A DNA stretch of 59,459 nucleotides from Pseudomonadota bacterium. Its GTDB lineage: Bacteria > Bdellovibrionota_G > JALEGL01 > DATDPG01. Below are positions 1-59,459 of the stretch, piece after piece (positions within the stretch are counted from its first letter, which is position 1; every line of letters begins with the position of its first letter). The position numbers and the translations under genes were made by a program. Below the pieces are notes generated by a model. That model searched no databases, was not told the origin of the DNA, and saw only the letters and a list, made by a program, of their open reading frames with translations. Location: contig JAZDDX010000001.1 of the NCBI GenBank assembly GCA_043809315.1, positions 1 through 59,459 of the forward strand, given 5' to 3'.

Positions 1-1104
1 TGGTCGGCGCTCTCGGTTCGATATGGCCAAGAGATCGATCCGAACGCGTACCCATCGTTGGTGTTCGACATCAACGGTGGGAGCAGCGCGGAGATGATCC
101 AGCTGGAGTTCGAACGGTACAACTCGGGGTCCGGTCAGGACGAGGTGATCACGCAGATCGTAATGCCGGTCCAAGCGGGGGGCGGACTGACGACCAATTC
201 GTGGCAGACGGTGACGGTCCCCATGGTCGACCTCAACCCGCAGATGCTGTCGTTCAACCGATTAGACATCCAGACGAACAGCGGTTCGTCGAACGACTTC
301 TACGTGGACAACGTGCGTTTGGTTGCCGGGAGCGGTGGAGCGACGCCGACGCCGACGGCCACGGCAACCGCGACGCCCGTTTCGACTGTCACCGCCACTG
401 CGACGGCGACCGCTACTCCGACCGCGACAGCCACGGCGACCCCGGGATCGGGTACCGGAAGCAAGAAGATCATGATGCTCGGGGACTCGATCACGAACAG
501 CACCTGTTATCCCCCTTATCTCTACGAAGACGTCCGGGCGGGTGGATACACCAACGCAACGTTCGTCGGGACGCAGCCGATGAATACCGGTACGACCGGC
601 GTCACTTGTTCGGGCACAATCTATTCACCGATCCCGGCGAATGAAGGGCACAGCGGGGCTTCGACGGGGAATGTCATCACGGGCCTCTCTGAATGGCTCT
701 CGACCCTTGCGAACCAGGGCAAAACCCCCGACATCGTCTTGATGCACCTCGGAACGAACAATTTTTGGAACGGATACTCCGCGCCACAAGGGACGCTGAA
801 CGACTACACGACGATCGTCGGTCAACTGCGCGGGGCCAACCCGAACGTGAAGATCGTCGTCGCGCAGATCATCCCGATGCTCTACACCGCCGCAAGTCTG
901 CAGTGCACGACCGATCTGGACGCTGCGATCCCAGCCTGGCGGAACTCGATTACAACGGCGCAATCCCCGGTCTACGTCGTCGATTTCGAGACCGGCTTCG
1001 ATCCCGCCTTCGTGGCGGGGGACCCCTCGCACGTTCACCCGAATAACGCCGGGGCGAAGTGGATGGCGGATCGGGTCTATCCGATCCTCGCCTCGCTCCT
1101 CTGA
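1..1104 (+). CDS. Secreted SGNH/GDSL hydrolase with N-terminal carbohydrate-binding-like domain and Thr/Ala/Pro linker (5' partial)
   Basis: Frame 1 is open from base 1. Motifs GDSIT, NEGHSG, HLGTNN and HVHPN..G of SGNH hydrolases follow a [10 protein letters not shown] linker. Confidence 0.85.
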   Translation, partial: WSALSVRYGQEIDPNAYPSLVFDINGGSSAEMIQLEFERYNSGSGQDEVITQIVMPVQAGGGLTTNSWQTVTVPMVDLNPQMLSFNRLDIQTNSGSSNDFYVDNVRLVAGSGGATPTPTATATATPVSTVTATATATATPTATATATPGSGTGSKKIMMLGDSITNSTCYPPYLYEDVRAGGYTNATFVGTQPMNTGTTGVTCSGTIYSPIPANEGHSGASTGNVITGLSEWLSTLANQGKTPDIVLMHLGTNNFWNGYSAPQGTLNDYTTIVGQLRGANPNVKIVVAQIIPMLYTAASLQCTTDLDAAIPAWRNSITTAQSPVYVVDFETGFDPAFVAGDPSHVHPNNAGAKWMADRVYPILASLL

Positions 1105-1149
1105 CGAGCTGGACGCCGCTCCGGTTATCGGCTATTCACGCGCACTCTT

Positions 1150-2238
1150 ATGAGAATCGGACTGTTCGGTTTCCCCAAAGTGGGAAAAACCACGCTTTTC
1201 AACACCCTCACCGGGTCATCGATTCCGACGGATGCCTATGCGACCGGGAAACCGGAAACGCATATCGGCATCGCGACGGTGCGAGATCCCCGCGTCGATG
1301 CACTCTCCGTAATGTTCAAGCCGAAGAAGACGACGTACGCGATGGTGGAGTACCTCGACATCGTCGGTGTGGAAAAAGGGGAGGGGGCCGCGAATGAGAC
1401 GTTCCTGAACGATCTCAAGAATGTCGATGCGCTTCTTCACGTCGTCCGCGCGTTCGAAGATCCCGCTCTTCCTCATACCCAGGGGAAGATCGACCCGAAA
1501 CGGGACATCGAGACGATGGAAACGGAGTTGATCCTGGCCGACCTGGCGGTCGTCAGCCGCCGTGTCGAGAAGCTCGAGGAGAACGTCAAGAAGGGGGGGC
1601 GGGACGAAGACAAGAAGGAGCTCGAAGCGCTGAAGAAGTGTCTCGCGTCGCTCGAGAAGGAGATCCCTCTTCGGGAAGTGAAGTTACCGGACGATGATGC
1701 GCGGCGCTTGAAGGGGTACACCTTTTTCTCGGCGAAGCCGCTCCTCGTGGTCTTGAACCTCTCGGAGTCGGATGCCGGGAAGATCGGCACGGCCGTCAAA
1801 GATTTCGGACTAGAAGCGTTCGGCCAGCGTCCGTCGGTGTCGGTCGTTCCGGTCTCCGCGAAGATCGAGATGGAGATTACCGGACTGGGGGCCCAGGACG
1901 CCGCGTCCTTCCGAAAGGACCTCGAGATCGAGGAGCCGTGTCTCGATCGCGTGATCCGGATCTCGTACGCGCTTCTCGGGCTGATCTCGTTTTTCACGGT
2001 GGGTGAAGACGAGTGCCGTGCCTGGACGATCGTCCGGGAATCACCCGCACTCGTGGCGGCAGGCGCAATCCACTCCGACATCGCGCGCGGGTTCATCCGG
2101 GCCGAGGTCCTGGCGTACGACGACCTGATGACCGCCGGAACCTGGAATAAATCGAAGGAGGCGGGGAAGCTGCGCCTCAAAGGGAAAGAGTATGTCGTCC
2201 GGGACGGCGACATCACTCACTTCCGTTTCAACACGTGA
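1150..2238 (+). CDS. ychF: Redox-regulated ATPase YchF (Obg family)
   Basis: GFPKVGKTTLFN P-loop, HVVRAF, FFTVGEDECRAW, AGAIHSDIARGFIRAEV and C-terminal TGS domain (GKEYVVRDGDI). Confidence 0.95.
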   Translation: MRIGLFGFPKVGKTTLFNTLTGSSIPTDAYATGKPETHIGIATVRDPRVDALSVMFKPKKTTYAMVEYLDIVGVEKGEGAANETFLNDLKNVDALLHVVRAFEDPALPHTQGKIDPKRDIETMETELILADLAVVSRRVEKLEENVKKGGRDEDKKELEALKKCLASLEKEIPLREVKLPDDDARRLKGYTFFSAKPLLVVLNLSESDAGKIGTAVKDFGLEAFGQRPSVSVVPVSAKIEMEITGLGAQDAASFRKDLEIEEPCLDRVIRISYALLGLISFFTVGEDECRAWTIVRESPALVAAGAIHSDIARGFIRAEVLAYDDLMTAGTWNKSKEAGKLRLKGKEYVVRDGDITHFRFNT

Positions 2239-2251
2239 GTCGACGAGTTTC

Positions 2252-2267
2252 TGGCACGACTTTCGCT
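2252..2267 (+). promoter_or_regulatory. Putative sigma54 (-24/-12) promoter
   Basis: TGGCACGACTTTCGCT = GG-N10-GC, just upstream of the ATG at 2282. Confidence 0.55.
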
Positions 2268-2281
2268 ACTAAGGATGCCGA

Positions 2282-3586
2282 ATGAAAAAGCTTCTACCGG
2301 TTCTGGTCTGCTCGATCGCGCAAATCTGCTTACATTCTGATGCGTTAGGGCAGACCCACGTCTTCCCGGAGGGGTACCTGACGGTACAGCAGGTGGGACA
2401 GCTTCTCCCATCCGTCGAGAACGAGCTTCTTGAGGTATCGAAGTCGGTGGTCCGTGTTCGTCTGAGGACGTCGGGAGAACAGCAGCTGGGTGCCGGTACG
2501 GGAACCCTCGTACATACCGAAGAAGGTGTTGTTCTGAAGAGCGCCTACCACATCTTCAAGCCGTTGTTCGACAAAGAAGGGAACTGCATCGACGGCCGCG
2601 GCAGGATCATCGTCGAGAGCGCCGACTCATCCAAAACGGAAGAGCTTCATTGCAACTCCATTGTGAATCTCAGCGACGAGGTCCGAGATGCCGATCTGAT
2701 CATGCTGAATGTATCGCCGACCTGGACCGGAACATCCCTAGTTATGCCGAGCCGGGTCGATGTCGGGGACGAGGTAGTCCTTCTTGGGTATCCGGAGATC
2801 TACCAAGACGGGATGGTTGCTTCTTTGGGACACGTGATGCTTCCGATGGACGGGACCGGCAAGAGGATTGTCCTGACCGCCTCGGCTTCTCCTGGGATGA
2901 GCGGCGGACTGGTTCTCCAGATTTCGAGGGATGGGAAGCTCAATCTCCTCGGTCATGTGGTTCATCAGCTGATCGCGGAGGCGCTGGCATCGGTTCCTGT
3001 AAAATACCGGTGGGGGGATCGGGAGTTGACGCGCCCGGTATGTCTGAACCAGGACGAACTGAACGGAATCCTCTCGAACGGATCCCATACAGCGGTCAGC
3101 TTCAAAGGGCGCCTCATCAAGACGACCCAATACATCCTTGATCGGAAAAAGTGCGATGTGGTCCGCTGGACGTGGGACTCGAACTTCGAAACCGAAATCA
3201 AGCGACAGAAGAAGCTCGTTCGGACCTTCCGGAACGATCCGGATACGGATGGAAACCGTCTTCAGACCGCGTTTACTCAGAAGTATTTCGACCTCTTGAA
3301 CGCGGCTCCGGTGAAGGGGATCAAGATGGCCGACGTTCCGATCGGTTCGTATCAGAGAACCGACGCGGACGAATTGTCGGGGGATAATTTCCGGACGGCC
3401 CTGGCAAAGTCAGCGGACGAGCTGAAGCAGTTTCAGTCGAAACTCGATCGGGTTAGGAAACTGTTCCCGAAATCGGGAAATCTCGAGGACTGGCTCAAGG
3501 CGATCGATCTTCTCGATCTTCCGCATCATCTCGATCGACTGAATAACCACTTCTTGTATGGAATGGGGGTTTTGCAGATCTGGTAA
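2282..3586 (+). CDS. Secreted trypsin-like (S1) serine protease domain protein
   Basis: Signal peptide; GAGTGTL..SAYH (His), DADL (Asp), LLGYP, SPGMSGG (Ser). Confidence 0.75.
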   Translation: MKKLLPVLVCSIAQICLHSDALGQTHVFPEGYLTVQQVGQLLPSVENELLEVSKSVVRVRLRTSGEQQLGAGTGTLVHTEEGVVLKSAYHIFKPLFDKEGNCIDGRGRIIVESADSSKTEELHCNSIVNLSDEVRDADLIMLNVSPTWTGTSLVMPSRVDVGDEVVLLGYPEIYQDGMVASLGHVMLPMDGTGKRIVLTASASPGMSGGLVLQISRDGKLNLLGHVVHQLIAEALASVPVKYRWGDRELTRPVCLNQDELNGILSNGSHTAVSFKGRLIKTTQYILDRKKCDVVRWTWDSNFETEIKRQKKLVRTFRNDPDTDGNRLQTAFTQKYFDLLNAAPVKGIKMADVPIGSYQRTDADELSGDNFRTALAKSADELKQFQSKLDRVRKLFPKSGNLEDWLKAIDLLDLPHHLDRLNNHFLYGMGVLQIW

Positions 3587-4585
3587 CTACTGAGGGAGCC
3601 CCTTCCAGAAAGCGCGGCAAAGCAGACCGTACGAGAAGACGTCGGCGTCGGTCGCTGCGGTCGTCGCCAACCCCCAGTCGTAAATGATCGGCCGCCCGAG
3701 GAGGCGGACCCGGATATTCTCGACGTGGACGAGATCGGTGTGGAAGAGACCGCCGGCGTTCGCCTTATCGATCTCGGCGGCGATCTGAAACATCGTTCGT
3801 TCGGGCACCGTCCCCGGATCGATCTCGGCGAGCGACTTTGAGAAGATTCCCCCCTTTTTCGTCATGACAAAACCTCGTTTGGTGAGGCGGATGAAGCGCG
3901 GGGCGTTTACCCCGAGCTCCTCCGCTCTCTGAAGCGCCCAGACTTCAGCGCTTCGTTGCGGCTCCATCAGGTTCGGGATCTTGTACTCTTTCTCCACGCC
4001 ACGCCCGAACCCGAGAGCGCGAACCTGTCCGAAGTTCCCTTCCGCGATCACCATTCCGGTCCGCGCCACCTGGTAAACGTTTGCGAACATCGCGATCAGC
4101 GTGATCGTATTTTCGAGTCTTCGTCCGGTCGGGGTTCTCATGAAGTCGGACGCCCGATCGAGCAGGGAGGGTTCCGGGACTTCGCGGATCTCCCCGACCG
4201 GAGGGAGCCGGACCAACGTGGGATCGGCAATCGGCCCCAGCACGGTGCGCGTCGAAGAGGGAGCGAAAAACCGGTCGTCGTCGGAATCTCTTCCCCCGGC
4301 GATCCTCTCAACGTAGGGACGGCATTGGCATCCGACGATCCGTTTCTCCGCGTCCTCTCGGACGAATTCCTCCTGATCCGGATCGTATTGGAAAGCCCGG
4401 AACTTCGCGGTGTAGGTGAGATCGGGCTGTTGAACGACCATCGATTCGATCTTCCGGACGGAGCCGGACGGATCGACGACGTACGTCGTCCGGGTGCCGG
4501 ACGCAAACGCGGCTGTAGCCGCGAAGGCTACTGCGAGAAACGATTTCGTGGGACCCCTCCCCCGTGTTTCGGCCCGATTATACAA
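3587..4585 (-). CDS. Hypothetical exported protein with C-terminal protein-kinase-like (RIO/Kdo/APH-type) domain
   Basis: C-terminal FHTDLVHVENI catalytic-loop-like and IYDWGLA (DFG-like) motifs; hydrophobic N-terminal segment; start uncertain. Confidence 0.55.
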   Translation of the reverse strand: MYNRAETRGRGPTKSFLAVAFAATAAFASGTRTTYVVDPSGSVRKIESMVVQQPDLTYTAKFRAFQYDPDQEEFVREDAEKRIVGCQCRPYVERIAGGRDSDDDRFFAPSSTRTVLGPIADPTLVRLPPVGEIREVPEPSLLDRASDFMRTPTGRRLENTITLIAMFANVYQVARTGMVIAEGNFGQVRALGFGRGVEKEYKIPNLMEPQRSAEVWALQRAEELGVNAPRFIRLTKRGFVMTKKGGIFSKSLAEIDPGTVPERTMFQIAAEIDKANAGGLFHTDLVHVENIRVRLLGRPIIYDWGLATTAATDADVFSYGLLCRAFWKGLPQ

Positions 4586-4627
4586 AAAACCGGAGCCGAA
4601 AACATCAAGAAAGAGGCGAGTGTTTTT

Positions 4628-4918
4628 CTACCAACAGTCGGCGAAACTGTTCACGCAAGCACCGGTAAACTGCCTGTATTGCTTGGTGAATTTCTTCCCG
4701 GTCGTCTTTTCCACGCAGGTGTCGACGACTTCGAAATAGCAGGCGATCTGATCGAACCCCTGTTTCGGGCAGCGGCCCCACTCATTGATGCCGCTCCGGT
4801 CGCGCACGGCGCTCGTGCACTCCCAATTCCCCTGACCGCAGATCTCCTGTGCCTGGCTCTGGGCCAGCCCCACGGCCATAGCTAGAGCTATAGCCGACAC
4901 AACGACTCTCGTTACCAT
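4628..4918 (-). CDS. Small secreted cysteine-rich protein
   Basis: Signal peptide ending AQA, 7 Cys in the mature part, GGAGG-like RBS upstream. Confidence 0.65.
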   Translation of the reverse strand: MVTRVVVSAIALAMAVGLAQSQAQEICGQGNWECTSAVRDRSGINEWGRCPKQGFDQIACYFEVVDTCVEKTTGKKFTKQYRQFTGACVNSFADCW

Positions 4919-4962
4919 TAAGGACCCCTCCTTCGGAAACTGAGAAGGACTCTATCCGATCT

Positions 4963-5583
4963 TTACTTGGATTTCAAAGTCAGGGGGGATTTGCAGGCGA
5001 TCGGGTCTTTATCTCTCAGTTCAAGTTGAACCTTGGCTTGGTTCCAGCTTTCGACCTTCAACTGATCGAAGAAAGCTTTCTGAAGCGCAACGATCCAGAA
5101 GCGGTCGGTCGGCATCGATTGCGGGTTTCGTTGCCCGACATCCGGGATCTCCGGGATCGTCACCGCCGCGCGGACCATCCCGTTCTCGGAATCGAACTTA
5201 TAGAGGACAATGGGAGTCAGGTTCGGTCGCGTCTTGAGGGAGATGGCAAGAAAGGCGATATCCTCGTTCTTGAAATCAGAACGATCGACCGAAGGAAGAC
5301 CCAGGTTGATTCGCTTCTCGTTCAACGTTTTGATGGCGGCCTCCGCCGTGTAACTCTCCGTTCCCGTGGCGGCGCTCACGCTCCTGTAAAGGCTATCCAA
5401 TTCATCCGAGTTGCGAGCGATCAGACACGGGTTCCTCAGTTTCCCGTTTCCGACATCGATGACGTAACAGACCTTGGACGAATACTTGGAGTTGTTACAG
5501 AGCGAGCTTCGGTCGTTCGTTTGTCCGTATCCAAGCGGAACGACCGAGGAAACGAGAGCCAAGAAAGTCACGAATCTCATCAC
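4963..5583 (-). CDS. Hypothetical secreted protein
   Basis: Signal peptide; start overlaps the stop of the S8 peptidase gene, preceded by AGGAGG. Confidence 0.7.
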   Translation of the reverse strand: MMRFVTFLALVSSVVPLGYGQTNDRSSLCNNSKYSSKVCYVIDVGNGKLRNPCLIARNSDELDSLYRSVSAATGTESYTAEAAIKTLNEKRINLGLPSVDRSDFKNEDIAFLAISLKTRPNLTPIVLYKFDSENGMVRAAVTIPEIPDVGQRNPQSMPTDRFWIVALQKAFFDQLKVESWNQAKVQLELRDKDPIACKSPLTLKSK

Positions 5584-7784
5584 GATCCACCTCCTGAGCT
5601 GGCCGAAACCGGAATCTCCAAGCCCGATTGATGGGTGGAGCTTACCTCAAAATTGAGGCCGGTTAACATCTCCGTTCCGCTGATGCTGATTCTCTTTGGC
5701 GATGCCAGGGAAGGGTAGGCCCCGCACGGATCCCCCATACTACAGATCTTTCCATCGCCGTTGTCATCCCGTCCCGCGAAGAGGAAGTACTCCCCCGCCG
5801 CCGGTGGATCGAAGTGGAATTGCCCGTCCGCGGAGGCGCGGACCCGGGAAATCGGAGTTCGATCTCCTCCTGCCGTGGGGATCAATACCACATCGAGGGT
5901 CTGCGACGGATCGTATCCCACCGTCAAGGCCAAGACGCCACTGCGATTCGGAGCTCCGTTCTCTTTCGACGAGATCGAGATCTCAGCGGCGTTCGTGACG
6001 ACGTCGACGGTGGCTGCAACTGCATCGTTTCCCAATTTGGATTTGTCGAAATTGAATTTCAGGAGGATCCCCCGGTCGTCCTGGGTGGCGGTAACCTTTA
6101 GCCAGTTGACGGAGGTCGCGGCATGAACCCGCGGTTCCTCCTCCCCCGTTATGAGCTCGAGACGCCCGCTCCCGGAGTTCGTCAACCGGAGCTCTGCGGT
6201 GGAACTCCCCGAGGCGGGGAGGATCCAGTCCTGGGCGAGTTGAATCTTCGCGCCGGACAGCGGCATCGTTTCGGCGGTGTGGAGAAGATCGGCGACGTTC
6301 AACCCTCCCCGGCCGCAACGTTCCTCACAACCGGTCAGAGGGTCGAGGCTTGCGTTCTCAAAAACCGCTTTTCGGATCTCCGCGAGCCCGAGCTCCGACC
6401 TCCGGCTTTTCATCAGGGCCACCAGACCGGCAACGAACGGCGAAGCCATCGATGTCCCGCTCATGTACGTGATGTCCACTTTGTCATTCGGAGGGTTCTG
6501 GGGGCGGACCCAACTGCTCAGGATCCCGTCGAAAATGCCGTCGCCATCGTCATCCGAGAGAGCTGAATACCCGCCTCCCGGGGCCATCACGTCGACGTTA
6601 CCGCCGTAGTTCGAGTACGAAGCGTACGTTTCTTTCGGTCCCAGGGCGCCGACGGCGATCACCTGGGAGTAGGCGGCCGGATAGCTCGGCTGATTCCACC
6701 CGTCGTTTCCGGCCGCGACGACCACGACGACTCCCGCCGCCGTGGCTCTCGCAATCGCATCTTCGAGAACAACGTTTTCGCCGGGGCCGCCGAGGCTCAA
6801 GTTGATGATGTCGGCTCGTTGTCCTGGTTTCTTCCCGTCCGTCGTTTCCAGAAGTCCGGCGGCGTAGAGGATCGCTTGCGCGATGTCGAAATCGGTCCCC
6901 CCCTCTTCGCCGAGGACGCGGATCGGAAGGATCTTGACTCCCGATGCGATGCCATCGACCGGGAATGACGGGGCCTGCTTTGCGGCGATGATTCCGGCCA
7001 CGTGCGTTCCGTGGAATGATGCGTTCTGGGTCGGCGGTTCTTCCGGATTGTTGTCGGGGCCCGGTTCGTTATCTCTATCCATCTGGTCATTCACCCAGTC
7101 GTACCCATCCTCCCAGAGAAGGTTCCCCTGGAGGTTCGGATGATTTTTCCGAACGCCGGTATCGATGACGGCGACGACGACGTTGGAGGAGCCGTGACCG
7201 TATTGGTTCCAGACGGCAGGCAGCTTCATTTGGGACAGTGCCCATTGCTGCGGGTTGAGCGTGGCGCTCGCTTTCCGGATGTAGTTGTGGGCCGCCCTCG
7301 AAAAGAGATGGCGCCGCTTCTTCAACCCGGTCACAAACCCCATGGTTCGGCGGTGGACGTCGCGCATCGAGGTTAGAGTTTCGTCCGAGACCTTTCCATC
7401 CCGGCTCCACTCGGTGACCGCCTGATCCTGCGATTTTCTCCAACGGGTTCGGATGTCGTTCGAACGGACGAGGTAGTAAGGAAAGAGCGACTTCGCTTTG
7501 ACGATCTCCCCCCCTTGCCGGGTGATTTCGTCCCGAGCCACCTGATCGCTTACTCCATCCTGTAGTCGAAGGATCACTTCCCCTTCGTTCCAACTTGCGT
7601 CTTGCGGGTCGCGAGCGAGTCGTTCGAGATCGGTGCCGGTACGGACGAAGTTGATCGTTCCGTTCAAGCCGGAGGTCGGTGTTGGATTGTCAGGTTTGTT
7701 GGATGAGCCCGAACTCTTGGAGCAGGCGGACGTCAGGACAATAAACAGTCCAAGCGTCCAAAAGAGGATGCGTCCCCTACACAT
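5580..7784 (-). CDS. S8 family (subtilisin-like) serine peptidase, lipoprotein
   Basis: Lipobox LTSAC; VAVIDTG (Asp), HGTHVAG (His), AAGND, SGTSMASP (Ser); C-terminal extension. Confidence 0.93.
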   Translation of the reverse strand: MCRGRILFWTLGLFIVLTSACSKSSGSSNKPDNPTPTSGLNGTINFVRTGTDLERLARDPQDASWNEGEVILRLQDGVSDQVARDEITRQGGEIVKAKSLFPYYLVRSNDIRTRWRKSQDQAVTEWSRDGKVSDETLTSMRDVHRRTMGFVTGLKKRRHLFSRAAHNYIRKASATLNPQQWALSQMKLPAVWNQYGHGSSNVVVAVIDTGVRKNHPNLQGNLLWEDGYDWVNDQMDRDNEPGPDNNPEEPPTQNASFHGTHVAGIIAAKQAPSFPVDGIASGVKILPIRVLGEEGGTDFDIAQAILYAAGLLETTDGKKPGQRADIINLSLGGPGENVVLEDAIARATAAGVVVVVAAGNDGWNQPSYPAAYSQVIAVGALGPKETYASYSNYGGNVDVMAPGGGYSALSDDDGDGIFDGILSSWVRPQNPPNDKVDITYMSGTSMASPFVAGLVALMKSRRSELGLAEIRKAVFENASLDPLTGCEERCGRGGLNVADLLHTAETMPLSGAKIQLAQDWILPASGSSTAELRLTNSGSGRLELITGEEEPRVHAATSVNWLKVTATQDDRGILLKFNFDKSKLGNDAVAATVDVVTNAAEISISSKENGAPNRSGVLALTVGYDPSQTLDVVLIPTAGGDRTPISRVRASADGQFHFDPPAAGEYFLFAGRDDNGDGKICSMGDPCGAYPSLASPKRISISGTEMLTGLNFEVSSTHQSGLEIPVSASSGGGS

Positions 7785-7914
7785 ACGAATTATGACGCAC
7801 TATGTCGTATTCTAGTATCCGAGTCAATAGATGGGGATAAGGGTCTAACCTGTCGACATCATGAAGTAATAATTTGAATGACTTTAGTGTCTCCGACGGT
7901 TATCAGAGCCGGCC

Positions 7915-9861
7915 GTGTTAGCTGTTGAGAACCTGACCAAGACGTTCGGACCTCAGATTCTTTTCGAGCGTGCGACCTTTTCCGTGGAGGACGAGGCGCG
8001 AATCGGCGTGATCGGGCCGAACGGGGCCGGAAAATCGACCTTCTTCCGGATGTTGGCCGGAGAAGAGGGGGCCGATTCCGGGATGATCCGCTTTCCGCGT
8101 GGGTACCGGATCGCGCTCATGCGACAGGATTGGATCCCCGGTCCGGACGACACCCTTCTCGATGCAGCGCTCCGGGGGCACGGCGAGTGGTTCACCGCAC
8201 GGAAAAAACTGCGGGAGTTGGAAGTTCGGCTGGAACGAGAGCACACGGAAGAAGCGTTGCGAACCTATCACGACGCCGAAACGGCGTTCGTCGGGGCGGG
8301 AGGGTACGGCGTCGAGCAGACGGCGCGGGAACTGTTGACCGGCTTGGGATTTCACCCGGAGGAATTCGCCCGCCCGGCCCACATCTTCAGTGGAGGATGG
8401 CGGATGCGGTGCCATCTGGCCGGTCTCCTTCTCGAACGGGCCGAACTTCTCCTTCTCGACGAACCGACGAACCATCTCGACATGGAGACGGTGGTCTGGC
8501 TGGAGGATTTCCTCCGGCAGTATCCACACGCGGTCATGTTGATCAGCCACGACCGGAGGCTGATCGAGAGGACGGCAAAAGATATCCTGGAATTCGCCCC
8601 TCCGAAACTCACATTCTGGCCCGGAAACCTCAAACGATTCGAAGAGCAGAAAGAAACACGGATCGCGCAGATGGAAGGGGAGATTGCCAACCGCCAAAAA
8701 AAGATCGATCAGTTGCAGGAGTTCGCCGACCGGTTCCGGGCGAAAGCGTCGAAAGCGCGCCAGGCGCAGAACAAGCTCCGGACTGCCGACTCCTACCGCG
8801 AAGAGCTGGCCGAAATCCGCGCCGCCATGCCGGTCGTGGTCCGTCGTCCCTCCCGGTTCCGTCTGAAGATCCGCCGGCGTCTGCCACGCATCGTCCTGGA
8901 GATCGAGCGGGGGCGGTTTGGGTACACCGCCGAAAAGCCGCTCTTTGATCTCGAGCACTGCATCGTCGAGGGGGGGAAGAAGATCGGGATCGTCGGCGTG
9001 AACGGCGTCGGAAAGACGACGTTCTTGAGGAGCTGCGCCGGCGAGTTACCGCTCCTTTCGGGGAAGATCGTGCGGGCCGACACGGCCGGGATCGGGTATT
9101 TCGCGCAGCACCGGATGGAGGAGCTCCCTGCCGGGTTCGAGGCGTTCGACTATCTCTACGGCGGGGCGGAAGGGAACACGATCCCGGAGGTGCGTGCGGT
9201 GGCGGCGGCGCTGGGATTGACCGAGAACGATCTCGAGAAGAGGACCGAAATTCTCTCGGGCGGGGAAAAGGCGCGCTTGAGCTTGAGCCGGATCCTTCTT
9301 TCGCGTCCGGGGCTTCTTCTTTTGGACGAGCCGACGAATCATCTCGATCTCGAGGCGTGCGATGCTCTCGTTCGGGGTCTTTCGGACTACGAGGGGACGG
9401 TCCTGGTCGTGTCGCACGATCGCGGTTTTCTCGACACACTGGTCGACTACATCCTGGAGATCCGGCCGGGGGCGGCGCACCTCCACCATGGGAACTACAC
9501 CGATTGGTACCGAAGGACGCATGGCGAGAAGATTGTGGTCACGGAGACACGCGTGGAGGAAGGGGACTCCCCGTCACGGAAGAACAAGGATGAAAAACGG
9601 AAGGCGGCGGAGGAGAGACAGGCGCGTTCCAAGGAGTTGAAGGAGGTTCGCTCGGCGGTCGCCAAAGTCGAGAAGGAGCTCAACGAGAGGCGCGTGGAAC
9701 TCCGGACGCTGGATGACAAGCTCTGCCGGGCGGATGCTCCGAAAGATCCAAACTATTCGACGTGGCTCAAGGAACGCTCCCACGCGGCGGCCGCGGTCGA
9801 ACGGCTGGAAGGACGATGGATGGAAGCGGCCGAAGCGTTGGAGAAGGCGGAACGGGCTTAG
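7915..9861 (+). CDS. ABC-F family ATP-binding protein
   Basis: Two ABC domains (GPNGAGKST/FSGGW/LLLDEPTNHLD; GVNGVGKTT/LSGGEK/LLLDEPTNHLD), no transmembrane segments, C-terminal coiled coil. Confidence 0.95.
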   Translation: MLAVENLTKTFGPQILFERATFSVEDEARIGVIGPNGAGKSTFFRMLAGEEGADSGMIRFPRGYRIALMRQDWIPGPDDTLLDAALRGHGEWFTARKKLRELEVRLEREHTEEALRTYHDAETAFVGAGGYGVEQTARELLTGLGFHPEEFARPAHIFSGGWRMRCHLAGLLLERAELLLLDEPTNHLDMETVVWLEDFLRQYPHAVMLISHDRRLIERTAKDILEFAPPKLTFWPGNLKRFEEQKETRIAQMEGEIANRQKKIDQLQEFADRFRAKASKARQAQNKLRTADSYREELAEIRAAMPVVVRRPSRFRLKIRRRLPRIVLEIERGRFGYTAEKPLFDLEHCIVEGGKKIGIVGVNGVGKTTFLRSCAGELPLLSGKIVRADTAGIGYFAQHRMEELPAGFEAFDYLYGGAEGNTIPEVRAVAAALGLTENDLEKRTEILSGGEKARLSLSRILLSRPGLLLLDEPTNHLDLEACDALVRGLSDYEGTVLVVSHDRGFLDTLVDYILEIRPGAAHLHHGNYTDWYRRTHGEKIVVTETRVEEGDSPSRKNKDEKRKAAEERQARSKELKEVRSAVAKVEKELNERRVELRTLDDKLCRADAPKDPNYSTWLKERSHAAAAVERLEGRWMEAAEALEKAERA

Positions 9862-10070
9862 CGCGGGGGGGACTTCCGCTCCCGGGCCCAGGCTTTCCGG
9901 TGCCGGTAGACCGGAACGTGACTGTCCCAGCAAAGAACCGAGCAGAAGACAAACGACGTGTTGTGCTGGTTGCAGGTCGAGACGTTGCAGATCCAGTAGG
10001 TGGCATTGAACCGAATCGGTTTCTTGCAGGCGCTGCAAGGTTTCCATGTACGCGGAAGATCGTCCATCAC
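9858..10070 (-). CDS. Small Cys-rich putative zinc-binding protein
   Basis: CxxC...CxxxxC...CxxxCWxxH pattern; start overlaps the cvfB stop (ATGA coupling). Confidence 0.7.
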   Translation of the reverse strand: MMDDLPRTWKPCSACKKPIRFNATYWICNVSTCNQHNTSFVFCSVLCWDSHVPVYRHRKAWARERKSPPR

Positions 10071-10906
10071 ACCAACCGAATCCCGTCTTTCTCGATCGTG
10101 ATCAAGCGCTTTTTATAAAGGCCACCGAGAGCCATTTTGAATTTCTTCTTGCTGACGCCGAAGAGGCGGTAAATCGTCTCCGCCGGCGTTTTGTCGTTCA
10201 GTTCGAGAAACCCTTTCTTCTGTTTGAGAAGGCCGAGGATCTTCGTTCCGAGTTCGTTCGCGACTTTGTATCCGGCCCTCTGCAGCGTCAGATCGATTTT
10301 CCCATCGTTCCGAAGCTTCTTGATGAACCCGCGGATCTCCTGCCCCGGTTGGAGCGCTTGAAAGATCTCGTTGTCGAACAGGAGCCCCACTCGGCGTTTT
10401 CCGATGATGGCGGAGAACCCCAGATCGGTTCTGGACGCGATCGTCAGGTCCACCCCTTGCCCTTCCTTGAAGTCGCCGACCGACTTGTCCATGTGCTTTT
10501 CGAGCTTCATGGAAGCCGAAATGCGATTGCTCTTGTCGAGATAGATGTAAACCGCCACCTCCTGCCCGACCCGAGGAGGGGTGGTCTGTTCGGCGAACGG
10601 CAAAAAGAGATCTTTGGAAAGGCCCCAATCCAGAAAAGCCCCGACCGGCGTGACGGCGACCACCTTAAGGAGCGCGAACTCCCCGACCATCGCGCGGGGG
10701 GTCTCCGTTGTGGCGATGAGCCGATCCTCGGAATCATGGTAGATGAAAACCCCCAGGATCTCCCCGATGGCGAAGCTCTTCGGGACGTACCGGGTGGGGA
10801 GGAGGATTTCCCCGTCGTCCTGACCGTCGAGGTAAAGGCCGAAGTCGACCTGTTTGACGATCTTCAACCGGTTGAATCGGCCGATTTCAAGAAAGTGAGG
10901 ACTCAT
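10067..10906 (-). CDS. cvfB: CvfB/YitL family S1 RNA-binding protein
   Basis: GLYLD..ILLP, VFIYHDSEDRLIAT, GAFLDWGL.KDLFLP, C-terminal winged helix FGVSKKKFKMALGGLYK. Confidence 0.9.
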   Translation of the reverse strand: MSPHFLEIGRFNRLKIVKQVDFGLYLDGQDDGEILLPTRYVPKSFAIGEILGVFIYHDSEDRLIATTETPRAMVGEFALLKVVAVTPVGAFLDWGLSKDLFLPFAEQTTPPRVGQEVAVYIYLDKSNRISASMKLEKHMDKSVGDFKEGQGVDLTIASRTDLGFSAIIGKRRVGLLFDNEIFQALQPGQEIRGFIKKLRNDGKIDLTLQRAGYKVANELGTKILGLLKQKKGFLELNDKTPAETIYRLFGVSKKKFKMALGGLYKKRLITIEKDGIRLV

Positions 10907-10960
10907 GGAAGCGATTCGATATACTGCCCCACGGGATAAACCAAGAAAAGAGGAGGCCGT

Positions 10961-11080
10961 ATGGCGGACAAAAGTCAGAAAAACCGGGCGAAGATGAACA
11001 AGCCGAAGCTCACCAAGAAGGAGAAGAAACAGAAGAAGTTAGCGAAGCTCGCGGCCAAGCAAGCCGCCGTTCCGTTCTAG
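10961..11080 (+). CDS. 39-aa lysine-rich small protein (not in ORF track)
   Basis: AGGAGG at 10951-10956, ATG at 10961; MADKSQKNRAKMNKPKLTKKEKKQKKLAKLAAKQAAVPF*; its TAG overlaps the stop of the convergent gene. Confidence 0.7.
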   Translation: MADKSQKNRAKMNKPKLTKKEKKQKKLAKLAAKQAAVPF

Positions 11081-12312
11081 GTCGCGGCTTCTTCCGCCGC
11101 CAGGTCCTCGGGCCGGACGCCGATCTGAGTCTCGGTCGGGATGTACTTCTCGAGGTGACGGACCTCGCCGATCGATTTCATGAGGTTCCGTGCGACCACG
11201 AGAAGTTGGACCTGGTTCGTCCCCTCATAGATCTGCGTGATCTTGGCGTCCCGCATGTATTTTTCAATCGGGTAGTCCCTCATGTAGCCGTACCCGCCGA
11301 ACAGCTGAACCGCTTTCGTCGTTACTTCCATCGCCATTTCCGTTGCGGTGTACTTGCACTGCGCGGCCAGACGATTTGCGGCGGGATCTCCGGTGTCGAG
11401 CGCGTGCGCGGCCGCGTAGACCAGCTGCCGGGCCGCCTCTACGCGGCAGGCCATGTCGGCCAGCATCTGTTGGATCATCTGAAAGCTCGCGATCGACTGG
11501 CCGAACTGCCGTCGTCGGCTGGTGTAGACCAGGGCGTAGTCGAGCGCCCCCTGCGCCAGCCCCACCGCCTGCGCCGCAACTCCGGGGCGGGCGTTGTCGA
11601 GCGTCATCATCGCGTGTTTGAATCCGAGCCCCGGTTTTCCGCCTAAGAGCGCGTCCGCCTTGACCCGGCAGTTCTTGAACACGGTTTCGGCGACCGGTGC
11701 GCAGCGGATCCCCATCTTGTCCTCGATCTTGCCGATCGAGAAACCGGGGTTCGATTTCTCCACGACGAAGGCGCTGGTTCGGCGGCTCTTGGAGGTCGGG
11801 TCGGTCACCGCAAAGACGGTGTAGAGATCGGCCGCCCCTGCGTTGGTCGTCCACTTCTTCTCGCCGTTGATGACGTAGTCAGTCCCGTCGGCCACGGCCG
11901 GCGTGCGGAGGCTTCCCGCGTCCGACCCGGCGAACTTCTCCGACAGACAGAACGCGATCAGCCGCTCTCCCTTGGCGATCGCCGGGAGGCATTTCTTTTT
12001 CTGCTCTTCCGTGCCCGAAAGAATGATCGGGAACGAACCGAGGGCGTTGACGGCGTACATGACGCCGACGCCTCCGCAGGCTCGCGAGAGCTCTTCGACG
12101 CAGACGCACAGATCCAGGACCGTTCCGCCCGAACCGCCGTACTCCTTGGGGATCCAGACCCCGAGAAGGCCAGCCGCCGCCAGGGCCTTCTTGATCTCCC
12201 AGGGGTACTCTTGGAGGTTGTCGTATTTGGCCGCGAGGGGGCGAACCACCTCTTCAGCGATCGCGCGGGCCTTTTTCTGCCATTCGAGGTTTTGAAGGCT
12301 GAGCCAAGTCAT
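11077..12312 (-). CDS. Acyl-CoA dehydrogenase (short/branched-chain type)
   Basis: FCLSEKFAGSD, INGEKKWTTN, KMGIR, RRQFGQ, QLFGGYGY, QIYEGTNQ; start placed at MTWLSL. Confidence 0.93.
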   Translation of the reverse strand: MTWLSLQNLEWQKKARAIAEEVVRPLAAKYDNLQEYPWEIKKALAAAGLLGVWIPKEYGGSGGTVLDLCVCVEELSRACGGVGVMYAVNALGSFPIILSGTEEQKKKCLPAIAKGERLIAFCLSEKFAGSDAGSLRTPAVADGTDYVINGEKKWTTNAGAADLYTVFAVTDPTSKSRRTSAFVVEKSNPGFSIGKIEDKMGIRCAPVAETVFKNCRVKADALLGGKPGLGFKHAMMTLDNARPGVAAQAVGLAQGALDYALVYTSRRRQFGQSIASFQMIQQMLADMACRVEAARQLVYAAAHALDTGDPAANRLAAQCKYTATEMAMEVTTKAVQLFGGYGYMRDYPIEKYMRDAKITQIYEGTNQVQLLVVARNLMKSIGEVRHLEKYIPTETQIGVRPEDLAAEEAAT

Positions 12313-12361
12313 GGATTCCCGATAGCAACCCGCGGCCGGGGGCGTCAATGGAAAACGGCGG

Positions 12362-12892
12362 TTACCGTTCGATTCCGAGTCTGGCCTGGACCCCTTTGGC
12401 GTAGTAGTGCTTCACCTCGGTCATTTCAGTGACGAGGTCGGCGCGGTCCAGGATTGCTTGGGGGGCGTAACGGCCGGTCAGGAGGATCTCCATCCGGTCC
12501 GGCTTCCGACCTAGAAGCTCCAGGACCTTCGAGAGGGGGATCAGCTTGAAGTCGAGCGCCACGTTGATCTCGTCCAGAACCAGGATGTCACAACTTTGTT
12601 CATCGACGCATTTCGTTGCAAGGGCCAATGCTTCGACCGCCATCTCAATATCTTTCGGATCGGGGTTCTTCTTGTTCACGAACGTATCTCGCCCCATCTG
12701 ATGGAGCGTGAATTGCGGAGCGAGTCGTTTCGACATGGCAAGCTCGCCGTATTCGATATTTCCCTTCATGAACTGAATGACGGTGGCGGTGAGGTTGTGG
12801 CCGAGCGCCCGGAGTACCTGCCCCAACGCCGCGGTGGTTTTCCCCTTCCCGTTCCCGGTGTAGACTTGGATGTACCCCTTCGTAAGCGGCAT
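12362..12892 (-). CDS. cobO: Cob(I)yrinic acid a,c-diamide/cob(I)alamin adenosyltransferase (CobO/BtuR)
   Basis: VYTGNGKGKTTAALG, VIQFMKG, VLDEIN, LTGR, ADLVTEM..KHYY.KG. Confidence 0.92.
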   Translation of the reverse strand: MPLTKGYIQVYTGNGKGKTTAALGQVLRALGHNLTATVIQFMKGNIEYGELAMSKRLAPQFTLHQMGRDTFVNKKNPDPKDIEMAVEALALATKCVDEQSCDILVLDEINVALDFKLIPLSKVLELLGRKPDRMEILLTGRYAPQAILDRADLVTEMTEVKHYYAKGVQARLGIER

Positions 12893-12902
12893 CGTTCCCC
12901 CC

Positions 12903-13838
12903 TTACCGGACAGTATATCGCTTCACGATCTCGTCGACGGCGGTGTACGGATCGGTCTTGCCGTCGGCGACTTTCGTCAAGATCGCCGCGAGACCGGCGT
13001 TCTCCTTGAACTCCTCGCGCAGCTTCTCGAGAAGGCGGTCCCGAACCTTCATCTCGATCTCGTATCGACACCGACGTGTTCGGTATTTCGCCGAGACCAT
13101 CGGATCGTCGAACTTCCGGAAGCCGTCCTCCACCTGTTTCATGAGCTCAGCGATCCCCTGATTGTGGATGGCGTCGGTCAAGAGGACCGGCTTGGAAGTG
13201 CCGGCCACGTGATCGTCCCCAGCCTCCGCCATCTCCCGTGCCGTCCGATCCGCTCCCGGAAGGTCGCATTTGTTCACGACGAAGATGTCGGCGATTTCTA
13301 GAACCCCCGCCTTGATCGCCTGGATGTCGTCCCCTAAGCCCGGCGCCATGACGACAAGGACCTGCTGGACGATCTTGAAGATGTCGACCTCGTCCTGGCC
13401 CACGCCGACCGTCTCGATCAGGACGATCTCCTTGCCTGCCGCTTCGAAGACACGAACGATGTCGCAGACCGAGCGGGAAAGACCGCCGGAACCTCCGCGT
13501 GTCCCCACACTCTTGATGAAGACCCCCGGGTCGGCGTTGTGCTCCTGCATCCGGATCCGATCGCCGAGGATCGCTCCACCTGAGAACGGGCTGGTCGGAT
13601 CGATCGAGATCACCCCGACCTCCAGGCCGGCCTTCCGGTAATACGTGATGAGGTGGGAGATCAGCGTGCTCTTCCCGGCGCCGGGGAGGCCGGTGATCCC
13701 GAGGATCCGGCTCTTGCCGGTGTGCGGGAACAGTTTCCGGAGAATCGTATCGGCCGCAGGGTCGCCGTCGTCCACGTCGCAGATCAGACGCGCGATCGCC
13801 AGAACGGAGCCGTTCCGGATCTCGTCAACGGTCGGCAT
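12903..13838 (-). CDS. meaB: Acyl-CoA mutase-associated GTPase MeaB
   Basis: [55 protein letters not shown]. Confidence 0.95.
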
Positions 13839-14229
13839 TCGGGACGTTCTTCTTCACCCAGTCGATGATCGTTTCGAGTGCCGTCCCGGGAAGGAACACC
13901 TCCCGGATCCCGTGACTCTTGAGTGTCGGGATATCCTTGTCCGGGATCGTCCCGCCGACGATCATCTGGATCGACCCGGCCCCTTTTTCCGTCAGAAGCC
14001 TCTTCACTTCGGGGAAGAGCTGCATGTGGGCGCCCGAGAGGAGACTCAACCCCACGACGTCGACCCCCTCCTGGATCGCCATGTTGGCGATCATCTCAGG
14101 GGTTTGATGCAGGCCGGAGTAGACCACCTCGAACCCGGCGTCCCGGAACGCGCGCGCCAGGATCTTCGCCCCCCGGTCGTGACCATCCAACCCGACTTTA
14201 CCAACCAAGATTCGTGTCTTTCGTTCCAT
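13825..14229 (-). CDS. Cobalamin-binding small subunit of acyl-CoA mutase (IcmB/McmA2-like)
   Basis: [10 protein letters not shown] (DxHxxG), SLLSGAH, VGGTIP. Confidence 0.93.
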
Positions 14230-15819
14230 CTAGAAATACCCCGGGTCCCGATAAACTCCCCAAACCTTCCGGAAGACGTCGCAGATCTCCTGAAGCGTTG
14301 TGTACCTCTTCACCGCTTCCAGAATCGACGGCATCAGATTCTCTTTTCCCGCCGCCGCTTTTTCCAGGCGTGCCAGCGACTCGGCTATCGACTTCGAATC
14401 CCGTTTTCTCCGGACAAGACGGAGCGATTCGACCTGAGCCTCTTCTGCGCCGGGATCGATCTGAAGGATCTCGATCGGTTTCTCATCTTTCACGGCGTAC
14501 CGGTTCACGCCGACGACGATCTTCTCCGTCTTCTCCAGCTGTTTCTGGTACCGATACGCGGCGTCGGCGATCTCCCGTTGCGGGTATCCCTTCTCGATCG
14601 CCGCCACCATCCCCCCCATTTCGTCGATCGTCTTAATGGTCGCGTACGCCTCTTTCTCCATCCGATCGGTCAGCGCCTCGACGAAGTACGAACCGCCGAG
14701 GGGATCGACCGTGTTGATCACGCCGATCTCGTCTTCGATGATCTGCTGCGTTCGAAGTGCGAGCGTCGCAGCGAACTCGGTCGGGAGTGCGAACGTTTCG
14801 TCCAGTGAGTTGGTGTGGAGTGACTGCGTTCCCCCCAGGACCGCGCCGAGGGCCTGATACGCCGTTCGAAGGAGGTTATTGTACGGTTGCTGGGCGGTCA
14901 GGGAACAGCCGGCCGTCTGTGTGTGAAATCGGCACATCATCGAACGCGGGTCTTTCGCGTGGAACTGATCCCGCATGACCGTGGCCCAGATTCTACGCGC
15001 CGCCCGGTACTTTGCGATCTCTTCGAAGAAGTCGAGGTGGGCGTCGAAGAAGAAGGAGAGGCGGGGGGCGAAGCTGTCGACGTCGAGTCCCCGCTTCACC
15101 GCCGCTTCGACATATTCGATTCCGTCGCGCAACGTGAAAGCAAGCTCCTGCACGGCGGTCGAACCGGCCTCCCGGATGTGGTAGCCGCTGATCGAGATCG
15201 TGTTCCAGCGCGGGACCTCTTTTGTGCAGAATTCGATCGTGTCGACGATCAGGCGCACCGACTCGCGCGGCGGGCACATCAATGTTTTTTGTGCGATGAA
15301 CTCCTTCAACATGTCGTTCTGGATCGTTCCGCCGAGCTTGGTCCGCGGGATCCCTCGTTTTTCGGCGACTGCCAGGTACATCGCAAGCAGGATGGCCGCC
15401 GGTGGGTTGATCGTCATCGAGGTGGTGACCTGGTCGAGCGGGATCCCTTCGAAGAGAACCTCCATGTCGGCCAGCGAGGAGATCGCTACGCCGCACTTCC
15501 CGACCTCTCCCTTCGAGATCGGGGAGTCGGAGTCGTACCCCATGAGAGTCGGGAAATCGAAAGCGACGGAGAGGCCGGTCTGCCCCTGCGAAAGAAGGTA
15601 GTGGTACCGCTGGTTGGTGTCCCGGGCGGTCCCGAACCCGGAGAAGAGACGTTTGGTCCAGGGGCGCCCCCGGTACATGTCCTTGTGGACCCCACGGGTA
15701 TAAGGGAACTCCCCCGGCCGGCCGAGTTTTTGGGCAGGGTCGAACGATCGGAGATCGTCGGCCGTGTACAGCTCCTGAATCGGGGCGTCCGAGACGGTGG
15801 TGTAAGACCGGGGAGGCAT
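14230..15819 (-). CDS. B12-dependent acyl-CoA mutase large subunit (methylmalonyl-CoA mutase family; isobutyryl-CoA mutase-type specificity residues)
   Basis: [48 protein letters not shown] (Phe) and KEFIAQK (Gln) where MCM has Tyr and Arg; alternative start at 15855. Confidence 0.9.
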
Positions 15820-15898
15820 CCTCCGTTTTCTCGGTGTCCTGGGCCGGGTTGTCAAGCATTGTATTTGAAGCCGGGCCGCCGTCTGATAGGAGAGGGGG

Positions 15899-16372
15899 AT
15901 GACGTCGCCCGGCGAACGAAGCCTTCAAGATCGGTATGCTCCGAAGAATATCTGTTTCGGCTGCGGACCTGCGAACGATCGCGGTCTTCGGATCAAGAGC
16001 TTCGTCCGTGGCGAGGAGACCGTGGCTGTGTTCCGCCCCGAATCGCACCACCACGCCTTTCCGGGGATGCTCTCTGGCGGAATCATCGGGACGCTTCTCG
16101 ATTGCCACAGCAACTGGACTGCGGCGTACCATCTCATGAAGAAAGCGGGGGCCGACATCCCCCCCTGTACCGTGACCTCCGAGTTCACCGTGAAACTACT
16201 CCGGCCGACCCCGGCCGACGGGGAGGTGTCGCTCCGGGCGCGCGCGATCGAAGTGGGGGAACGAAAAGCGGTGATCGAGGCTGAGCTTTGGGCGGCAGGA
16301 GATCTCTGCGCCACTTGTCGAGGAGTTTTTGTTTCCGTCAAAGAGGGGCATCCGGCGTTCAATCGTTGGTAA
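15899..16372 (+). CDS. PaaI family (hotdog-fold) thioesterase
   Basis: [43 protein letters not shown]. Confidence 0.88.
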
Positions 16373-16379
16373 CGGGAAG

Positions 16380-17378
16380 ATGATCTTCGATTTCTCCGAC
16401 ACCCAGAAGATGATCCGCGAGACGTTGCGCGATTTTGTTCGGGAGAAGGTGACGCCGAACACTTCTTCCTGGGACCGGACGGAGGAGTTTCCACGTGCCG
16501 CGCTCGTCGAGTTGGCCTCGTTAGGATTTCTTGGGATGCTCGTTTCTTCGGAGGAAGGGGGGACGGGGCTCGGGTTCGCCGAGTTGACGGTGGCGGTGGA
16601 GGAGATCGGTCGTTCGAACGCTTCGTTGGGGCTTGCCGTCGCCAACCTGAACACTCTGGCCATCCCGTGTCTTCGCAAGGAGATCCTCCTTCGTTCCCTT
16701 CTGTGCGGGGAAAAACTTGCGGCGTTCGTTTCATGCCCGGCAGCGCCGATCGCGGCAAAAAAGGAAAAGGGATCTTGGGTGCTTGATGGAGTCAGCGCAC
16801 CGACGCTCCTGGTCGGCGTTGCGGATCATTTTCTCGTGGGCACATCGACCGGAGAATTGGTTCTTCTCGATCGCACCGTGGACGGTCTTTCGGTACTCCC
16901 TTCCAAGAAGATTCATGGTTGCCGTTCGGCGGCGGTCGGGAGACTCAAGCTGACCCACGCGAAGTGCCCCTCCTCCTCGGTTCTCAAGAACCTCCCCGGG
17001 GCATGGGACCGATATCTCCTGGCTCTTTCAGCCGTCACGGTTGGGGTGGCGCGCGGGGCGTTGGAGACGGCGCTCGAGTATTCGAAACAGCGCCACCAGT
17101 TCGGCGGGCCGATCGCGGACATCCAGGCGATCCAGTGGATGCTGGCCGAATCGTCGGTGCAGGTCGAGGCGGCGCAGCTTCTGGTCGCGCACGCGGCGTT
17201 CCTGACTGACAACGGAGCGGGGGCGGGAAGCACGATCGCGCAGGCGAGGGCCCTCGCTTCCAAAGCGGCGCTCAAGAGCTGCGGATGCGCCGTTCAGATC
17301 CACGGAGGATACGGCTATATCAAAGATTATCCGGTCGAACGGTATCAGCGGGATGCGCAGTTCTGTGCTGCGGTCTGA
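16380..17378 (+). CDS. Divergent acyl-CoA dehydrogenase-like protein lacking canonical catalytic motifs
   Basis: MIFDFSDTQKM N-terminus, RHQFGGPI, QIHGGYGY..DYPVER; no LTEP.AGSD motif; ends before IYEGT. Confidence 0.75.
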   Translation: MIFDFSDTQKMIRETLRDFVREKVTPNTSSWDRTEEFPRAALVELASLGFLGMLVSSEEGGTGLGFAELTVAVEEIGRSNASLGLAVANLNTLAIPCLRKEILLRSLLCGEKLAAFVSCPAAPIAAKKEKGSWVLDGVSAPTLLVGVADHFLVGTSTGELVLLDRTVDGLSVLPSKKIHGCRSAAVGRLKLTHAKCPSSSVLKNLPGAWDRYLLALSAVTVGVARGALETALEYSKQRHQFGGPIADIQAIQWMLAESSVQVEAAQLLVAHAAFLTDNGAGAGSTIAQARALASKAALKSCGCAVQIHGGYGYIKDYPVERYQRDAQFCAAV

Positions 17379-17385
17379 CCTGCCT

Positions 17386-18492
17386 TCAGATCTGAAACCC
17401 TTCCTTGATGAGACTTCGCGCGATGACCAGCTTTTGGATCTCGCTCGTTCCTTCATAGAGCGTTGTCACCCGGACGTCGCGATAGTGTCTCTCGAGCGGG
17501 GAATCGTTCAGCTGCCCTTCGATCCCCGCCAGCGATAGGAGTTGTTGGCAGACCCGGGTCGCGGTTTCGGTCGCGAACAGTTTCGCAGTCGACGCCTGCC
17601 TTGTGAAAGGCTTCCCCTGTTCTTTGAGCCAGGCCGCCCGTAACGTTAGCCATCGAGCCGCCTCGATCTCCCCCTTCAGATCTTCCAGATGCTCTGATGG
17701 GAAGTTCGCACATGCGGATCGGTACGCGGCTTCGGCGATTCCGATCGCCTGACTCGCGATCCCGATCCTGCCGCTGTCGAGAGCCGTCATCCCGATTTTG
17801 AACCCCTGTCCGAGTTCCCCCAGAAGGGCTCCGGTCGGAACCGCGCAGTCGTCGAAAAGGAGCTCGACCGTGTCCGAGGCCAGGAGTCCCATCTTCTCCT
17901 CCGACTTCCCGACGCGAAGTCCGGGCAAATTCTTCTCCACGATGAAGGCGCTGATCTCTTTCGGCGGTCCGGACCCGGTGACCGCGATGACGACGATGAC
18001 CGGGCTCGTCCGCCCGCTCGTTACGAAAACCTTTTCTCCTTTCAGGATGTAACGATCCCCTCGTAGCGTTGCCCGTGTCGTGATGGCACGTACATCGCTC
18101 CCGGCGTTCGGTTCCGTGATCGAAAAAGAGGCGGTCGGGAACTCCCCCGATCCGAGTTTCGGAAGGTACTTTTCCCTCTGCTCCTGGGTGCCGAACTTCC
18201 AGATGATCTCTCCGACCATGTTCGTGACGCTCATGATCACGGCGGTCGACGCGCATCCTCGCGCGATCTCCGAGAGGGCCAGACTGTAGGAAACCGGGCC
18301 GAGACCGCTCCCCCCGAGCTCTTTCGGGATCGCCATCTGCGAAAATCCGGCCTTAGCAAGTTTCAGAAGTACCGGTGGGGGGAGAGCATGTTCCCGGTCG
18401 AAACGGGCGGCATGGGGGATGAGTTCGCGATCGGAAAAGCGGGCCGCTCTCTCCCGGATCTCGATCTCGGCTTCCGAAAGCGTGAAATCCAT
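17386..18492 (-). CDS. Acyl-CoA dehydrogenase family protein
   Basis: FSITEPNAGSD, GEKVFVT, KMGL, GRIGIASQ, TLYEGTSEIQ. Confidence 0.9.
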   Translation of the reverse strand: MDFTLSEAEIEIRERAARFSDRELIPHAARFDREHALPPPVLLKLAKAGFSQMAIPKELGGSGLGPVSYSLALSEIARGCASTAVIMSVTNMVGEIIWKFGTQEQREKYLPKLGSGEFPTASFSITEPNAGSDVRAITTRATLRGDRYILKGEKVFVTSGRTSPVIVVIAVTGSGPPKEISAFIVEKNLPGLRVGKSEEKMGLLASDTVELLFDDCAVPTGALLGELGQGFKIGMTALDSGRIGIASQAIGIAEAAYRSACANFPSEHLEDLKGEIEAARWLTLRAAWLKEQGKPFTRQASTAKLFATETATRVCQQLLSLAGIEGQLNDSPLERHYRDVRVTTLYEGTSEIQKLVIARSLIKEGFQI

Positions 18493-18502
18493 GCCGATCG
18501 GA

Positions 18503-19711
18503 TCAGCCCCGCTCGCCGACGGGAATGTATTTCTTCATCTGTTCCAGTTTCGGCCCCGTATAGACCTGCGTCGGTCGGTAGATCGGGGCGTTCGAATCCC
18601 GTTGTCTTCGGACGTTCGCGATCCAGCCGAAATGCCGGCTCGCCTGGAAAAGCGGCGTGTTGATGTCGAGCGGCATCCCCATCGCCCGCAGCAGGAGCGC
18701 CACGGGGAAGTCGAGGTTCGGGGCGCGCTCTTTCTCGTCCAACATCGTTTGCTTTACGATGTCGTAGATCTCGACGAGTGCGCTCATCCCCTTTTTGTGA
18801 GCCAAAGGTTTGGCGATGCTCTCCGTGATCCGCACGCGGGACTCAACATTTCCTTTGTAATGCGCCAGACGGTGCCCGAAGCCAAACACGATCTCTTTTC
18901 GATTGAGCTTCCCGAGAATGTAATCCCGCGCATCCGCCGGCTTCTTGATCTCATCGAACATCACTGCGGCCAAGTCGTTCGCTCCGCCGTGCAATACCCC
19001 CTTGAGCGCGACCGAAGCCGCGATCTGCGGGCCGTACGGGTCGACTCCGGCCGACTCCGCCACGAGAGCCGTGAACGTCGAACAGTTGATCGTGTGGTCG
19101 AGGTAGAGGATCAGGACCGTGTTGATGGCGTTCGTGAACTCTTCGTCGGGGGGGAAGCCGAGCATCTTCAAGATGTTCGCCGCATACGAAAGCTTCCGGT
19201 CGGGTTGAATCGGGTCCTTTCCATTTAAGATTCGGTAGCCGTAGCAGAAGAGCGCCGGGATCTTCGCCCCCGTCCGAATTCCTGCGTCCAGCATCAGCTT
19301 CGATCGGGGGGAGGGGTCCCCTGTGATTCTCCGCCATGCGTCGTTCTGATACTCCCGGTCATACATCCGGGTGTACGAGAACGCCGTCAGGAGCAGATCC
19401 ATCAGATGGGCCTGTTTCGGGTAGGTCTTTACGTGGTCGATCACCTCCCGGGGAAGCGGCATCTCATCCTTCAAGAGGTTCGTGAACGCGTCGAGCTCCT
19501 TTCGGTTTGGAAGGCTTCCGTACAAGAGGAGGTAGACGCTCTCCTCGAACGGCCCACGGACCAGATCCCAAATGCTGTACCCCCGGTACATCAAAATCGG
19601 GTTCCCCTCCTTGTCGACGGTCGTTTCCGAAATGTCCGATGTGCAGACGGGGACGTTTGCCAATCCATTGTCGATCGTTTCCATCGGTTTCTCAATCACG
19701 GTTTTCCTCAC
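18503..19711 (-). CDS. prpC: Citrate synthase family protein, probably 2-methylcitrate synthase
   Basis: LMYRGY, DHTINCSTF, LHGGAN, GFGHR, PNLDF; directly downstream of prpD and prpB. Confidence 0.8.
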   Translation of the reverse strand: MRKTVIEKPMETIDNGLANVPVCTSDISETTVDKEGNPILMYRGYSIWDLVRGPFEESVYLLLYGSLPNRKELDAFTNLLKDEMPLPREVIDHVKTYPKQAHLMDLLLTAFSYTRMYDREYQNDAWRRITGDPSPRSKLMLDAGIRTGAKIPALFCYGYRILNGKDPIQPDRKLSYAANILKMLGFPPDEEFTNAINTVLILYLDHTINCSTFTALVAESAGVDPYGPQIAASVALKGVLHGGANDLAAVMFDEIKKPADARDYILGKLNRKEIVFGFGHRLAHYKGNVESRVRITESIAKPLAHKKGMSALVEIYDIVKQTMLDEKERAPNLDFPVALLLRAMGMPLDINTPLFQASRHFGWIANVRRQRDSNAPIYRPTQVYTGPKLEQMKKYIPVGERG

Positions 19712-20556
19712 TTGTCCGGGCGGTAGCCCAAGAGTTGGTTGATCTCCTCCCTCCCCATCATCTGATCGAGGAGGGTTTTCTGGTTTCCTTCTTTTCGAAG
19801 TGTTTCAAGAGCAGCGGCCATTTGTCCGGCCGCGACCCGGAAGAGCGTGACCGGGAAGATCACGATGTTGAAGCCGATCTCGCCGAACTCCTGCCAGCGC
19901 AAGAACGGCGTTTTTCCGAACTCGGTCATGTTGGCAAGCAGCCATCCTCTCACCTGATTCCGATAAGTCTCAAACTCATTCCGATCCCGGAGCGATTCGG
20001 GAAAGATCACGTCCGCCCCCGCGGCGAGATACGCCTTCCCCCGCTCAATGCTCTCCTTCAACTGCGATTTTTCGTCGATGTTGGCTGCTCCCCTGGCGTC
20101 GGTCCGGGCGACCAGAACGAAATCGCGATCGAGTTTCTTCCGGACCCGGTCGGCCTTTTTCAGCTTCTCGACCATCTCTTCACAGGAGGTGACCTCTTTG
20201 CCGGGGAGATGACCGCACCGTTTCGGAACCTGTTGGTCCTCGAGCTGGATCGCCGCGACCCCCGATTCAATGTAGCCCCTGACCGTCTTCTCGACATCGT
20301 CGAAGCCGGTGTCGGCGTCACAGATGACCGGGATCTTGACGCTCTTTGAGATCGCGCGCGCCATCGAAGAGAAATCGGCCAACGTGAGGGTCCCGTCGTC
20401 GGGAACACCGAGGGAGTTCGAGAGCCCCGCTCCCGAAAGATAGACACCGTCGAATTTCCCCTTCTCGATCAGTTTAGCTGCGAACGGGTTGTGCGCCCCG
20501 GGGAAGAGGAGCGTTTTCTTCTTCGCAAGAAGATCTTTCAGCATCTTCCCATTCAT
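19708..20556 (-). CDS. prpB: 2-methylisocitrate lyase
   Basis: YLSGA, DADTGF, EDQ..PKRCGH, ARTDA, LANMTEFGKTP. Confidence 0.92.
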   Translation of the reverse strand: MNGKMLKDLLAKKKTLLFPGAHNPFAAKLIEKGKFDGVYLSGAGLSNSLGVPDDGTLTLADFSSMARAISKSVKIPVICDADTGFDDVEKTVRGYIESGVAAIQLEDQQVPKRCGHLPGKEVTSCEEMVEKLKKADRVRKKLDRDFVLVARTDARGAANIDEKSQLKESIERGKAYLAAGADVIFPESLRDRNEFETYRNQVRGWLLANMTEFGKTPFLRWQEFGEIGFNIVIFPVTLFRVAAGQMAAALETLRKEGNQKTLLDQMMGREEINQLLGYRPDK

Positions 20557-21929
20557 GCGACGACGAAGCAGTCGGAAAGTTCCTTTAGGTTCGTCACCTT
20601 CTCGAGATTCCAGATGAGGTCGATCGCCCGATCCTGTTGGCGCTCCGGAAGGAGTTTCCCGGCCGCCTGCCGGAACTTCGTCTCGATCTCTTTCCGGGAG
20701 AGAGGATTGAGCGGATGTCCTTTCGGATCGCGGACCTCCTTTTCGAAAGTTCGTCCATCCTCCATCGTGACCGTCACCTTGTTCGGGAACGAGGTCCCGT
20801 AGATCGCGGTGTATTCCGGATTTTCGGAAACCTTCACTTTTTGAACCAGGCCCAGCAAAGCTTTGTCCTCGAGATGCTTGGGATCGAACTGTTTCAGCGT
20901 GATCTCACCGTCTTGAAGCGCGGCCGCCACGATGAACGGGAGGGAGTGGTCGGCCGTCTCTTTCGTCTTCGGCGCCCATTTGTCCCGATCCATCCCGATG
21001 ATCTCGTACGAATGATGGGAGGTTTCGATCGAGATTGACGCAATCTTTCCGATGTTCGCGGGGCCGATCTTTTCGCGCAGGTCGAGTGCCGCCCAGATCG
21101 CGCTCTGGGAGTGGTACTCGGCCGGGAAGAATTTGATGTAGGTCGAGACGATCTTGAACTCCTCGTTCCCTTCCCCTCCGAGTCTCGGCGCAAAGTCGAA
21201 CTCCCCTTGGGTGATTTGACGGATCAGCCCGTGCTGCCCGGTGAAGATCTCGGAGGGGCCGGTGAAGCCGTGCCGGACACTCAAGGCCGCTTCAACGCCG
21301 TTCCGGGCCGCTTTGGCGAACGCCGCCGCCTTCCAGTTCGAGATCGTCCCGATCCGTGTCTGACGGAGGTAGTTCCCTGTGGTTACGGCGATTGCGATCG
21401 CGTCCCGGATTTGTGCGGACGAAAGGGCAAGGAGTTTCGCTGCGGCCGCGGTAGCGGAGACCGAAGCGTAGGTGACGTGATCCCACCCCTTTTTCCGGAT
21501 CCCGGCGGCATCGCAGAGACGGCACTGCATTTCATAGGCGAGGGCGATCGCCGTGATCAGCTCCTTGCCGTTCCGCTTCTCCCCTTCGGCGACGGAGTAG
21601 GCCGCAGCGATGTTGTCGCTGGGGTGTGCCGGTTCGCGGCTCAAATACGTGTCGTTCCAGTCGAGAGCGCGGATTGCGGTTCCGAGCGCGAATGTTGCGT
21701 CGTAAACCGGCGCCACGTGCGTGGTGCCGAAGACCGTGGCTCCATCCGGAGCCGTGGCTTTCATTGCGAACGCGCGAGCCGCCTTGACCGGAGTCTGTTG
21801 GAAGCCGGCAAGGGCGCACGCGAAGGCGTCGAGCAGACGCTCTTTTGTCGCTGCCACCGCCCCGTGGCTCAGCCTCTCAAAGGAGAGACCCGAAATGTAG
21901 CTGACGAGTTGCTTCTCAATCTGATCCAT
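20553..21929 (-). CDS. prpD: 2-methylcitrate dehydratase (MmgE/PrpD family)
   Basis: RALDWNDTY..HPSDN, GWDHV, KFFPAEYHSQSA, TADHSLP, PKGHP. Confidence 0.92.
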   Translation of the reverse strand: MDQIEKQLVSYISGLSFERLSHGAVAATKERLLDAFACALAGFQQTPVKAARAFAMKATAPDGATVFGTTHVAPVYDATFALGTAIRALDWNDTYLSREPAHPSDNIAAAYSVAEGEKRNGKELITAIALAYEMQCRLCDAAGIRKKGWDHVTYASVSATAAAAKLLALSSAQIRDAIAIAVTTGNYLRQTRIGTISNWKAAAFAKAARNGVEAALSVRHGFTGPSEIFTGQHGLIRQITQGEFDFAPRLGGEGNEEFKIVSTYIKFFPAEYHSQSAIWAALDLREKIGPANIGKIASISIETSHHSYEIIGMDRDKWAPKTKETADHSLPFIVAAALQDGEITLKQFDPKHLEDKALLGLVQKVKVSENPEYTAIYGTSFPNKVTVTMEDGRTFEKEVRDPKGHPLNPLSRKEIETKFRQAAGKLLPERQQDRAIDLIWNLEKVTNLKELSDCFVVA

Positions 21930-22024
21930 CGGAGGTCAGTTACCGGCCTCCCGAGCGACAATCAACATAATCTGATTTGAATCAGAATGGGCTCCAAGGA
22001 TCCAAGCGAGTACAATCTGAAACG

Positions 22025-22513
22025 ATGGCATTTCTCTCCAAAATCCGCTCGATGGATCTCTTCAACGTCGTGACGGTCGGATTTCCGTTTTGTGCGTTCA
22101 AGATTCTGACGGGGTTGACGCTGCAGACAATGGATGTTCCGACGACCGTCAAACGGATCGGTGTACTTCTCGTCTGTCTCGGCGTGATCGATCTCGTCAT
22201 CAACGGAGTCAATTTCGTAAGCCTCGCGATCCGAGGGAGGCGTTGGTTGGATGCCTGTCTGTTCGCACTCCTAATGCGCTCGATCAAAAGCCCGGCGGAA
22301 CACACGGATTGGAGCTGGCAGGATCTCGGGAATTCTTTGGATGTTCTTCTTTCGTTCACGCTCGTCGCTTGCGCGATCGGGTTCGGGATGCTCAAGCTGA
22401 TGAACTCGCCCGCGGTCACGATTTGGAATGTGAGCGTCGTCTTCAACGTCCTGGGAGCCGGGCTCGGCCGTCTCGGCGGTTCGATTCAGAACCTGGGTAC
22501 CCCGAAAATTTAA
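22025..22513 (+). CDS. Hypothetical membrane protein
   Basis: Several hydrophobic helices; fills the gap between prpD and the helicase; start uncertain (21977 TTG possible). Confidence 0.65.
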   Translation: MAFLSKIRSMDLFNVVTVGFPFCAFKILTGLTLQTMDVPTTVKRIGVLLVCLGVIDLVINGVNFVSLAIRGRRWLDACLFALLMRSIKSPAEHTDWSWQDLGNSLDVLLSFTLVACAIGFGMLKLMNSPAVTIWNVSVVFNVLGAGLGRLGGSIQNLGTPKI

Positions 22514-23664
22514 CGCCGGCATCGCCGTTGCTGTGGGTGGTGCCTCGCCGGGGCTGCAACCCGTTCCAGAGTGACTTTGCGTTGAATCGCCTTTTCGATC
22601 CGTTCGAGAGCGAGATGGTCGTGGGACGTGACAAAGGTGATCGCCTCCCCCTCTTTCTCGGCGCGCGCCGTCCGGCCGACTCGATGGATGTAGTCGTCGG
22701 GGTCGACGGGGATGTCGTAGTTGATTACGTGCGAAACGTCCGAGATGTCGAGGCCGCGGGAGGCGACGTCGGTCGCCACCAGTGCCCGGATCTCCGATCG
22801 GCGGAATCGATCCAGCGCCTCTCCCCGCTCTTCCTGAGGACGGTCCCCGTGAAGCGAATCACAGGAGATTCCGACGCGTTGGAGTTTGCGGTCCAGCCGT
22901 TTCACCTCGAGTTTGGTGCGGGCGAAGATCAGAACCGAATCCATTTCTTCTTGGCGGAGAAGGTGGATGAGCGTTGTTTCTTTGTCCGGCGTCTCGACGG
23001 AAAAGAAGCGTTGTCGGACGGTATCCACCGGCACCTGCCGACCGATCTGAATCTTCTTGGGGTGTTTCATGAACTGTGCCGAAAGTCGCTGGACCTCCGG
23101 GCCGATGGTCGCGGAAAAGAGAAGGGTCTGTCGTTCGGTCGGAAGCGCTTCGAGAATCTTGCGCACGTCGGGCAGAAAACCCATGTCGAGCATCCGGTCC
23201 GCCTCGTCGAGAACCACGACTTCGATCGACTTGAAGTCGAGGTGATCGTAGCGCATGTGATCGATCAACCGTCCCGGCGTGGCGATCAGGATCTCGGTTC
23301 CCGCCCGGATCACCCGTTCCTGGTATCCGAACGACAACCCGCCGATCGCGCAGGCCGAGGTGACACCGGCGTGATAGGCGAGCCCCGCCAGCTGTTCCTC
23401 GATTTGCAGGGCGAGTTCGCGCGTGGGGGTGAGAATGAGGGCGCGGGTCACATTTTTTTCCAGGCGCACCAGCCGGTCGAGAATCGGAATCAGGAAGACG
23501 GCCGTCTTCCCCGTCCCCGTCTGCGATCCGGCGATGAGGTCGTGACCCGCCAGCGCGATCGGAAGCGCCTCTTCCTGGATCGCGGTCATCTCGCGGTACC
23601 CCATATCGCAGATTCCGTCGAAAACGCGGGGATCCAGGGAAAGAGATTCAAATGATACAGCCAT
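22510..23664 (-). CDS. DEAD/DEAH-box RNA helicase (RhlE-like)
   Basis: QTGTGKT, PTRELA, TPGRL, DEAD, SAT, HGD, DVASRGLD, HRVGRTAR. Confidence 0.95.
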   Translation of the reverse strand: MAVSFESLSLDPRVFDGICDMGYREMTAIQEEALPIALAGHDLIAGSQTGTGKTAVFLIPILDRLVRLEKNVTRALILTPTRELALQIEEQLAGLAYHAGVTSACAIGGLSFGYQERVIRAGTEILIATPGRLIDHMRYDHLDFKSIEVVVLDEADRMLDMGFLPDVRKILEALPTERQTLLFSATIGPEVQRLSAQFMKHPKKIQIGRQVPVDTVRQRFFSVETPDKETTLIHLLRQEEMDSVLIFARTKLEVKRLDRKLQRVGISCDSLHGDRPQEERGEALDRFRRSEIRALVATDVASRGLDISDVSHVINYDIPVDPDDYIHRVGRTARAEKEGEAITFVTSHDHLALERIEKAIQRKVTLERVAAPARHHPQQRRCRR

Positions 23665-23701
23665 TGAGGTGTTCTTATCCTTTTACGACGCAATAGGCCA
23701 C

Positions 23702-24301
23702 TCAGGGAATCGCCTTCCGAATCGAATCTTTTTTCGAGGCGGGTTCGAGCGAGTCGGGGTAGGCGAGAACCCAGATCGGTTCGTGCGTCTTCGGGTCCAA
23801 GGGGGCAAGCGAGGCGCTGATGAACCACGGATTCCAAGCTTTCCCGATCGGAACCATTCTCGGCCCCGACAGCAGAAGGACGAATGAGTCCCCTTTTGGT
23901 GCCGTCCGGAAAGGGACCTGAGCCGGATAGGAAGAGAGCACGACACTCTCGGAAATCCCTTGGGCGAACAGAGCATGGATCTGACTGCTCTGCATTTCAC
24001 CCGGGTCGTAAACGGAGATCTTCGTTCCGGAGAATGAGGGCTCCTCCGGAGATCGGAGAACCTCCGTCACCGAGAACTGGGCCACTGTGATCTCGAACTC
24101 GAGGTTGCGATCCTGGAGCTTGCCGCGAATCTTCTGTTTCCGCTCTCCGGTCTTTCGGGCTACGACGATCGCCCGCGATTCCTGGATCGCCGCTTTCAGC
24201 GTCACCGGCCGGGTCATGATCTCCGACATGAATGCCTCCTGGGGAAAGAACAAACAGGCGAACAGGAGAAGAAGAGATTTCCGATGTTGGAAAAATGCCA
24301 T
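23702..24301 (-). CDS. Hypothetical secreted protein
   Basis: N-terminal signal-peptide-like segment; no recognised domain. Confidence 0.6.
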   Translation of the reverse strand: MAFFQHRKSLLLLFACLFFPQEAFMSEIMTRPVTLKAAIQESRAIVVARKTGERKQKIRGKLQDRNLEFEITVAQFSVTEVLRSPEEPSFSGTKISVYDPGEMQSSQIHALFAQGISESVVLSSYPAQVPFRTAPKGDSFVLLLSGPRMVPIGKAWNPWFISASLAPLDPKTHEPIWVLAYPDSLEPASKKDSIRKAIP

Positions 24302-24319
24302 TGCCTGAGACTAGTTCAC

Positions 24320-25555
24320 CTACTGGAGCAGGCCAAGAACGGCATTGTACCAGACAGGGGCCATCTTATGGTACCCGGCGACCGACGGGTGGACGCCGTC
24401 CCCCGTGAGATCGGAGCTGTCGTTCATGACGGCGTAATGATCCGCAAAGACGATCTTCCGCCCCTGGGCGACCTTGGCCGCAACGAGCGCCGGGAGGAGA
24501 TCGTGGTAACTCGATAGTTTGGGAGCGAGATCCGTGCGGGAGGAGCGGGGAGGGCTTCCCAACGCCACCTTGATGTTCGAATTGAACGCCCAGATCTGAT
24601 TCAAGAAGGCGCTCATGTTGTCCCGCACGGTTGTTGGCGAGAGCATCACGAGATCATTTGTTCCAAGCAGAACGAGAACCATGTCCGGCGGGTTTGCCGT
24701 GAACTTTGCGGTGAGATTCTCGTTCCAGATGAATGTGGTTCCTCCCGACCGCGTGATCGTGGCGGAACCGTACCCCTCGTGATCCCAATACGCCTCCGGG
24801 AACGTGAACCCGAGGTTCCCGTCGGCGTGGTTTCGGGTGTTCGTTCCGACGTAATCGAAGTCGAGACCGTAGTCGATCAACAGTTTGTACAGGAACGAAC
24901 GGTAGCCGCCCTCCCAATCCAGTTCCGTGATCGAATCCCCGAGCGGCATGATCTTCAGAGTTCCGGAGGGTGTGTTGCTCACCGTAACGGTGACGCTGGC
25001 CGTGCGTGTGTTCCCCGCTGCGTCTCGGGCGACGGCGGACAGGGTGTGGGATCCGTTCGACGTGATGGCTGAATTCCAACTGTATGAATAGGGAGAGGAG
25101 GTGTCTTCGGAACCGAGGTTCGAGCTGTCGAGGCGGAACTGGACTCCGACGACGCCGACGTTGTCCGACGCATTCGCAGAGACTGTGATCGTTCCCGAAA
25201 CCGTTTGGCCGTCCGTCGGGGCCGTGACCGAAACCGTCGGAAGTGTGGTGTCCTGGATGGGGGTCGCTGTGGCAGTTGCTGTGGCAGTTGCTGTGGCGGT
25301 TGCCGTGGCAGTTGCCGTGGCAGTTGCCGTGGGAGTCACTGTCGGCGTGAAGATGGTCTTCGGGGTGGGGGTCGCTGTGGCAGTTGCCGTGGCAGTTGCC
25401 GTCGAAGCAGCGGTTGCTTCAGGCGTTGGTGTCGCGGTGGGGGTCGGTTCGGAATCGAGGGAACTATGAAGGCTGGGGTCGGAGAGTTGAATCTCCGGGC
25501 TCCCGCACCCTGCCAGGAGGAGAAGAACGAAAGTTATGCCGGAGAACCCTCTCAT
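24320..25555 (-). CDS. Lipoprotein: Thr/Ala/Pro linker + Ig-like (Big) domain + SGNH hydrolase
   Basis: Lipobox LAGC; DTTLPTVSVTAP..ARDAAGN Big domain; MPLGDSIT, HEGYG, LLGTND, DGVHP. Confidence 0.88.
   Translation of the reverse strand: MRGFSGITFVLLLLAGCGSPEIQLSDPSLHSSLDSEPTPTATPTPEATAASTATATATATATPTPKTIFTPTVTPTATATATATATATATATATATATPIQDTTLPTVSVTAPTDGQTVSGTITVSANASDNVGVVGVQFRLDSSNLGSEDTSSPYSYSWNSAITSNGSHTLSAVARDAAGNTRTASVTVTVSNTPSGTLKIMPLGDSITELDWEGGYRSFLYKLLIDYGLDFDYVGTNTRNHADGNLGFTFPEAYWDHEGYGSATITRSGGTTFIWNENLTAKFTANPPDMVLVLLGTNDLVMLSPTTVRDNMSAFLNQIWAFNSNIKVALGSPPRSSRTDLAPKLSSYHDLLPALVAAKVAQGRKIVFADHYAVMNDSSDLTGDGVHPSVAGYHKMAPVWYNAVLGLLQ
25255..25445 (-). repeat. Coding 6/12-bp tandem repeats encoding the (TA)n/(TP)n linker
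   Basis: Repeated GTGGCAGTTGCY units on the + strand. Confidence 0.8.
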
Positions 25556-25568
25556 ACCGGCTTAAGAC

Positions 25569-25584
25569 AGCAAAGAACGTTCCA
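25569..25584 (-). promoter_or_regulatory. Sigma54 promoter for the SGNH lipoprotein gene
   Basis: Minus strand TGGAACGTTCTTTGCT (GG-N10-GC). Confidence 0.65.
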
Positions 25585-25682
25585 ACCTGTAACCGATGGG
25601 GATCTTGTGATTTCAGTAACTTGGAGAGCCGAGTCTCGGCCCGGTATGAAAAGATTTCCATCCTTTGAAGCTTCCGAGAGTT

Positions 25683-25710
25683 GACTGTCAGTATGACAGA
25701 ACTGACAGTC
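25683..25710. promoter_or_regulatory. Inverted repeat, probable enhancer-binding-protein site between divergent sigma54 promoters
   Basis: GACTGTCAG-N10-CTGACAGTC perfect 9-bp inverted repeat; largely conserved in the paralogous copy at ~30745-30770. Confidence 0.6.
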
Positions 25711-25750
25711 GGGATTCGCAGTTTATCTAATAAAAACGATCGGTTAGATA

Positions 25751-25766
25751 TGGCATTGCCGTTGCT
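25751..25766 (+). promoter_or_regulatory. Sigma54 promoter
   Basis: TGGCATTGCCGTTGCT (GG-N10-GC); conserved upstream of the paralog at 30814. Confidence 0.75.
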
Positions 25767-25778
25767 CTTCTAGGGCTC

Positions 25779-26258
25779 ATGAAACGCACGACAAAGAGCC
25801 TGATCGAAGCCCTGATGGTCGCAATCGTTCTCTCTACTGGCGTCGCACAAGCGCAGGAAGAGCGGTCGATGCTGGCCAGACTCAAGACGATTGCGATGGA
25901 CGTCGAGTCGGCGACGGTCGATTCGATTACCGTTGAACCGACTCGGACCTTCGAACGCCCGTCCGATGAAGATGTCGCGTTTCAGACCGAGGTGAGGGAG
26001 AACGTCAGCAGTATTTACCGCTGTGTGGAACAGCGGCGGTCGATTGGTGCGGGTCGTGTGCGGGTTGCCTTCACGGTACTTTCTTCAGGTCACCTTTCGA
26101 ATGTTCACGTTGCCGTCCGTTTTCCCCAGACGGAGCCGGCGGTTGTTCGCTGCGTTCGCGACGCGCTCCATCGGAGCCGGATCGAAAACACCCAGGATCA
26201 GGAACGGCAGTTTCAATTCACGTTCGCCTTCGCGGGTGCAACGCAGGTTTCATTTTAA
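25779..26258 (+). CDS. Secreted protein with AgmX/PglI (TonB-C-like) C-terminal domain, copy 1
   Basis: Signal peptide AQA; ..YRC.E....GRV.V.FTV..SG....V..........C....... pattern; ~86% identical to 30842..31321. Confidence 0.7.
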   Translation: MKRTTKSLIEALMVAIVLSTGVAQAQEERSMLARLKTIAMDVESATVDSITVEPTRTFERPSDEDVAFQTEVRENVSSIYRCVEQRRSIGAGRVRVAFTVLSSGHLSNVHVAVRFPQTEPAVVRCVRDALHRSRIENTQDQERQFQFTFAFAGATQVSF

Positions 26259-26270
26259 TGCGGTAGTGAC
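26254..26270 (-). pseudogene. Degenerate scar of the 5S rRNA 3' end
   Basis: tttaatgcggtagtgac matches tttaatgcggcagcgac (5S 3' end and flank) at 15/17 positions; supplies the TAA stop of the upstream gene. Confidence 0.45.
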
Positions 26271-26467
26271 TATCTGGGGCTCTAGCCGGCAATCGATGTG
26301 CTCGATCTGTGCAATCAGCGGGAACGGGACTCGGGCTCCGATCGACGGGTGCTTGAAAACGATCTCCGCGAACAGGGTCACGGCTGGCAGAACGATTCCG
26401 AATGGTCTAACCGAGCCGCCGCAGGCATTGACGCCAAGCGTTAGTTGCGATACTTCTCACGGGACCG

Positions 26468-27739
26468 GTGAAGGCTTTGAGGCTAGCCCTTCTGTTTCTG
26501 GCCGGGATTCTCCTGGCCCAACCTTCGCATGCCCAGGACCGGCGCCCGTCGACTCTTCCGCGGATCGTCATCAACTGGATCGACAACCTGAGCATCGGGT
26601 CGATCAACACCGCGATCGGCGCGGGAAATCTTGTCGTCGCTTTCGTGGCTCAGCCGTTCACGGACGACGATGTACGAATCTCGTGCAACGGAGTTCAGAT
26701 CTGCGTCCGCACCTACGCCCTTCGTGCCACGGCGGCACACAGCTTGGGCCTGTTCAGCTTCGGGTCTTCCTCGCAAGACCACGAAGCGGGGCACTCGCTT
26801 CAGTCGGGGAGCTTGGGCCCCCTTTATCTTCCTACGGTCGGGTTCACCTACCTGGCCCACGGCCGGATCGGAGGATACTCGGTCGTCGAACATTGGGCCG
26901 AGTTGGAAGGGGACGCTCTGGCGGGGGCAAGGAAGCTCTACCAGACCACATCGCTCCCGCAGATCGGATTCGGAGAACTTCGCTCCGACGACGTTCACGT
27001 CCCGTATCTGATCCTGAAATTCACGTTGGATGACCGTCTGGATCAGGAGTACTCCGACTATCGTCTTCAAAAGACATATGAGTGGCTCAAGACCCAACTT
27101 CTGATCCCCGTGCGGGAGCACATCAAGACAAACGGACGGAAACTTCCGATGACGCTCGAAACAAACGTACTGACAAAAACCGTGAGGCTGGGGGCCGGCG
27201 ACGGCTGGCCGGATCACTGGGGGAATCAACCGCGGGTCGCGTTGGATACCGAGCAACAGTACGGGAGAGTTCGAAGCGACGGCTTGCTCGGCCTGACGCA
27301 CGTCAATGCACTCAGCTGGGCCGCCAAGCTCGGCTTCAACTACATCATGGGCAAGGGGGATACACAGATCACGGCTGTCGCGGGGGGCGGAATCAGTCTC
27401 GACCGCGTGACCCCCCATTCCGAGCGCGGCCTCTTCGACCGGGTCGAAAACCGGAACGGGATCGGGACGTCTCTGGCCGCATCGCTGGATTTCCGGCTCT
27501 TCGAGTACCTGACCGTTTACGGCACGATCGAACAGTACGGTCTTGCCGAAACCTTGAAGAGAAAACAGTCGTCGATCGGCCTCCACAACCGACTTCGCCC
27601 TTCATCGGCGGCCGTCCCGGCGATCCTCTCCCGCCTCGAATTCGACATCGAGCTTCTCCGGCAGCAGTACGAGGCCCCCCAGGCGGACCAGCGCCACACG
27701 CTCGATTGGATCCGAGCCTCGCTCGGCGTTCGGTTCTAG
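26468..27739 (+). CDS. Hypothetical exported protein, possibly outer-membrane beta-barrel
   Basis: Signal peptide (SHA), amphipathic beta-strand-like C-terminal region, terminal Phe. Confidence 0.6.
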   Translation: MKALRLALLFLAGILLAQPSHAQDRRPSTLPRIVINWIDNLSIGSINTAIGAGNLVVAFVAQPFTDDDVRISCNGVQICVRTYALRATAAHSLGLFSFGSSSQDHEAGHSLQSGSLGPLYLPTVGFTYLAHGRIGGYSVVEHWAELEGDALAGARKLYQTTSLPQIGFGELRSDDVHVPYLILKFTLDDRLDQEYSDYRLQKTYEWLKTQLLIPVREHIKTNGRKLPMTLETNVLTKTVRLGAGDGWPDHWGNQPRVALDTEQQYGRVRSDGLLGLTHVNALSWAAKLGFNYIMGKGDTQITAVAGGGISLDRVTPHSERGLFDRVENRNGIGTSLAASLDFRLFEYLTVYGTIEQYGLAETLKRKQSSIGLHNRLRPSSAAVPAILSRLEFDIELLRQQYEAPQADQRHTLDWIRASLGVRF

Positions 27740-27762
27740 TGCGGCAACGACCTACTCTCCCA
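27740..27762 (-). pseudogene. 23-nt remnant of the 5S rRNA 3' end
   Basis: tgcggcaacgacctactctccca is 22/23 identical to the 5S 3' end at 55813. Confidence 0.8.
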
Positions 27763-27787
27763 GACGTCTTTACGATAGGATCCGGGC

Positions 27788-28786
27788 GTGTCCGACTCTT
27801 TTTTCGAACTGACTCCGGATCTTGTATTGGCCGCGGTGGAGGCCTCCGGTCTCAGATGCAACGGGAGATGCATCCCTCTCAACAGCTACGAGAATCGTGT
27901 TTACGAGCTCGAACTCGAGGAGGATGAATCGGAAGACGGGGCAGCGAAGCACGTCATCTCGCGTCGGCGGGTGGTGAAGTTTTACCGGCCGGGCCGCTGG
28001 AGCCGGGACCAGATCTTGGAAGAGCACCAGTTCCTCCAGGACCTGTTGGAGGACGAGGTTCCCGTCGTGGCTCCGATCCGGTTTCCGAACGGAGAAACGC
28101 TTCATTCGGCCCAGGAGAGCGGCCTTTGGTACACCGTCTTTCCGAAGGTGGGGGGACGGATCCCGGATGAGATGGATGAGGATCAGCTTCAATGGCTGGG
28201 GCGCCTGCTCGGACGGATTCACAACGTCGGCGCTTCCCGGAAGGGGCTATATCGCCTCTCCCTGACACCCGCGACCTACGGTACTTCGAATCTCGAGTAT
28301 CTCCTGGCGAACAACTGGCTTCCCCCGAATCTCCGGGAGCGATATGCGTCCGCGGTCCGGGAGATCTGCCGCCTGGCGGAAGCCCCCTTTGCTTCCGTTG
28401 CGCCGATCCGGCTTCACGGGGATTGCCATCGCAACAATCTTCTGTGGGGGACCCAGGGGCCGTTCTTTCTCGATTTCGACGACATGGTGATCGGGCCTCC
28501 GGTCCAGGATCTGTGGCTCTTGGTGCCCGGTCGCGATTCGGAGGCGCGCTTGCACCTCGACTCCCTCATCCGTGGTTACGAAGAGTTCCGCACGTTCGAC
28601 CGCGCGAGCCTCAAGATGATCGAGATCCTGCGAGCCCTCCGCTTCGTTCACTTTTCCGCCTGGATGGCCCGGCGCTGGGAGGATCCCGCGTTTCCGCGCG
28701 CCTTTCCGTATTTCAACACGCCGAAGTACTGGGAGGATCAGACGCGCGATGTGATGGACCAGGCGGAACGGATTCAGACGGCCTGA
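27788..28786 (+). CDS. srkA: Stress response serine/threonine kinase SrkA (RdoA/YihE)
   Basis: LNSYENRVY, KFYRPGRWS..QILEEH, RLHGDCH..N, DFDD, GPPVQDLW, ARRWEDPAFP. Confidence 0.93.
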   Translation: MSDSFFELTPDLVLAAVEASGLRCNGRCIPLNSYENRVYELELEEDESEDGAAKHVISRRRVVKFYRPGRWSRDQILEEHQFLQDLLEDEVPVVAPIRFPNGETLHSAQESGLWYTVFPKVGGRIPDEMDEDQLQWLGRLLGRIHNVGASRKGLYRLSLTPATYGTSNLEYLLANNWLPPNLRERYASAVREICRLAEAPFASVAPIRLHGDCHRNNLLWGTQGPFFLDFDDMVIGPPVQDLWLLVPGRDSEARLHLDSLIRGYEEFRTFDRASLKMIEILRALRFVHFSAWMARRWEDPAFPRAFPYFNTPKYWEDQTRDVMDQAERIQTA

Positions 28787-28869
28787 CGGCAAAACTTGAA
28801 ACTTGTAGTTCAAGATCTACACTTCGATGAGTGTCAATCGATTTCTTTCAAGTCCATGGGGAGGGTCCA

Positions 28870-30456
28870 GTGAGAAAAACATTCTTTACGGCACTTTGGC
28901 TCGGTTTGGTGCTTTGTTCTTCCGCGTGCAGCAGTTCATCGACAGGCGGGTCGAAAGGAAACGGCGCCTCCATTTTCCCGACCGACCTCGTTTTGGCTTC
29001 GCCGTACGCGGCGAACGCCTCCCGAGCTTCCAGACTCACGATCTTTTCGGACACTTCCGTCACTTCAGCCGACGACTTCGTCACAAAGAAAGATGCATTG
29101 AATGCCATGCTCACGGCGACATCGACGGATCAGTGCGGCTTCACGCTGAATCTCTTTGCGAACCTCCCATCCAGTGTCGGTTGTTATGGTCCCGGCATTT
29201 ATTATGAACATGAACCCGTCTCCGATACGACCGCAAGTTCAGGAGGAGGAGATTCCGGTATCTGGGACGAGATCGACGGTCAGAGCGGAAACGCGTGTGT
29301 GGCCGCTCAAACCAACATGCTGGTCGGACAGGTGAGCAGGCTGGTCGATACCGCGGTCAACTCGTTTGCCAGCATGGTATGTGTGATCAACGCGAGCGGA
29401 CTGACGATCCCCGCCGCGGAAGGCGGCGCGCTGGATCTTGCCTCCACGCTGCAGACCGTTCTCACCACGAATGGCATAGACGGCATTACGATTTCCACCG
29501 CGAGTTTAGACCATCAGGCTTCGACGAGCGATGGCCACGACGTCTACTTCTTTACGCTGACCGGAACAATGACGAAGAACGGTGACACGAGAGAAGTCAC
29601 GCTTTATCTGAAGCACATCCCCCTGGATGCCGATAACACGACCTACAAAGGCAAGCTCTCGTTCGCCTTCGGGAATGCAAACTCGTCAGAGTCCGGAAAT
29701 TGCAATGATGCCAATACCGTCGGGGCAGGCAATAAGACCACATCTATGGTGGATGCTGGCTCGGTCCTTTATTCCAAGGATTCGGCCACGAATCTCACCT
29801 ACCGTTTTCAATATGGAACCTTCTGTGATTCGACCCACATGCCGCTGGCCCCAACCAACCACGACATCGATCCCACGGATACGGCTTCGCCCAGTAATCC
29901 GACCGGATACGCAAACGGCTTCAAGTACTACCTCTTCAACGTGAATCCGGCGGACGGAACCGGCTCGTTTGCTTTCGCGTGGGCGGCGGGCACCGGATCC
30001 GAGAACGCCCGAACGTTGGAAGTATCGCTGGGAGCGTTGTCCGGTGGAGGAACGGGCGGCTGCGGATACTTCGGCTACGGTCCTCCAGTCAAAGATGGAA
30101 GCACGACTCCGGGTAATTCGCTGGGTGATATTACGGGGTTCGTTTGCAACTGGAGCATGCCGGGTCCGACAAAACCGAATCACCCATGGGCGCAGCGTCA
30201 ATGTGTGAAGCTCGACACCGCATCCGGTCATTATTTGACCGATGCCACACAGGGGGCATTAGCCATTACGTACGCGCCGACCGACACGTGCGACAGTCTC
30301 GCCGACGCCGATTTTGTCTATTACTCCACAATCAGTTCGGCGGAGAATCCCGCGATCAACGATCTCAGAACACCGGGAGACGTGATCCACAACCTGATCG
30401 ACGTGAAGGAAGACAAGATTTTCACGCTTCCGACGGTGCCGGCGGACGTTTATTGA
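28870..30456 (+). CDS. Hypothetical lipoprotein (Cys/Thr-rich)
   Basis: GTG start after GGAGGG, lipobox-like SSAC; no recognised domain. Confidence 0.7.
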   Translation: MRKTFFTALWLGLVLCSSACSSSSTGGSKGNGASIFPTDLVLASPYAANASRASRLTIFSDTSVTSADDFVTKKDALNAMLTATSTDQCGFTLNLFANLPSSVGCYGPGIYYEHEPVSDTTASSGGGDSGIWDEIDGQSGNACVAAQTNMLVGQVSRLVDTAVNSFASMVCVINASGLTIPAAEGGALDLASTLQTVLTTNGIDGITISTASLDHQASTSDGHDVYFFTLTGTMTKNGDTREVTLYLKHIPLDADNTTYKGKLSFAFGNANSSESGNCNDANTVGAGNKTTSMVDAGSVLYSKDSATNLTYRFQYGTFCDSTHMPLAPTNHDIDPTDTASPSNPTGYANGFKYYLFNVNPADGTGSFAFAWAAGTGSENARTLEVSLGALSGGGTGGCGYFGYGPPVKDGSTTPGNSLGDITGFVCNWSMPGPTKPNHPWAQRQCVKLDTASGHYLTDATQGALAITYAPTDTCDSLADADFVYYSTISSAENPAINDLRTPGDVIHNLIDVKEDKIFTLPTVPADVY

Positions 30457-30479
30457 CGGTGTTCCGGTTAACGTTTCTC

Positions 30480-30737
30480 TTATTGGAGCAGGCTTAAGAC
30501 GGCATCGTACCAAATGGAGGCCATCTTACTGTGGTTCCTTCCGATCGCGTGATCGTGGCCGAAATGTACCCCTCGTGATTCCCATACGCTTGCGGGAAGG
30601 TGAACCCGAGGTTCCCGTTGGCATGATCTTCAGAGTCCCCGTCGGGGTGTTCACTCCGTGCGGGGTCGAGTCGAGCGTTGGGTTTGAGGTAGTGGTCTGC
30701 ACCTTCGAGGCGCCACATCCCGCCAGGAGGAGAAGAA
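30480..30737 (-). pseudogene. Collapsed remnant of a paralog of the 24320..25555 SGNH lipoprotein gene
   Basis: Colinear blocks similar to 24321-24368, 24734-24829, 24945-24977 and 25500-25528, joined by large deletions. Confidence 0.8.
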
Positions 30738-30813
30738 TGAATTCTGACTGTCAGCATGACAGAACTGACACCCAAAAGTCGCAATTTGTAGCGTAATAAC
30801 AAATACTTAGGTG

Positions 30814-30829
30814 TGGCACTGCCGTTGCT
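30814..30829 (+). promoter_or_regulatory. Sigma54 promoter
   Basis: TGGCACTGCCGTTGCT (GG-N10-GC); IHF-like TAACAAATACTTA just upstream. Confidence 0.75.
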
Positions 30830-30841
30830 CTACTAGAGCTC

Positions 30842-31321
30842 GTGAAACGCACGACAAAGCACCTGATCGAAGCCCTGATGATCGCAATCGTTCTCTCCGC
30901 CGGTGTGGCGCAGGCTCAAGAAGAGCGGTCGATGCTGGCTCGGCTCAAAACGATCTCGATGGATGTCGAGTCGGCGACGGTGGATCCAATCGCGGTTGAA
31001 TCGGCTCGGGTCTCCGAAGGTCGCTCGGAAGAAGATGCCGCGTTTCAAACCGAAGTGAGGGAGAACGTGAGCAGCGTTTACCGGTGTGCGGAACAGCGGC
31101 GATCGGTCGGCGCGGGGCGGGTACAGGTGGCCTTCACGGTCCTTTCCTCAGGTCACTTTTCAAACGTCCATGTCGCCGTCCGGTTTCCGCAGACGGAGCC
31201 GGCGGTCATTCGCTGCGTGCGCGATGCGCTTCATCGGAGCCGGATCGAGAACGCGCAGGATCAGGAACGGAAATTCCAGTTCACGTTCGCTTTCGCCGGC
31301 GCGACGCAGGTTTCGTTCTGA
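30842..31321 (+). CDS. Secreted protein with AgmX/PglI (TonB-C-like) C-terminal domain, copy 2
   Basis: 159 aa, 22 substitutions relative to 25779..26258. Confidence 0.7.
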   Translation: MKRTTKHLIEALMIAIVLSAGVAQAQEERSMLARLKTISMDVESATVDPIAVESARVSEGRSEEDAAFQTEVRENVSSVYRCAEQRRSVGAGRVQVAFTVLSSGHFSNVHVAVRFPQTEPAVIRCVRDALHRSRIENAQDQERKFQFTFAFAGATQVSF

Positions 31322-31325
31322 CTCG

Positions 31326-33698
31326 TCAGTCGGTCCACCGAAGGACGCCGCTGGAATCGGCCGTGCAAGTTCCCGCTCCGGCGGTCACCGTGTACGTGGA
31401 AGCGGCTTTTTCGATGGAATAGATCGTGCCCGGCGTCAGGCCTGAGATTATGTATTCCGCCGCGTGAGAAGGAGATGCGGTGAAAGTAAACGTGCCGCTC
31501 ACGGTCCCATTTCCCACAGGCGCCAGCACCACACGAGGAACATTCGAGTCGTCGATCAATACACCCTTGAAGGCGTCGGAAGCTCCGCTGATCGGTGTGG
31601 TCGTCGGAAGACTCCCGCCGGTCCCCTGCATGGAGATCACGACCCCAAGGAACTGTGCCGAATCCGATGCGCTGAACGTGTTGGTGATCCTCGCCATCCC
31701 CGAACCGCATTGAACGCAACTCGGGCCTGAGGCCCCGGAGCCATCCGTGGCGGCGTTGGATACAATCGCACCACCTGTGGGATAAATCCTCCGAATCATC
31801 GTCTTCGTATTCGTCAGCGTAAACGACACGTCCGGGTCAGAGACGGTCGGGCCGGTCTTCGGAACGTAGAATTGCTCCGTTACCGCGATCGAATTGACAG
31901 GATCCACGCCATCCAGAACCACAACGTAGTTGACCGAAGAAGTTGCCGCTCCGATGGTAATTGGCTTCAGGTGGAAGAAGTTCCGACGGGCGTAGTCCAG
32001 CGGGAAGTAGGTCTGATGGTACGCCTGGTCCATGTTGATCTGCCAGTAGGCATAGGTCGTATCGAACGACGACTTCGGGACCGAGGCTTTCATCGCCTCT
32101 CCGTAGTATCCGAACCCTCCCGTCAGGTACGTTCCTCGCATCCCATCTCCCATGATGAGGGTGCTTCTTTGATACGATGCGAGCGCCGTCTGATTGGAGT
32201 TCCCCGCGGCGTAATTCGTATCGTTTTCGACGATCCCGTACTCGCCGTTCTTGAAAATCTTGAATCCGCCCGTCCCGGTCGTCTGGTGGTCTCCGATCCA
32301 GGAGGTGCCGGAGGATTCCATCCAGAACTTATCTCCTATTCCCCACGCATCCCGAGAGAAGACTTGACCCGTCCCCGGACCCAGGAAAAAGGTCGGCCAG
32401 TTGGTGTACGCCTCCGTCGCAGCGTCCTGATCGTAGCGGAGGAAATACTCTGCCAGGTACTCTTTCCCGCCGTAGGTCGTCGTGGGGTTGATTCTTCCCG
32501 GATCGGAATATGGGGTCGTTACGACGTGATGGATATTCTTGAGCCAATCCTGCGCCCGCTTCGATGCGGTCAAGGTGTGATCTCTTTCCATCGGGATCAG
32601 CATCCCCCTCATGTTTCGGCCCTGATCGAACGTCGAAACCCCCGGGTAGTAATCGCAGGAGAATTCCGAACAGAGGTTCGATGTGTACGGGCATCCCGAT
32701 TTGGTAAAGTCCGGCTTCCAAGACTGGACAAAGAACTCCTGACAGGTATCCATCCACGACATCCAGGAAGCGTTCATCTGGAGTGCGGTTTCTTCGGCTC
32801 CGGCGATCTCCAGGAGGTAGGGCAGGACTCTGACTCGGCCGTAATGGCTGCCGGAGTACGGGTGGCATCCCGCGTACGCCGCGTCGATCGAGCTCTTGAT
32901 CCCGGCCGTCCGGTACCAGTCATAGGCCGCGGTAACGAGATCAACGCATCGGGAATCCTCTCCGACACAGGACAGCCCGAATAGATACTGACCCCACCAC
33001 GAAGTGATGCACAGGTTATGCGTCGGATCGGTTTTGCAGTCCCCGGAACCTTTGAAGACGTCATAGGCGTGGCCCCGGATGTACGGAATCCAGGTGTTGA
33101 AGACCCAATCCCGGAAGTCGGATCGTTCTTGGTCCGTCAGGTCGTTGTAGAGGAAGTCATAATCGTAGGCCCACTCCGCCAAATCCATCCGGCCATAGTC
33201 CTGGACGTTGAAGGCGGTTGTCAGCGTCTTGATCTTGTTGAAATACGTTTTTGCGCAATCTCTCCAAGCCGTCTTGGAAGGCTTCGCCAGATACCCTACC
33301 GCGAGCTGATACAGCGGAGCGTCGGAGAAAGTGGGGTTGGAACAGGATGCTGCAAACCCGTCGTTGTTCGTTGCCAGGGCATCATAAAGGGTTTTTCCGG
33401 CGACCGCTCGGGCTCGAAGCGCAGTCAGGCGATCCGGTGTCATGTTGAGGCGAGGGTGCGCCGCAATGCCGTAAGTGGTTCCCCCCAGTTGAATGGAGCC
33501 CACGGTTGGTAATGGGGTGGGGGTGCAGGTCGGGGTGAGGGTTGTGGTGGGGATGCCTATGCTGCAGTTCACACCAGTGAGGGTAGGGGTGGGAGTGCCT
33601 CCGCTCGCGTTCGGCTTGCCGTTGGTACAAACCTCCTGGCTCAAGGAGATCAGGGAGAGAATCAGGAGAGGAAAAAACCACCTCCAGTACGATTTCAC
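31326..33698 (-). CDS. Secreted heparinase II/III-like polysaccharide lyase fold protein
   Basis: GTG start (VKSYWRWFFPLL signal), PT linker, HPRLNMTPDRL..LR N-terminal motif, helical domain then beta-rich domain (GTGQVFSRDAW, DHQ..G.FKI); the 34163 start in the ORF track overlaps the GT gene. Confidence 0.6.
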   Translation of the reverse strand: MKSYWRWFFPLLILSLISLSQEVCTNGKPNASGGTPTPTLTGVNCSIGIPTTTLTPTCTPTPLPTVGSIQLGGTTYGIAAHPRLNMTPDRLTALRARAVAGKTLYDALATNNDGFAASCSNPTFSDAPLYQLAVGYLAKPSKTAWRDCAKTYFNKIKTLTTAFNVQDYGRMDLAEWAYDYDFLYNDLTDQERSDFRDWVFNTWIPYIRGHAYDVFKGSGDCKTDPTHNLCITSWWGQYLFGLSCVGEDSRCVDLVTAAYDWYRTAGIKSSIDAAYAGCHPYSGSHYGRVRVLPYLLEIAGAEETALQMNASWMSWMDTCQEFFVQSWKPDFTKSGCPYTSNLCSEFSCDYYPGVSTFDQGRNMRGMLIPMERDHTLTASKRAQDWLKNIHHVVTTPYSDPGRINPTTTYGGKEYLAEYFLRYDQDAATEAYTNWPTFFLGPGTGQVFSRDAWGIGDKFWMESSGTSWIGDHQTTGTGGFKIFKNGEYGIVENDTNYAAGNSNQTALASYQRSTLIMGDGMRGTYLTGGFGYYGEAMKASVPKSSFDTTYAYWQINMDQAYHQTYFPLDYARRNFFHLKPITIGAATSSVNYVVVLDGVDPVNSIAVTEQFYVPKTGPTVSDPDVSFTLTNTKTMIRRIYPTGGAIVSNAATDGSGASGPSCVQCGSGMARITNTFSASDSAQFLGVVISMQGTGGSLPTTTPISGASDAFKGVLIDDSNVPRVVLAPVGNGTVSGTFTFTASPSHAAEYIISGLTPGTIYSIEKAASTYTVTAGAGTCTADSSGVLRWTD

Positions 33699-33708
33699 GC
33701 AGGCATGA

Positions 33709-35004
33709 TTACCGGAATTCCGCACCCCTGAACAGCCCCCTATTGAGTGTTTGTCCCAGTGCGCGGGTCGTTTCTCGCCGACTGAAGCGCGTGATCTCCC
33801 CCGCCGGTCGCGTAAGCCTCCCCGCCCGCCACGCCTCGACCATCCGCTCGATCTCGCTCGCGACATTCTGAGGCGACACGACGGTTCCCGCGTGGAGGTG
33901 TTCCACCAGTCGCTGCGCTTCCCCGGGTGGGACCACGGCCAGAATCGGTCTGCGCGCGGCGAGATACTCGAACACCTTCCCCGTGAGAATTCGTTCGGAC
34001 CCCGGCATGTCGGCCAGAAGCAACAACAACGCGTCCGACGATCGGACGATCTTGACCGCCTCTGCGTGCGGAACATATTCCGTCCGCTCCACAACACCGG
34101 CCAGAGTCGGATCTTCGAACCGCGCCATCTCCCCCGGAACGATCCTTCCGACGAAACGGACACGAAGAAGCGGTCGAAGATCGGGTCGTCGCTCGAGCAA
34201 CGACTTCAAACCTGTGAGAAAAGGGGCGGCGCTTGTGACTTCGAAAACGGTCCCCGCGTACGTCAGTGTGAACCGTTTCGGATCGTCGGAAGGTGGCTCG
34301 GTCCCTTCGAAATCCTCTTCATCATAACCGTTCGGGATCCAGAACGAGTTCCCCTCGCCTAATTTTGAGTACTTCTTCCGATAGTTCGCAACGATTCCGT
34401 CGGTCGCCGCGATCAGGGATGCCGCCGATTCCACGACCGACCGCTCCATCCGCTCGATCCTCTCCATCTGCCCCGGACGCCGATGGAAGTCGTAGGCGCG
34501 CGTATAAAAGTCGGCCCATTCATCGCGGAAGTCGGCGAAAAACGGAACTCCCGTTTTTTCCGCGATCTTCCTTCCCAGGAGAAACGTCGAGAACGGCGGT
34601 GCGCTGACCAGAAGGGTGTCGATCTTCTCGCTCCGGATCCATTGCACGGCCGAAAGGTACGTGGTCGGCCACCACCCGATCTGCGGATCGGGGAACAGAA
34701 ATCTCTGCGCCAGGTTCTTGACGCTCCGTAAGGGGGAGAACGATCCCTTCCCTTCCGCCTTGGCGAACGCCGAACGCTTCATCTTATAAGGGAGCTCGAA
34801 CGTTCGTGTCCGGCGGATCGGAAGATCGGCCGGGATCTCCGCCGCCAACGAATCGTCGTGGAGCGGGACCGAGGGGTTCTTCGCCGTCATTAGGTACGGC
34901 TTCCAACCGAACTCCGGGAGGTACTTCGTCCACTTGAGCGTCCGTTGAACCCCCGCCCCCCCGACCGGTGGAAAGACATAGGTCAGGATCAGAACCTTCC
35001 TCAT
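33709..35004 (-). CDS. Glycosyltransferase family 4
   Basis: MRKVLILTYVFPPVGGAGVQR, DFRDEW, IPNGYD, YAGT, TGKVFEYLAARRPIL; start coupled to the upstream stop. Confidence 0.9.
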   Translation of the reverse strand: MRKVLILTYVFPPVGGAGVQRTLKWTKYLPEFGWKPYLMTAKNPSVPLHDDSLAAEIPADLPIRRTRTFELPYKMKRSAFAKAEGKGSFSPLRSVKNLAQRFLFPDPQIGWWPTTYLSAVQWIRSEKIDTLLVSAPPFSTFLLGRKIAEKTGVPFFADFRDEWADFYTRAYDFHRRPGQMERIERMERSVVESAASLIAATDGIVANYRKKYSKLGEGNSFWIPNGYDEEDFEGTEPPSDDPKRFTLTYAGTVFEVTSAAPFLTGLKSLLERRPDLRPLLRVRFVGRIVPGEMARFEDPTLAGVVERTEYVPHAEAVKIVRSSDALLLLLADMPGSERILTGKVFEYLAARRPILAVVPPGEAQRLVEHLHAGTVVSPQNVASEIERMVEAWRAGRLTRPAGEITRFSRRETTRALGQTLNRGLFRGAEFR

Positions 35005-35663
35005 AGCGGGTAGAGCTCCCGGCTCCGGTAGTCGCCGCAACGGAAAAGCTTCTCGAATCGGCCGATCCCGATCCGGGTCGCCGTTCCGAGCTTCCGCATG
35101 GCGAGCTTCTCCACCCGTCGCAACGTCGCTTTGTTGTCGAACGCGAAATAGGTGATGGCTGAACGTCGGTTGCTCTTTTGAATGTACTGGAGCCAACAGA
35201 GAAACCGGTCGTTCGCGACGTTCTTCCCGCGGGAGTCGGGTCGCGTGAACCCCTTGTAGATGTACCCCTCGTCCGGCCGGAGGCCGAATCCAGCCTTGAG
35301 CGCCGGGATTTCGATCCGATCGAACCTCATCCAAGAATAACCGACGACTTTCGCGCCATCGAGATTCAGAACACAGCGGTGTCCGTCGCGCCAGAGTTCC
35401 TCGAGCTTGGCCTCGTTCCACTCGGTCATGTCCATCACCGGATCTTTAGCCAGAAGCTTCACCTCATCGAGCGTCGCCAGACGGGCCCGATCGCTTCCGG
35501 GGAACTCCATCCCCGCCGGGAGCGATTCGAGGGAGTAGAGGTGGATCCTTTCGAGGACGATGAACTTTCTCAGAAGATCGACAAGGAGGAGCTGAAAAGC
35601 CGACGGCCAACCGTGGTATCCGGCATTCTTTTTCAGGCGTTGTAGGGCGGAAGTTACACTCAT
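35001..35663 (-). CDS. GNAT-like acyltransferase
   Basis: VVGYSW, YIYKGFTRPDSRGKNVA (acyl-CoA binding R-G-x-G-like motif), DNKAT. Confidence 0.65.
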   Translation of the reverse strand: MSVTSALQRLKKNAGYHGWPSAFQLLLVDLLRKFIVLERIHLYSLESLPAGMEFPGSDRARLATLDEVKLLAKDPVMDMTEWNEAKLEELWRDGHRCVLNLDGAKVVGYSWMRFDRIEIPALKAGFGLRPDEGYIYKGFTRPDSRGKNVANDRFLCWLQYIQKSNRRSAITYFAFDNKATLRRVEKLAMRKLGTATRIGIGRFEKLFRCGDYRSRELYPL

Positions 35664-35689
35664 GGTCGCGATCAGGTATCGTCTCCACC

Positions 35690-36859
35690 GTGGCGGGACG
35701 TTTCGTCCAGGATATCGCGGAGCTTACCAGACTCGGGGAGGCATGGAACACGCTTTGTCTCTCCCAGCCCCGCCCCACACCGATGCTGACTTGGGACTGG
35801 GCGGACGCCTGGTGGCGGGTCTACGGCGCCCCGAACCGGAATCTGTCCCTCTCGGTCTGGGTCTACGAAGAGAACGGGAAGGTTCTGGGGCTTTTCCCCC
35901 TCTACCGGATCGATACGGGTCATGGAGCTGTCTTCCGGCCGATCGGGACCGGGGAGAGGGAAGAGGATGCGGTTTGCAGCGATTACATCGCCCCGCTGTT
36001 CGCCGGATCCGACGAGGGAGTGAAGAACGCGCTGACGAGCGACCTTGCCGCCCTTTTGACAAGGGGGAGCGATACACTCCTTCTGTCCGATCTCGCGAGT
36101 GAGGATCCATGGAACGTTTCTCTTGCCGAGACATTACGGAGCCGACCACTTTCCGTCCGCCGCACCGGGGGATCGACCTGTGCGTATCTCCCTCTTCCGA
36201 AGACGTACGATGAGTTCTTTTCCTCGCTTTCTTCCAACTTCCGAACGCAACTTCGGCAGGGAGAACGATCGCTCAAAGCATTGGGAGGGGTCGAATTCCA
36301 CCGGATCGAACGGACCGAAGATATCGGCCCGTTCTGGGAGGACCTGGTTCGCCTGCACCAGAAACGCTGGAACGCGGTCGGCCGCCCTGGGGTTTTCTCG
36401 AGCCCCCTTTTCACCGAGTTTCACCGGGAGATCGTGGAAAGGTACACCCGGCGCGGCTGGCTGGATGGGTTGGTGTTGTACACGAACGGCCAACCGATGG
36501 CTGTGGTCTACTCCTACCGAATCGGAGGGACGATCTTTCTCTATCAGTCGGGACTCGAAACGGAGTTGCCTCCGAAAGTTCGCCCGGGCCTCCAGTTGCA
36601 CCTCGAGGTGATCCGTCAGGGGATCGTGCGGGGGGACCGCGAATACGACTTCATGCGGGGGGACGATCGGTACAAGAAGCAGTTTACGGAGTCGAGCCGG
36701 TCGCTGTTTCACGTTGAGGCGGGGAGACCGACACCGCGACGGACTCTGCGTTTCCTTTCGATTTCGGCCCGCGAACGGATCAAGGGAATACTTCCGGATT
36801 CGGTTCTTCGGTCGATCCGTACGGTCCGTCGTAGTCTCCGCTCTAGGTCCGATCCGTGA
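35690..36859 (+). CDS. GNAT family N-acetyltransferase (CelD/BcsL type)
   Basis: W..L......P..TWDW..WW, SDY, LS.NFR..LR, LH..RW, YQSG, RPG, YDFMRGDDRYK. Confidence 0.85.
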   Translation: MAGRFVQDIAELTRLGEAWNTLCLSQPRPTPMLTWDWADAWWRVYGAPNRNLSLSVWVYEENGKVLGLFPLYRIDTGHGAVFRPIGTGEREEDAVCSDYIAPLFAGSDEGVKNALTSDLAALLTRGSDTLLLSDLASEDPWNVSLAETLRSRPLSVRRTGGSTCAYLPLPKTYDEFFSSLSSNFRTQLRQGERSLKALGGVEFHRIERTEDIGPFWEDLVRLHQKRWNAVGRPGVFSSPLFTEFHREIVERYTRRGWLDGLVLYTNGQPMAVVYSYRIGGTIFLYQSGLETELPPKVRPGLQLHLEVIRQGIVRGDREYDFMRGDDRYKKQFTESSRSLFHVEAGRPTPRRTLRFLSISARERIKGILPDSVLRSIRTVRRSLRSRSDP

Positions 36860-38045
36860 ATCTCTTCCAGCGATACTGAACACGGAGCCAGAAGAATCCC
36901 CAGGCCGCCCCGACGAGCGGCATCGGGTCCCGCCAACTCCAACGGAAGAACGCGATCCTCGGGAAGAGAAGGGAACGGAACCAGCTCCAGAAATTCCATT
37001 CCCCGGTCTTCCGATACTCCTTCAAGGCTCTCCAGTCCGGATAGAAGTAATACAATCGCCGCTCGGCTCCGTCCTGCCGCATCGGCGGCAGCGGCAACCC
37101 AAAACAGTCGTTGTAGTTCGCCAGCGGCAGGTTGACCCCGCTGTAGGTGGCCAGATAGTTCAGTAAGCTGAACCGCGGGTTGATCTCCAGAACGTAAACC
37201 CGGCCGGTCTTTTCGTGTTTTTTCAGATCGACATCTGTTGCCCCCAGATAACCGATTTTTTCCAGTGTCTCGATCCCCACGCGCGCCACCTCCGGATCCC
37301 ACCAGGAACGCGTGTAGGTGCTTCGACCGAAATGAATCGGCTGCGTGCGAAGTTTCCTGCCGATGAAATACCCCGCCACCTTTCCGGCCTCGGCGCAATA
37401 TGCCTGGCATTGGTACAACGTCTCGTCGGAGCCGGGGATATATTCCTGAACGACAAGATTCGGAGTGACGTTCACGAGTCGTTCATACGTGGAAACGAGT
37501 TCCTCCCGGGAGTTCATCAGAATCGCTTTCTTCCAGCGGCCGATCATGGCGTATACGTCGTCTCGGGCCCAGTCAGCCTGCTTGGACGGTTTCAGAATGC
37601 ACGGGAAGGGAATTTCATCCAGGATCTTCGCCAGCTCTGCGGGATTCTGGATGGTCCAGGAGAGCGGCACCGCAAGGTCGAAACGTCGGGCGAGATCGGA
37701 GAAAGCCAGCTTATCGTTGCAGGCGGACACGAGAGACGGAGGGGCCATCTTGATCTGAAAAAAGTTCCCCAACTCGTCCCGATACCGTGAGAAGAGATTC
37801 ACGTCCGCCTCTCCTCCCAGCATGACGGGGGGGCGATCGGGAAACTCCTCCCCCACTTTCTTTAAGACCTCGACCGCCTCCTCCGGTCGATCCCCCATGC
37901 TCGGTAAGACCACTTTTTTCGCGCAATACCGCGACCAATAGAGCGGAGAGAGATCGTATTCCGTCGCCACGATCGATCGGATCCCGACCTCTCCCAGGCT
38001 TCGGATCACGCCGACAGCCCCTGTTGTGATGATGGGTGTTTTCAT
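36843..38045 (-). CDS. ATP-grasp carboxylate-amine ligase (D-aspartate ligase-like), paralog 1
   Basis: VIRSLG, DKLAF, FPCILKP, VVQEYIPG, LEINPRF, GVNLP. Confidence 0.85.
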   Translation of the reverse strand: MKTPIITTGAVGVIRSLGEVGIRSIVATEYDLSPLYWSRYCAKKVVLPSMGDRPEEAVEVLKKVGEEFPDRPPVMLGGEADVNLFSRYRDELGNFFQIKMAPPSLVSACNDKLAFSDLARRFDLAVPLSWTIQNPAELAKILDEIPFPCILKPSKQADWARDDVYAMIGRWKKAILMNSREELVSTYERLVNVTPNLVVQEYIPGSDETLYQCQAYCAEAGKVAGYFIGRKLRTQPIHFGRSTYTRSWWDPEVARVGIETLEKIGYLGATDVDLKKHEKTGRVYVLEINPRFSLLNYLATYSGVNLPLANYNDCFGLPLPPMRQDGAERRLYYFYPDWRALKEYRKTGEWNFWSWFRSLLFPRIAFFRWSWRDPMPLVGAAWGFFWLRVQYRWKRFTDRT

Positions 38046-39298
38046 GTGAGTTCGAAAAACCCCTCCTTCTCGATCTCCCGGATCGTCCGATAATCCTCCC
38101 GGACCACGTTTTCATCCTCGTGACTCAAGATGACGTCGCCGGGGCATGAAAATACATCGATGGTTTTCTCCAGCTTCGTTCCGAGCATTATGTTCATGAA
38201 AAAACGATCGAACGATCTCAACTGTTCCGCACGCTTCGCTCCCGGGATTCCCCGCACGACCCCTTCTTTTTGAACGATGAGGGAGATGAGGCGCACATGT
38301 TTCCGCAACCGCCGAGCGGATCGAAGATACCGGCCGAATGTTTTCGGGTTCGAGTAGACATCCGCCACCATCTCGACCGGATCGATCCCCAAGCCATCCT
38401 TCACCAGGGATGGGAGCGACCCGCCGCACAGTCTGGCTCCGACCTCGAGAAGGACGGGCCCGTCACGGGTCACGAGCACCTCGCTGTGCGCCGGACCGAA
38501 CCGGACGCCGACCGCATCCAGGACCTTCGACACGTACTTTGTCAACTCCCGGTACCGATCGTCGTGGAGATCGACAAGTTCGACATAATCATAAAGAAAA
38601 TCCCGATCGTTCGCTTTTGCCTTCACCGATCTCCAGAGGTCGGTAACCAAGTGAACCCCGTCCCAGCTGAGCGTGTTCACGAGGAACTCCTCCCCCTCGA
38701 CGAATGTCTGGGCCACGACCTCGCGGGTCATTCCGCCCAGGCGGTTCTGCGCTCCAAGGAGAGGGCGGAACGCCTCCTCCACGTCGCTTCTCGACCCGCA
38801 GAGCCTCACTCCGTCGGCTCCGGAACTTTCGGGGGGTTTGATGACGACGGGGAAGGGGGTCTCACGCTCGATCCATTCGAGGATTTCCCTCAAGTCCGCC
38901 GACCGCTTCGTTCGGATCGACCGGAGACCGGCCCGGTGAAGCGCTTCCGCCATCTCAAATTTGTTCCGTCGTGCGGGGCTTGATTTCGATCCGTTGGTCA
39001 CGAGACCGAGGGCCTCGCTGAGCCGATCCGCCAACTCCACCCCTTCTTCGGCCCCCGGGATCAAAACCTTCGGGTCATAGCTACGTACGCTCTCCAGAGT
39101 CTCCTCGAAATTTCCGAGATGGCGGAGGTTGGCGATGAAATCCTGCGGCCGGAAGGCGCTTTGATTGATCGGGAAGATCTCCGGTGTGCTCTGGATGTGA
39201 ATGCATCGGAAGCCCCGCTTTCGGAACGCACGGGCTAGGCGGTTTCCGGAGGAGTACCCGTCGACGATTCCGCAGATTCTCGGCTTCCTAAACCACAT
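38042..39298 (-). CDS. ATP-grasp domain protein (L-amino-acid ligase-like)
   Basis: IVDGYSSG, PGAEEGV, RRNKFEM, PVVIKP..SSGADGV, GPAHSEV, LLEVGARLCGG. Confidence 0.85.
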   Translation of the reverse strand: MWFRKPRICGIVDGYSSGNRLARAFRKRGFRCIHIQSTPEIFPINQSAFRPQDFIANLRHLGNFEETLESVRSYDPKVLIPGAEEGVELADRLSEALGLVTNGSKSSPARRNKFEMAEALHRAGLRSIRTKRSADLREILEWIERETPFPVVIKPPESSGADGVRLCGSRSDVEEAFRPLLGAQNRLGGMTREVVAQTFVEGEEFLVNTLSWDGVHLVTDLWRSVKAKANDRDFLYDYVELVDLHDDRYRELTKYVSKVLDAVGVRFGPAHSEVLVTRDGPVLLEVGARLCGGSLPSLVKDGLGIDPVEMVADVYSNPKTFGRYLRSARRLRKHVRLISLIVQKEGVVRGIPGAKRAEQLRSFDRFFMNIMLGTKLEKTIDVFSCPGDVILSHEDENVVREDYRTIREIEKEGFFELT

Positions 39299-39329
39299 CG
39301 GCCGAAGTCTAGTATTGAAACCGAAATGT

Positions 39330-40793
39330 TCAAACTCGTTTTCTTCCTCCGAGCGCTTGTCGTGCGAAATCGATCGCCTGTTCGATGCTAAGGAGTCGCG
39401 TCGCGAGGAGCATCAGCCCGTAAATTGCCGCACCCAGAGGCACCGAAACAAACGGCGAGGCATGGCGGACGGGGTAAAGCGCCGCAGCCATCCCCCCCAA
39501 ACAGACCAGGAGTTTGATGTATCGCGCTCCCTCGGACCGGAGAGGATACGACCTCGAAAGGGTCAGGATCGAGCCGATGGCGTAGAGCGATCCGGTGATG
39601 ACGACGGCTGTCGCCGTTCCGATGGCTCCATACCGCGGAACCAGGAGAAAGCAGGAGGTCACGTTGACCACGGCCGCACCGACCGAGAGCACGAGAACCG
39701 CATTCTGCCGATGAATGGCGCCCAAGACATAGTTCGAAGGGAGGCTCAGGAACTCGAACGGCAGCGCGATCATCAACACCTGAAAGACCGGGATCGCCTC
39801 CAGGAATCTCGATCCGAAGACCAAGCGGATGATCGGATTCGCGCACAGCATCCCGCCGATCGAAATCGGGAGACTCAGGAGCAGGCAATAGAAAAATACC
39901 CGTTGGAGGATCGGCGCCACGCGGACGGATGGGTCGGTGTACCCGCGCGACACGGTCGGGAACAGCGAGGTGGCGATGGCGTCCGGAATAGTCTGGAAGA
40001 TCGTGTAGAAGCTGATGGCGGCGTAGAAGACCCCCACCATCTCCGGCGTCGAGAGGTTTCCCAGCAGGATCGGATTGATCTTGCCGATGAAGATCGCGAG
40101 CATTCCGTTCAGTGCGAAGGGGAGACCTTTCCGGAGCTCCGCCAGCGCTTCGAAGTTATCCCAACGGGGAGCGATCGAGAGTTTCCGGCGCCGGAATCCG
40201 AACATGGGGACCGCACAGGAGGCCAGAGAGCCCAACGCATAGATCCAGATCAAGGGGTACAGTCCTCCCCCTAGGAGGATCACCGCCAACGATCCGATCA
40301 ACGTGAACGCGCGGACCACCAGTGCCGAGGCCGCCTCGTACGACATCTTCTCGAACCCCTGGAGGATGTCGCGGAGACTCATCGAGAAGGCGTTGGAAAG
40401 AACGGTCCAGGCAACGATCCCGACACCGAATAGGATCCTTCGATCCGTGTGAAGCAGCTCGGAGATCACCAACAAAATCGGTACCGCCACGGCGGCCAGG
40501 AGCATCCGCAGGGAGATCACAAGACCGACGTAACGTTCGAGCGCCCCCCCCTTCTGTGCCACTGCACGGACGGTCACCGAGCGGAGTCCGAGCGCGGATA
40601 GAATGTAGAAGAGGCTTACGAACGAAAAACAGTAGTTGAAAATCCCGTATTCCGCTTTTCCGAGATGCCGCGCAATCAACGCGGTGATGAAGACCGATGC
40701 CGCCGTGACCAGGGCGTTCTGGCCGAACATGAAGAGCGAGTTCTTGACCACCCGGCGGCCGGCTGCCTGAGTCTCGGTCGGAGGCCCGGTCAT
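39330..40793 (-). CDS. Polysaccharide flippase (Wzx/MATE-like)
   Basis: VVKNS..IARHLG..EYG N-terminus, ~12-14 hydrophobic segments, VGVFYAA, LVPRYGAIGTA. Confidence 0.88.
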   Translation of the reverse strand: MTGPPTETQAAGRRVVKNSLFMFGQNALVTAASVFITALIARHLGKAEYGIFNYCFSFVSLFYILSALGLRSVTVRAVAQKGGALERYVGLVISLRMLLAAVAVPILLVISELLHTDRRILFGVGIVAWTVLSNAFSMSLRDILQGFEKMSYEAASALVVRAFTLIGSLAVILLGGGLYPLIWIYALGSLASCAVPMFGFRRRKLSIAPRWDNFEALAELRKGLPFALNGMLAIFIGKINPILLGNLSTPEMVGVFYAAISFYTIFQTIPDAIATSLFPTVSRGYTDPSVRVAPILQRVFFYCLLLSLPISIGGMLCANPIIRLVFGSRFLEAIPVFQVLMIALPFEFLSLPSNYVLGAIHRQNAVLVLSVGAAVVNVTSCFLLVPRYGAIGTATAVVITGSLYAIGSILTLSRSYPLRSEGARYIKLLVCLGGMAAALYPVRHASPFVSVPLGAAIYGLMLLATRLLSIEQAIDFARQALGGRKRV

Positions 40794-42151
40794 CGGAACG
40801 CACGCTCCGTGAGGCGCGACACCAGGAAGCGGATCTTACCGCTCGACGTTCGCGGCACCGCCGTCACCCGTTCGATGGTGATCCGGACGTCGTTTCCGAC
40901 CCGTAGCTGAAGAACGTTCCGCAGCGTCGCCTCCTCCGCCTCGGAGAAGCCAGGGGAGGGGGCCACCAATACGCGGATCGAATCGGGTCGCTCCTGAATC
41001 ACCTGTGACTCCCGGATTCCGTCCACCTGGAAAATCACCTGGTCGAGATCCGCAATCACCTTTCCCGAGGGGGTGATCAGCAGATCTTCCATCCGCCCCT
41101 GGATCATTCCGATGACCGGGAGCGCGCGGCCGCAACGGCACGGGTCGGTTCGCGGGATCGCAAGATCCCCCGTTTCGTACCGGAGAAACGGCATCGCCCG
41201 GTTCCAGAAACCGGTCGCCACGATCTTCGAAAGACCCGGGTGCGGGCCCGGAAGGAGTTCAACAAGTCCGAACTCCGCATGAACGTGCATGGTTCCCTGC
41301 TCGCATTCGCTCATGGCGGCGCACTTCTCCTGAAGCCCGTAATAGTCCCGGACCGGTGCTTTCCAAATCGTCTCGAGGTCGGATCGCATCGCCGGCGTGA
41401 GCGTTTCCGACTGCGTCCAGATCCCTTTCAGGGATGGGAGACGAATCCCACGCGTACGGAGTTCGAGTCCGAGAACTCGCGCGATCGACGGGTAGGTCCG
41501 GACGAACTGCGGATCAAATGAACGAAGAGCCTCGGTGAAGAGCGCGAAACCGTCCGGATCGAGGCGGCCGGAGGATAGGTCGAGTCGGTTCCGGTAGAGT
41601 CGAGTCGGTTCGTCGCTTCCCTCCACCGCTTCGCCGACGCAGGTCGCGATCCGATCGCCGGAACGGAAACCGGCCCAACGCCAGCCGCGGTACATCATGG
41701 CTCGTTCGGCGAGCCACGCTTCCCGGGTCGAATAGACCACCATGGGTGAGCCGGTCGATCCGCTGGTCCGATGCTGGAGCAGCGCGGCGCCGGGGACCGC
41801 TGAACTCCGGAAACGTTCGGGTTCCTGCCGGATCTCCCCCTTCGTCGTGACCGGGAGTCGCCGGAAGTCATCGAACGAACGGATCCGATCGGGATCCAGT
41901 CCCGCCTGGGCGAACTTTTCGCGATAGGCGGGAACGCTCCGGGCCGCGACACGAACAATCCGCCGAAGTTCCTCCAGTTGAAGCTCCCCGAGTCGGTCCG
42001 CGCTCCAGTGCTGGCTTCTCCAGAACCGACGATGAAGACGCGCGAACTCGAGTCCGAGGTTCCACGGGAACGGGACCATCGAAAAAGCGAGACGGAACGG
42101 CGCGCGCACCGGCGTCGGGAGGCGGTTGAGGATGGAACGTGACCGATTCAA
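40790..42151 (-). CDS. Phenylacetate-CoA ligase family protein (CapK-like adenylate-forming enzyme)
   Basis: VPAYR, LPVTTK, TSGSTGSP, YYGLQE, MPFLRYETGD, GRMED, RTSSGK. Confidence 0.88.
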   Translation of the reverse strand: MNRSRSILNRLPTPVRAPFRLAFSMVPFPWNLGLEFARLHRRFWRSQHWSADRLGELQLEELRRIVRVAARSVPAYREKFAQAGLDPDRIRSFDDFRRLPVTTKGEIRQEPERFRSSAVPGAALLQHRTSGSTGSPMVVYSTREAWLAERAMMYRGWRWAGFRSGDRIATCVGEAVEGSDEPTRLYRNRLDLSSGRLDPDGFALFTEALRSFDPQFVRTYPSIARVLGLELRTRGIRLPSLKGIWTQSETLTPAMRSDLETIWKAPVRDYYGLQEKCAAMSECEQGTMHVHAEFGLVELLPGPHPGLSKIVATGFWNRAMPFLRYETGDLAIPRTDPCRCGRALPVIGMIQGRMEDLLITPSGKVIADLDQVIFQVDGIRESQVIQERPDSIRVLVAPSPGFSEAEEATLRNVLQLRVGNDVRITIERVTAVPRTSSGKIRFLVSRLTERAFR

Positions 42152-42158
42152 GCTGCCG

Positions 42159-43376
42159 CTATCTTACAGAACTCTCTCCGCGGGATTTAAAAAAATAACC
42201 TAAAATCCGCCGCAGCCGCAGCTCGACCCGCACGGCCAGGAACTGCCAGAGGGAGCCGAGGAGAGGGAGCGGATCGGCCCAATCCCAGCGGAAAAAGGTG
42301 ACCCGGGGGAAGAGCAGAGATCGGAACCAGGTCCACCGATTCCACTCTCCAGCCCTGCGATACTCCGGCAGGGTTCGCCAATCAAAGTAGAAGTACAGCC
42401 ATCGTCGCTCCAAGGGAGACTGCTCCAGTTTCGGAAGCGGGAGACCGAGACAATCGTTGTACATCGCCAGGGGAAGGTTCACCCCCGAACGGCTCGCGAG
42501 ATGGCACCAGATGCTGAAGCGCGGATTGATCTCCAGAAGGTGGATCCGACCGGTCCGGGGGTCCCGTTTCAGATTCAGATTCGCGGGGCCGATGTAGTTC
42601 AGCCGTTCCAGGATCTCGATCGCCACCTTCGAGATCTCCGGGGCGATCCACGAACGGGTGTAACTTCCCTGACCGAATGTTCGGGGGCTGGTCCGGATCT
42701 TCCGGCCGAGAAAGAACCCGGCGACCTTCCCTGGCGCGGGAAAATAGGCATGAAAGTCGAACAACTGGTCGTCCCCACCGGGGATGAACTCTTGCACGAT
42801 GAAATCGGGGGCATCCGCAGCCGCCAGGCGTTCCACAGCCCGATTCAGATCGTCGCGATTTCCGATCAAGAGCCCTTTCCGCCAGCGACCGACGATCGAA
42901 TAAATCTTTTCGCGGGCCCAGTACCCTTGGGCCGGAGGCTTCAGCAGGCAGGGGAAGGTGACCTCCCGAATCACTTCCGGGCTCCATGAACGGGGGACCG
43001 GAAGATCGAAACGAACCGAGAGGTCCATGAATCCCGTCTTGTCGTTGACCGCTTCCATCAACGGGATGGGAGCCATCTGGATCCGGAAGAGGGGTGCGAG
43101 ACGTTCGCGGCCGCGGGAGACCATCGCCACATCCGACTCCCGTCCGGTCAGGATCGGCGGCCGACCCGGGAACGCCATGCCGATCTTGAGCAGGATCTCG
43201 ACCGCCCGTTCCGGCTCTTCCCCGAGGTTCGGTAACCGCACGTCACGGATGCAATGGCGGGATCGAAAGGTGGGGGATCGCGGGTACTCGCTGGCCACGA
43301 TGGAGGGGATCCCTACGTCGCCGAGGCTTCGTACGACGCCGACCACATCGGTCACCAGTGCGGGGATCGGTCTCAC
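42159..43376 (-). CDS. ATP-grasp carboxylate-amine ligase, paralog 2
   Basis: GTG start coupled to the upstream TGA; GVVRSLGDVG, FPCLLKP, VQEFIPG, LLEINPRF, GVNLP. Confidence 0.85.
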   Translation of the reverse strand: MRPIPALVTDVVGVVRSLGDVGIPSIVASEYPRSPTFRSRHCIRDVRLPNLGEEPERAVEILLKIGMAFPGRPPILTGRESDVAMVSRGRERLAPLFRIQMAPIPLMEAVNDKTGFMDLSVRFDLPVPRSWSPEVIREVTFPCLLKPPAQGYWAREKIYSIVGRWRKGLLIGNRDDLNRAVERLAAADAPDFIVQEFIPGGDDQLFDFHAYFPAPGKVAGFFLGRKIRTSPRTFGQGSYTRSWIAPEISKVAIEILERLNYIGPANLNLKRDPRTGRIHLLEINPRFSIWCHLASRSGVNLPLAMYNDCLGLPLPKLEQSPLERRWLYFYFDWRTLPEYRRAGEWNRWTWFRSLLFPRVTFFRWDWADPLPLLGSLWQFLAVRVELRLRRILGYFFKSRGESSVR

Positions 43377-44566
43377 GTGAACAGGCTCCGGATCTTGGAG
43401 GTGAAATAGTTGACGGCCGACCGAAGGAGCGGCCCCGGGTCTTTCCAGTCCCAGCGGAAGTAGGTGATCCCCGGACGGAGGAGGGAGAGGAGCCAACCGA
43501 GATAGCTCCATTCGCCGGCTTCCCGATATTGCCGGGCGGCACGGAGGTCGAAATGAAAGTAGAGCCAGCGCCGTTCGATCGGCGTCTGGAGCAGTTTCGG
43601 CGGGGGATATCCGAAGACATCGTTGAACATCGCTTGGGGGAAGTTCGCTCCGCAGCGGGCGGCGAAATGGCACGCCAGACCGAACCGGGGGTTGATCTCC
43701 AGAATGATTGCGCGACCGGTGGCCGGGTCGACCTTGAGATCGATGTCGGCAGCGCCGAGATAATCGATCTTCTCGAGCATCTCCAGCACCACCCGTGAGA
43801 TCCGATCGTCGTGCAACGATCGGATGTAGCTGCTCTGCCCGAACCCCCTCGGGAAGGTGCGGATCTTCCGGTGCAAAAAGGATCCTGCGACATGCCCCGG
43901 CCGGTCGCAGTACGCCTGCATTTCGTATATGTCCGTATCCCCACCACCGATGTACTCCTGAACCATGAATTCCCGGTGGACCTTCGACAGCTCCGAATGA
44001 TAACGCTTCAACTCCCCGACATCGCGGACGACGAACGCCTTTTTCCACTTCCCAACGATGGCGTAGATGGCATCCTGCAGCCAAAGGTCCTGCGAGAACG
44101 GTTTCAGGATCATCGGGAACGCGATTTCGCGGGTGACGGCGTCCAAATCCGCTTCCGTCTCCGGGAGGAAAGTTTTCGGCGCGGGGACCGAGTGGCGACG
44201 CATCAACTCGGCGAACTTCCATTTGTCCAGGCAGGTTTCGATCAGGTCGGCCGGAGCCATTTTGATCGCGAAATGGCGGGAGAGACGTTCCCGATTTCGG
44301 GAGACCAAAAGAACGTCCGATTCCCGGCCGGTCATCAGGGCCGGGCAGTCGGTCCGAGTCGATCCGATCTTGAGAAGGGAAGCGAAGGCGGCGTCGGCCT
44401 CGTACCTCATGTTCGGGACAACGTGACTCTCGATGCAGTGCCGCGACCGGAAGACCGGGCTGGTGGGGTATTCCCCCACCACGATCGATCGGATCCCGAC
44501 ATCCCCTAGACTCCGGACCACCCCCGCGACATCGGTCACCAGAGCAACGCTCATGGCCGCAAGCAT
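43373..44566 (-). CDS. ATP-grasp carboxylate-amine ligase, paralog 3
   Basis: GVVRSLGDVG, DKWKF, FPMILKP, VQEYIGG, ILEINPRF; alternative start at 44554. Confidence 0.85.
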   Translation of the reverse strand: MLAAMSVALVTDVAGVVRSLGDVGIRSIVVGEYPTSPVFRSRHCIESHVVPNMRYEADAAFASLLKIGSTRTDCPALMTGRESDVLLVSRNRERLSRHFAIKMAPADLIETCLDKWKFAELMRRHSVPAPKTFLPETEADLDAVTREIAFPMILKPFSQDLWLQDAIYAIVGKWKKAFVVRDVGELKRYHSELSKVHREFMVQEYIGGGDTDIYEMQAYCDRPGHVAGSFLHRKIRTFPRGFGQSSYIRSLHDDRISRVVLEMLEKIDYLGAADIDLKVDPATGRAIILEINPRFGLACHFAARCGANFPQAMFNDVFGYPPPKLLQTPIERRWLYFHFDLRAARQYREAGEWSYLGWLLSLLRPGITYFRWDWKDPGPLLRSAVNYFTSKIRSLFT

Positions 44567-44600
44567 ACAGGGGAATTCGGGTCCAGTCGTGTGTCCCGAA

Positions 44601-46013
44601 TTAGGCTGCGGAAGCCACTCTCTTCTCGCGATCGAACTTATCCCACCCTTTATAACCGCTGAAACTCGCGAGCGTTCCCATGAACCGGGAGATGGAGAGA
44701 ATCTGCCGGAAGCCGAGAAACTCCGCGGCTCCGACGATCGACAGGCGGAAAATGTCTCCGAGCCGGAACACGGGGTAGGCGGAGTCGAACATCATGAGGG
44801 AAACCAGGGAGAAGGTCCAGGACAGGCCGGCCGAGCACATGAGGAAGAGTCCCAGTTGCTCGAAGCTGAGTTCGCCGAACGCCCAACCGAGCGGAATCAG
44901 GAGGTAACTGAACAGCTCGATCCAGGGGCCGATGACTTCAGCAAACCACATGTACGGCATTCCGAGCCAACCCACGGTTCCGAATCGCGGATTCAAGAGC
45001 ATATTCCTGTAATGATAGGCCGCCTCGTTGGTGACGCGTTGCCAGCGATGGCGTTGCAGGTAGAGAGAGTAGGTTTTCGATGGAGCCTCCGTCCAGGCCA
45101 CAGGGTCGGGGAGGGAGAGAATCTGATACGCGATCTTCTTGTTCCGGAAATGGTGATGAACCCGGTAGGTCATCTCCATGTCGTCGCAGCTGAAATCGCG
45201 TCGGAACCCTCCCATCTCCACGATCAGATCCCTGCGCCAGAGAGAGAAGGCCCCCGAGACACACATGTTGAAATTCCCGCGGCTCCATCCGAGACGGTTG
45301 ATCAGAAAGGCGCGGAGATATTCCAGAACCTGCAGGTTCACGAGAATCCCTCCGTTTACACGATGCCGACGGATCTCCCCTTTCCGGATGTCGAAGCCGT
45401 TCGAGATGCCGATCAAGCTGCCGACGCCGACGACCTCCCGCGGGTTCCGGAGCGCCAGCCGAACCGCCTTGAGAATGGCCCCCTTTTCCAGAATCGTGTC
45501 GGCGTCGAGCGTCAGAATGTAGCGGTATCGGGCCAGGTTCACGCCGGCGTTCGTTGCATCTGCATGCGTTTCCCCGTTGACCTTGTCGATCACGATCAAG
45601 TTCGGGTACTCCCGGGAACGGAAGATCCCGCGAATCAGCTCAGTCGGGATGCTGTGGCGATAGAAGAGCGTGACCCGTTCCAGCTTGAAGTCGGTTTTCA
45701 ACCGCTCGAGGGTCGAATCTTTGGAGCCGTCGTTGACGACGATGATTTCGAAATTCGGATATCCGTTCTTCAGGACCGAGAGCACCGTGTCGGTGATCAG
45801 ATTCTCCTCGTTGTATGCAGGGATGAGAACGCTGACCGGGATCGTGAACTCCGAGGCGCGGACGATGTCGAAGTTCTCGCACCCTTCCTGCTTCACCCGG
45901 AACCGGTGTTCGAGGTAGGAGGCCAGCAGAACAACGATTTGGTATGCGTTTACCGCGAGGAAATACCCGAAGCTGACGATAAAACTGATGTGAAAGAACT
46001 CCCCCCAGCTCAT
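44601..46013 (-). CDS. Glycosyltransferase family 2, processive membrane type (PgaC/IcaA-like)
   Basis: VSVLIPAYNEE, VNDGSKD, LDADT, SGAF, DDME, QRHRW; flanking transmembrane helices. Confidence 0.9.
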   Translation of the reverse strand: MSWGEFFHISFIVSFGYFLAVNAYQIVVLLASYLEHRFRVKQEGCENFDIVRASEFTIPVSVLIPAYNEENLITDTVLSVLKNGYPNFEIIVVNDGSKDSTLERLKTDFKLERVTLFYRHSIPTELIRGIFRSREYPNLIVIDKVNGETHADATNAGVNLARYRYILTLDADTILEKGAILKAVRLALRNPREVVGVGSLIGISNGFDIRKGEIRRHRVNGGILVNLQVLEYLRAFLINRLGWSRGNFNMCVSGAFSLWRRDLIVEMGGFRRDFSCDDMEMTYRVHHHFRNKKIAYQILSLPDPVAWTEAPSKTYSLYLQRHRWQRVTNEAAYHYRNMLLNPRFGTVGWLGMPYMWFAEVIGPWIELFSYLLIPLGWAFGELSFEQLGLFLMCSAGLSWTFSLVSLMMFDSAYPVFRLGDIFRLSIVGAAEFLGFRQILSISRFMGTLASFSGYKGWDKFDREKRVASAA

Positions 46014-47242
46014 GCGGCTCCCTCGAGTTGCAGACGGTTCTTGAGACGGTCGAACAGGACCGGATCGAGCCGACTGATCTTTTCCGCCAGTTCCGGGGCT
46101 CCTTCGGCTTTGCGGATCGCGGAAAGGGCCTCGATCGCCCGTTCCCGGTGTTCATCTTCTTTGTGAAGGTCCCAGATGGCCGAGTCGACATACCCCATGT
46201 TGTCCAGGGCTTGCGCGGCCATGTTACGGGCGAACCGGTCGTTGTCCGCCAGCGTTCGAAGCAGATGATCGATCGAAGGAGGGCCCAGGGCCTCGATCGC
46301 TTCCCGGGCGTCGGCTCGGACCCACCACTCCGAATCCCTCAGAAGAACGGACAGTTTGGGAAGGGCCGCGACGACCCGTTGTTCGCCGCAGGCACGTGCG
46401 GCTTGCGCCCGCACGAACCACTCTGGATCCGAGAGAGCCGAAACGAGCGATCCGTTATCGATGCCGTCCCCGATTTTACCGAGGCTCGTAAGCGCCGCGG
46501 CTCGAACATTCGGGTTCGGGCTGGCCAGGAGAGTCTTCAACGCGGCCCGGGACGCGGCGCTGGGGTATCGTCCCAGGAGAGTCGCGGCCCAGTACTGGCT
46601 CACCGGATCGGCGGAAAGTGCCTTGCGGCGGAGCGCATCGGAAACGTCGGCCGAAGAAACCTCGATGGCAGCCGCCAGACGGGACGGGTTGACGGGGGAC
46701 CCTTTCGACAGGAGAAGAATCAGGGTTTCCACCGACCCTTTCGTATTCCAGGTGCTGAGCGCGGAAACCGCGGCGAAAACGACATCCGAATCTGGATCCA
46801 GGAGTGCCCGTCTCAACAGACGCATGGCCGGCGCATGGCGCAGGTAGCCCAGGGTGATCAAGGCATCGATCCGATTCCATCTCGGTCCGTCCGACGCGCT
46901 CCGGAGGACGGGGTCGATCCTTCCGTTCCGAACCAGCACGCGACAGAGGAGATCGCACAAACCGAAGCTGCTGATGCCGTTCAGCCGCTCGGCGGCTTTC
47001 CGAAGTTCTCCCGGATTGAGTTTCGAGAGCTGCCGGGCGATGGATGGATCGTCCTTGGAGCCAGAGACCCTGTAATTCGCGATGATCCGATCCACGACCT
47101 TCGCTATGCGATGATTCGAGCGTTGGATATGGACGCTTCGCCAGCTCTTGCCGATCACCAGGGCAAAGACCGACAAAAGGTTGACGAGGATGATGACGAA
47201 GAACGCGACCGGGAAATACTGTTCTGGATGAAAGACATGCAC
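46010..47242 (-). CDS. HEAT repeat domain membrane protein
   Basis: N-terminal transmembrane segment; repeated L.DP...VR..AA.ALG motifs. Confidence 0.85.
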   Translation of the reverse strand: MHVFHPEQYFPVAFFVIILVNLLSVFALVIGKSWRSVHIQRSNHRIAKVVDRIIANYRVSGSKDDPSIARQLSKLNPGELRKAAERLNGISSFGLCDLLCRVLVRNGRIDPVLRSASDGPRWNRIDALITLGYLRHAPAMRLLRRALLDPDSDVVFAAVSALSTWNTKGSVETLILLLSKGSPVNPSRLAAAIEVSSADVSDALRRKALSADPVSQYWAATLLGRYPSAASRAALKTLLASPNPNVRAAALTSLGKIGDGIDNGSLVSALSDPEWFVRAQAARACGEQRVVAALPKLSVLLRDSEWWVRADAREAIEALGPPSIDHLLRTLADNDRFARNMAAQALDNMGYVDSAIWDLHKEDEHRERAIEALSAIRKAEGAPELAEKISRLDPVLFDRLKNRLQLEGAA

Positions 47243-47252
47243 TGGGCCTCCT

Positions 47253-48083
47253 TTAAAACTTCAAACCGACCTCGGTTCCCAGGCCGATGTACTCAAAGGC
47301 CGGGTTCTCTCGGGCAAAGGAAACGTAAAGGGTCCAATCCAGCCGCGGGGTGAGCCCGAAGCGGTTCCCGCCGTAGACCAGGAATCCGTCCTGACTGGGG
47401 GATCCCTGGAGGCTTAAGATTCCGAAGATGCGGCTTCCGACGGCGGTCCCGACGAAAGGACGAACCCATCGATCGTCGAAGTCGTTCTGGAGACGAACCG
47501 AAAAGGCGTTGAAATGTTTGTCCGCCGCCGTTTCGAAAATGTTGAGGTATCGGAAATCCAATTGGAGATTACGCCAGTAGAAGCGGACGAACGGCGTAAT
47601 CGTGTGGATGTCCGTCGTGTTGTATTTGAGGAAATAGTATCCCGCGCCGAACGAGAGATTTCGGAGATAGAGTTCCAGTTCGGCATCGGTCCGAACGCGA
47701 TAGACGAAGTCGTGGTCGGGACTGGGAGCGACCAAACCGCGAAGCCATAGCGGACCGTAGACCTTGAGGTACCCCTCCAGCCCGAGCACCTGGTCGAACT
47801 GGCTGGTTCGGGCCGGAATCCTGTGACTGAAGATCAAGGCGAACCGGCTCTTGTCCACATACCCGATGCTGTAATGAACCTCCTGCCAATCGGTTCCGTT
47901 GAGCGGGGGTCCTTCGTCGGAGAGGAAATCCCATTCTCCCCCGAGAGTTGCCTGCCAATAACGGTCCGGGGAGGGTGTGGATTGGAGCCAACCGGTCGTC
48001 TCCGCGGTTGCGGAGGAGAATCCGACGAGGAAGATCCCTAGCGAAACAAGAAGATAAAGCCGTTGGGAAGAGGGGAACGGCAT
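47253..48083 (-). CDS. YaiO family outer-membrane beta-barrel protein
   Basis: Start MPFPSSQR with signal peptide, beta-strand pattern, terminal Phe; upstream of HEAT and GT2 genes, a typical arrangement. Confidence 0.65.
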   Translation of the reverse strand: MPFPSSQRLYLLVSLGIFLVGFSSATAETTGWLQSTPSPDRYWQATLGGEWDFLSDEGPPLNGTDWQEVHYSIGYVDKSRFALIFSHRIPARTSQFDQVLGLEGYLKVYGPLWLRGLVAPSPDHDFVYRVRTDAELELYLRNLSFGAGYYFLKYNTTDIHTITPFVRFYWRNLQLDFRYLNIFETAADKHFNAFSVRLQNDFDDRWVRPFVGTAVGSRIFGILSLQGSPSQDGFLVYGGNRFGLTPRLDWTLYVSFARENPAFEYIGLGTEVGLKF

Positions 48084-48135
48084 ACGGCGCTGCGTATACG
48101 CCAAGGCGGATGTTAACGCAAGGCACCAAAACCTA

Positions 48136-48885
48136 TTGAAGCCACTGGAGAATATGGCTGCGAGCGATTCGTCGCCGGCTCTTCCACGAAGCTTTCCTAC
48201 CCATCCCAAAATCTTCGGGTTGTGCTTAAATGCCACGGTGAGGATCGCGCGGGACCTTCTTTCGCAGTTCAAATCGCTCCGGCGGACGCTGTTCGTTGTC
48301 TTTGCCGCGACGTCGTTGATCCCGTTCGCGTTGGTCGTGATCCGGATGGCCAAAGGAATCCCGATCAGGATCTTCACGATCGATCCGGCTGCGACGATGA
48401 ATGCTCCGTTCTACGTCGGGATCGTCTCGACCTTCGGAATCGTGCTCTGGGGCGCCACGGCGGCCGTCTGTCTTTTTTCACATGCTCTCTCGCGAAAAAG
48501 GAAAGATTTGCGGGAGTTCTCGCAGTTCTGTCTTGCCACCGTGGCTCTCACGCTCCTGGTTCTAGCGGACGATCAACTTCAGATTCACGAGAAACTGGTG
48601 CCGTACTTTCTCCGGATCTCGGAAGCCTGGGTTTACGGTCTGTATCTGGTCCTCACGATGTTTTACTCCCTTCGCTTTCGGAAATTCATTCTCAAAAGCA
48701 ATTACTTGATTCTTGCCCTGGGGGCTGGGTTTTTCGCGCTTTCGATTGCGGCGGACTTCTTTCCGCACGACCGCTCGGGGCACTATCTTTGGGAGGACGG
48801 CAGCAAGCTCTTCGGGATCGTCAGCTGGCTGACGTACAACACAGTCACCTGTTTCAAGGCGCTGCAAGAAGCGGACAGTCGATGA
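48136..48885 (+). CDS. Hypothetical integral membrane protein
   Basis: About six transmembrane helices; DP...PFYVG, LADDQLQIHE, WEDGSKLFGI; start uncertain. Confidence 0.7.
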   Translation: MKPLENMAASDSSPALPRSFPTHPKIFGLCLNATVRIARDLLSQFKSLRRTLFVVFAATSLIPFALVVIRMAKGIPIRIFTIDPAATMNAPFYVGIVSTFGIVLWGATAAVCLFSHALSRKRKDLREFSQFCLATVALTLLVLADDQLQIHEKLVPYFLRISEAWVYGLYLVLTMFYSLRFRKFILKSNYLILALGAGFFALSIAADFFPHDRSGHYLWEDGSKLFGIVSWLTYNTVTCFKALQEADSR

Positions 48886-48905
48886 TGAGAGTTTCACTCT
48901 GAAAG

Positions 48906-48922
48906 AAAAGAAACGCCCGACC
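48906..48922 (-). terminator. Remnant arm and U-tract of the rrn terminator
   Basis: aaagaaacgcccga matches one arm of the terminators at 55772 and 59348; the partner arm is missing. Confidence 0.55.
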
Positions 48923-48936
48923 CCTTGCTTAATGAA

Positions 48937-49024
48937 TGCGGCAGCGACCTACTCTCCCACTAAGCTTCCCGTGCAGTACCATCGGCTTCGATGGGCTTAA
49001 CGGCCGTGTTCGGGATGGGAACGG
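48937..49024 (-). pseudogene. 5'-truncated 5S rRNA copy (variant allele)
   Basis: 88 nt matching the 3' part of the 5S at 55813 with 5 substitutions. Confidence 0.9.
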
Positions 49025-49048
49025 CATACGGCGCTGCGTATACGCCAA
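49017..49048 (+). repeat. 32-bp exact copy of 48073-48104 (yaiO-like start region)
   Basis: gggaacggcatacggcgctgcgtatacgccaa at both sites. Confidence 0.9.
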
Positions 49049-49222
49049 CGCGATTTCGCGGGTGACGGCGTCCAAATCCGCTTCCGTCTCCGGGAGGAAA
49101 GTTTTCGGCGCGGGGACCGAGTGGCGACGCATCAACTCGGCGAACTTCCATTTAACAAGGCAGGCTTCGATCAGATCGGCCGGAGCCATTTTGATCGCGA
49201 AATGGCGGGAGAGACGTTCCCG
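49047..49222 (+). repeat. 176-bp near-identical copy of 44118-44293 (internal part of ATP-grasp paralog 3)
   Basis: Direct repeat with 5 clustered mismatches. Confidence 0.9.
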
Positions 49223-49302
49223 GCCTTGCAGAGCGGAACAGAAGAGCTAGCGCGCCGCGGCAGGCAAATACCGATGATCGTTGGGGTGATCGGCGACGGC
49301 GC

Positions 49303-51780
49303 TTAGATTTGTTTCATCCTGCGCTGGAGGAGCCCCAGCAAGGGGACCAGAATCCACCAAGGGCCGGAAGCCGCGCTGGACGGCACGGAGCACCCGCCGC
49401 TGGAAACCACCGCCTTCGGAGATGGAGTCGGAGTCGGGTCCTCCTGTACAACGAAGTTCCCCAAGGCGAATGTGATCCGGGCCTGCGCAAGAACCGAGAG
49501 GTTGTCGGAGGCGTCGACCGCTCTTGCTTCGATCAGGTTCTCGCCGGCGGAAAGTAGAACCGTCGCCGACCAGGAGGAGGTCCCGGAGGCGATCTGCCAG
49601 GCACCGCCGTTGACACGGACGGAGACCGATCGGAGCTCGCGGTTGTCGCTAGCGGAACCGGTCACGACGAGGGAGGAGCGGTCGGTCGTCGCCGGGACAG
49701 AGGCGATCGAGACGGTCGGAGCGACCGTGTCGGCTGGAGGAGGGGAAGCGCTTACCGTAAAGGAGGCGCTTACGTTGCTGGCCGAGCTGGCGGTTACCGT
49801 GCCCGAAATCTCGTGGTTCCCCGGCGAAGGAATCCACGGATTCGCCGCCGTTGTTTCTCCCCCCTGGAAGTCCCACGGCGTGTAGTTCTCGTCCCGAACG
49901 AAGCCTCCGTCGAGACGAAAGCTGACCTTGGTGATTCCGGTCACCGACGTCACGAACACATAGACCGCGCGGCCCGGCTCGAGGGTCGCACCCCCGAGCG
50001 GGATCGGGTTCGAGCGGTTGGCCGAAAGGGAGTAGACCAGTTCATAGCTCGCCGGGGAGCGCGTCACGTTCACCAACGGGATCGTCGATTTATTCCCGGC
50101 GGCGTCCGACGCCTGGGCTTCGATGGAGTTCGACCCCAACGCAACGGAGATGCTGGCCGACCAGGCGCTCGTTCCGTTCACATTCTGCCACGAGCCTCCG
50201 TTCACCCGGACCGCAACGAGGGTCACGCCGACGTTATCGGAAGCGGTTCCGGTGACCGAGATCGACGTGCCGGTGGTCGTCGCGTTGTTCGCCGGAGAGC
50301 CGATGGCGACGGTCGGGCTGGTGGTGTCGGGAGGAGGGGGATCGCTCGATCGGGTGACGTTGACCGTCCGGATCGTCGAAAGATTGTTCGACGTATCGAT
50401 TGCCTGAACGTCGATTGAATTCACGCCGACCGCGAGGGAAGCGGTGAACGACCAGCTCCCGGTGCCGGAGGCGTTCTGCCATGCGCTGCCGTTCACGCGA
50501 ACCTGGACCGAAGAGAGCGCCACGTTGTCGGAAGCCGTGCCGGACACCGCGATCGACGAGGCGTTCGTCGTCGTGTTGTTCGCGGGGGAATCGATCGTGA
50601 CCGAAGGGAGGGTGGTGTCGGGGGGGGGCGGATCCGCCTGGTACGCGGCGGCCGCGGCGTCCAACAGCGGGTGGGTGTACGGTTTTCCGCCCGCCTTGAT
50701 GGTGTCGTACCAGAGCTCCCAGATCATCACGCCGCCGAGGGTCTCCGTGCGTGTATAGTTCACCTTCGCCGCGATGCTCGCCTTGTCGTCGTACGTGATG
50801 AAATAATTGCTCGCGTTGTTTCCGATCCAGGGGACCTGTGCCTCGCTGTCCCAATTGGATACGGAGCCGCTCTCGTTCTTGAGGGCCAACGCCGCCTCGT
50901 ACTTCACGTCACTCCACGAAGAACAGATCCGGGTCTGCCCCGGCGCCGTGTTCCCGTTGCACCGGTGACCGTAAAACGGGAGCCCGATCCCGATCCTGCT
51001 GCGAAGGAGGCCTTTCGTGATCCAACCGTCCGGCCCTTTGAGATATCGGTAGTCGATGTCGTAGGCATCGTAGTTCGGATAAGTCGTCGGTTTCCGGATC
51101 GCCGAGTTGAACCCGATGTAGTCGAAATCTTTCTCCATGTCGTACGTCATCAGATTGACCTGATCGGCCGTCGCGTTCAGCGTCGGGACGTCGTACCCTT
51201 TCCGCGTGGCCCAAGTGGGGACCGCGATCGTCAGAATCCCTTTGGGATGGGTGGCGTCCTGCCAGGCATCCAGTCCGGCGCGAAGCTTCGTCATCAATCG
51301 AATGAAGTTCTGGAGATCGGCCGTATCGGGGACCTCCCAGTCGATGTCGACCCCGTCATACCCTTTGGATTTAGCGTAACTCAGGACGTTGTTCACGTAC
51401 GTCGTGGCCAGCCCGTCAGTCGAGGTGACGTACGTCATGTTGACGTCCCAGTCGCCGCCGACCCCTCCGAGACAGAGAAGCACTTTGACCCCGCCGGCGT
51501 GCGCGTAATTGAGAAGCTCAACTTGATCGCTTACGCCGCTTCCGTCGTTGTCCAGCTCCATGTCTTGGACGGTGTAGTACGGAGCGGTTTGGGTCGGCTC
51601 CGTCGTGAAGTGAACGATGTGAGTCATCTTGCTGAAATCGATATTTTTCGGAGGGACGTCCCAGACGCTGGAACGCATCCAGTAAGCGGTGATCCACCCA
51701 CCAAAGTTCCCGGCCGCCGATGCGGTTCCGGCCAAGAGCCCGATCCAACCGGCCAGAGAGAGGATCCAAAATCTCTTCAT
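49303..51780 (-). CDS. Glycoside hydrolase family 18 (chitinase-like) with Ig-like domains and MYXO-CTERM-like sorting tail
   Basis: Signal peptide; YDGVDIDWE (DxxDxDxE), LMTYD, GLPFYG, GGVMIWE; repeated PPPDTT.P Big domains; SGGCS..WWILVPLLGLL.RR tail. Confidence 0.92.
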   Translation of the reverse strand: MKRFWILSLAGWIGLLAGTASAAGNFGGWITAYWMRSSVWDVPPKNIDFSKMTHIVHFTTEPTQTAPYYTVQDMELDNDGSGVSDQVELLNYAHAGGVKVLLCLGGVGGDWDVNMTYVTSTDGLATTYVNNVLSYAKSKGYDGVDIDWEVPDTADLQNFIRLMTKLRAGLDAWQDATHPKGILTIAVPTWATRKGYDVPTLNATADQVNLMTYDMEKDFDYIGFNSAIRKPTTYPNYDAYDIDYRYLKGPDGWITKGLLRSRIGIGLPFYGHRCNGNTAPGQTRICSSWSDVKYEAALALKNESGSVSNWDSEAQVPWIGNNASNYFITYDDKASIAAKVNYTRTETLGGVMIWELWYDTIKAGGKPYTHPLLDAAAAAYQADPPPPDTTLPSVTIDSPANNTTTNASSIAVSGTASDNVALSSVQVRVNGSAWQNASGTGSWSFTASLAVGVNSIDVQAIDTSNNLSTIRTVNVTRSSDPPPPDTTSPTVAIGSPANNATTTGTSISVTGTASDNVGVTLVAVRVNGGSWQNVNGTSAWSASISVALGSNSIEAQASDAAGNKSTIPLVNVTRSPASYELVYSLSANRSNPIPLGGATLEPGRAVYVFVTSVTGITKVSFRLDGGFVRDENYTPWDFQGGETTAANPWIPSPGNHEISGTVTASSASNVSASFTVSASPPPADTVAPTVSIASVPATTDRSSLVVTGSASDNRELRSVSVRVNGGAWQIASGTSSWSATVLLSAGENLIEARAVDASDNLSVLAQARITFALGNFVVQEDPTPTPSPKAVVSSGGCSVPSSAASGPWWILVPLLGLLQRRMKQI

Positions 51781-51792
51781 GGACTATTCTTT

Positions 51793-51808
51793 AGCAAGAG
51801 TCGTTCCA
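51793..51808 (-). promoter_or_regulatory. Sigma54 promoter for the GH18 gene
   Basis: Minus strand TGGAACGACTCTTGCT (GG-N10-GC); IHF-like TGTCAAGTAGTTA upstream. Confidence 0.65.
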
Positions 51809-51999
51809 AGTCTTTCGACTTGAATGTCAAGTAGTTACAAAAGGGGTCCGCCTCCTAAGGTTTGAACTAATTGCGGGGCTTGCGAACCGATAGCATTCAA
51901 GCGAGAACGCCTCACCAACCACGCAAAAAGTAGCGGCAATCGACAGTCGACCGGTTCGAGCACCCATAGGCAAAACAGCTACTTAACCGCTCTTTTCGG

Positions 52000-52015
52000 T
52001 GGCACACCTTATGCT
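52000..52015 (+). promoter_or_regulatory. Sigma54 promoter
   Basis: TGGCACACCTTATGCT (GG-N10-GC), divergent from the GH18 promoter. Confidence 0.65.
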
Positions 52016-52050
52016 TCATTCTAGGGTAAGGAAGCCCGCCGCCGGGCTTT

Positions 52051-53796
52051 ATGAAGACCTTTGCCAGATCAGCACTGATACTCGCTCTGGGCCTATTCGG
52101 GCTTCTCGGTCTTTCCGGCTGTTGGGGAGGAACGGTCGAGATCTCCTCCCGGACTTCCACTTCGGTAAGTGAACCGACCGCGACTCCGGAGGTAACCTCC
52201 ACGCCGACACCGTCCGGTACCCCCTCGGAAACCCCGACGCCTTTAACCACCGTGACACAGACACCGACCCCATCGCCGACCCCCACGCGAACCGCGACGC
52301 CGACGCCGACTCCTACGCGAACCGCGACGCCGACGCCGACCCCCACGCGAACCGCGACGCCGACGCCGACTCCTACGCGAACCGCGACGCCGACGCCGAC
52401 CCCCACGCGAACCGCGACGCCGACGCCGACCCCCACGCGAACCGCGACACCGACGCCAACACCGACCGGAACAGTCACGGTCACACCGACCCCTACCTCC
52501 ACCCCTACGAGAACAGCGACGCCGACGGTAACGCCGACTGCCACTGCAACGGCAACGCCGACCTCCACCCCCAGCGAGACGCCCACTGAAATCTCGAGCT
52601 GGGCTTACGTGGATGGCGGGAACTCGTACGGCATCAACCATGATCGCTACCAGAACGGATTCTCTCCCCAGCTCGGCGTTTGTACCGATCCAATCTATCG
52701 CGGGCTTCATCCGATCTGGTCGGAGTTCAACCCCACTTCGGCCCAGATCCGCGCTTCGAAATATTTCGGCGCATCGGGGAACGAGTTTTTTTCGATCGAC
52801 GGGGACGGCACCAACGGTCTGAACGGAAATCCGGCCCATGGGGCTTCACATCCCCAGATCACGGAGTTCAACTCGCAGCTTTATGCGGCTTGGGAGGAGT
52901 ACACCCAAGGAGTCCAGTATGTAGTTCGGGTTGCGGGGTATATTCCCCCTCCCACACCGAGCTCTGTCCCTCCCCCCCCTCCACCAGACCCTGTCTGGAG
53001 ATTTGTGGACGGCCCGAATGGTCTGAATCGGGATCCAAACAAATATGCTTTCTTGCCTCAGCTCACCGTGTTCAACGCCAAACTCTATGCGGTCTGGGAG
53101 GAGAAGAACGGTTCTGACATTTTGGTGATTCGAGCCGCGCGCTACAACGGGAACTATTCCGCCCCGGTCTGGGTCGCCGTCGATGGCGCGAACGGTCTGA
53201 ACCGTGATCCTACCAAGCACGCGTCCTCCGCCCAACTCACTGTGCTGGGTACGAAGCTGTACGCGACCTGGGCTGAACATAATTCGTCCGGCGACTGGCA
53301 GGTCCGGGTCGCGGTTTACAACGGGAACGACGCCGCCCCCGCTTGGCCTTCAGTCGACGGAGGAGGGCTGGTCGGGATCAACAAAGCCCCCGCCGGCACC
53401 TTCCCGCAGCTCACCGCGCTCAACTCCAAGCTCTACGCGACCTGGTGGGAATACGGACCGGACATCCTGCCTCGCATCCGCATCGCGGTTTACAACGGGA
53501 ACGACGCCGCCCCGAATTGGAGCATCGTAGATGGAGGGGCCTATTCGGGAAACAACCCGCAGCTCACCGTATTCAACTCGAAGCTCTACCGGTCGTGGGA
53601 CAACGGAGGTCTCGTTCGGATCTCAGTCTACAACGGAAACGATACTGCCCCGATCTGGACCTCGGTCGATAGCGGCGGCCTTTTTGGATATGATGCCCAA
53701 CTCGCTGTCTACCGATCCGAACTTTATGTGACATGGGTCGGCTCCGGCGGCGGCTACTTCGCGGGTAATCAGGTCCGTGTGGCGGTGGGGCGGTAG
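52051..53796 (+). CDS. Lipoprotein with long Pro/Thr linker and ~60-aa repeats (putative beta-propeller)
   Basis: Lipobox LSGC; ([10 protein letters not shown])n; repeats of VDG...PQLT.FN.KLYA.W.E...[12 protein letters not shown]. Confidence 0.8.
52271..52460 (+). repeat. 30-bp coding tandem repeat (~6 units)
   Basis: accgcgacgccgacgccgacYccYacgcga repeated; encodes [10 protein letters not shown]. Confidence 0.9.
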
Positions 53797-54041
53797 GTAC
53801 CCAGCAAGGAAACGCCCGACCATTTTTTACCCCATCTTTAAAGGTCGTGTCAGGCCTACCTAATCTTATGACTCAAACTGTTCAGTCGAAGGGGCGCACT
53901 TCAGGTTGTTTCCATTGTAATTGAAGTCTGATACATCCGATGAATTAGTTGGGGAGCTGCGTTGTACGCGGCTGAGAGGCCCGAGCGGATCGGGCGACCC
54001 TAGAACTTGATCCAGATAATGCTGGCGAAAGGAAATCGTCC

Positions 54042-55043
54042 GTGCGTCGTTTTATTTCTCTTGTTCTGGCAACAGCAATCATCTTCACCCCGCTCCGCCT
54101 GGAAAATTTAAGAGAAGCCAAAGCCTCAGCGGACGGGGGAGTTTTGGAAGGAGGGGCCGTTGTTGTGGTCACAGCTCTGGCCTTCACAGCCTTCTATGTG
54201 GCTATCGTTAAGCTTTGTCAGACCGGAAGTGTTCAAGAGGGGGTTCGGGCCGGGGTTCATTCGTTCGAGGAGGGGGTTGAGGATGCGGCCGGCTTCGTTC
54301 GGGAGACGATCGACGATTTCAAAATTGCGCTCTACCTTAGACTCTCCGAACTTGCGGTATCCCAAAAAGAGGTTTGTCCCGATGTGGGTTCGGAGGTCAC
54401 AGGACTTGGATGGGTGCAGGCCGGGCTTTTCGGTCTCTATCTGGAATATGGTCTAATCTCCCCGCAGGGGATGCCGCTTGATTCCGACTTGCTTGCCAGG
54501 CGTGTTGCGGAACTCGGACGGGATCGAAGGTTTCTCGAAGCTTTTTCCCGAATTGCCATACCGTTAGGTCAAGCCGTATCGGAAACGCTTTCAGTTTCGC
54601 GCGGCTTTGTTCAGGAGTCCTGGAGAAGAATCCGGCGCTGCATGGAGTCCAATCCGGACAGCGCTCCCATCTTCCTCCATTCGGGTCCCGGGCATGGATT
54701 GCAGGCCGTCATTTCCGGGGTCACATTCTTGATCGCCTCGGGACGCTCCTTGAAATCCTTTCTTGAGGGGCATCCCAATCGAGACGATCTCAAAGCTGCC
54801 CTTGCATTCGGTGTGATCTTCACCGTAACAGGAACGGCTTCGCACTTCGCTTGGAAGTTCCATCTACGCCATTGTCTGGAGGGGGAGCGGACGAGATGGG
54901 AAAGCCTTGGGGAGATCCGGATGTTGGCAGGAATCTACGGATTGACCGGTCTTCTGGTCCTGCAGCCCTATCTGACCTGGCTTCATGTCCGACAGGCGTA
55001 TCAATACATTGCTCAGCCCGACGCCACCCGAACGGAACGCTGA
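54042..55043 (+). CDS. Hypothetical membrane protein
   Basis: Signal-like N-terminus and several hydrophobic helices; no recognised domain. Confidence 0.6.
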   Translation: MRRFISLVLATAIIFTPLRLENLREAKASADGGVLEGGAVVVVTALAFTAFYVAIVKLCQTGSVQEGVRAGVHSFEEGVEDAAGFVRETIDDFKIALYLRLSELAVSQKEVCPDVGSEVTGLGWVQAGLFGLYLEYGLISPQGMPLDSDLLARRVAELGRDRRFLEAFSRIAIPLGQAVSETLSVSRGFVQESWRRIRRCMESNPDSAPIFLHSGPGHGLQAVISGVTFLIASGRSLKSFLEGHPNRDDLKAALAFGVIFTVTGTASHFAWKFHLRHCLEGERTRWESLGEIRMLAGIYGLTGLLVLQPYLTWLHVRQAYQYIAQPDATRTER

Positions 55044-55085
55044 TTCTTGAAGCCGAATGGCACATGCTCCCTTCGCGTTGAAATG

Positions 55086-55119
55086 AAAAAACTCCGCCCG
55101 ATTTTTCGAGCGGGGTTTC
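55086..55119 (-). terminator. Rho-independent terminator (variant rrn terminator)
   Basis: aaactccgcccga-tttt-tcgagcggggttt hairpin next to the 5S fragment. Confidence 0.7.
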
Positions 55120-55126
55120 TATTTAA

Positions 55127-55218
55127 TGCGGCAGCGACCTACTCTCCCACTAAGCTTCCCGTGCAGTACCATCGGCTCCGATGGGCTTAACGGCCGTGTT
55201 CGGGATGGGAAGCGGTGT
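55127..55218 (-). pseudogene. 5'-truncated 5S rRNA copy (variant allele)
   Basis: Matches the 3' ~85-92 nt of 5S with 4 substitutions up to 55211; lacks the 5' strands of helices I and II. Confidence 0.9.
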
Positions 55219-55227
55219 TCGGGGCGG

Positions 55228-55716
55228 TCACGATGGATATTTCAGTACCTTGACTTCGGCGCCGAAACCATCCTTTCCTGGAATCGATACCTTCTGCCCG
55301 CTCACCGGCTCCACGCGGATCGATCCAAGCTTGAAGCTCTGAGTGTTTTTCTTGCCCTGACAGAGAACCGTGTCATAGAGCGTGAAGAGCAACTGGCGGT
55401 CCAGCAATTCCGTCTCAGGGATCGAAAGATGCGGGTCGGCGACCTCGGTGAAAAGCTGCACCCACGTATTGTTCCGCATCCGGACCTCGTCGAACAAGCG
55501 CACGTCGCTCACTTCGCACTCCGAACGGTTGGGATTCTTTCTTTTCTCACACACATCAACAGTGACGACGAGATTGTTCAGCCGCAGGTCGCTCGCCTTG
55601 CAGTCGCTGAGAGTGCCAGCCTTGACGCTTCGCAGGTAGATTCGCCACTCGTCGGCACGGGCCTGTTGGGCCGCGAGGACGGACAGTAACAGGGCAGGGA
55701 AGACAATTTTTTTCAT
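55228..55716 (-). CDS. Hypothetical secreted protein
   Basis: AGGAG RBS, MKKIVFPALLLSVLAAQQARA signal peptide; sits alone between two 5S copies. Confidence 0.75.
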   Translation of the reverse strand: MKKIVFPALLLSVLAAQQARADEWRIYLRSVKAGTLSDCKASDLRLNNLVVTVDVCEKRKNPNRSECEVSDVRLFDEVRMRNNTWVQLFTEVADPHLSIPETELLDRQLLFTLYDTVLCQGKKNTQSFKLGSIRVEPVSGQKVSIPGKDGFGAEVKVLKYPS

Positions 55717-55764
55717 CCTGGCTCCTTTTTGACGCGTTGTAGCGGAGCATTTGTGACCGGTCAA

Positions 55765-55805
55765 GAAATGAAAACGCCCGATCCGTTTCCAGATCGGGCG
55801 TTTCT
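55765..55805 (-). terminator. rrn Rho-independent terminator
   Basis: aaacgcccgatc-N8-gatcgggcgttt perfect 12-bp stem directly 3' of 5S. Confidence 0.85.
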
Positions 55806-55812
55806 AATTTAA

Positions 55813-55928
55813 TGCGGCAGCGACCTACTCTCCCACTAAGCTTCCCTAGCAGTACCATCGGCTCCGAAGTGCTTAACGGCCGTGTTCGGGATGGGAACGG
55901 GTGTGACCACTCCGATATAGCCACCGCA
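55813..55928 (-). rRNA. rrf: 5S ribosomal RNA (complete sequence, detached from a full operon)
   Basis: UGCGGUGGC...CCCAUCCCGAAC...GAUGGUACU...GGGAGAGUAGG...GCUGCCGCA; helices I, II and IV pair. Confidence 0.95.
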
Positions 55929-55976
55929 AGTCGTTTTCAATTGCATACGATTCTCTTTGGATGTCCTGTCAATTCA

Positions 55977-56122
55977 ATGACCAAGCCTCACGGGCAATTA
56001 GTACCGGTAAGCTCCACGCCTTACAGCGCTTCCACGCCCGGCCTATCAACGTTGTAGTCTCCAACAGCCCTTTAGGGGATTGCTCCCAGGGAAACCTAAT
56101 CTCGAGGGTTGTTTCCCGCTTA
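55977..56122 (-). rRNA. rrl: 23S rRNA 3'-terminal fragment (~145 nt only)
   Basis: UAAGCGGGAAAC...GUUGAUAGGCCGGG...GUACUAAUUGCCCGUGAGGCUUG; rRNA similarity stops abruptly at 56122. Confidence 0.9.
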
Positions 56123-56123
56123 T

Positions 56124-56213
56124 GGGATCACGGACTCGAATCTGGCCACCGGACTGCGGCGGATGGCGAACCTGTTCGACTACGATGGGATGCGGGACCT
56201 TCTAAGTCAGTGA
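56124..56213 (+). pseudogene. Orphan 3' end of a truncated gene abutting the 23S fragment
   Basis: GITDSNLATGLRRMANLFDYDGMRDLLSQ* followed by GGAG and a GTG; resembles C-termini of hybrid sensor kinases (from memory, unverified). Confidence 0.35.
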
Positions 56214-56392
56214 AGGAAAGGAGAGGCAACGTGGAAGATTTGAAGGACGGCTTTAAGTGGGGAGCGCCACTTGAAGCTACGTAGTAACCTTTCCGCAACA
56301 GAACGCACATTTTTTCCTGGCTATCGAAAAAGTTTTCATAGTTCTCTTCCGTTCGTTAACCTCCAACCTCCTAATATTGCAGGCTTGTTCGA

Positions 56393-56408
56393 TGGCACGG
56401 TGCGTGCA
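56393..56408 (+). promoter_or_regulatory. Sigma54 promoter
   Basis: TGGCACGGTGCGTGCA (GG-N10-GC) upstream of the ATG at 56434. Confidence 0.65.
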
Positions 56409-56433
56409 ATTATTCACCGCAAGACCCGTTCTT

Positions 56434-58506
56434 ATGACCTTCCGACCGATATTCGCGGCCTCCATCGTCCTCGCGGGAGGGGTGTTCTGGCTCGGAGGTT
56501 GCGGCAATACGATCGATCTCCCCCCCTCACGGGATTCCGATTTTTACTCGATCGTGGAATCATTCAACGAAGGCGCGGTGATTTTCCTGCAGAACATTTC
56601 GAGCACCACGACCGCCACCTCCGTTTCGCCCACCGAAATCGTCATCCGCTGGACCTCCGTTCGAGGCGCCGGCTTCTATTCGGTCGAACGAAGCGGTGCG
56701 CCCGATGGCGGCTTCTCGGAAATCCGGAGAGTTGCGGGAAACACGACCATGTATTCGGATAGGAGCCTCACGCCGGCGACCACGTTCTTCTATCGTGTGC
56801 GGGCGGGCCGGACTTTCAGTAACGGGACGATCCGATACACGCCGTACTCGAATATCGTCTCCGCCACGACGGGGCCCGTGAATCCACCGACGCCGACCGC
56901 AACCCCAGGTGCAACCGCGACCGCCACACCGACGCCGACCGCGACCCCGGGTGTCACCGCGACACCCCGCGCGACCGCCACACCGACGCCGACGCCTACG
57001 GCCATCGCCAGTTCCGTCCATTTTTATATTGATGCAACTTTGGGTAATGACGCGAATGACGGGAAATCTCCAAGTGCGGCGTGGAAGACATTGGTCAAGA
57101 TCCAAAGCTGGAATACGGGAAATGCTTGGAGCTCCATAAAACCAGGAGATTCAATATTACTTAAAAGAGGCGAGAGGTGGGCCCCCAGCGGCGTTCCCGG
57201 TTCTTATGGAGCGATTGAGATTCCGATTGGCAAGGCGGGCGCGCCCGACGCCTATATCACGTTGGGATCATACGGCAATTCGGCCTTGCCCCTGCCGATC
57301 ATCAGCATGCTGAATTCTCCCATGGAGAAAGCATTAGCCATGAGAAGCGCATCGTACTTCATAATTCGAGATATCGAATTTAGAGGACAGATCTATTTGA
57401 GATCAAGATACGACCCGGGCATCCATCACATCAAGTTCCTGAATATCACGGTGGACGGCGCTGAAGGCGCAGAAGAAACACATCTTGTAACTACGTGGGA
57501 CGCAACGGAGGTTTCGGCAGAAAACTGGGATTTTTATGACACGCATGACATTGAGATCGGGTATTCCACGTTCAAGAACACAAATTATGGTGCCTCCATT
57601 CACTTTGTGGTCACGACAGGCAACGCATGGATCCACCACAATAAAATACTTGATCCTGTAGGCGATCCCAGTGCCTCGAACACGAGAGGAACCTGCCTGG
57701 ACTTTGCGGAAGGCAATAACCTTCTCATCGAGTACAATATTTGCAGCAACCCGAACGGCAACGGTTTCAAGTTGCAGCCGCAAAGATATACCTTGGACAA
57801 CATTACTGTAAGGGGAAACTTGATAACGAATGTGCAAGATATTCCCCTAATAATCTACAACACACGCAACAGTTCGATTTATCACAACACCATTGTTCCT
57901 CGTTCGTCATCGGCATTCTATGCATTCTATATGGGGTGGTTAACGGGAACTACAGACAGCACGCCCACGATATACTTTTCTGGGAAAGGTCAGTGGGGTT
58001 TTCAAGATTCGAAAATTCAAAACAATATTTTTGGCGGCGTGGTCTGGATCGGTACCCCGAATGGCGTAAACATCACATATAAGGATGGAACGTATGTTCC
58101 CAGCTATACTCACAGTTTGAACAGCATCAAGACAAAGAATTATTTCCAGAATAATTTATATTTCAGTCAACTCACGACAACCAGAATTAGAGAAGGGTAC
58201 TACACCTCAAACACGACAATAAAATGGGATCCAAACGCATCTCCACCGGGTTATGCAATAATTTCTGATTCGATTACTAAAACGATCGCGTCCGCTTTCG
58301 ACTTCAATACCGCATGGCTTGGAACAAGTCCGACGATAACTGGAGAGAAGACGGCAGATCCATTGTTTGTCAACCCTTCCGCGGGAAATTACCATCTTCA
58401 GACGGGCAGTCCGGCCATTAATTCTGGGATCAGTATTCCGGAATGGACCGTCGATTTGGACGGCAACCCTGTAATAGGAACTCCCACGATAGGAGCGTAC
58501 CAATAG
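56434..58506 (+). CDS. Lipoprotein: fibronectin type III domain + Pro/Thr linker + right-handed parallel beta-helix (pectin-lyase-like) domain
   Basis: Lipobox LGGC; W....Y.VER....YSDRSLTP.T..YRVRA FN3 pattern; FYID...GNDANDGKSP.AWKTL, PGDSILLKRG, C-terminal DPLFVN....YHLQ.GSPAINSG..DLDG...IGAY. Confidence 0.85.
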   Translation: MTFRPIFAASIVLAGGVFWLGGCGNTIDLPPSRDSDFYSIVESFNEGAVIFLQNISSTTTATSVSPTEIVIRWTSVRGAGFYSVERSGAPDGGFSEIRRVAGNTTMYSDRSLTPATTFFYRVRAGRTFSNGTIRYTPYSNIVSATTGPVNPPTPTATPGATATATPTPTATPGVTATPRATATPTPTPTAIASSVHFYIDATLGNDANDGKSPSAAWKTLVKIQSWNTGNAWSSIKPGDSILLKRGERWAPSGVPGSYGAIEIPIGKAGAPDAYITLGSYGNSALPLPIISMLNSPMEKALAMRSASYFIIRDIEFRGQIYLRSRYDPGIHHIKFLNITVDGAEGAEETHLVTTWDATEVSAENWDFYDTHDIEIGYSTFKNTNYGASIHFVVTTGNAWIHHNKILDPVGDPSASNTRGTCLDFAEGNNLLIEYNICSNPNGNGFKLQPQRYTLDNITVRGNLITNVQDIPLIIYNTRNSSIYHNTIVPRSSSAFYAFYMGWLTGTTDSTPTIYFSGKGQWGFQDSKIQNNIFGGVVWIGTPNGVNITYKDGTYVPSYTHSLNSIKTKNYFQNNLYFSQLTTTRIREGYYTSNTTIKWDPNASPPGYAIISDSITKTIASAFDFNTAWLGTSPTITGEKTADPLFVNPSAGNYHLQTGSPAINSGISIPEWTVDLDGNPVIGTPTIGAYQ

Positions 58507-58604
58507 ATTTTTTCGGGAGGTGACCTTCTCCCAACTTGTATGGTGAGCGTCTCGCACCCGCTTTCGCGGGTACCCGCTCGACGCTGTCGTTGTACTACCT
58601 GCAA

Positions 58605-58629
58605 GTTCGGGACGGGTGTGACCACTCCG
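58605..58629 (-). pseudogene. Internal 5S rRNA remnant inside a structured intergenic region
   Basis: gttcggga-cgggtgtgaccactccg equals 5S gttcggga[tgggaa]cgggtgtgaccactccg with a 6-nt deletion. Confidence 0.65.
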
Positions 58630-58724
58630 GTTGGATTTACCCGGCAAGGGGGGGAACGGAAAACCATGGTTCCGACTGCCTAGAAACGCACAGCCTAAAC
58701 CCCTGAAATCTTGTGAAAAAATGT

Positions 58725-58740
58725 TGGCACGGTTTCTGCT
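58725..58740 (+). promoter_or_regulatory. Sigma54 promoter
   Basis: TGGCACGGTTTCTGCT (GG-N10-GC). Confidence 0.7.
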
Positions 58741-58764
58741 CATTTAATGGGCTGGAGACTCAAA

Positions 58765-59316
58765 ATGAAAAATTCACGGCTTATTCCGGTTCTGCTCGTT
58801 TTCGGGTTCATCGGCTGCGGAGGATCGAATGTGGATCTTGCCGCTGATAAGCAGGGCGTGAACGAATCTCTTGGCGCGAACACCGCCTGTCTCCCTAATT
58901 CTGCGGCCGCCCTCACGGCTTGTTCTCCAGGCAGAGTCCTGCCCGTTATGCCGACCGCGACGCCGACACCCTCGCCAACGCCGACTCCGGGTGTGCCGAG
59001 TGCGCCACGGAATATCCGGATTGAAGAACAGACAAAGCTGAGTCCGGGGATGGGTGTCTATGCCTGTATCCAGTATGTCGCATGGGATCCTCCCGCCTCC
59101 GATCCGACAGGTGCCGGCATTTCTTATGAATTCTGCGTGACGACAACGCTCACCAAGAAAACGTGTTCCTGGTTGCCGGACTCTGTCCGGCGGTTAAAAG
59201 TTGCCGTAGGAAATTCTCCGCCAACGTACCCCTTCGTTTCTGCCGCGGTATCTGTGACTAGTTATCGAAACAGCGTTCAAGGGAATTCCAGTACGATCGA
59301 TTTCTCCTGTCCTTGA
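58765..59316 (+). CDS. Lipoprotein with Pro/Thr linker and FN3-like C-terminal domain
   Basis: GGAGA RBS, MKNSRLIPVLLVFGFIGC lipobox, [20 protein letters not shown]...WDPP...Y pattern. Confidence 0.7.
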   Translation: MKNSRLIPVLLVFGFIGCGGSNVDLAADKQGVNESLGANTACLPNSAAALTACSPGRVLPVMPTATPTPSPTPTPGVPSAPRNIRIEEQTKLSPGMGVYACIQYVAWDPPASDPTGAGISYEFCVTTTLTKKTCSWLPDSVRRLKVAVGNSPPTYPFVSAAVSVTSYRNSVQGNSSTIDFSCP

Positions 59317-59341
59317 TGGATTGCGACGTCGAAGAGGATTG

Positions 59342-59378
59342 AAAAAAACGCCCGACCAGTTGCCTGATCGGGCGTCTT
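59342..59378 (-). terminator. rrn Rho-independent terminator (probably bidirectional)
   Basis: acgcccga..cag-ttgc-ctg..tcgggcgt hairpin with an A7 tract, directly 3' of 5S. Confidence 0.85.
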
Positions 59379-59384
59379 ATTTAA

Positions 59385-59459
59385 TGCGGCAGCGACCTAC
59401 TCTCCCACTAAGCTTCCCTAGCAGTACCATCGGCTCCGAAGTGCTTAACGGCCGTGTTC
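59385..59459 (-). rRNA. rrf: 5S ribosomal RNA, cut by the window end (possibly the functional operon copy)
   Basis: 75 nt identical to the 3' part of the 5S at 55813. Confidence 0.9.

Follow-up and report, generated by a model that had tools for sequence, protein, structure and literature searches.

Co-oriented fragments of an rRNA operon 3' end lie among apparently accessory genes in a draft bacterial genome

Fragments of the 3' end of an rRNA (rrn) operon recur within the window, the 59,459-nucleotide stretch of DNA analysed here, where they are limited to the rrn-proximal 33 kb, lie in one orientation and have accessory genes between them (Table 1). We favour, at a probability of about one half, the reading that this is a flexible accessory gene island grown by duplicative insertions via crossover in rRNA and illegitimate joining, without a locally encoded site-specific recombinase. 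The source genome is a draft metagenome-type assembly of 2.42 Mb in 44 contigs that lacks a 16S and a full 23S gene, and the contig studied, C1, ends inside a 5S gene (R1), presumed to be the end of the actual rrn operon.

To locate rRNA pieces, we used cmscan, also at a relaxed threshold, and a BLASTN search of the 44 contigs for the 501-nt rrn 3' end; short pieces were scored against 300 shuffles and by a genome-wide E value. On the minus strand, cmscan called the complete 5S and the 23S tail of R2 as well as 5S matches at 48936-49052 (44.5 bits) and 55126-55250 (38.6 bits), and the relaxed threshold added R1, cut by the contig end. BLASTN matches on C1 fell at 59345-59459 (94% of 117), 55121-55211 (95.6% of 91), 48935-49024 (94.4% of 90), 27740-27762 (22/23) and 58612-58629 (18/18). 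Off C1 the same query found just seven matches of 15-17 nt (E 0.06-0.94), which leaves the rest of the 2.42-Mb genome without any comparable piece; the pieces are confined to this locus rather than scattered.

A preliminary description of this DNA had listed eight pieces, all in the same orientation. Every one does lie on the rrn (minus) strand, and five are solid, namely R1 with its terminator and R2 to R5. R5 is a real 5S-end fragment (genome-wide E 2e-4; score reached by 0/300 shuffles), followed by about 20 nt resembling terminator C and overlapping the last codons of the cassette 5 ORF. The segment 58612-58632 matches 5S nt 15-35 at 20 of 21 positions (E 0.013; 0/300 shuffles), and the wider stretch around it drew no cmscan call even at E<=10; it is probably real, but a 5' part of the 5S and not the 3'-end remnant it had been taken for. 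R6 is borderline as an rRNA remnant: no shuffle of 300 reached its score, its genome-wide E is 0.36, and an unrelated match on contig C20 scores better. The sequence at 53810-53822, proposed as a terminator arm, is at chance level (4/300 shuffles reach its score). Across the array, the shortest tail measures ~25 nt and the longest 358 nt. The variation in 5' cut points that had been described holds for the 23S-tail piece and the short remnants, whereas the two ~90-nt pieces, R3 and R4, start within a few nucleotides of each other (5S nt ~26-32 and ~29).

Table 1. Features of the rrn-proximal part of the window, ordered from the contig end inward.
Feature	Position	Strand	Description	Basis
R1	59384..59459	-	5S 3' part (model positions 42-120), truncated 5'	cmscan 37.6 bits
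Terminator A	59345..59383	-	G+C-rich hairpin and T-run, after R1	sequence read
Cassette 1a	58747..59316	+	189-aa lipoprotein-like ORF, Pro/Thr linker	ORF and translation
5S-like stretch	58540..58632	-	degenerate; solid part only 58612-58632	BLASTN, shuffles
Cassette 1b	56377..58506	+	709-aa secreted right-handed beta-helix protein	Pfam Beta_helix, weak
R2	55765..56122	-	23S tail (~last 130 nt; start of homology set by alignment with relatives), spacer, complete 5S (55812-55928), terminator B (55765-55811; terminator-like site 55804-55771)	cmscan (5S 98.9 bits; 23S 55990-56089, model 2815-2912, 70.8 bits)
Cassette 2	55228..55716	-	162-aa secreted protein	translation, signal-peptide-like N-terminus
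R3	55086..55217	-	5S from ~nt 26-32 to end (55126-55217), terminator C (terminator-like site 55113-55094)	cmscan 38.6 bits, BLASTN 95.6%
Cassette 3	49303..55085	mixed	TPP riboswitch and three ORFs	mostly native-like composition
Membrane ORF, cassette 3	54042-55043	+	333 aa, with TPP riboswitch	
TPP riboswitch, cassette 3	53940-54050	+		
Repeat protein, cassette 3	52051-53796	+	581 aa	
GH18 chitinase-like gene, cassette 3	49303-51780	-		
Junction filler	49025..49222	-	mosaic, upstream of R4	repeat families D8 (97%), D18 (95%); BLASTN; three-way alignment
R4	48906..49024	-	5S from nt ~29 to end (48936-49024), terminator 3' half	cmscan 44.5 bits, BLASTN 94.4%
Cassette 4	27788..48905		~21 kb, chiefly surface-polysaccharide genes	Pfam, NCBIfam, paralogy
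R5	27737..27762	-	last 26 nt of 5S (24/26)	BLASTN, repeat family D11, shuffles
Cassette 5	26468..27739	+	423-aa ORF	no family match (Pfam, NCBIfam, PHROG)
R6 (doubtful)	26246..26270	-	last 12 nt of 5S and spacer start, 21/25 match	shuffles
Segmental duplication, left copy	24725..26251		GDSL-lipase 3' part and 159-aa TonB_C-like gene	repeat families D6, D15, D16, D19

It is very improbable that C1 was mis-joined at conserved rRNA words in the metagenome. Such an error would suit a draft in 44 contigs that has neither a 16S nor a full 23S, a contig that terminates within a 5S, and the ~80-nt exact stretch that R1 and R2 have in common. Every truncated copy, however, has a non-rRNA 5' flank and carries a terminator of its own, which means that the junctions must be present in real molecules, and a mis-join within a common word would yield a whole hybrid 5S rather than a truncated one. 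The composition of C1 outside cassettes 1a and 1b also fits the genome, and the same kind of structure is present in G004, a single-contig genome of the same family.

The junction upstream of R4 clearly bears the hallmarks of illegitimate recombination, namely microhomology of 8-9 nt and two templated filler patches. It reads as a 176-nt copy of 44118-44293, the interior of an ATP-grasp gene, then a 28-nt copy of 48081-48108, then the 5S; a three-way alignment places the microhomologies TT and CCGTTCCC at the joints. The patches are 96-97% identical to resident DNA 0.9 and 4.9 kb away. A patchwork with microhomology is not the product of a site-specific recombinase, and the 23S-tail junction, which is offset by ~27-30 nt between the window and the family genome G003, indicates that there is no fixed crossover.

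Copying of both patches from nearby resident DNA would suit internal rearrangement without import, in which breaks at the end of a heavily transcribed rrn operon are repaired by template switching or break-induced replication and leave a scar field, not a capture device. Other local duplications point the same way, among them the three ATP-grasp paralogues and the lipase/TonB_C-like pair, whose right copy lies at 30521-31314 (75-85% nucleotide identity; 85.5% between the TonB_C-like proteins) and which brackets R6, cassette 5, R5 and two more genes. The native-like composition of cassettes 2 to 5 and the tandem 209-nt units that G004 carries only at its rrn locus are further points in favour. 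We nonetheless think this account unlikely, given that cassettes 1a and 1b are compositional outliers without a second copy in the genome, that the terminators beside near-identical 5S tracts are too divergent for recent in-place duplication, and that the 5S allele of R3 and R4 differs from that of R1 and R2.

C1 showed no domain of an integrase, resolvase, reverse transcriptase (RT) or DDE transposase, either among 50 ORF translations covering the contig and compared with Pfam or in six-frame genome searches. All ten PF00589 matches of the genome and its single PF00239 and PF00078 matches lie on other contigs, PF01609 had no match in the genome in the six-frame search, and the PF00589 search detected integrase fragments down to 41 residues. 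The earlier statement that the locus lacks an integrase, transposase or RT thus holds as far as tested. The preliminary description had named, as a counter-reading, an adjacent integrase with one fixed crossover behind all copies; neither was seen, the 23S junctions varying between genera. With no integrase and no fixed recombination site, the locus is not integron-like in any tested feature, contrary to what the preliminary description had proposed.

Decayed site-specific islands are an alternative that we rate as improbable to a similar degree as rearrangement without import. Tyrosine or serine recombinase elements with an attachment site in the 5S (one in the 23S end) would have inserted in tandem and later lost their recombinases, an established route, as at tRNA genes, to co-oriented 3' fragments of the target gene with cargo between them. 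The near-same 5' end and shared 5S allele of R3 and R4 would be expected, as would the partial 5S copies, which in G001 and G003 start at the same place and carry the same A-to-C difference, the 0.8-kb cassette between ~97-nt direct repeats in G004, and the partial 5S-like stretches in some phage records. Against such islands, the PF00589 search found no integrase or fragment on C1, on G003 C11/C21, on G001 C126 or near the G004 rrn operon; tails vary in length, the 23S junctions are unlike between genera, the R4 junction is a microhomology patchwork, and a degenerate 24-nt 5S-end pattern had 0 matches in viral contigs.

The 5S tracts are far better conserved than the terminators that adjoin them. 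R1 and R2 are identical at 74/74 positions of the 5S part versus 36/45 between terminators A and B (Fisher p 9e-5), and R3 and R4 at 74 of the last 75 nt of the 5S versus 24/38 in the adjoining terminator (Fisher p 4e-7). The same comparison gives 74/75 versus 29/45 in G001 and 38/40 versus 27/45 in G003. R3 and R4 represent a second 5S allele, identical to R1 and R2 at 69-71 of 74-75 positions. Together with this second allele, the contrast would fit an operon end that was replaced several times in succession by those of relatives, and together with the foreign-looking proximal cassettes it would fit import of a relative's rrn-downstream DNA via crossover in rRNA. A conserved 5S beside a diverged terminator could likewise result from gene conversion confined to the 5S tract. 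For R3 and R4, near-identity combined with nearly the same 5' end is easier to reconcile with a fixed site, with copying or with gene conversion than with a pair of separate illegitimate joints, and suggests that a tail was copied or converted instead of being captured twice independently.

Less probable than internal rearrangement or decayed islands is that the truncated 5S-plus-terminator units were kept for their usefulness, as terminators, 3' stabilisers or small RNAs (the 5S helix IV-V domain), and were spread or homogenised by gene conversion. This would account for 5S parts that are 93-100% identical between diverging flanks, for the strong terminator-like hairpins on R2 and R3, and for the cassette 2 ORF, which stops ~10 nt ahead of R3 and would have R3 as its 3' end. 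Half of the R4 terminator is gone, however, R5 and R6 are short stubs, most genes beside the units lie on the opposite strand, and usefulness leaves the 23S tail in R2 unexplained.

The genes between the pieces are accessory. The cassette 1a ORF matches no Pfam, NCBIfam or PHROG family, and the segment is a tetranucleotide outlier that 1% of background windows equal or surpass, with a GC content of 0.54 against a genome mean of 0.597. Cassette 1b deviates further (GC 0.51; 0/150 background windows as deviant), and of its protein only the N-terminal domain recurs in paralogues, both within this genome and in G001. The cassette 2 protein has no Pfam, NCBIfam or PHROG match and no homologue in 16 relatives with its query. 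Cassette 4 encodes a flippase, GT2, GT4, an acetyltransferase, three ATP-grasp paralogues, AMP-binding, HEAT-repeat and YaiO-like barrel proteins, an APH-like kinase and proteins of unknown nature. The native-like composition of cassettes 2 to 5 would count against their import.

Extra 5S 3' pieces lie beside rrn in every family genome with a 5S, four in total, each with its own different tail duplications. The preliminary description had proposed comparing rrn-downstream regions in relatives for variable content, and G003, G001 and G004 indeed have differing cassettes between or beside the pieces, comprising toxin-antitoxin-like modules of the HigB/HigA-like and TumE types and nucleotidyltransferase (NTase)-like genes. 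These three belong to other genera of the family, the genomes compared including no genus-mate or conspecific, and they show independent analogues. Partial 5S matches occur in 0/27 other genomes with a 5S, and several 5S 3' ends in one of 74 metagenome loci having the same 5S end. In G004, one junction, between a U element and the last 27 nt of the 5S, is present three times. This array thus expanded through homologous or unequal recombination and not by fresh captures, a further way for such arrays to grow. Ku was not found in any of the four family genomes, which argues against capture by NHEJ. ComEC is present in all four, which is weak evidence because 10/14 control genomes also have it. 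A search of metagenome contigs with the 34-nt 5S end for donor sequence gave 0 matches.

For the favoured reading, we infer import from donors, a crossover in rRNA and an order of events as follows. The island would start immediately after the 5S of the rrn operon, probably the only one of the organism, and would have received several duplicative insertions, each placing a new block between the operon and a 5'-truncated tail copy (23S end, 5S and terminator, or less), so that older tails would now lie further out. General recombination, not a site-specific recombinase encoded here, would be the most likely route: one crossover in highly conserved rRNA, the partner being either a related strain's DNA with its rrn end and the genes that follow it or a circularised form of that segment, while illegitimate, microhomology-guided joining or template switching would close the remaining end. 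The homology-anchored illegitimate capture put forward in the preliminary description is partly supported; it gains from the R4 joint, the 5S/terminator contrast, the foreign-looking cassettes 1a and 1b and the analogues in relatives, and loses from the near-identity and near-same cut of R3 and R4. A chronological order along the array is weakly indicated, and its strict version is contradicted by the most decayed 5S piece (58540-58632), which sits between the youngest-looking R1 and R2 and so speaks against a simple age gradient. Classical homology-facilitated illegitimate recombination (HFIR) usually inserts DNA while deleting or replacing recipient DNA rather than duplicating the anchor. 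The anchor in the window is duplicated, which would require a sister chromosome, a circular intermediate or template switching.

Several known systems share features with the window. In transformable bacteria, HFIR as outlined in the available text of PMC2884548, which cites de Vries & Wackernagel 2002, Meier & Wackernagel 2003 and Prudhomme et al. 2002, combines one homologous anchor with an illegitimate joint at the other end; R4 has such a microhomology joint, but HFIR is a laboratory-defined event. Prochlorococcus tycheposons and 'additive' flexible islands at tRNA genes, in the portion of the report available (bioRxiv 10.1101/2020.12.28.424599), have newer insertions adjoining the intact gene, older ones pushed outward and degraded remnants further in; an excerpt of PMC10872708 likewise describes an island preceded by repeated copies of the final 20 nt of tRNA-Lys. 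The window resembles these in its co-oriented 3' fragments of a stable-RNA gene between cargo blocks. The tRNA elements, as these partial sources present them, carry integrases and fixed-length (~40 nt) attachment-site repeats, whereas neither a recombinase nor a remnant was found in the window, whose target is the 23S/5S end and whose fragments vary in length, with one microhomology patchwork junction.

SAR11 HVR2, in the accounts available in part, is likewise a surface-polysaccharide-rich variable island at 23S/5S genes, as cassette 4 is a polysaccharide cluster. HVR2 is described there as lying between 23S and 5S and being swapped whole between two anchors (replacement type), and these partial accounts report no trail of truncated rRNA tails, unlike the window. 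A 2026 preprint makes the case that HVR2 is really anchored at tRNA genes and not at rRNA genes (10.64898/2026.04.03.716430). In Streptococcus pneumoniae merodiploids, according to the accessible sections of PMC3784515, a short donor fragment pairs with a sister-chromatid repeat and yields a duplication with a new junction, rRNA sequences being named among the repeats that mediate it. This tandem-duplication mechanism, as far as those sections describe it, would offer a route from an anchor in rrn to a duplicated tail, although the merodiploid duplications they report span 100-900 kb, are unstable and form between existing long repeats without added foreign genes.

We assessed the copies of the rRNA operon (rrn) tail with Rfam covariance models and BLASTN, and the short pieces by 300 shuffles and genome-wide E values. 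The row of tail copies is real and lies far beyond chance. All accepted pieces share the orientation of the operon, and their 5' starts differ, falling within the 23S gene (358 nt in total), at 5S nt ~26-32, at ~29, and at ~92; only R3 and R4 are similar in this respect. Of the eight tail pieces reported in the preliminary description, R1-R5 were confirmed, R6 and the piece between R1 and R2 are weaker, and 53810-53822 is at chance level, its score being reached by 4 of 300 shuffles. The piece between R1 and R2, described as a degenerate 5S, received no cmscan call even at E ≤ 10. Covariance-model and short-word BLASTN searches of the whole genome, a check proposed in that description, restricted the pieces to the contig under study (C1), with the best rrn-tail matches elsewhere reaching only 15-17 nt.

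Copies of the rrn tail, numbered outward from the operon, and the gene blocks (cassettes) between them
Feature	Position	Strand	Content
R1 + terminator A	59345-59459	minus	3' part of 5S
Piece between R1 and R2	58612-58632	minus	5' part of 5S; 20/21 to 5S nt 15-35
R2	55765-56122	minus	~130 last nt of 23S, spacer, complete 5S (98.9 bits), terminator B
R3 + terminator C	55086-55217	minus	5S from about nt 26-32
R4	48906-49024	minus	5S from nt ~29, half a terminator
R5	27737-27762	minus	3'-terminal 26 nt of 5S (24/26), start at 5S nt ~92; genome-wide E 2e-4
R6 (doubtful)	26246-26270	minus	beats 300 shuffles, yet genome-wide E 0.36
Cassette 1a			189-aa lipoprotein-like ORF
Cassette 1b			709-aa beta-helix protein
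Cassette 2			162-aa secreted protein; stop codon ~10 nt before R3
Cassette 3			TPP riboswitch with 333-aa membrane ORF, 581-aa repeat protein, GH18 enzyme
Cassette 4			~21-kb block, surface-polysaccharide genes for the most part
Cassette 5			423-aa ORF without assigned function

The host genome is a 2.42-Mb draft of 44 contigs, 96% complete by marker genes, in which the window makes up all of C1; its GTDB phylum holds 17 species genomes only. C1 breaks off within the 5S gene at 59459, and a search of all 44 contigs found no 16S gene and no further 23S or 5S gene in the draft outside C1. One canonical 16S-tRNA-tRNA-23S-5S operon is present in G004, a single-contig genome from another genus of the family. 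Standard annotation calls rRNA tail fragments odd partial 5S genes or overlooks them, and such fragments also break assemblies. The public reads are uninformative for the assembly either way: one run (X1) contains 0.14 of the sampled words, and assembling it and a second (X2) gave only low-depth contigs of 200-335 nt at ≥99% identity, none of which bridged a junction.

Among the 50 ORF translations of C1, no integrase, transposase, resolvase, or reverse-transcriptase domain was found. In six-frame searches of the whole genome, every match to PF00589, PF00239, and PF00078 lay on a contig other than C1, and PF01609 had no match anywhere, so that the absence of integrase, transposase, and reverse transcriptase first noted from the sequence alone holds for C1 in these searches. 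On another contig of the draft (C16, 357-797), a large serine-recombinase-type ORF (640-aa open frame with a Resolvase domain) sits at the very contig start. Retro-copying, in which a constant 3' end at the terminator would accompany variable 5' truncation, was rejected: the terminators differ among the copies, and the sole reverse-transcriptase gene is on another contig. The proposed likeness to an integron platform was not upheld, in that no integron-like apparatus was found with the array. An intI-type integrase was found beside it neither in the C1 ORF translations nor in the six-frame genome search, and the cassette genes occupy both strands, a poor fit to the common promoter of an integron.

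Two reports (bioRxiv 10.1101/2020.12.28.424599; PMC10872708) describe tandem integrase-borne elements at tRNA genes, with outward pushing and partial tRNAs left behind. The array in the window shares this outward-pushing logic, but unlike such tycheposon-like arrays at tRNA or tmRNA genes it has no recombinase gene or remnant, no fixed-length repeats, and no tRNA or tmRNA target. ARAGORN found no tRNA or tmRNA on C1, where the duplicated gene is instead 5S/23S.

The most detailed evidence on how the copies formed comes from the R4 junction. Read in the rrn sense, it consists of a 176-nt copy (97%) of 44118-44293, which lies inside an ATP-grasp gene at a distance of 4.9 kb, followed by a 28-nt copy (96%) of 48081-48108, likewise from within a gene, and then by 5S from nt ~29. 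The partners have TT in common at one joint and CCGTTCCC (8-9 nt) at the joint between the 5S and the 48081-48108 patch. Such a patchwork is what illegitimate joining guided by microhomology, or template switching, leaves behind, and not what a site-specific recombinase would. Both patches are copied from DNA downstream of R4, and the junction therefore arose with cassette 4 already behind the operon. Homology-facilitated illegitimate recombination (HFIR) is described in PMC2884548. Illegitimate joining within a short, G+C-rich stretch of microhomology, as HFIR entails, is found at R4; R2 and R3 give no information on this point. The 23S tail of R2 has its junction at 56122, and the analogous tail in G003, a genome of another genus, begins ~27-30 nt further upstream, from which we infer independent events with no fixed crossover. 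Capture by end joining (NHEJ) is unlikely, no Ku domain having been found in any of the four family genomes searched. A ComEC domain occurs in the same number of family genomes (4 of 4), as well as in 10 of 14 control genomes, and is too widespread to weigh much for DNA uptake.

A second line of evidence comes from comparing the last 74-75 nt of the 5S with the next 45 nt, for which the terminator figures, taken from optimised alignments, are upper bounds. R1 and R2 agree at 74/74 positions in the 5S part and at 36/45 in the terminator (Fisher p 9e-5), and R3 and R4 at 74/75 and 24/38 (p 4e-7). Between the two pairs, only 69-71 of 74-75 positions agree in the 5S part; therefore, two 5S alleles are represented. 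The relatives show a similar contrast (74/75 versus 29/45 in G001; 38/40 versus 27/45 in G003). Recent in-place duplication with neutral decay would not yield a conserved 5S beside a dissimilar terminator. The pattern fits an operon end exchanged for that of related donors, since 5S sequence is preserved from donor to donor and terminator sequence is not. Gene conversion restricted to the 5S tract could likewise leave a conserved 5S next to a diverged terminator, but it does not explain why R3, just 0.6 kb from R2, retains the other allele. R3 and R4 give the impression of having been copied one from the other. A foreign source for this pair was also considered and rejected: no sampled relative has a 5S closer to R3/R4 than the host's own.

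The evidence fits duplicative, integrase-independent insertion at the operon 3' end, with one homologous crossover within the rRNA and an illegitimate joint closing the other side. The observed layout of operon, new terminator, cargo, and truncated old tail could have come from a linear donor fragment that bridged sister chromosomes, from a circular intermediate that entered by one crossover, or from break-induced replication accompanied by template switching; the three routes are indistinguishable here. A bolder reading, to which we assign a probability of roughly 0.3, takes the 3' end of the family's single rrn as a recombinase-independent gene-capture site. The near-invariant 23S/5S would anchor DNA from relatives, and joining at microhomologies would close the other end; every event would add a cassette and displace the old tail, so that the truncated tails, with their differing terminators and 5S alleles, would form a roughly ordered record. 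As to the foreign insert and donor-linked anchor expected under HFIR, cassettes 1a and 1b are compositional outliers, and terminator A differs from terminator B beside an identical 5S. No donor for an HFIR-type import was found in the relatives' genomes or in a metagenome search, in which the exact 34-nt 5S end matched 0 contigs. The capture mechanism put forward in the preliminary description thus draws support from the R4 microhomology junction, the contrast between 5S and terminator, and recurrence in the family, whereas the resemblance of R3 and R4 to mutual copies and the expansion of the G004 array from one junction speak against it. Overall, the observation is largely confirmed and its interpretation partly supported, with the region a variant of the flexible-island type.

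The chronological order attributed to the array is imperfect. Cassettes 1a and 1b, nearest the operon, have G+C contents of 0.54 and 0.51, compared with a mean of 0.597 (sd 0.024) for 2-kb windows of the genome, and their tetranucleotide deviation is matched or exceeded by 1% and 0%, respectively, of 150 background windows. Cassette 3a has a G+C content of 0.545 but is not an outlier; the outer cassettes resemble native DNA. Composition thus weakly supports placing the youngest cassettes next to the operon; against this order stands the decayed 5S piece between R1 and R2. At the far end, two copies of a divergent gene pair lie 5 kb apart (24320-26258 and 30494-31321) and are 75-85% identical in nucleotide sequence. 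The pair comprises a 159-aa TonB_C-like protein (85.5% amino acid identity) and a GDSL lipase that carries a Big_7 domain and is cut short in the second copy. R5 and R6 both lie inside the 5-kb segment that this duplication brackets and may have arrived jointly rather than singly.

We surveyed 41 genomes with the 5S model (E ≤ 0.01). Extra partial 5S matches were confined to the window's family, with two in the host genome and one each in G001 and G003, compared with none in the 27 non-family genomes with a 5S; one family genome, G002, has no 5S assembled. In G001, a partial 5S that begins near nt 45 lies 170 nt behind the full 5S, with an NTase-like gene nearby. One small contig of G003 carries a 5S 3' end with terminator, a HigB/HigA-like pair, and then a 23S tail with 5S, and on another a partial 5S comes after a TumE-type pair. 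The 5S model did not pick up G004, which BLAST recovered: two tandem 209-nt units, each opening with the final 27 nt of 5S, precede a 0.8-kb NTase-like cassette between ~97-nt direct repeats that contain a variant of those 27 nt. This array shows one original junction expanded by homologous recombination. Duplications of the 5S end thus occur in all four family genomes with a 5S, with differing small cassettes between or beside the copies in G003, G001, and G004.

At the G004 locus (L024, 6514-7905), the 209-nt units hold several hairpins, and the cassette consists of a 75-aa ORF and a 164-aa NTase-like ORF (PF10706/DUF6036). A MITE reading of the unit was rejected, the unit being confined to the rrn locus and found nowhere else in the genome. 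No window gene matched the 80-kb operon region of G004, which includes ~73 kb downstream, by tblastn at E ≤ 1e-5; at E ≤ 1e-3, the single match covered 47 residues of a glycosyltransferase. The methylmalonyl-CoA mutase homologue of G004 lies 300 kb away from the operon. Across the family, the window shows no synteny.

A degenerate 24-nt 5S-end pattern matched 0 viral contigs and 74 metagenome loci, which we used as a background sample only; five that were checked (L046, L053, L056, L060, and L075) belong to distant organisms, mostly at 30-40% protein identity. At least 500 nt of downstream sequence was available for 69 of the 74 (315 kb in total), and several 5S 3' ends occurred in L075 only, a rough comparison given that these stretches are much shorter than the window. 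L075 has three 5S 3' ends inside 460 nt. In L046, two 5S halves (nt 1-43 and 44-117) are split by ~91 nt, L053 has a 5'-truncated 5S, and in L056 a 5S end of 25 nt stands alone in the middle of the contig. Whole or partial 5S-like sequence also appears in phage records (H3, H6-H8), namely Paenibacillus phage Pd_22F, three Listeria phage records, and a Bacteroides LoVEphage.

No account of a row of shortened rrn tails downstream of an operon in bacteria came up in literature searches; rRNA-associated cases may be recorded in the supplements to the tycheposon and SAR11 papers. On bacterial 5S genes that are truncated, partial, or pseudogenes, nothing relevant was among the matches listed, and nothing specific was found on 5S rRNA as a genomic-island integration site or on rRNA-operon hotspots. 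The SAR11 papers (PMC2217521; PMC3448164) present hypervariable region HVR2 as an island of surface genes lying at 23S and 5S, both seen by its describers as homologous-recombination sites. The island in the window likewise lies beside rRNA genes and carries many genes for the cell surface and for polysaccharides. Many variable islands have no recognisable mobile-element genes, and their route of gene gain is an open question for which the operon-tail trail supplies physical junctions from which mechanism can be read. If confirmed, the capture reading would mean that cross-species gene addition can do without an integrase, with an RNA gene both essential and ultra-conserved as its universal homology anchor.

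In cassette 3 (53940-55043), the TPP riboswitch (57.3 bits) lies directly 5' of the 333-aa ORF, which has hydrophobic segments and no match in Pfam, NCBIfam, or PHROG; we consider it a candidate for an undescribed thiamine-related transporter. The 162-aa protein of cassette 2, used as query, had no homologue in 16 relatives, and the 709-aa protein of cassette 1b has only its N-terminal domain in common with paralogues. Three ATP-grasp paralogues with 45-52% amino acid identity occur in the polysaccharide cluster (36843-38045, 42159-43364, and 43373-44566), and a 687-aa ORF at 42159-44222, which overlaps the third in another frame, is unlikely to be a genuine gene in its listed form. Several secreted proteins of C1 carry long Pro/Thr-rich linker repeats with periods of 12, 18, and 30 nt (52175-52606, 56869-57009, 330-444, and 25222-25445).
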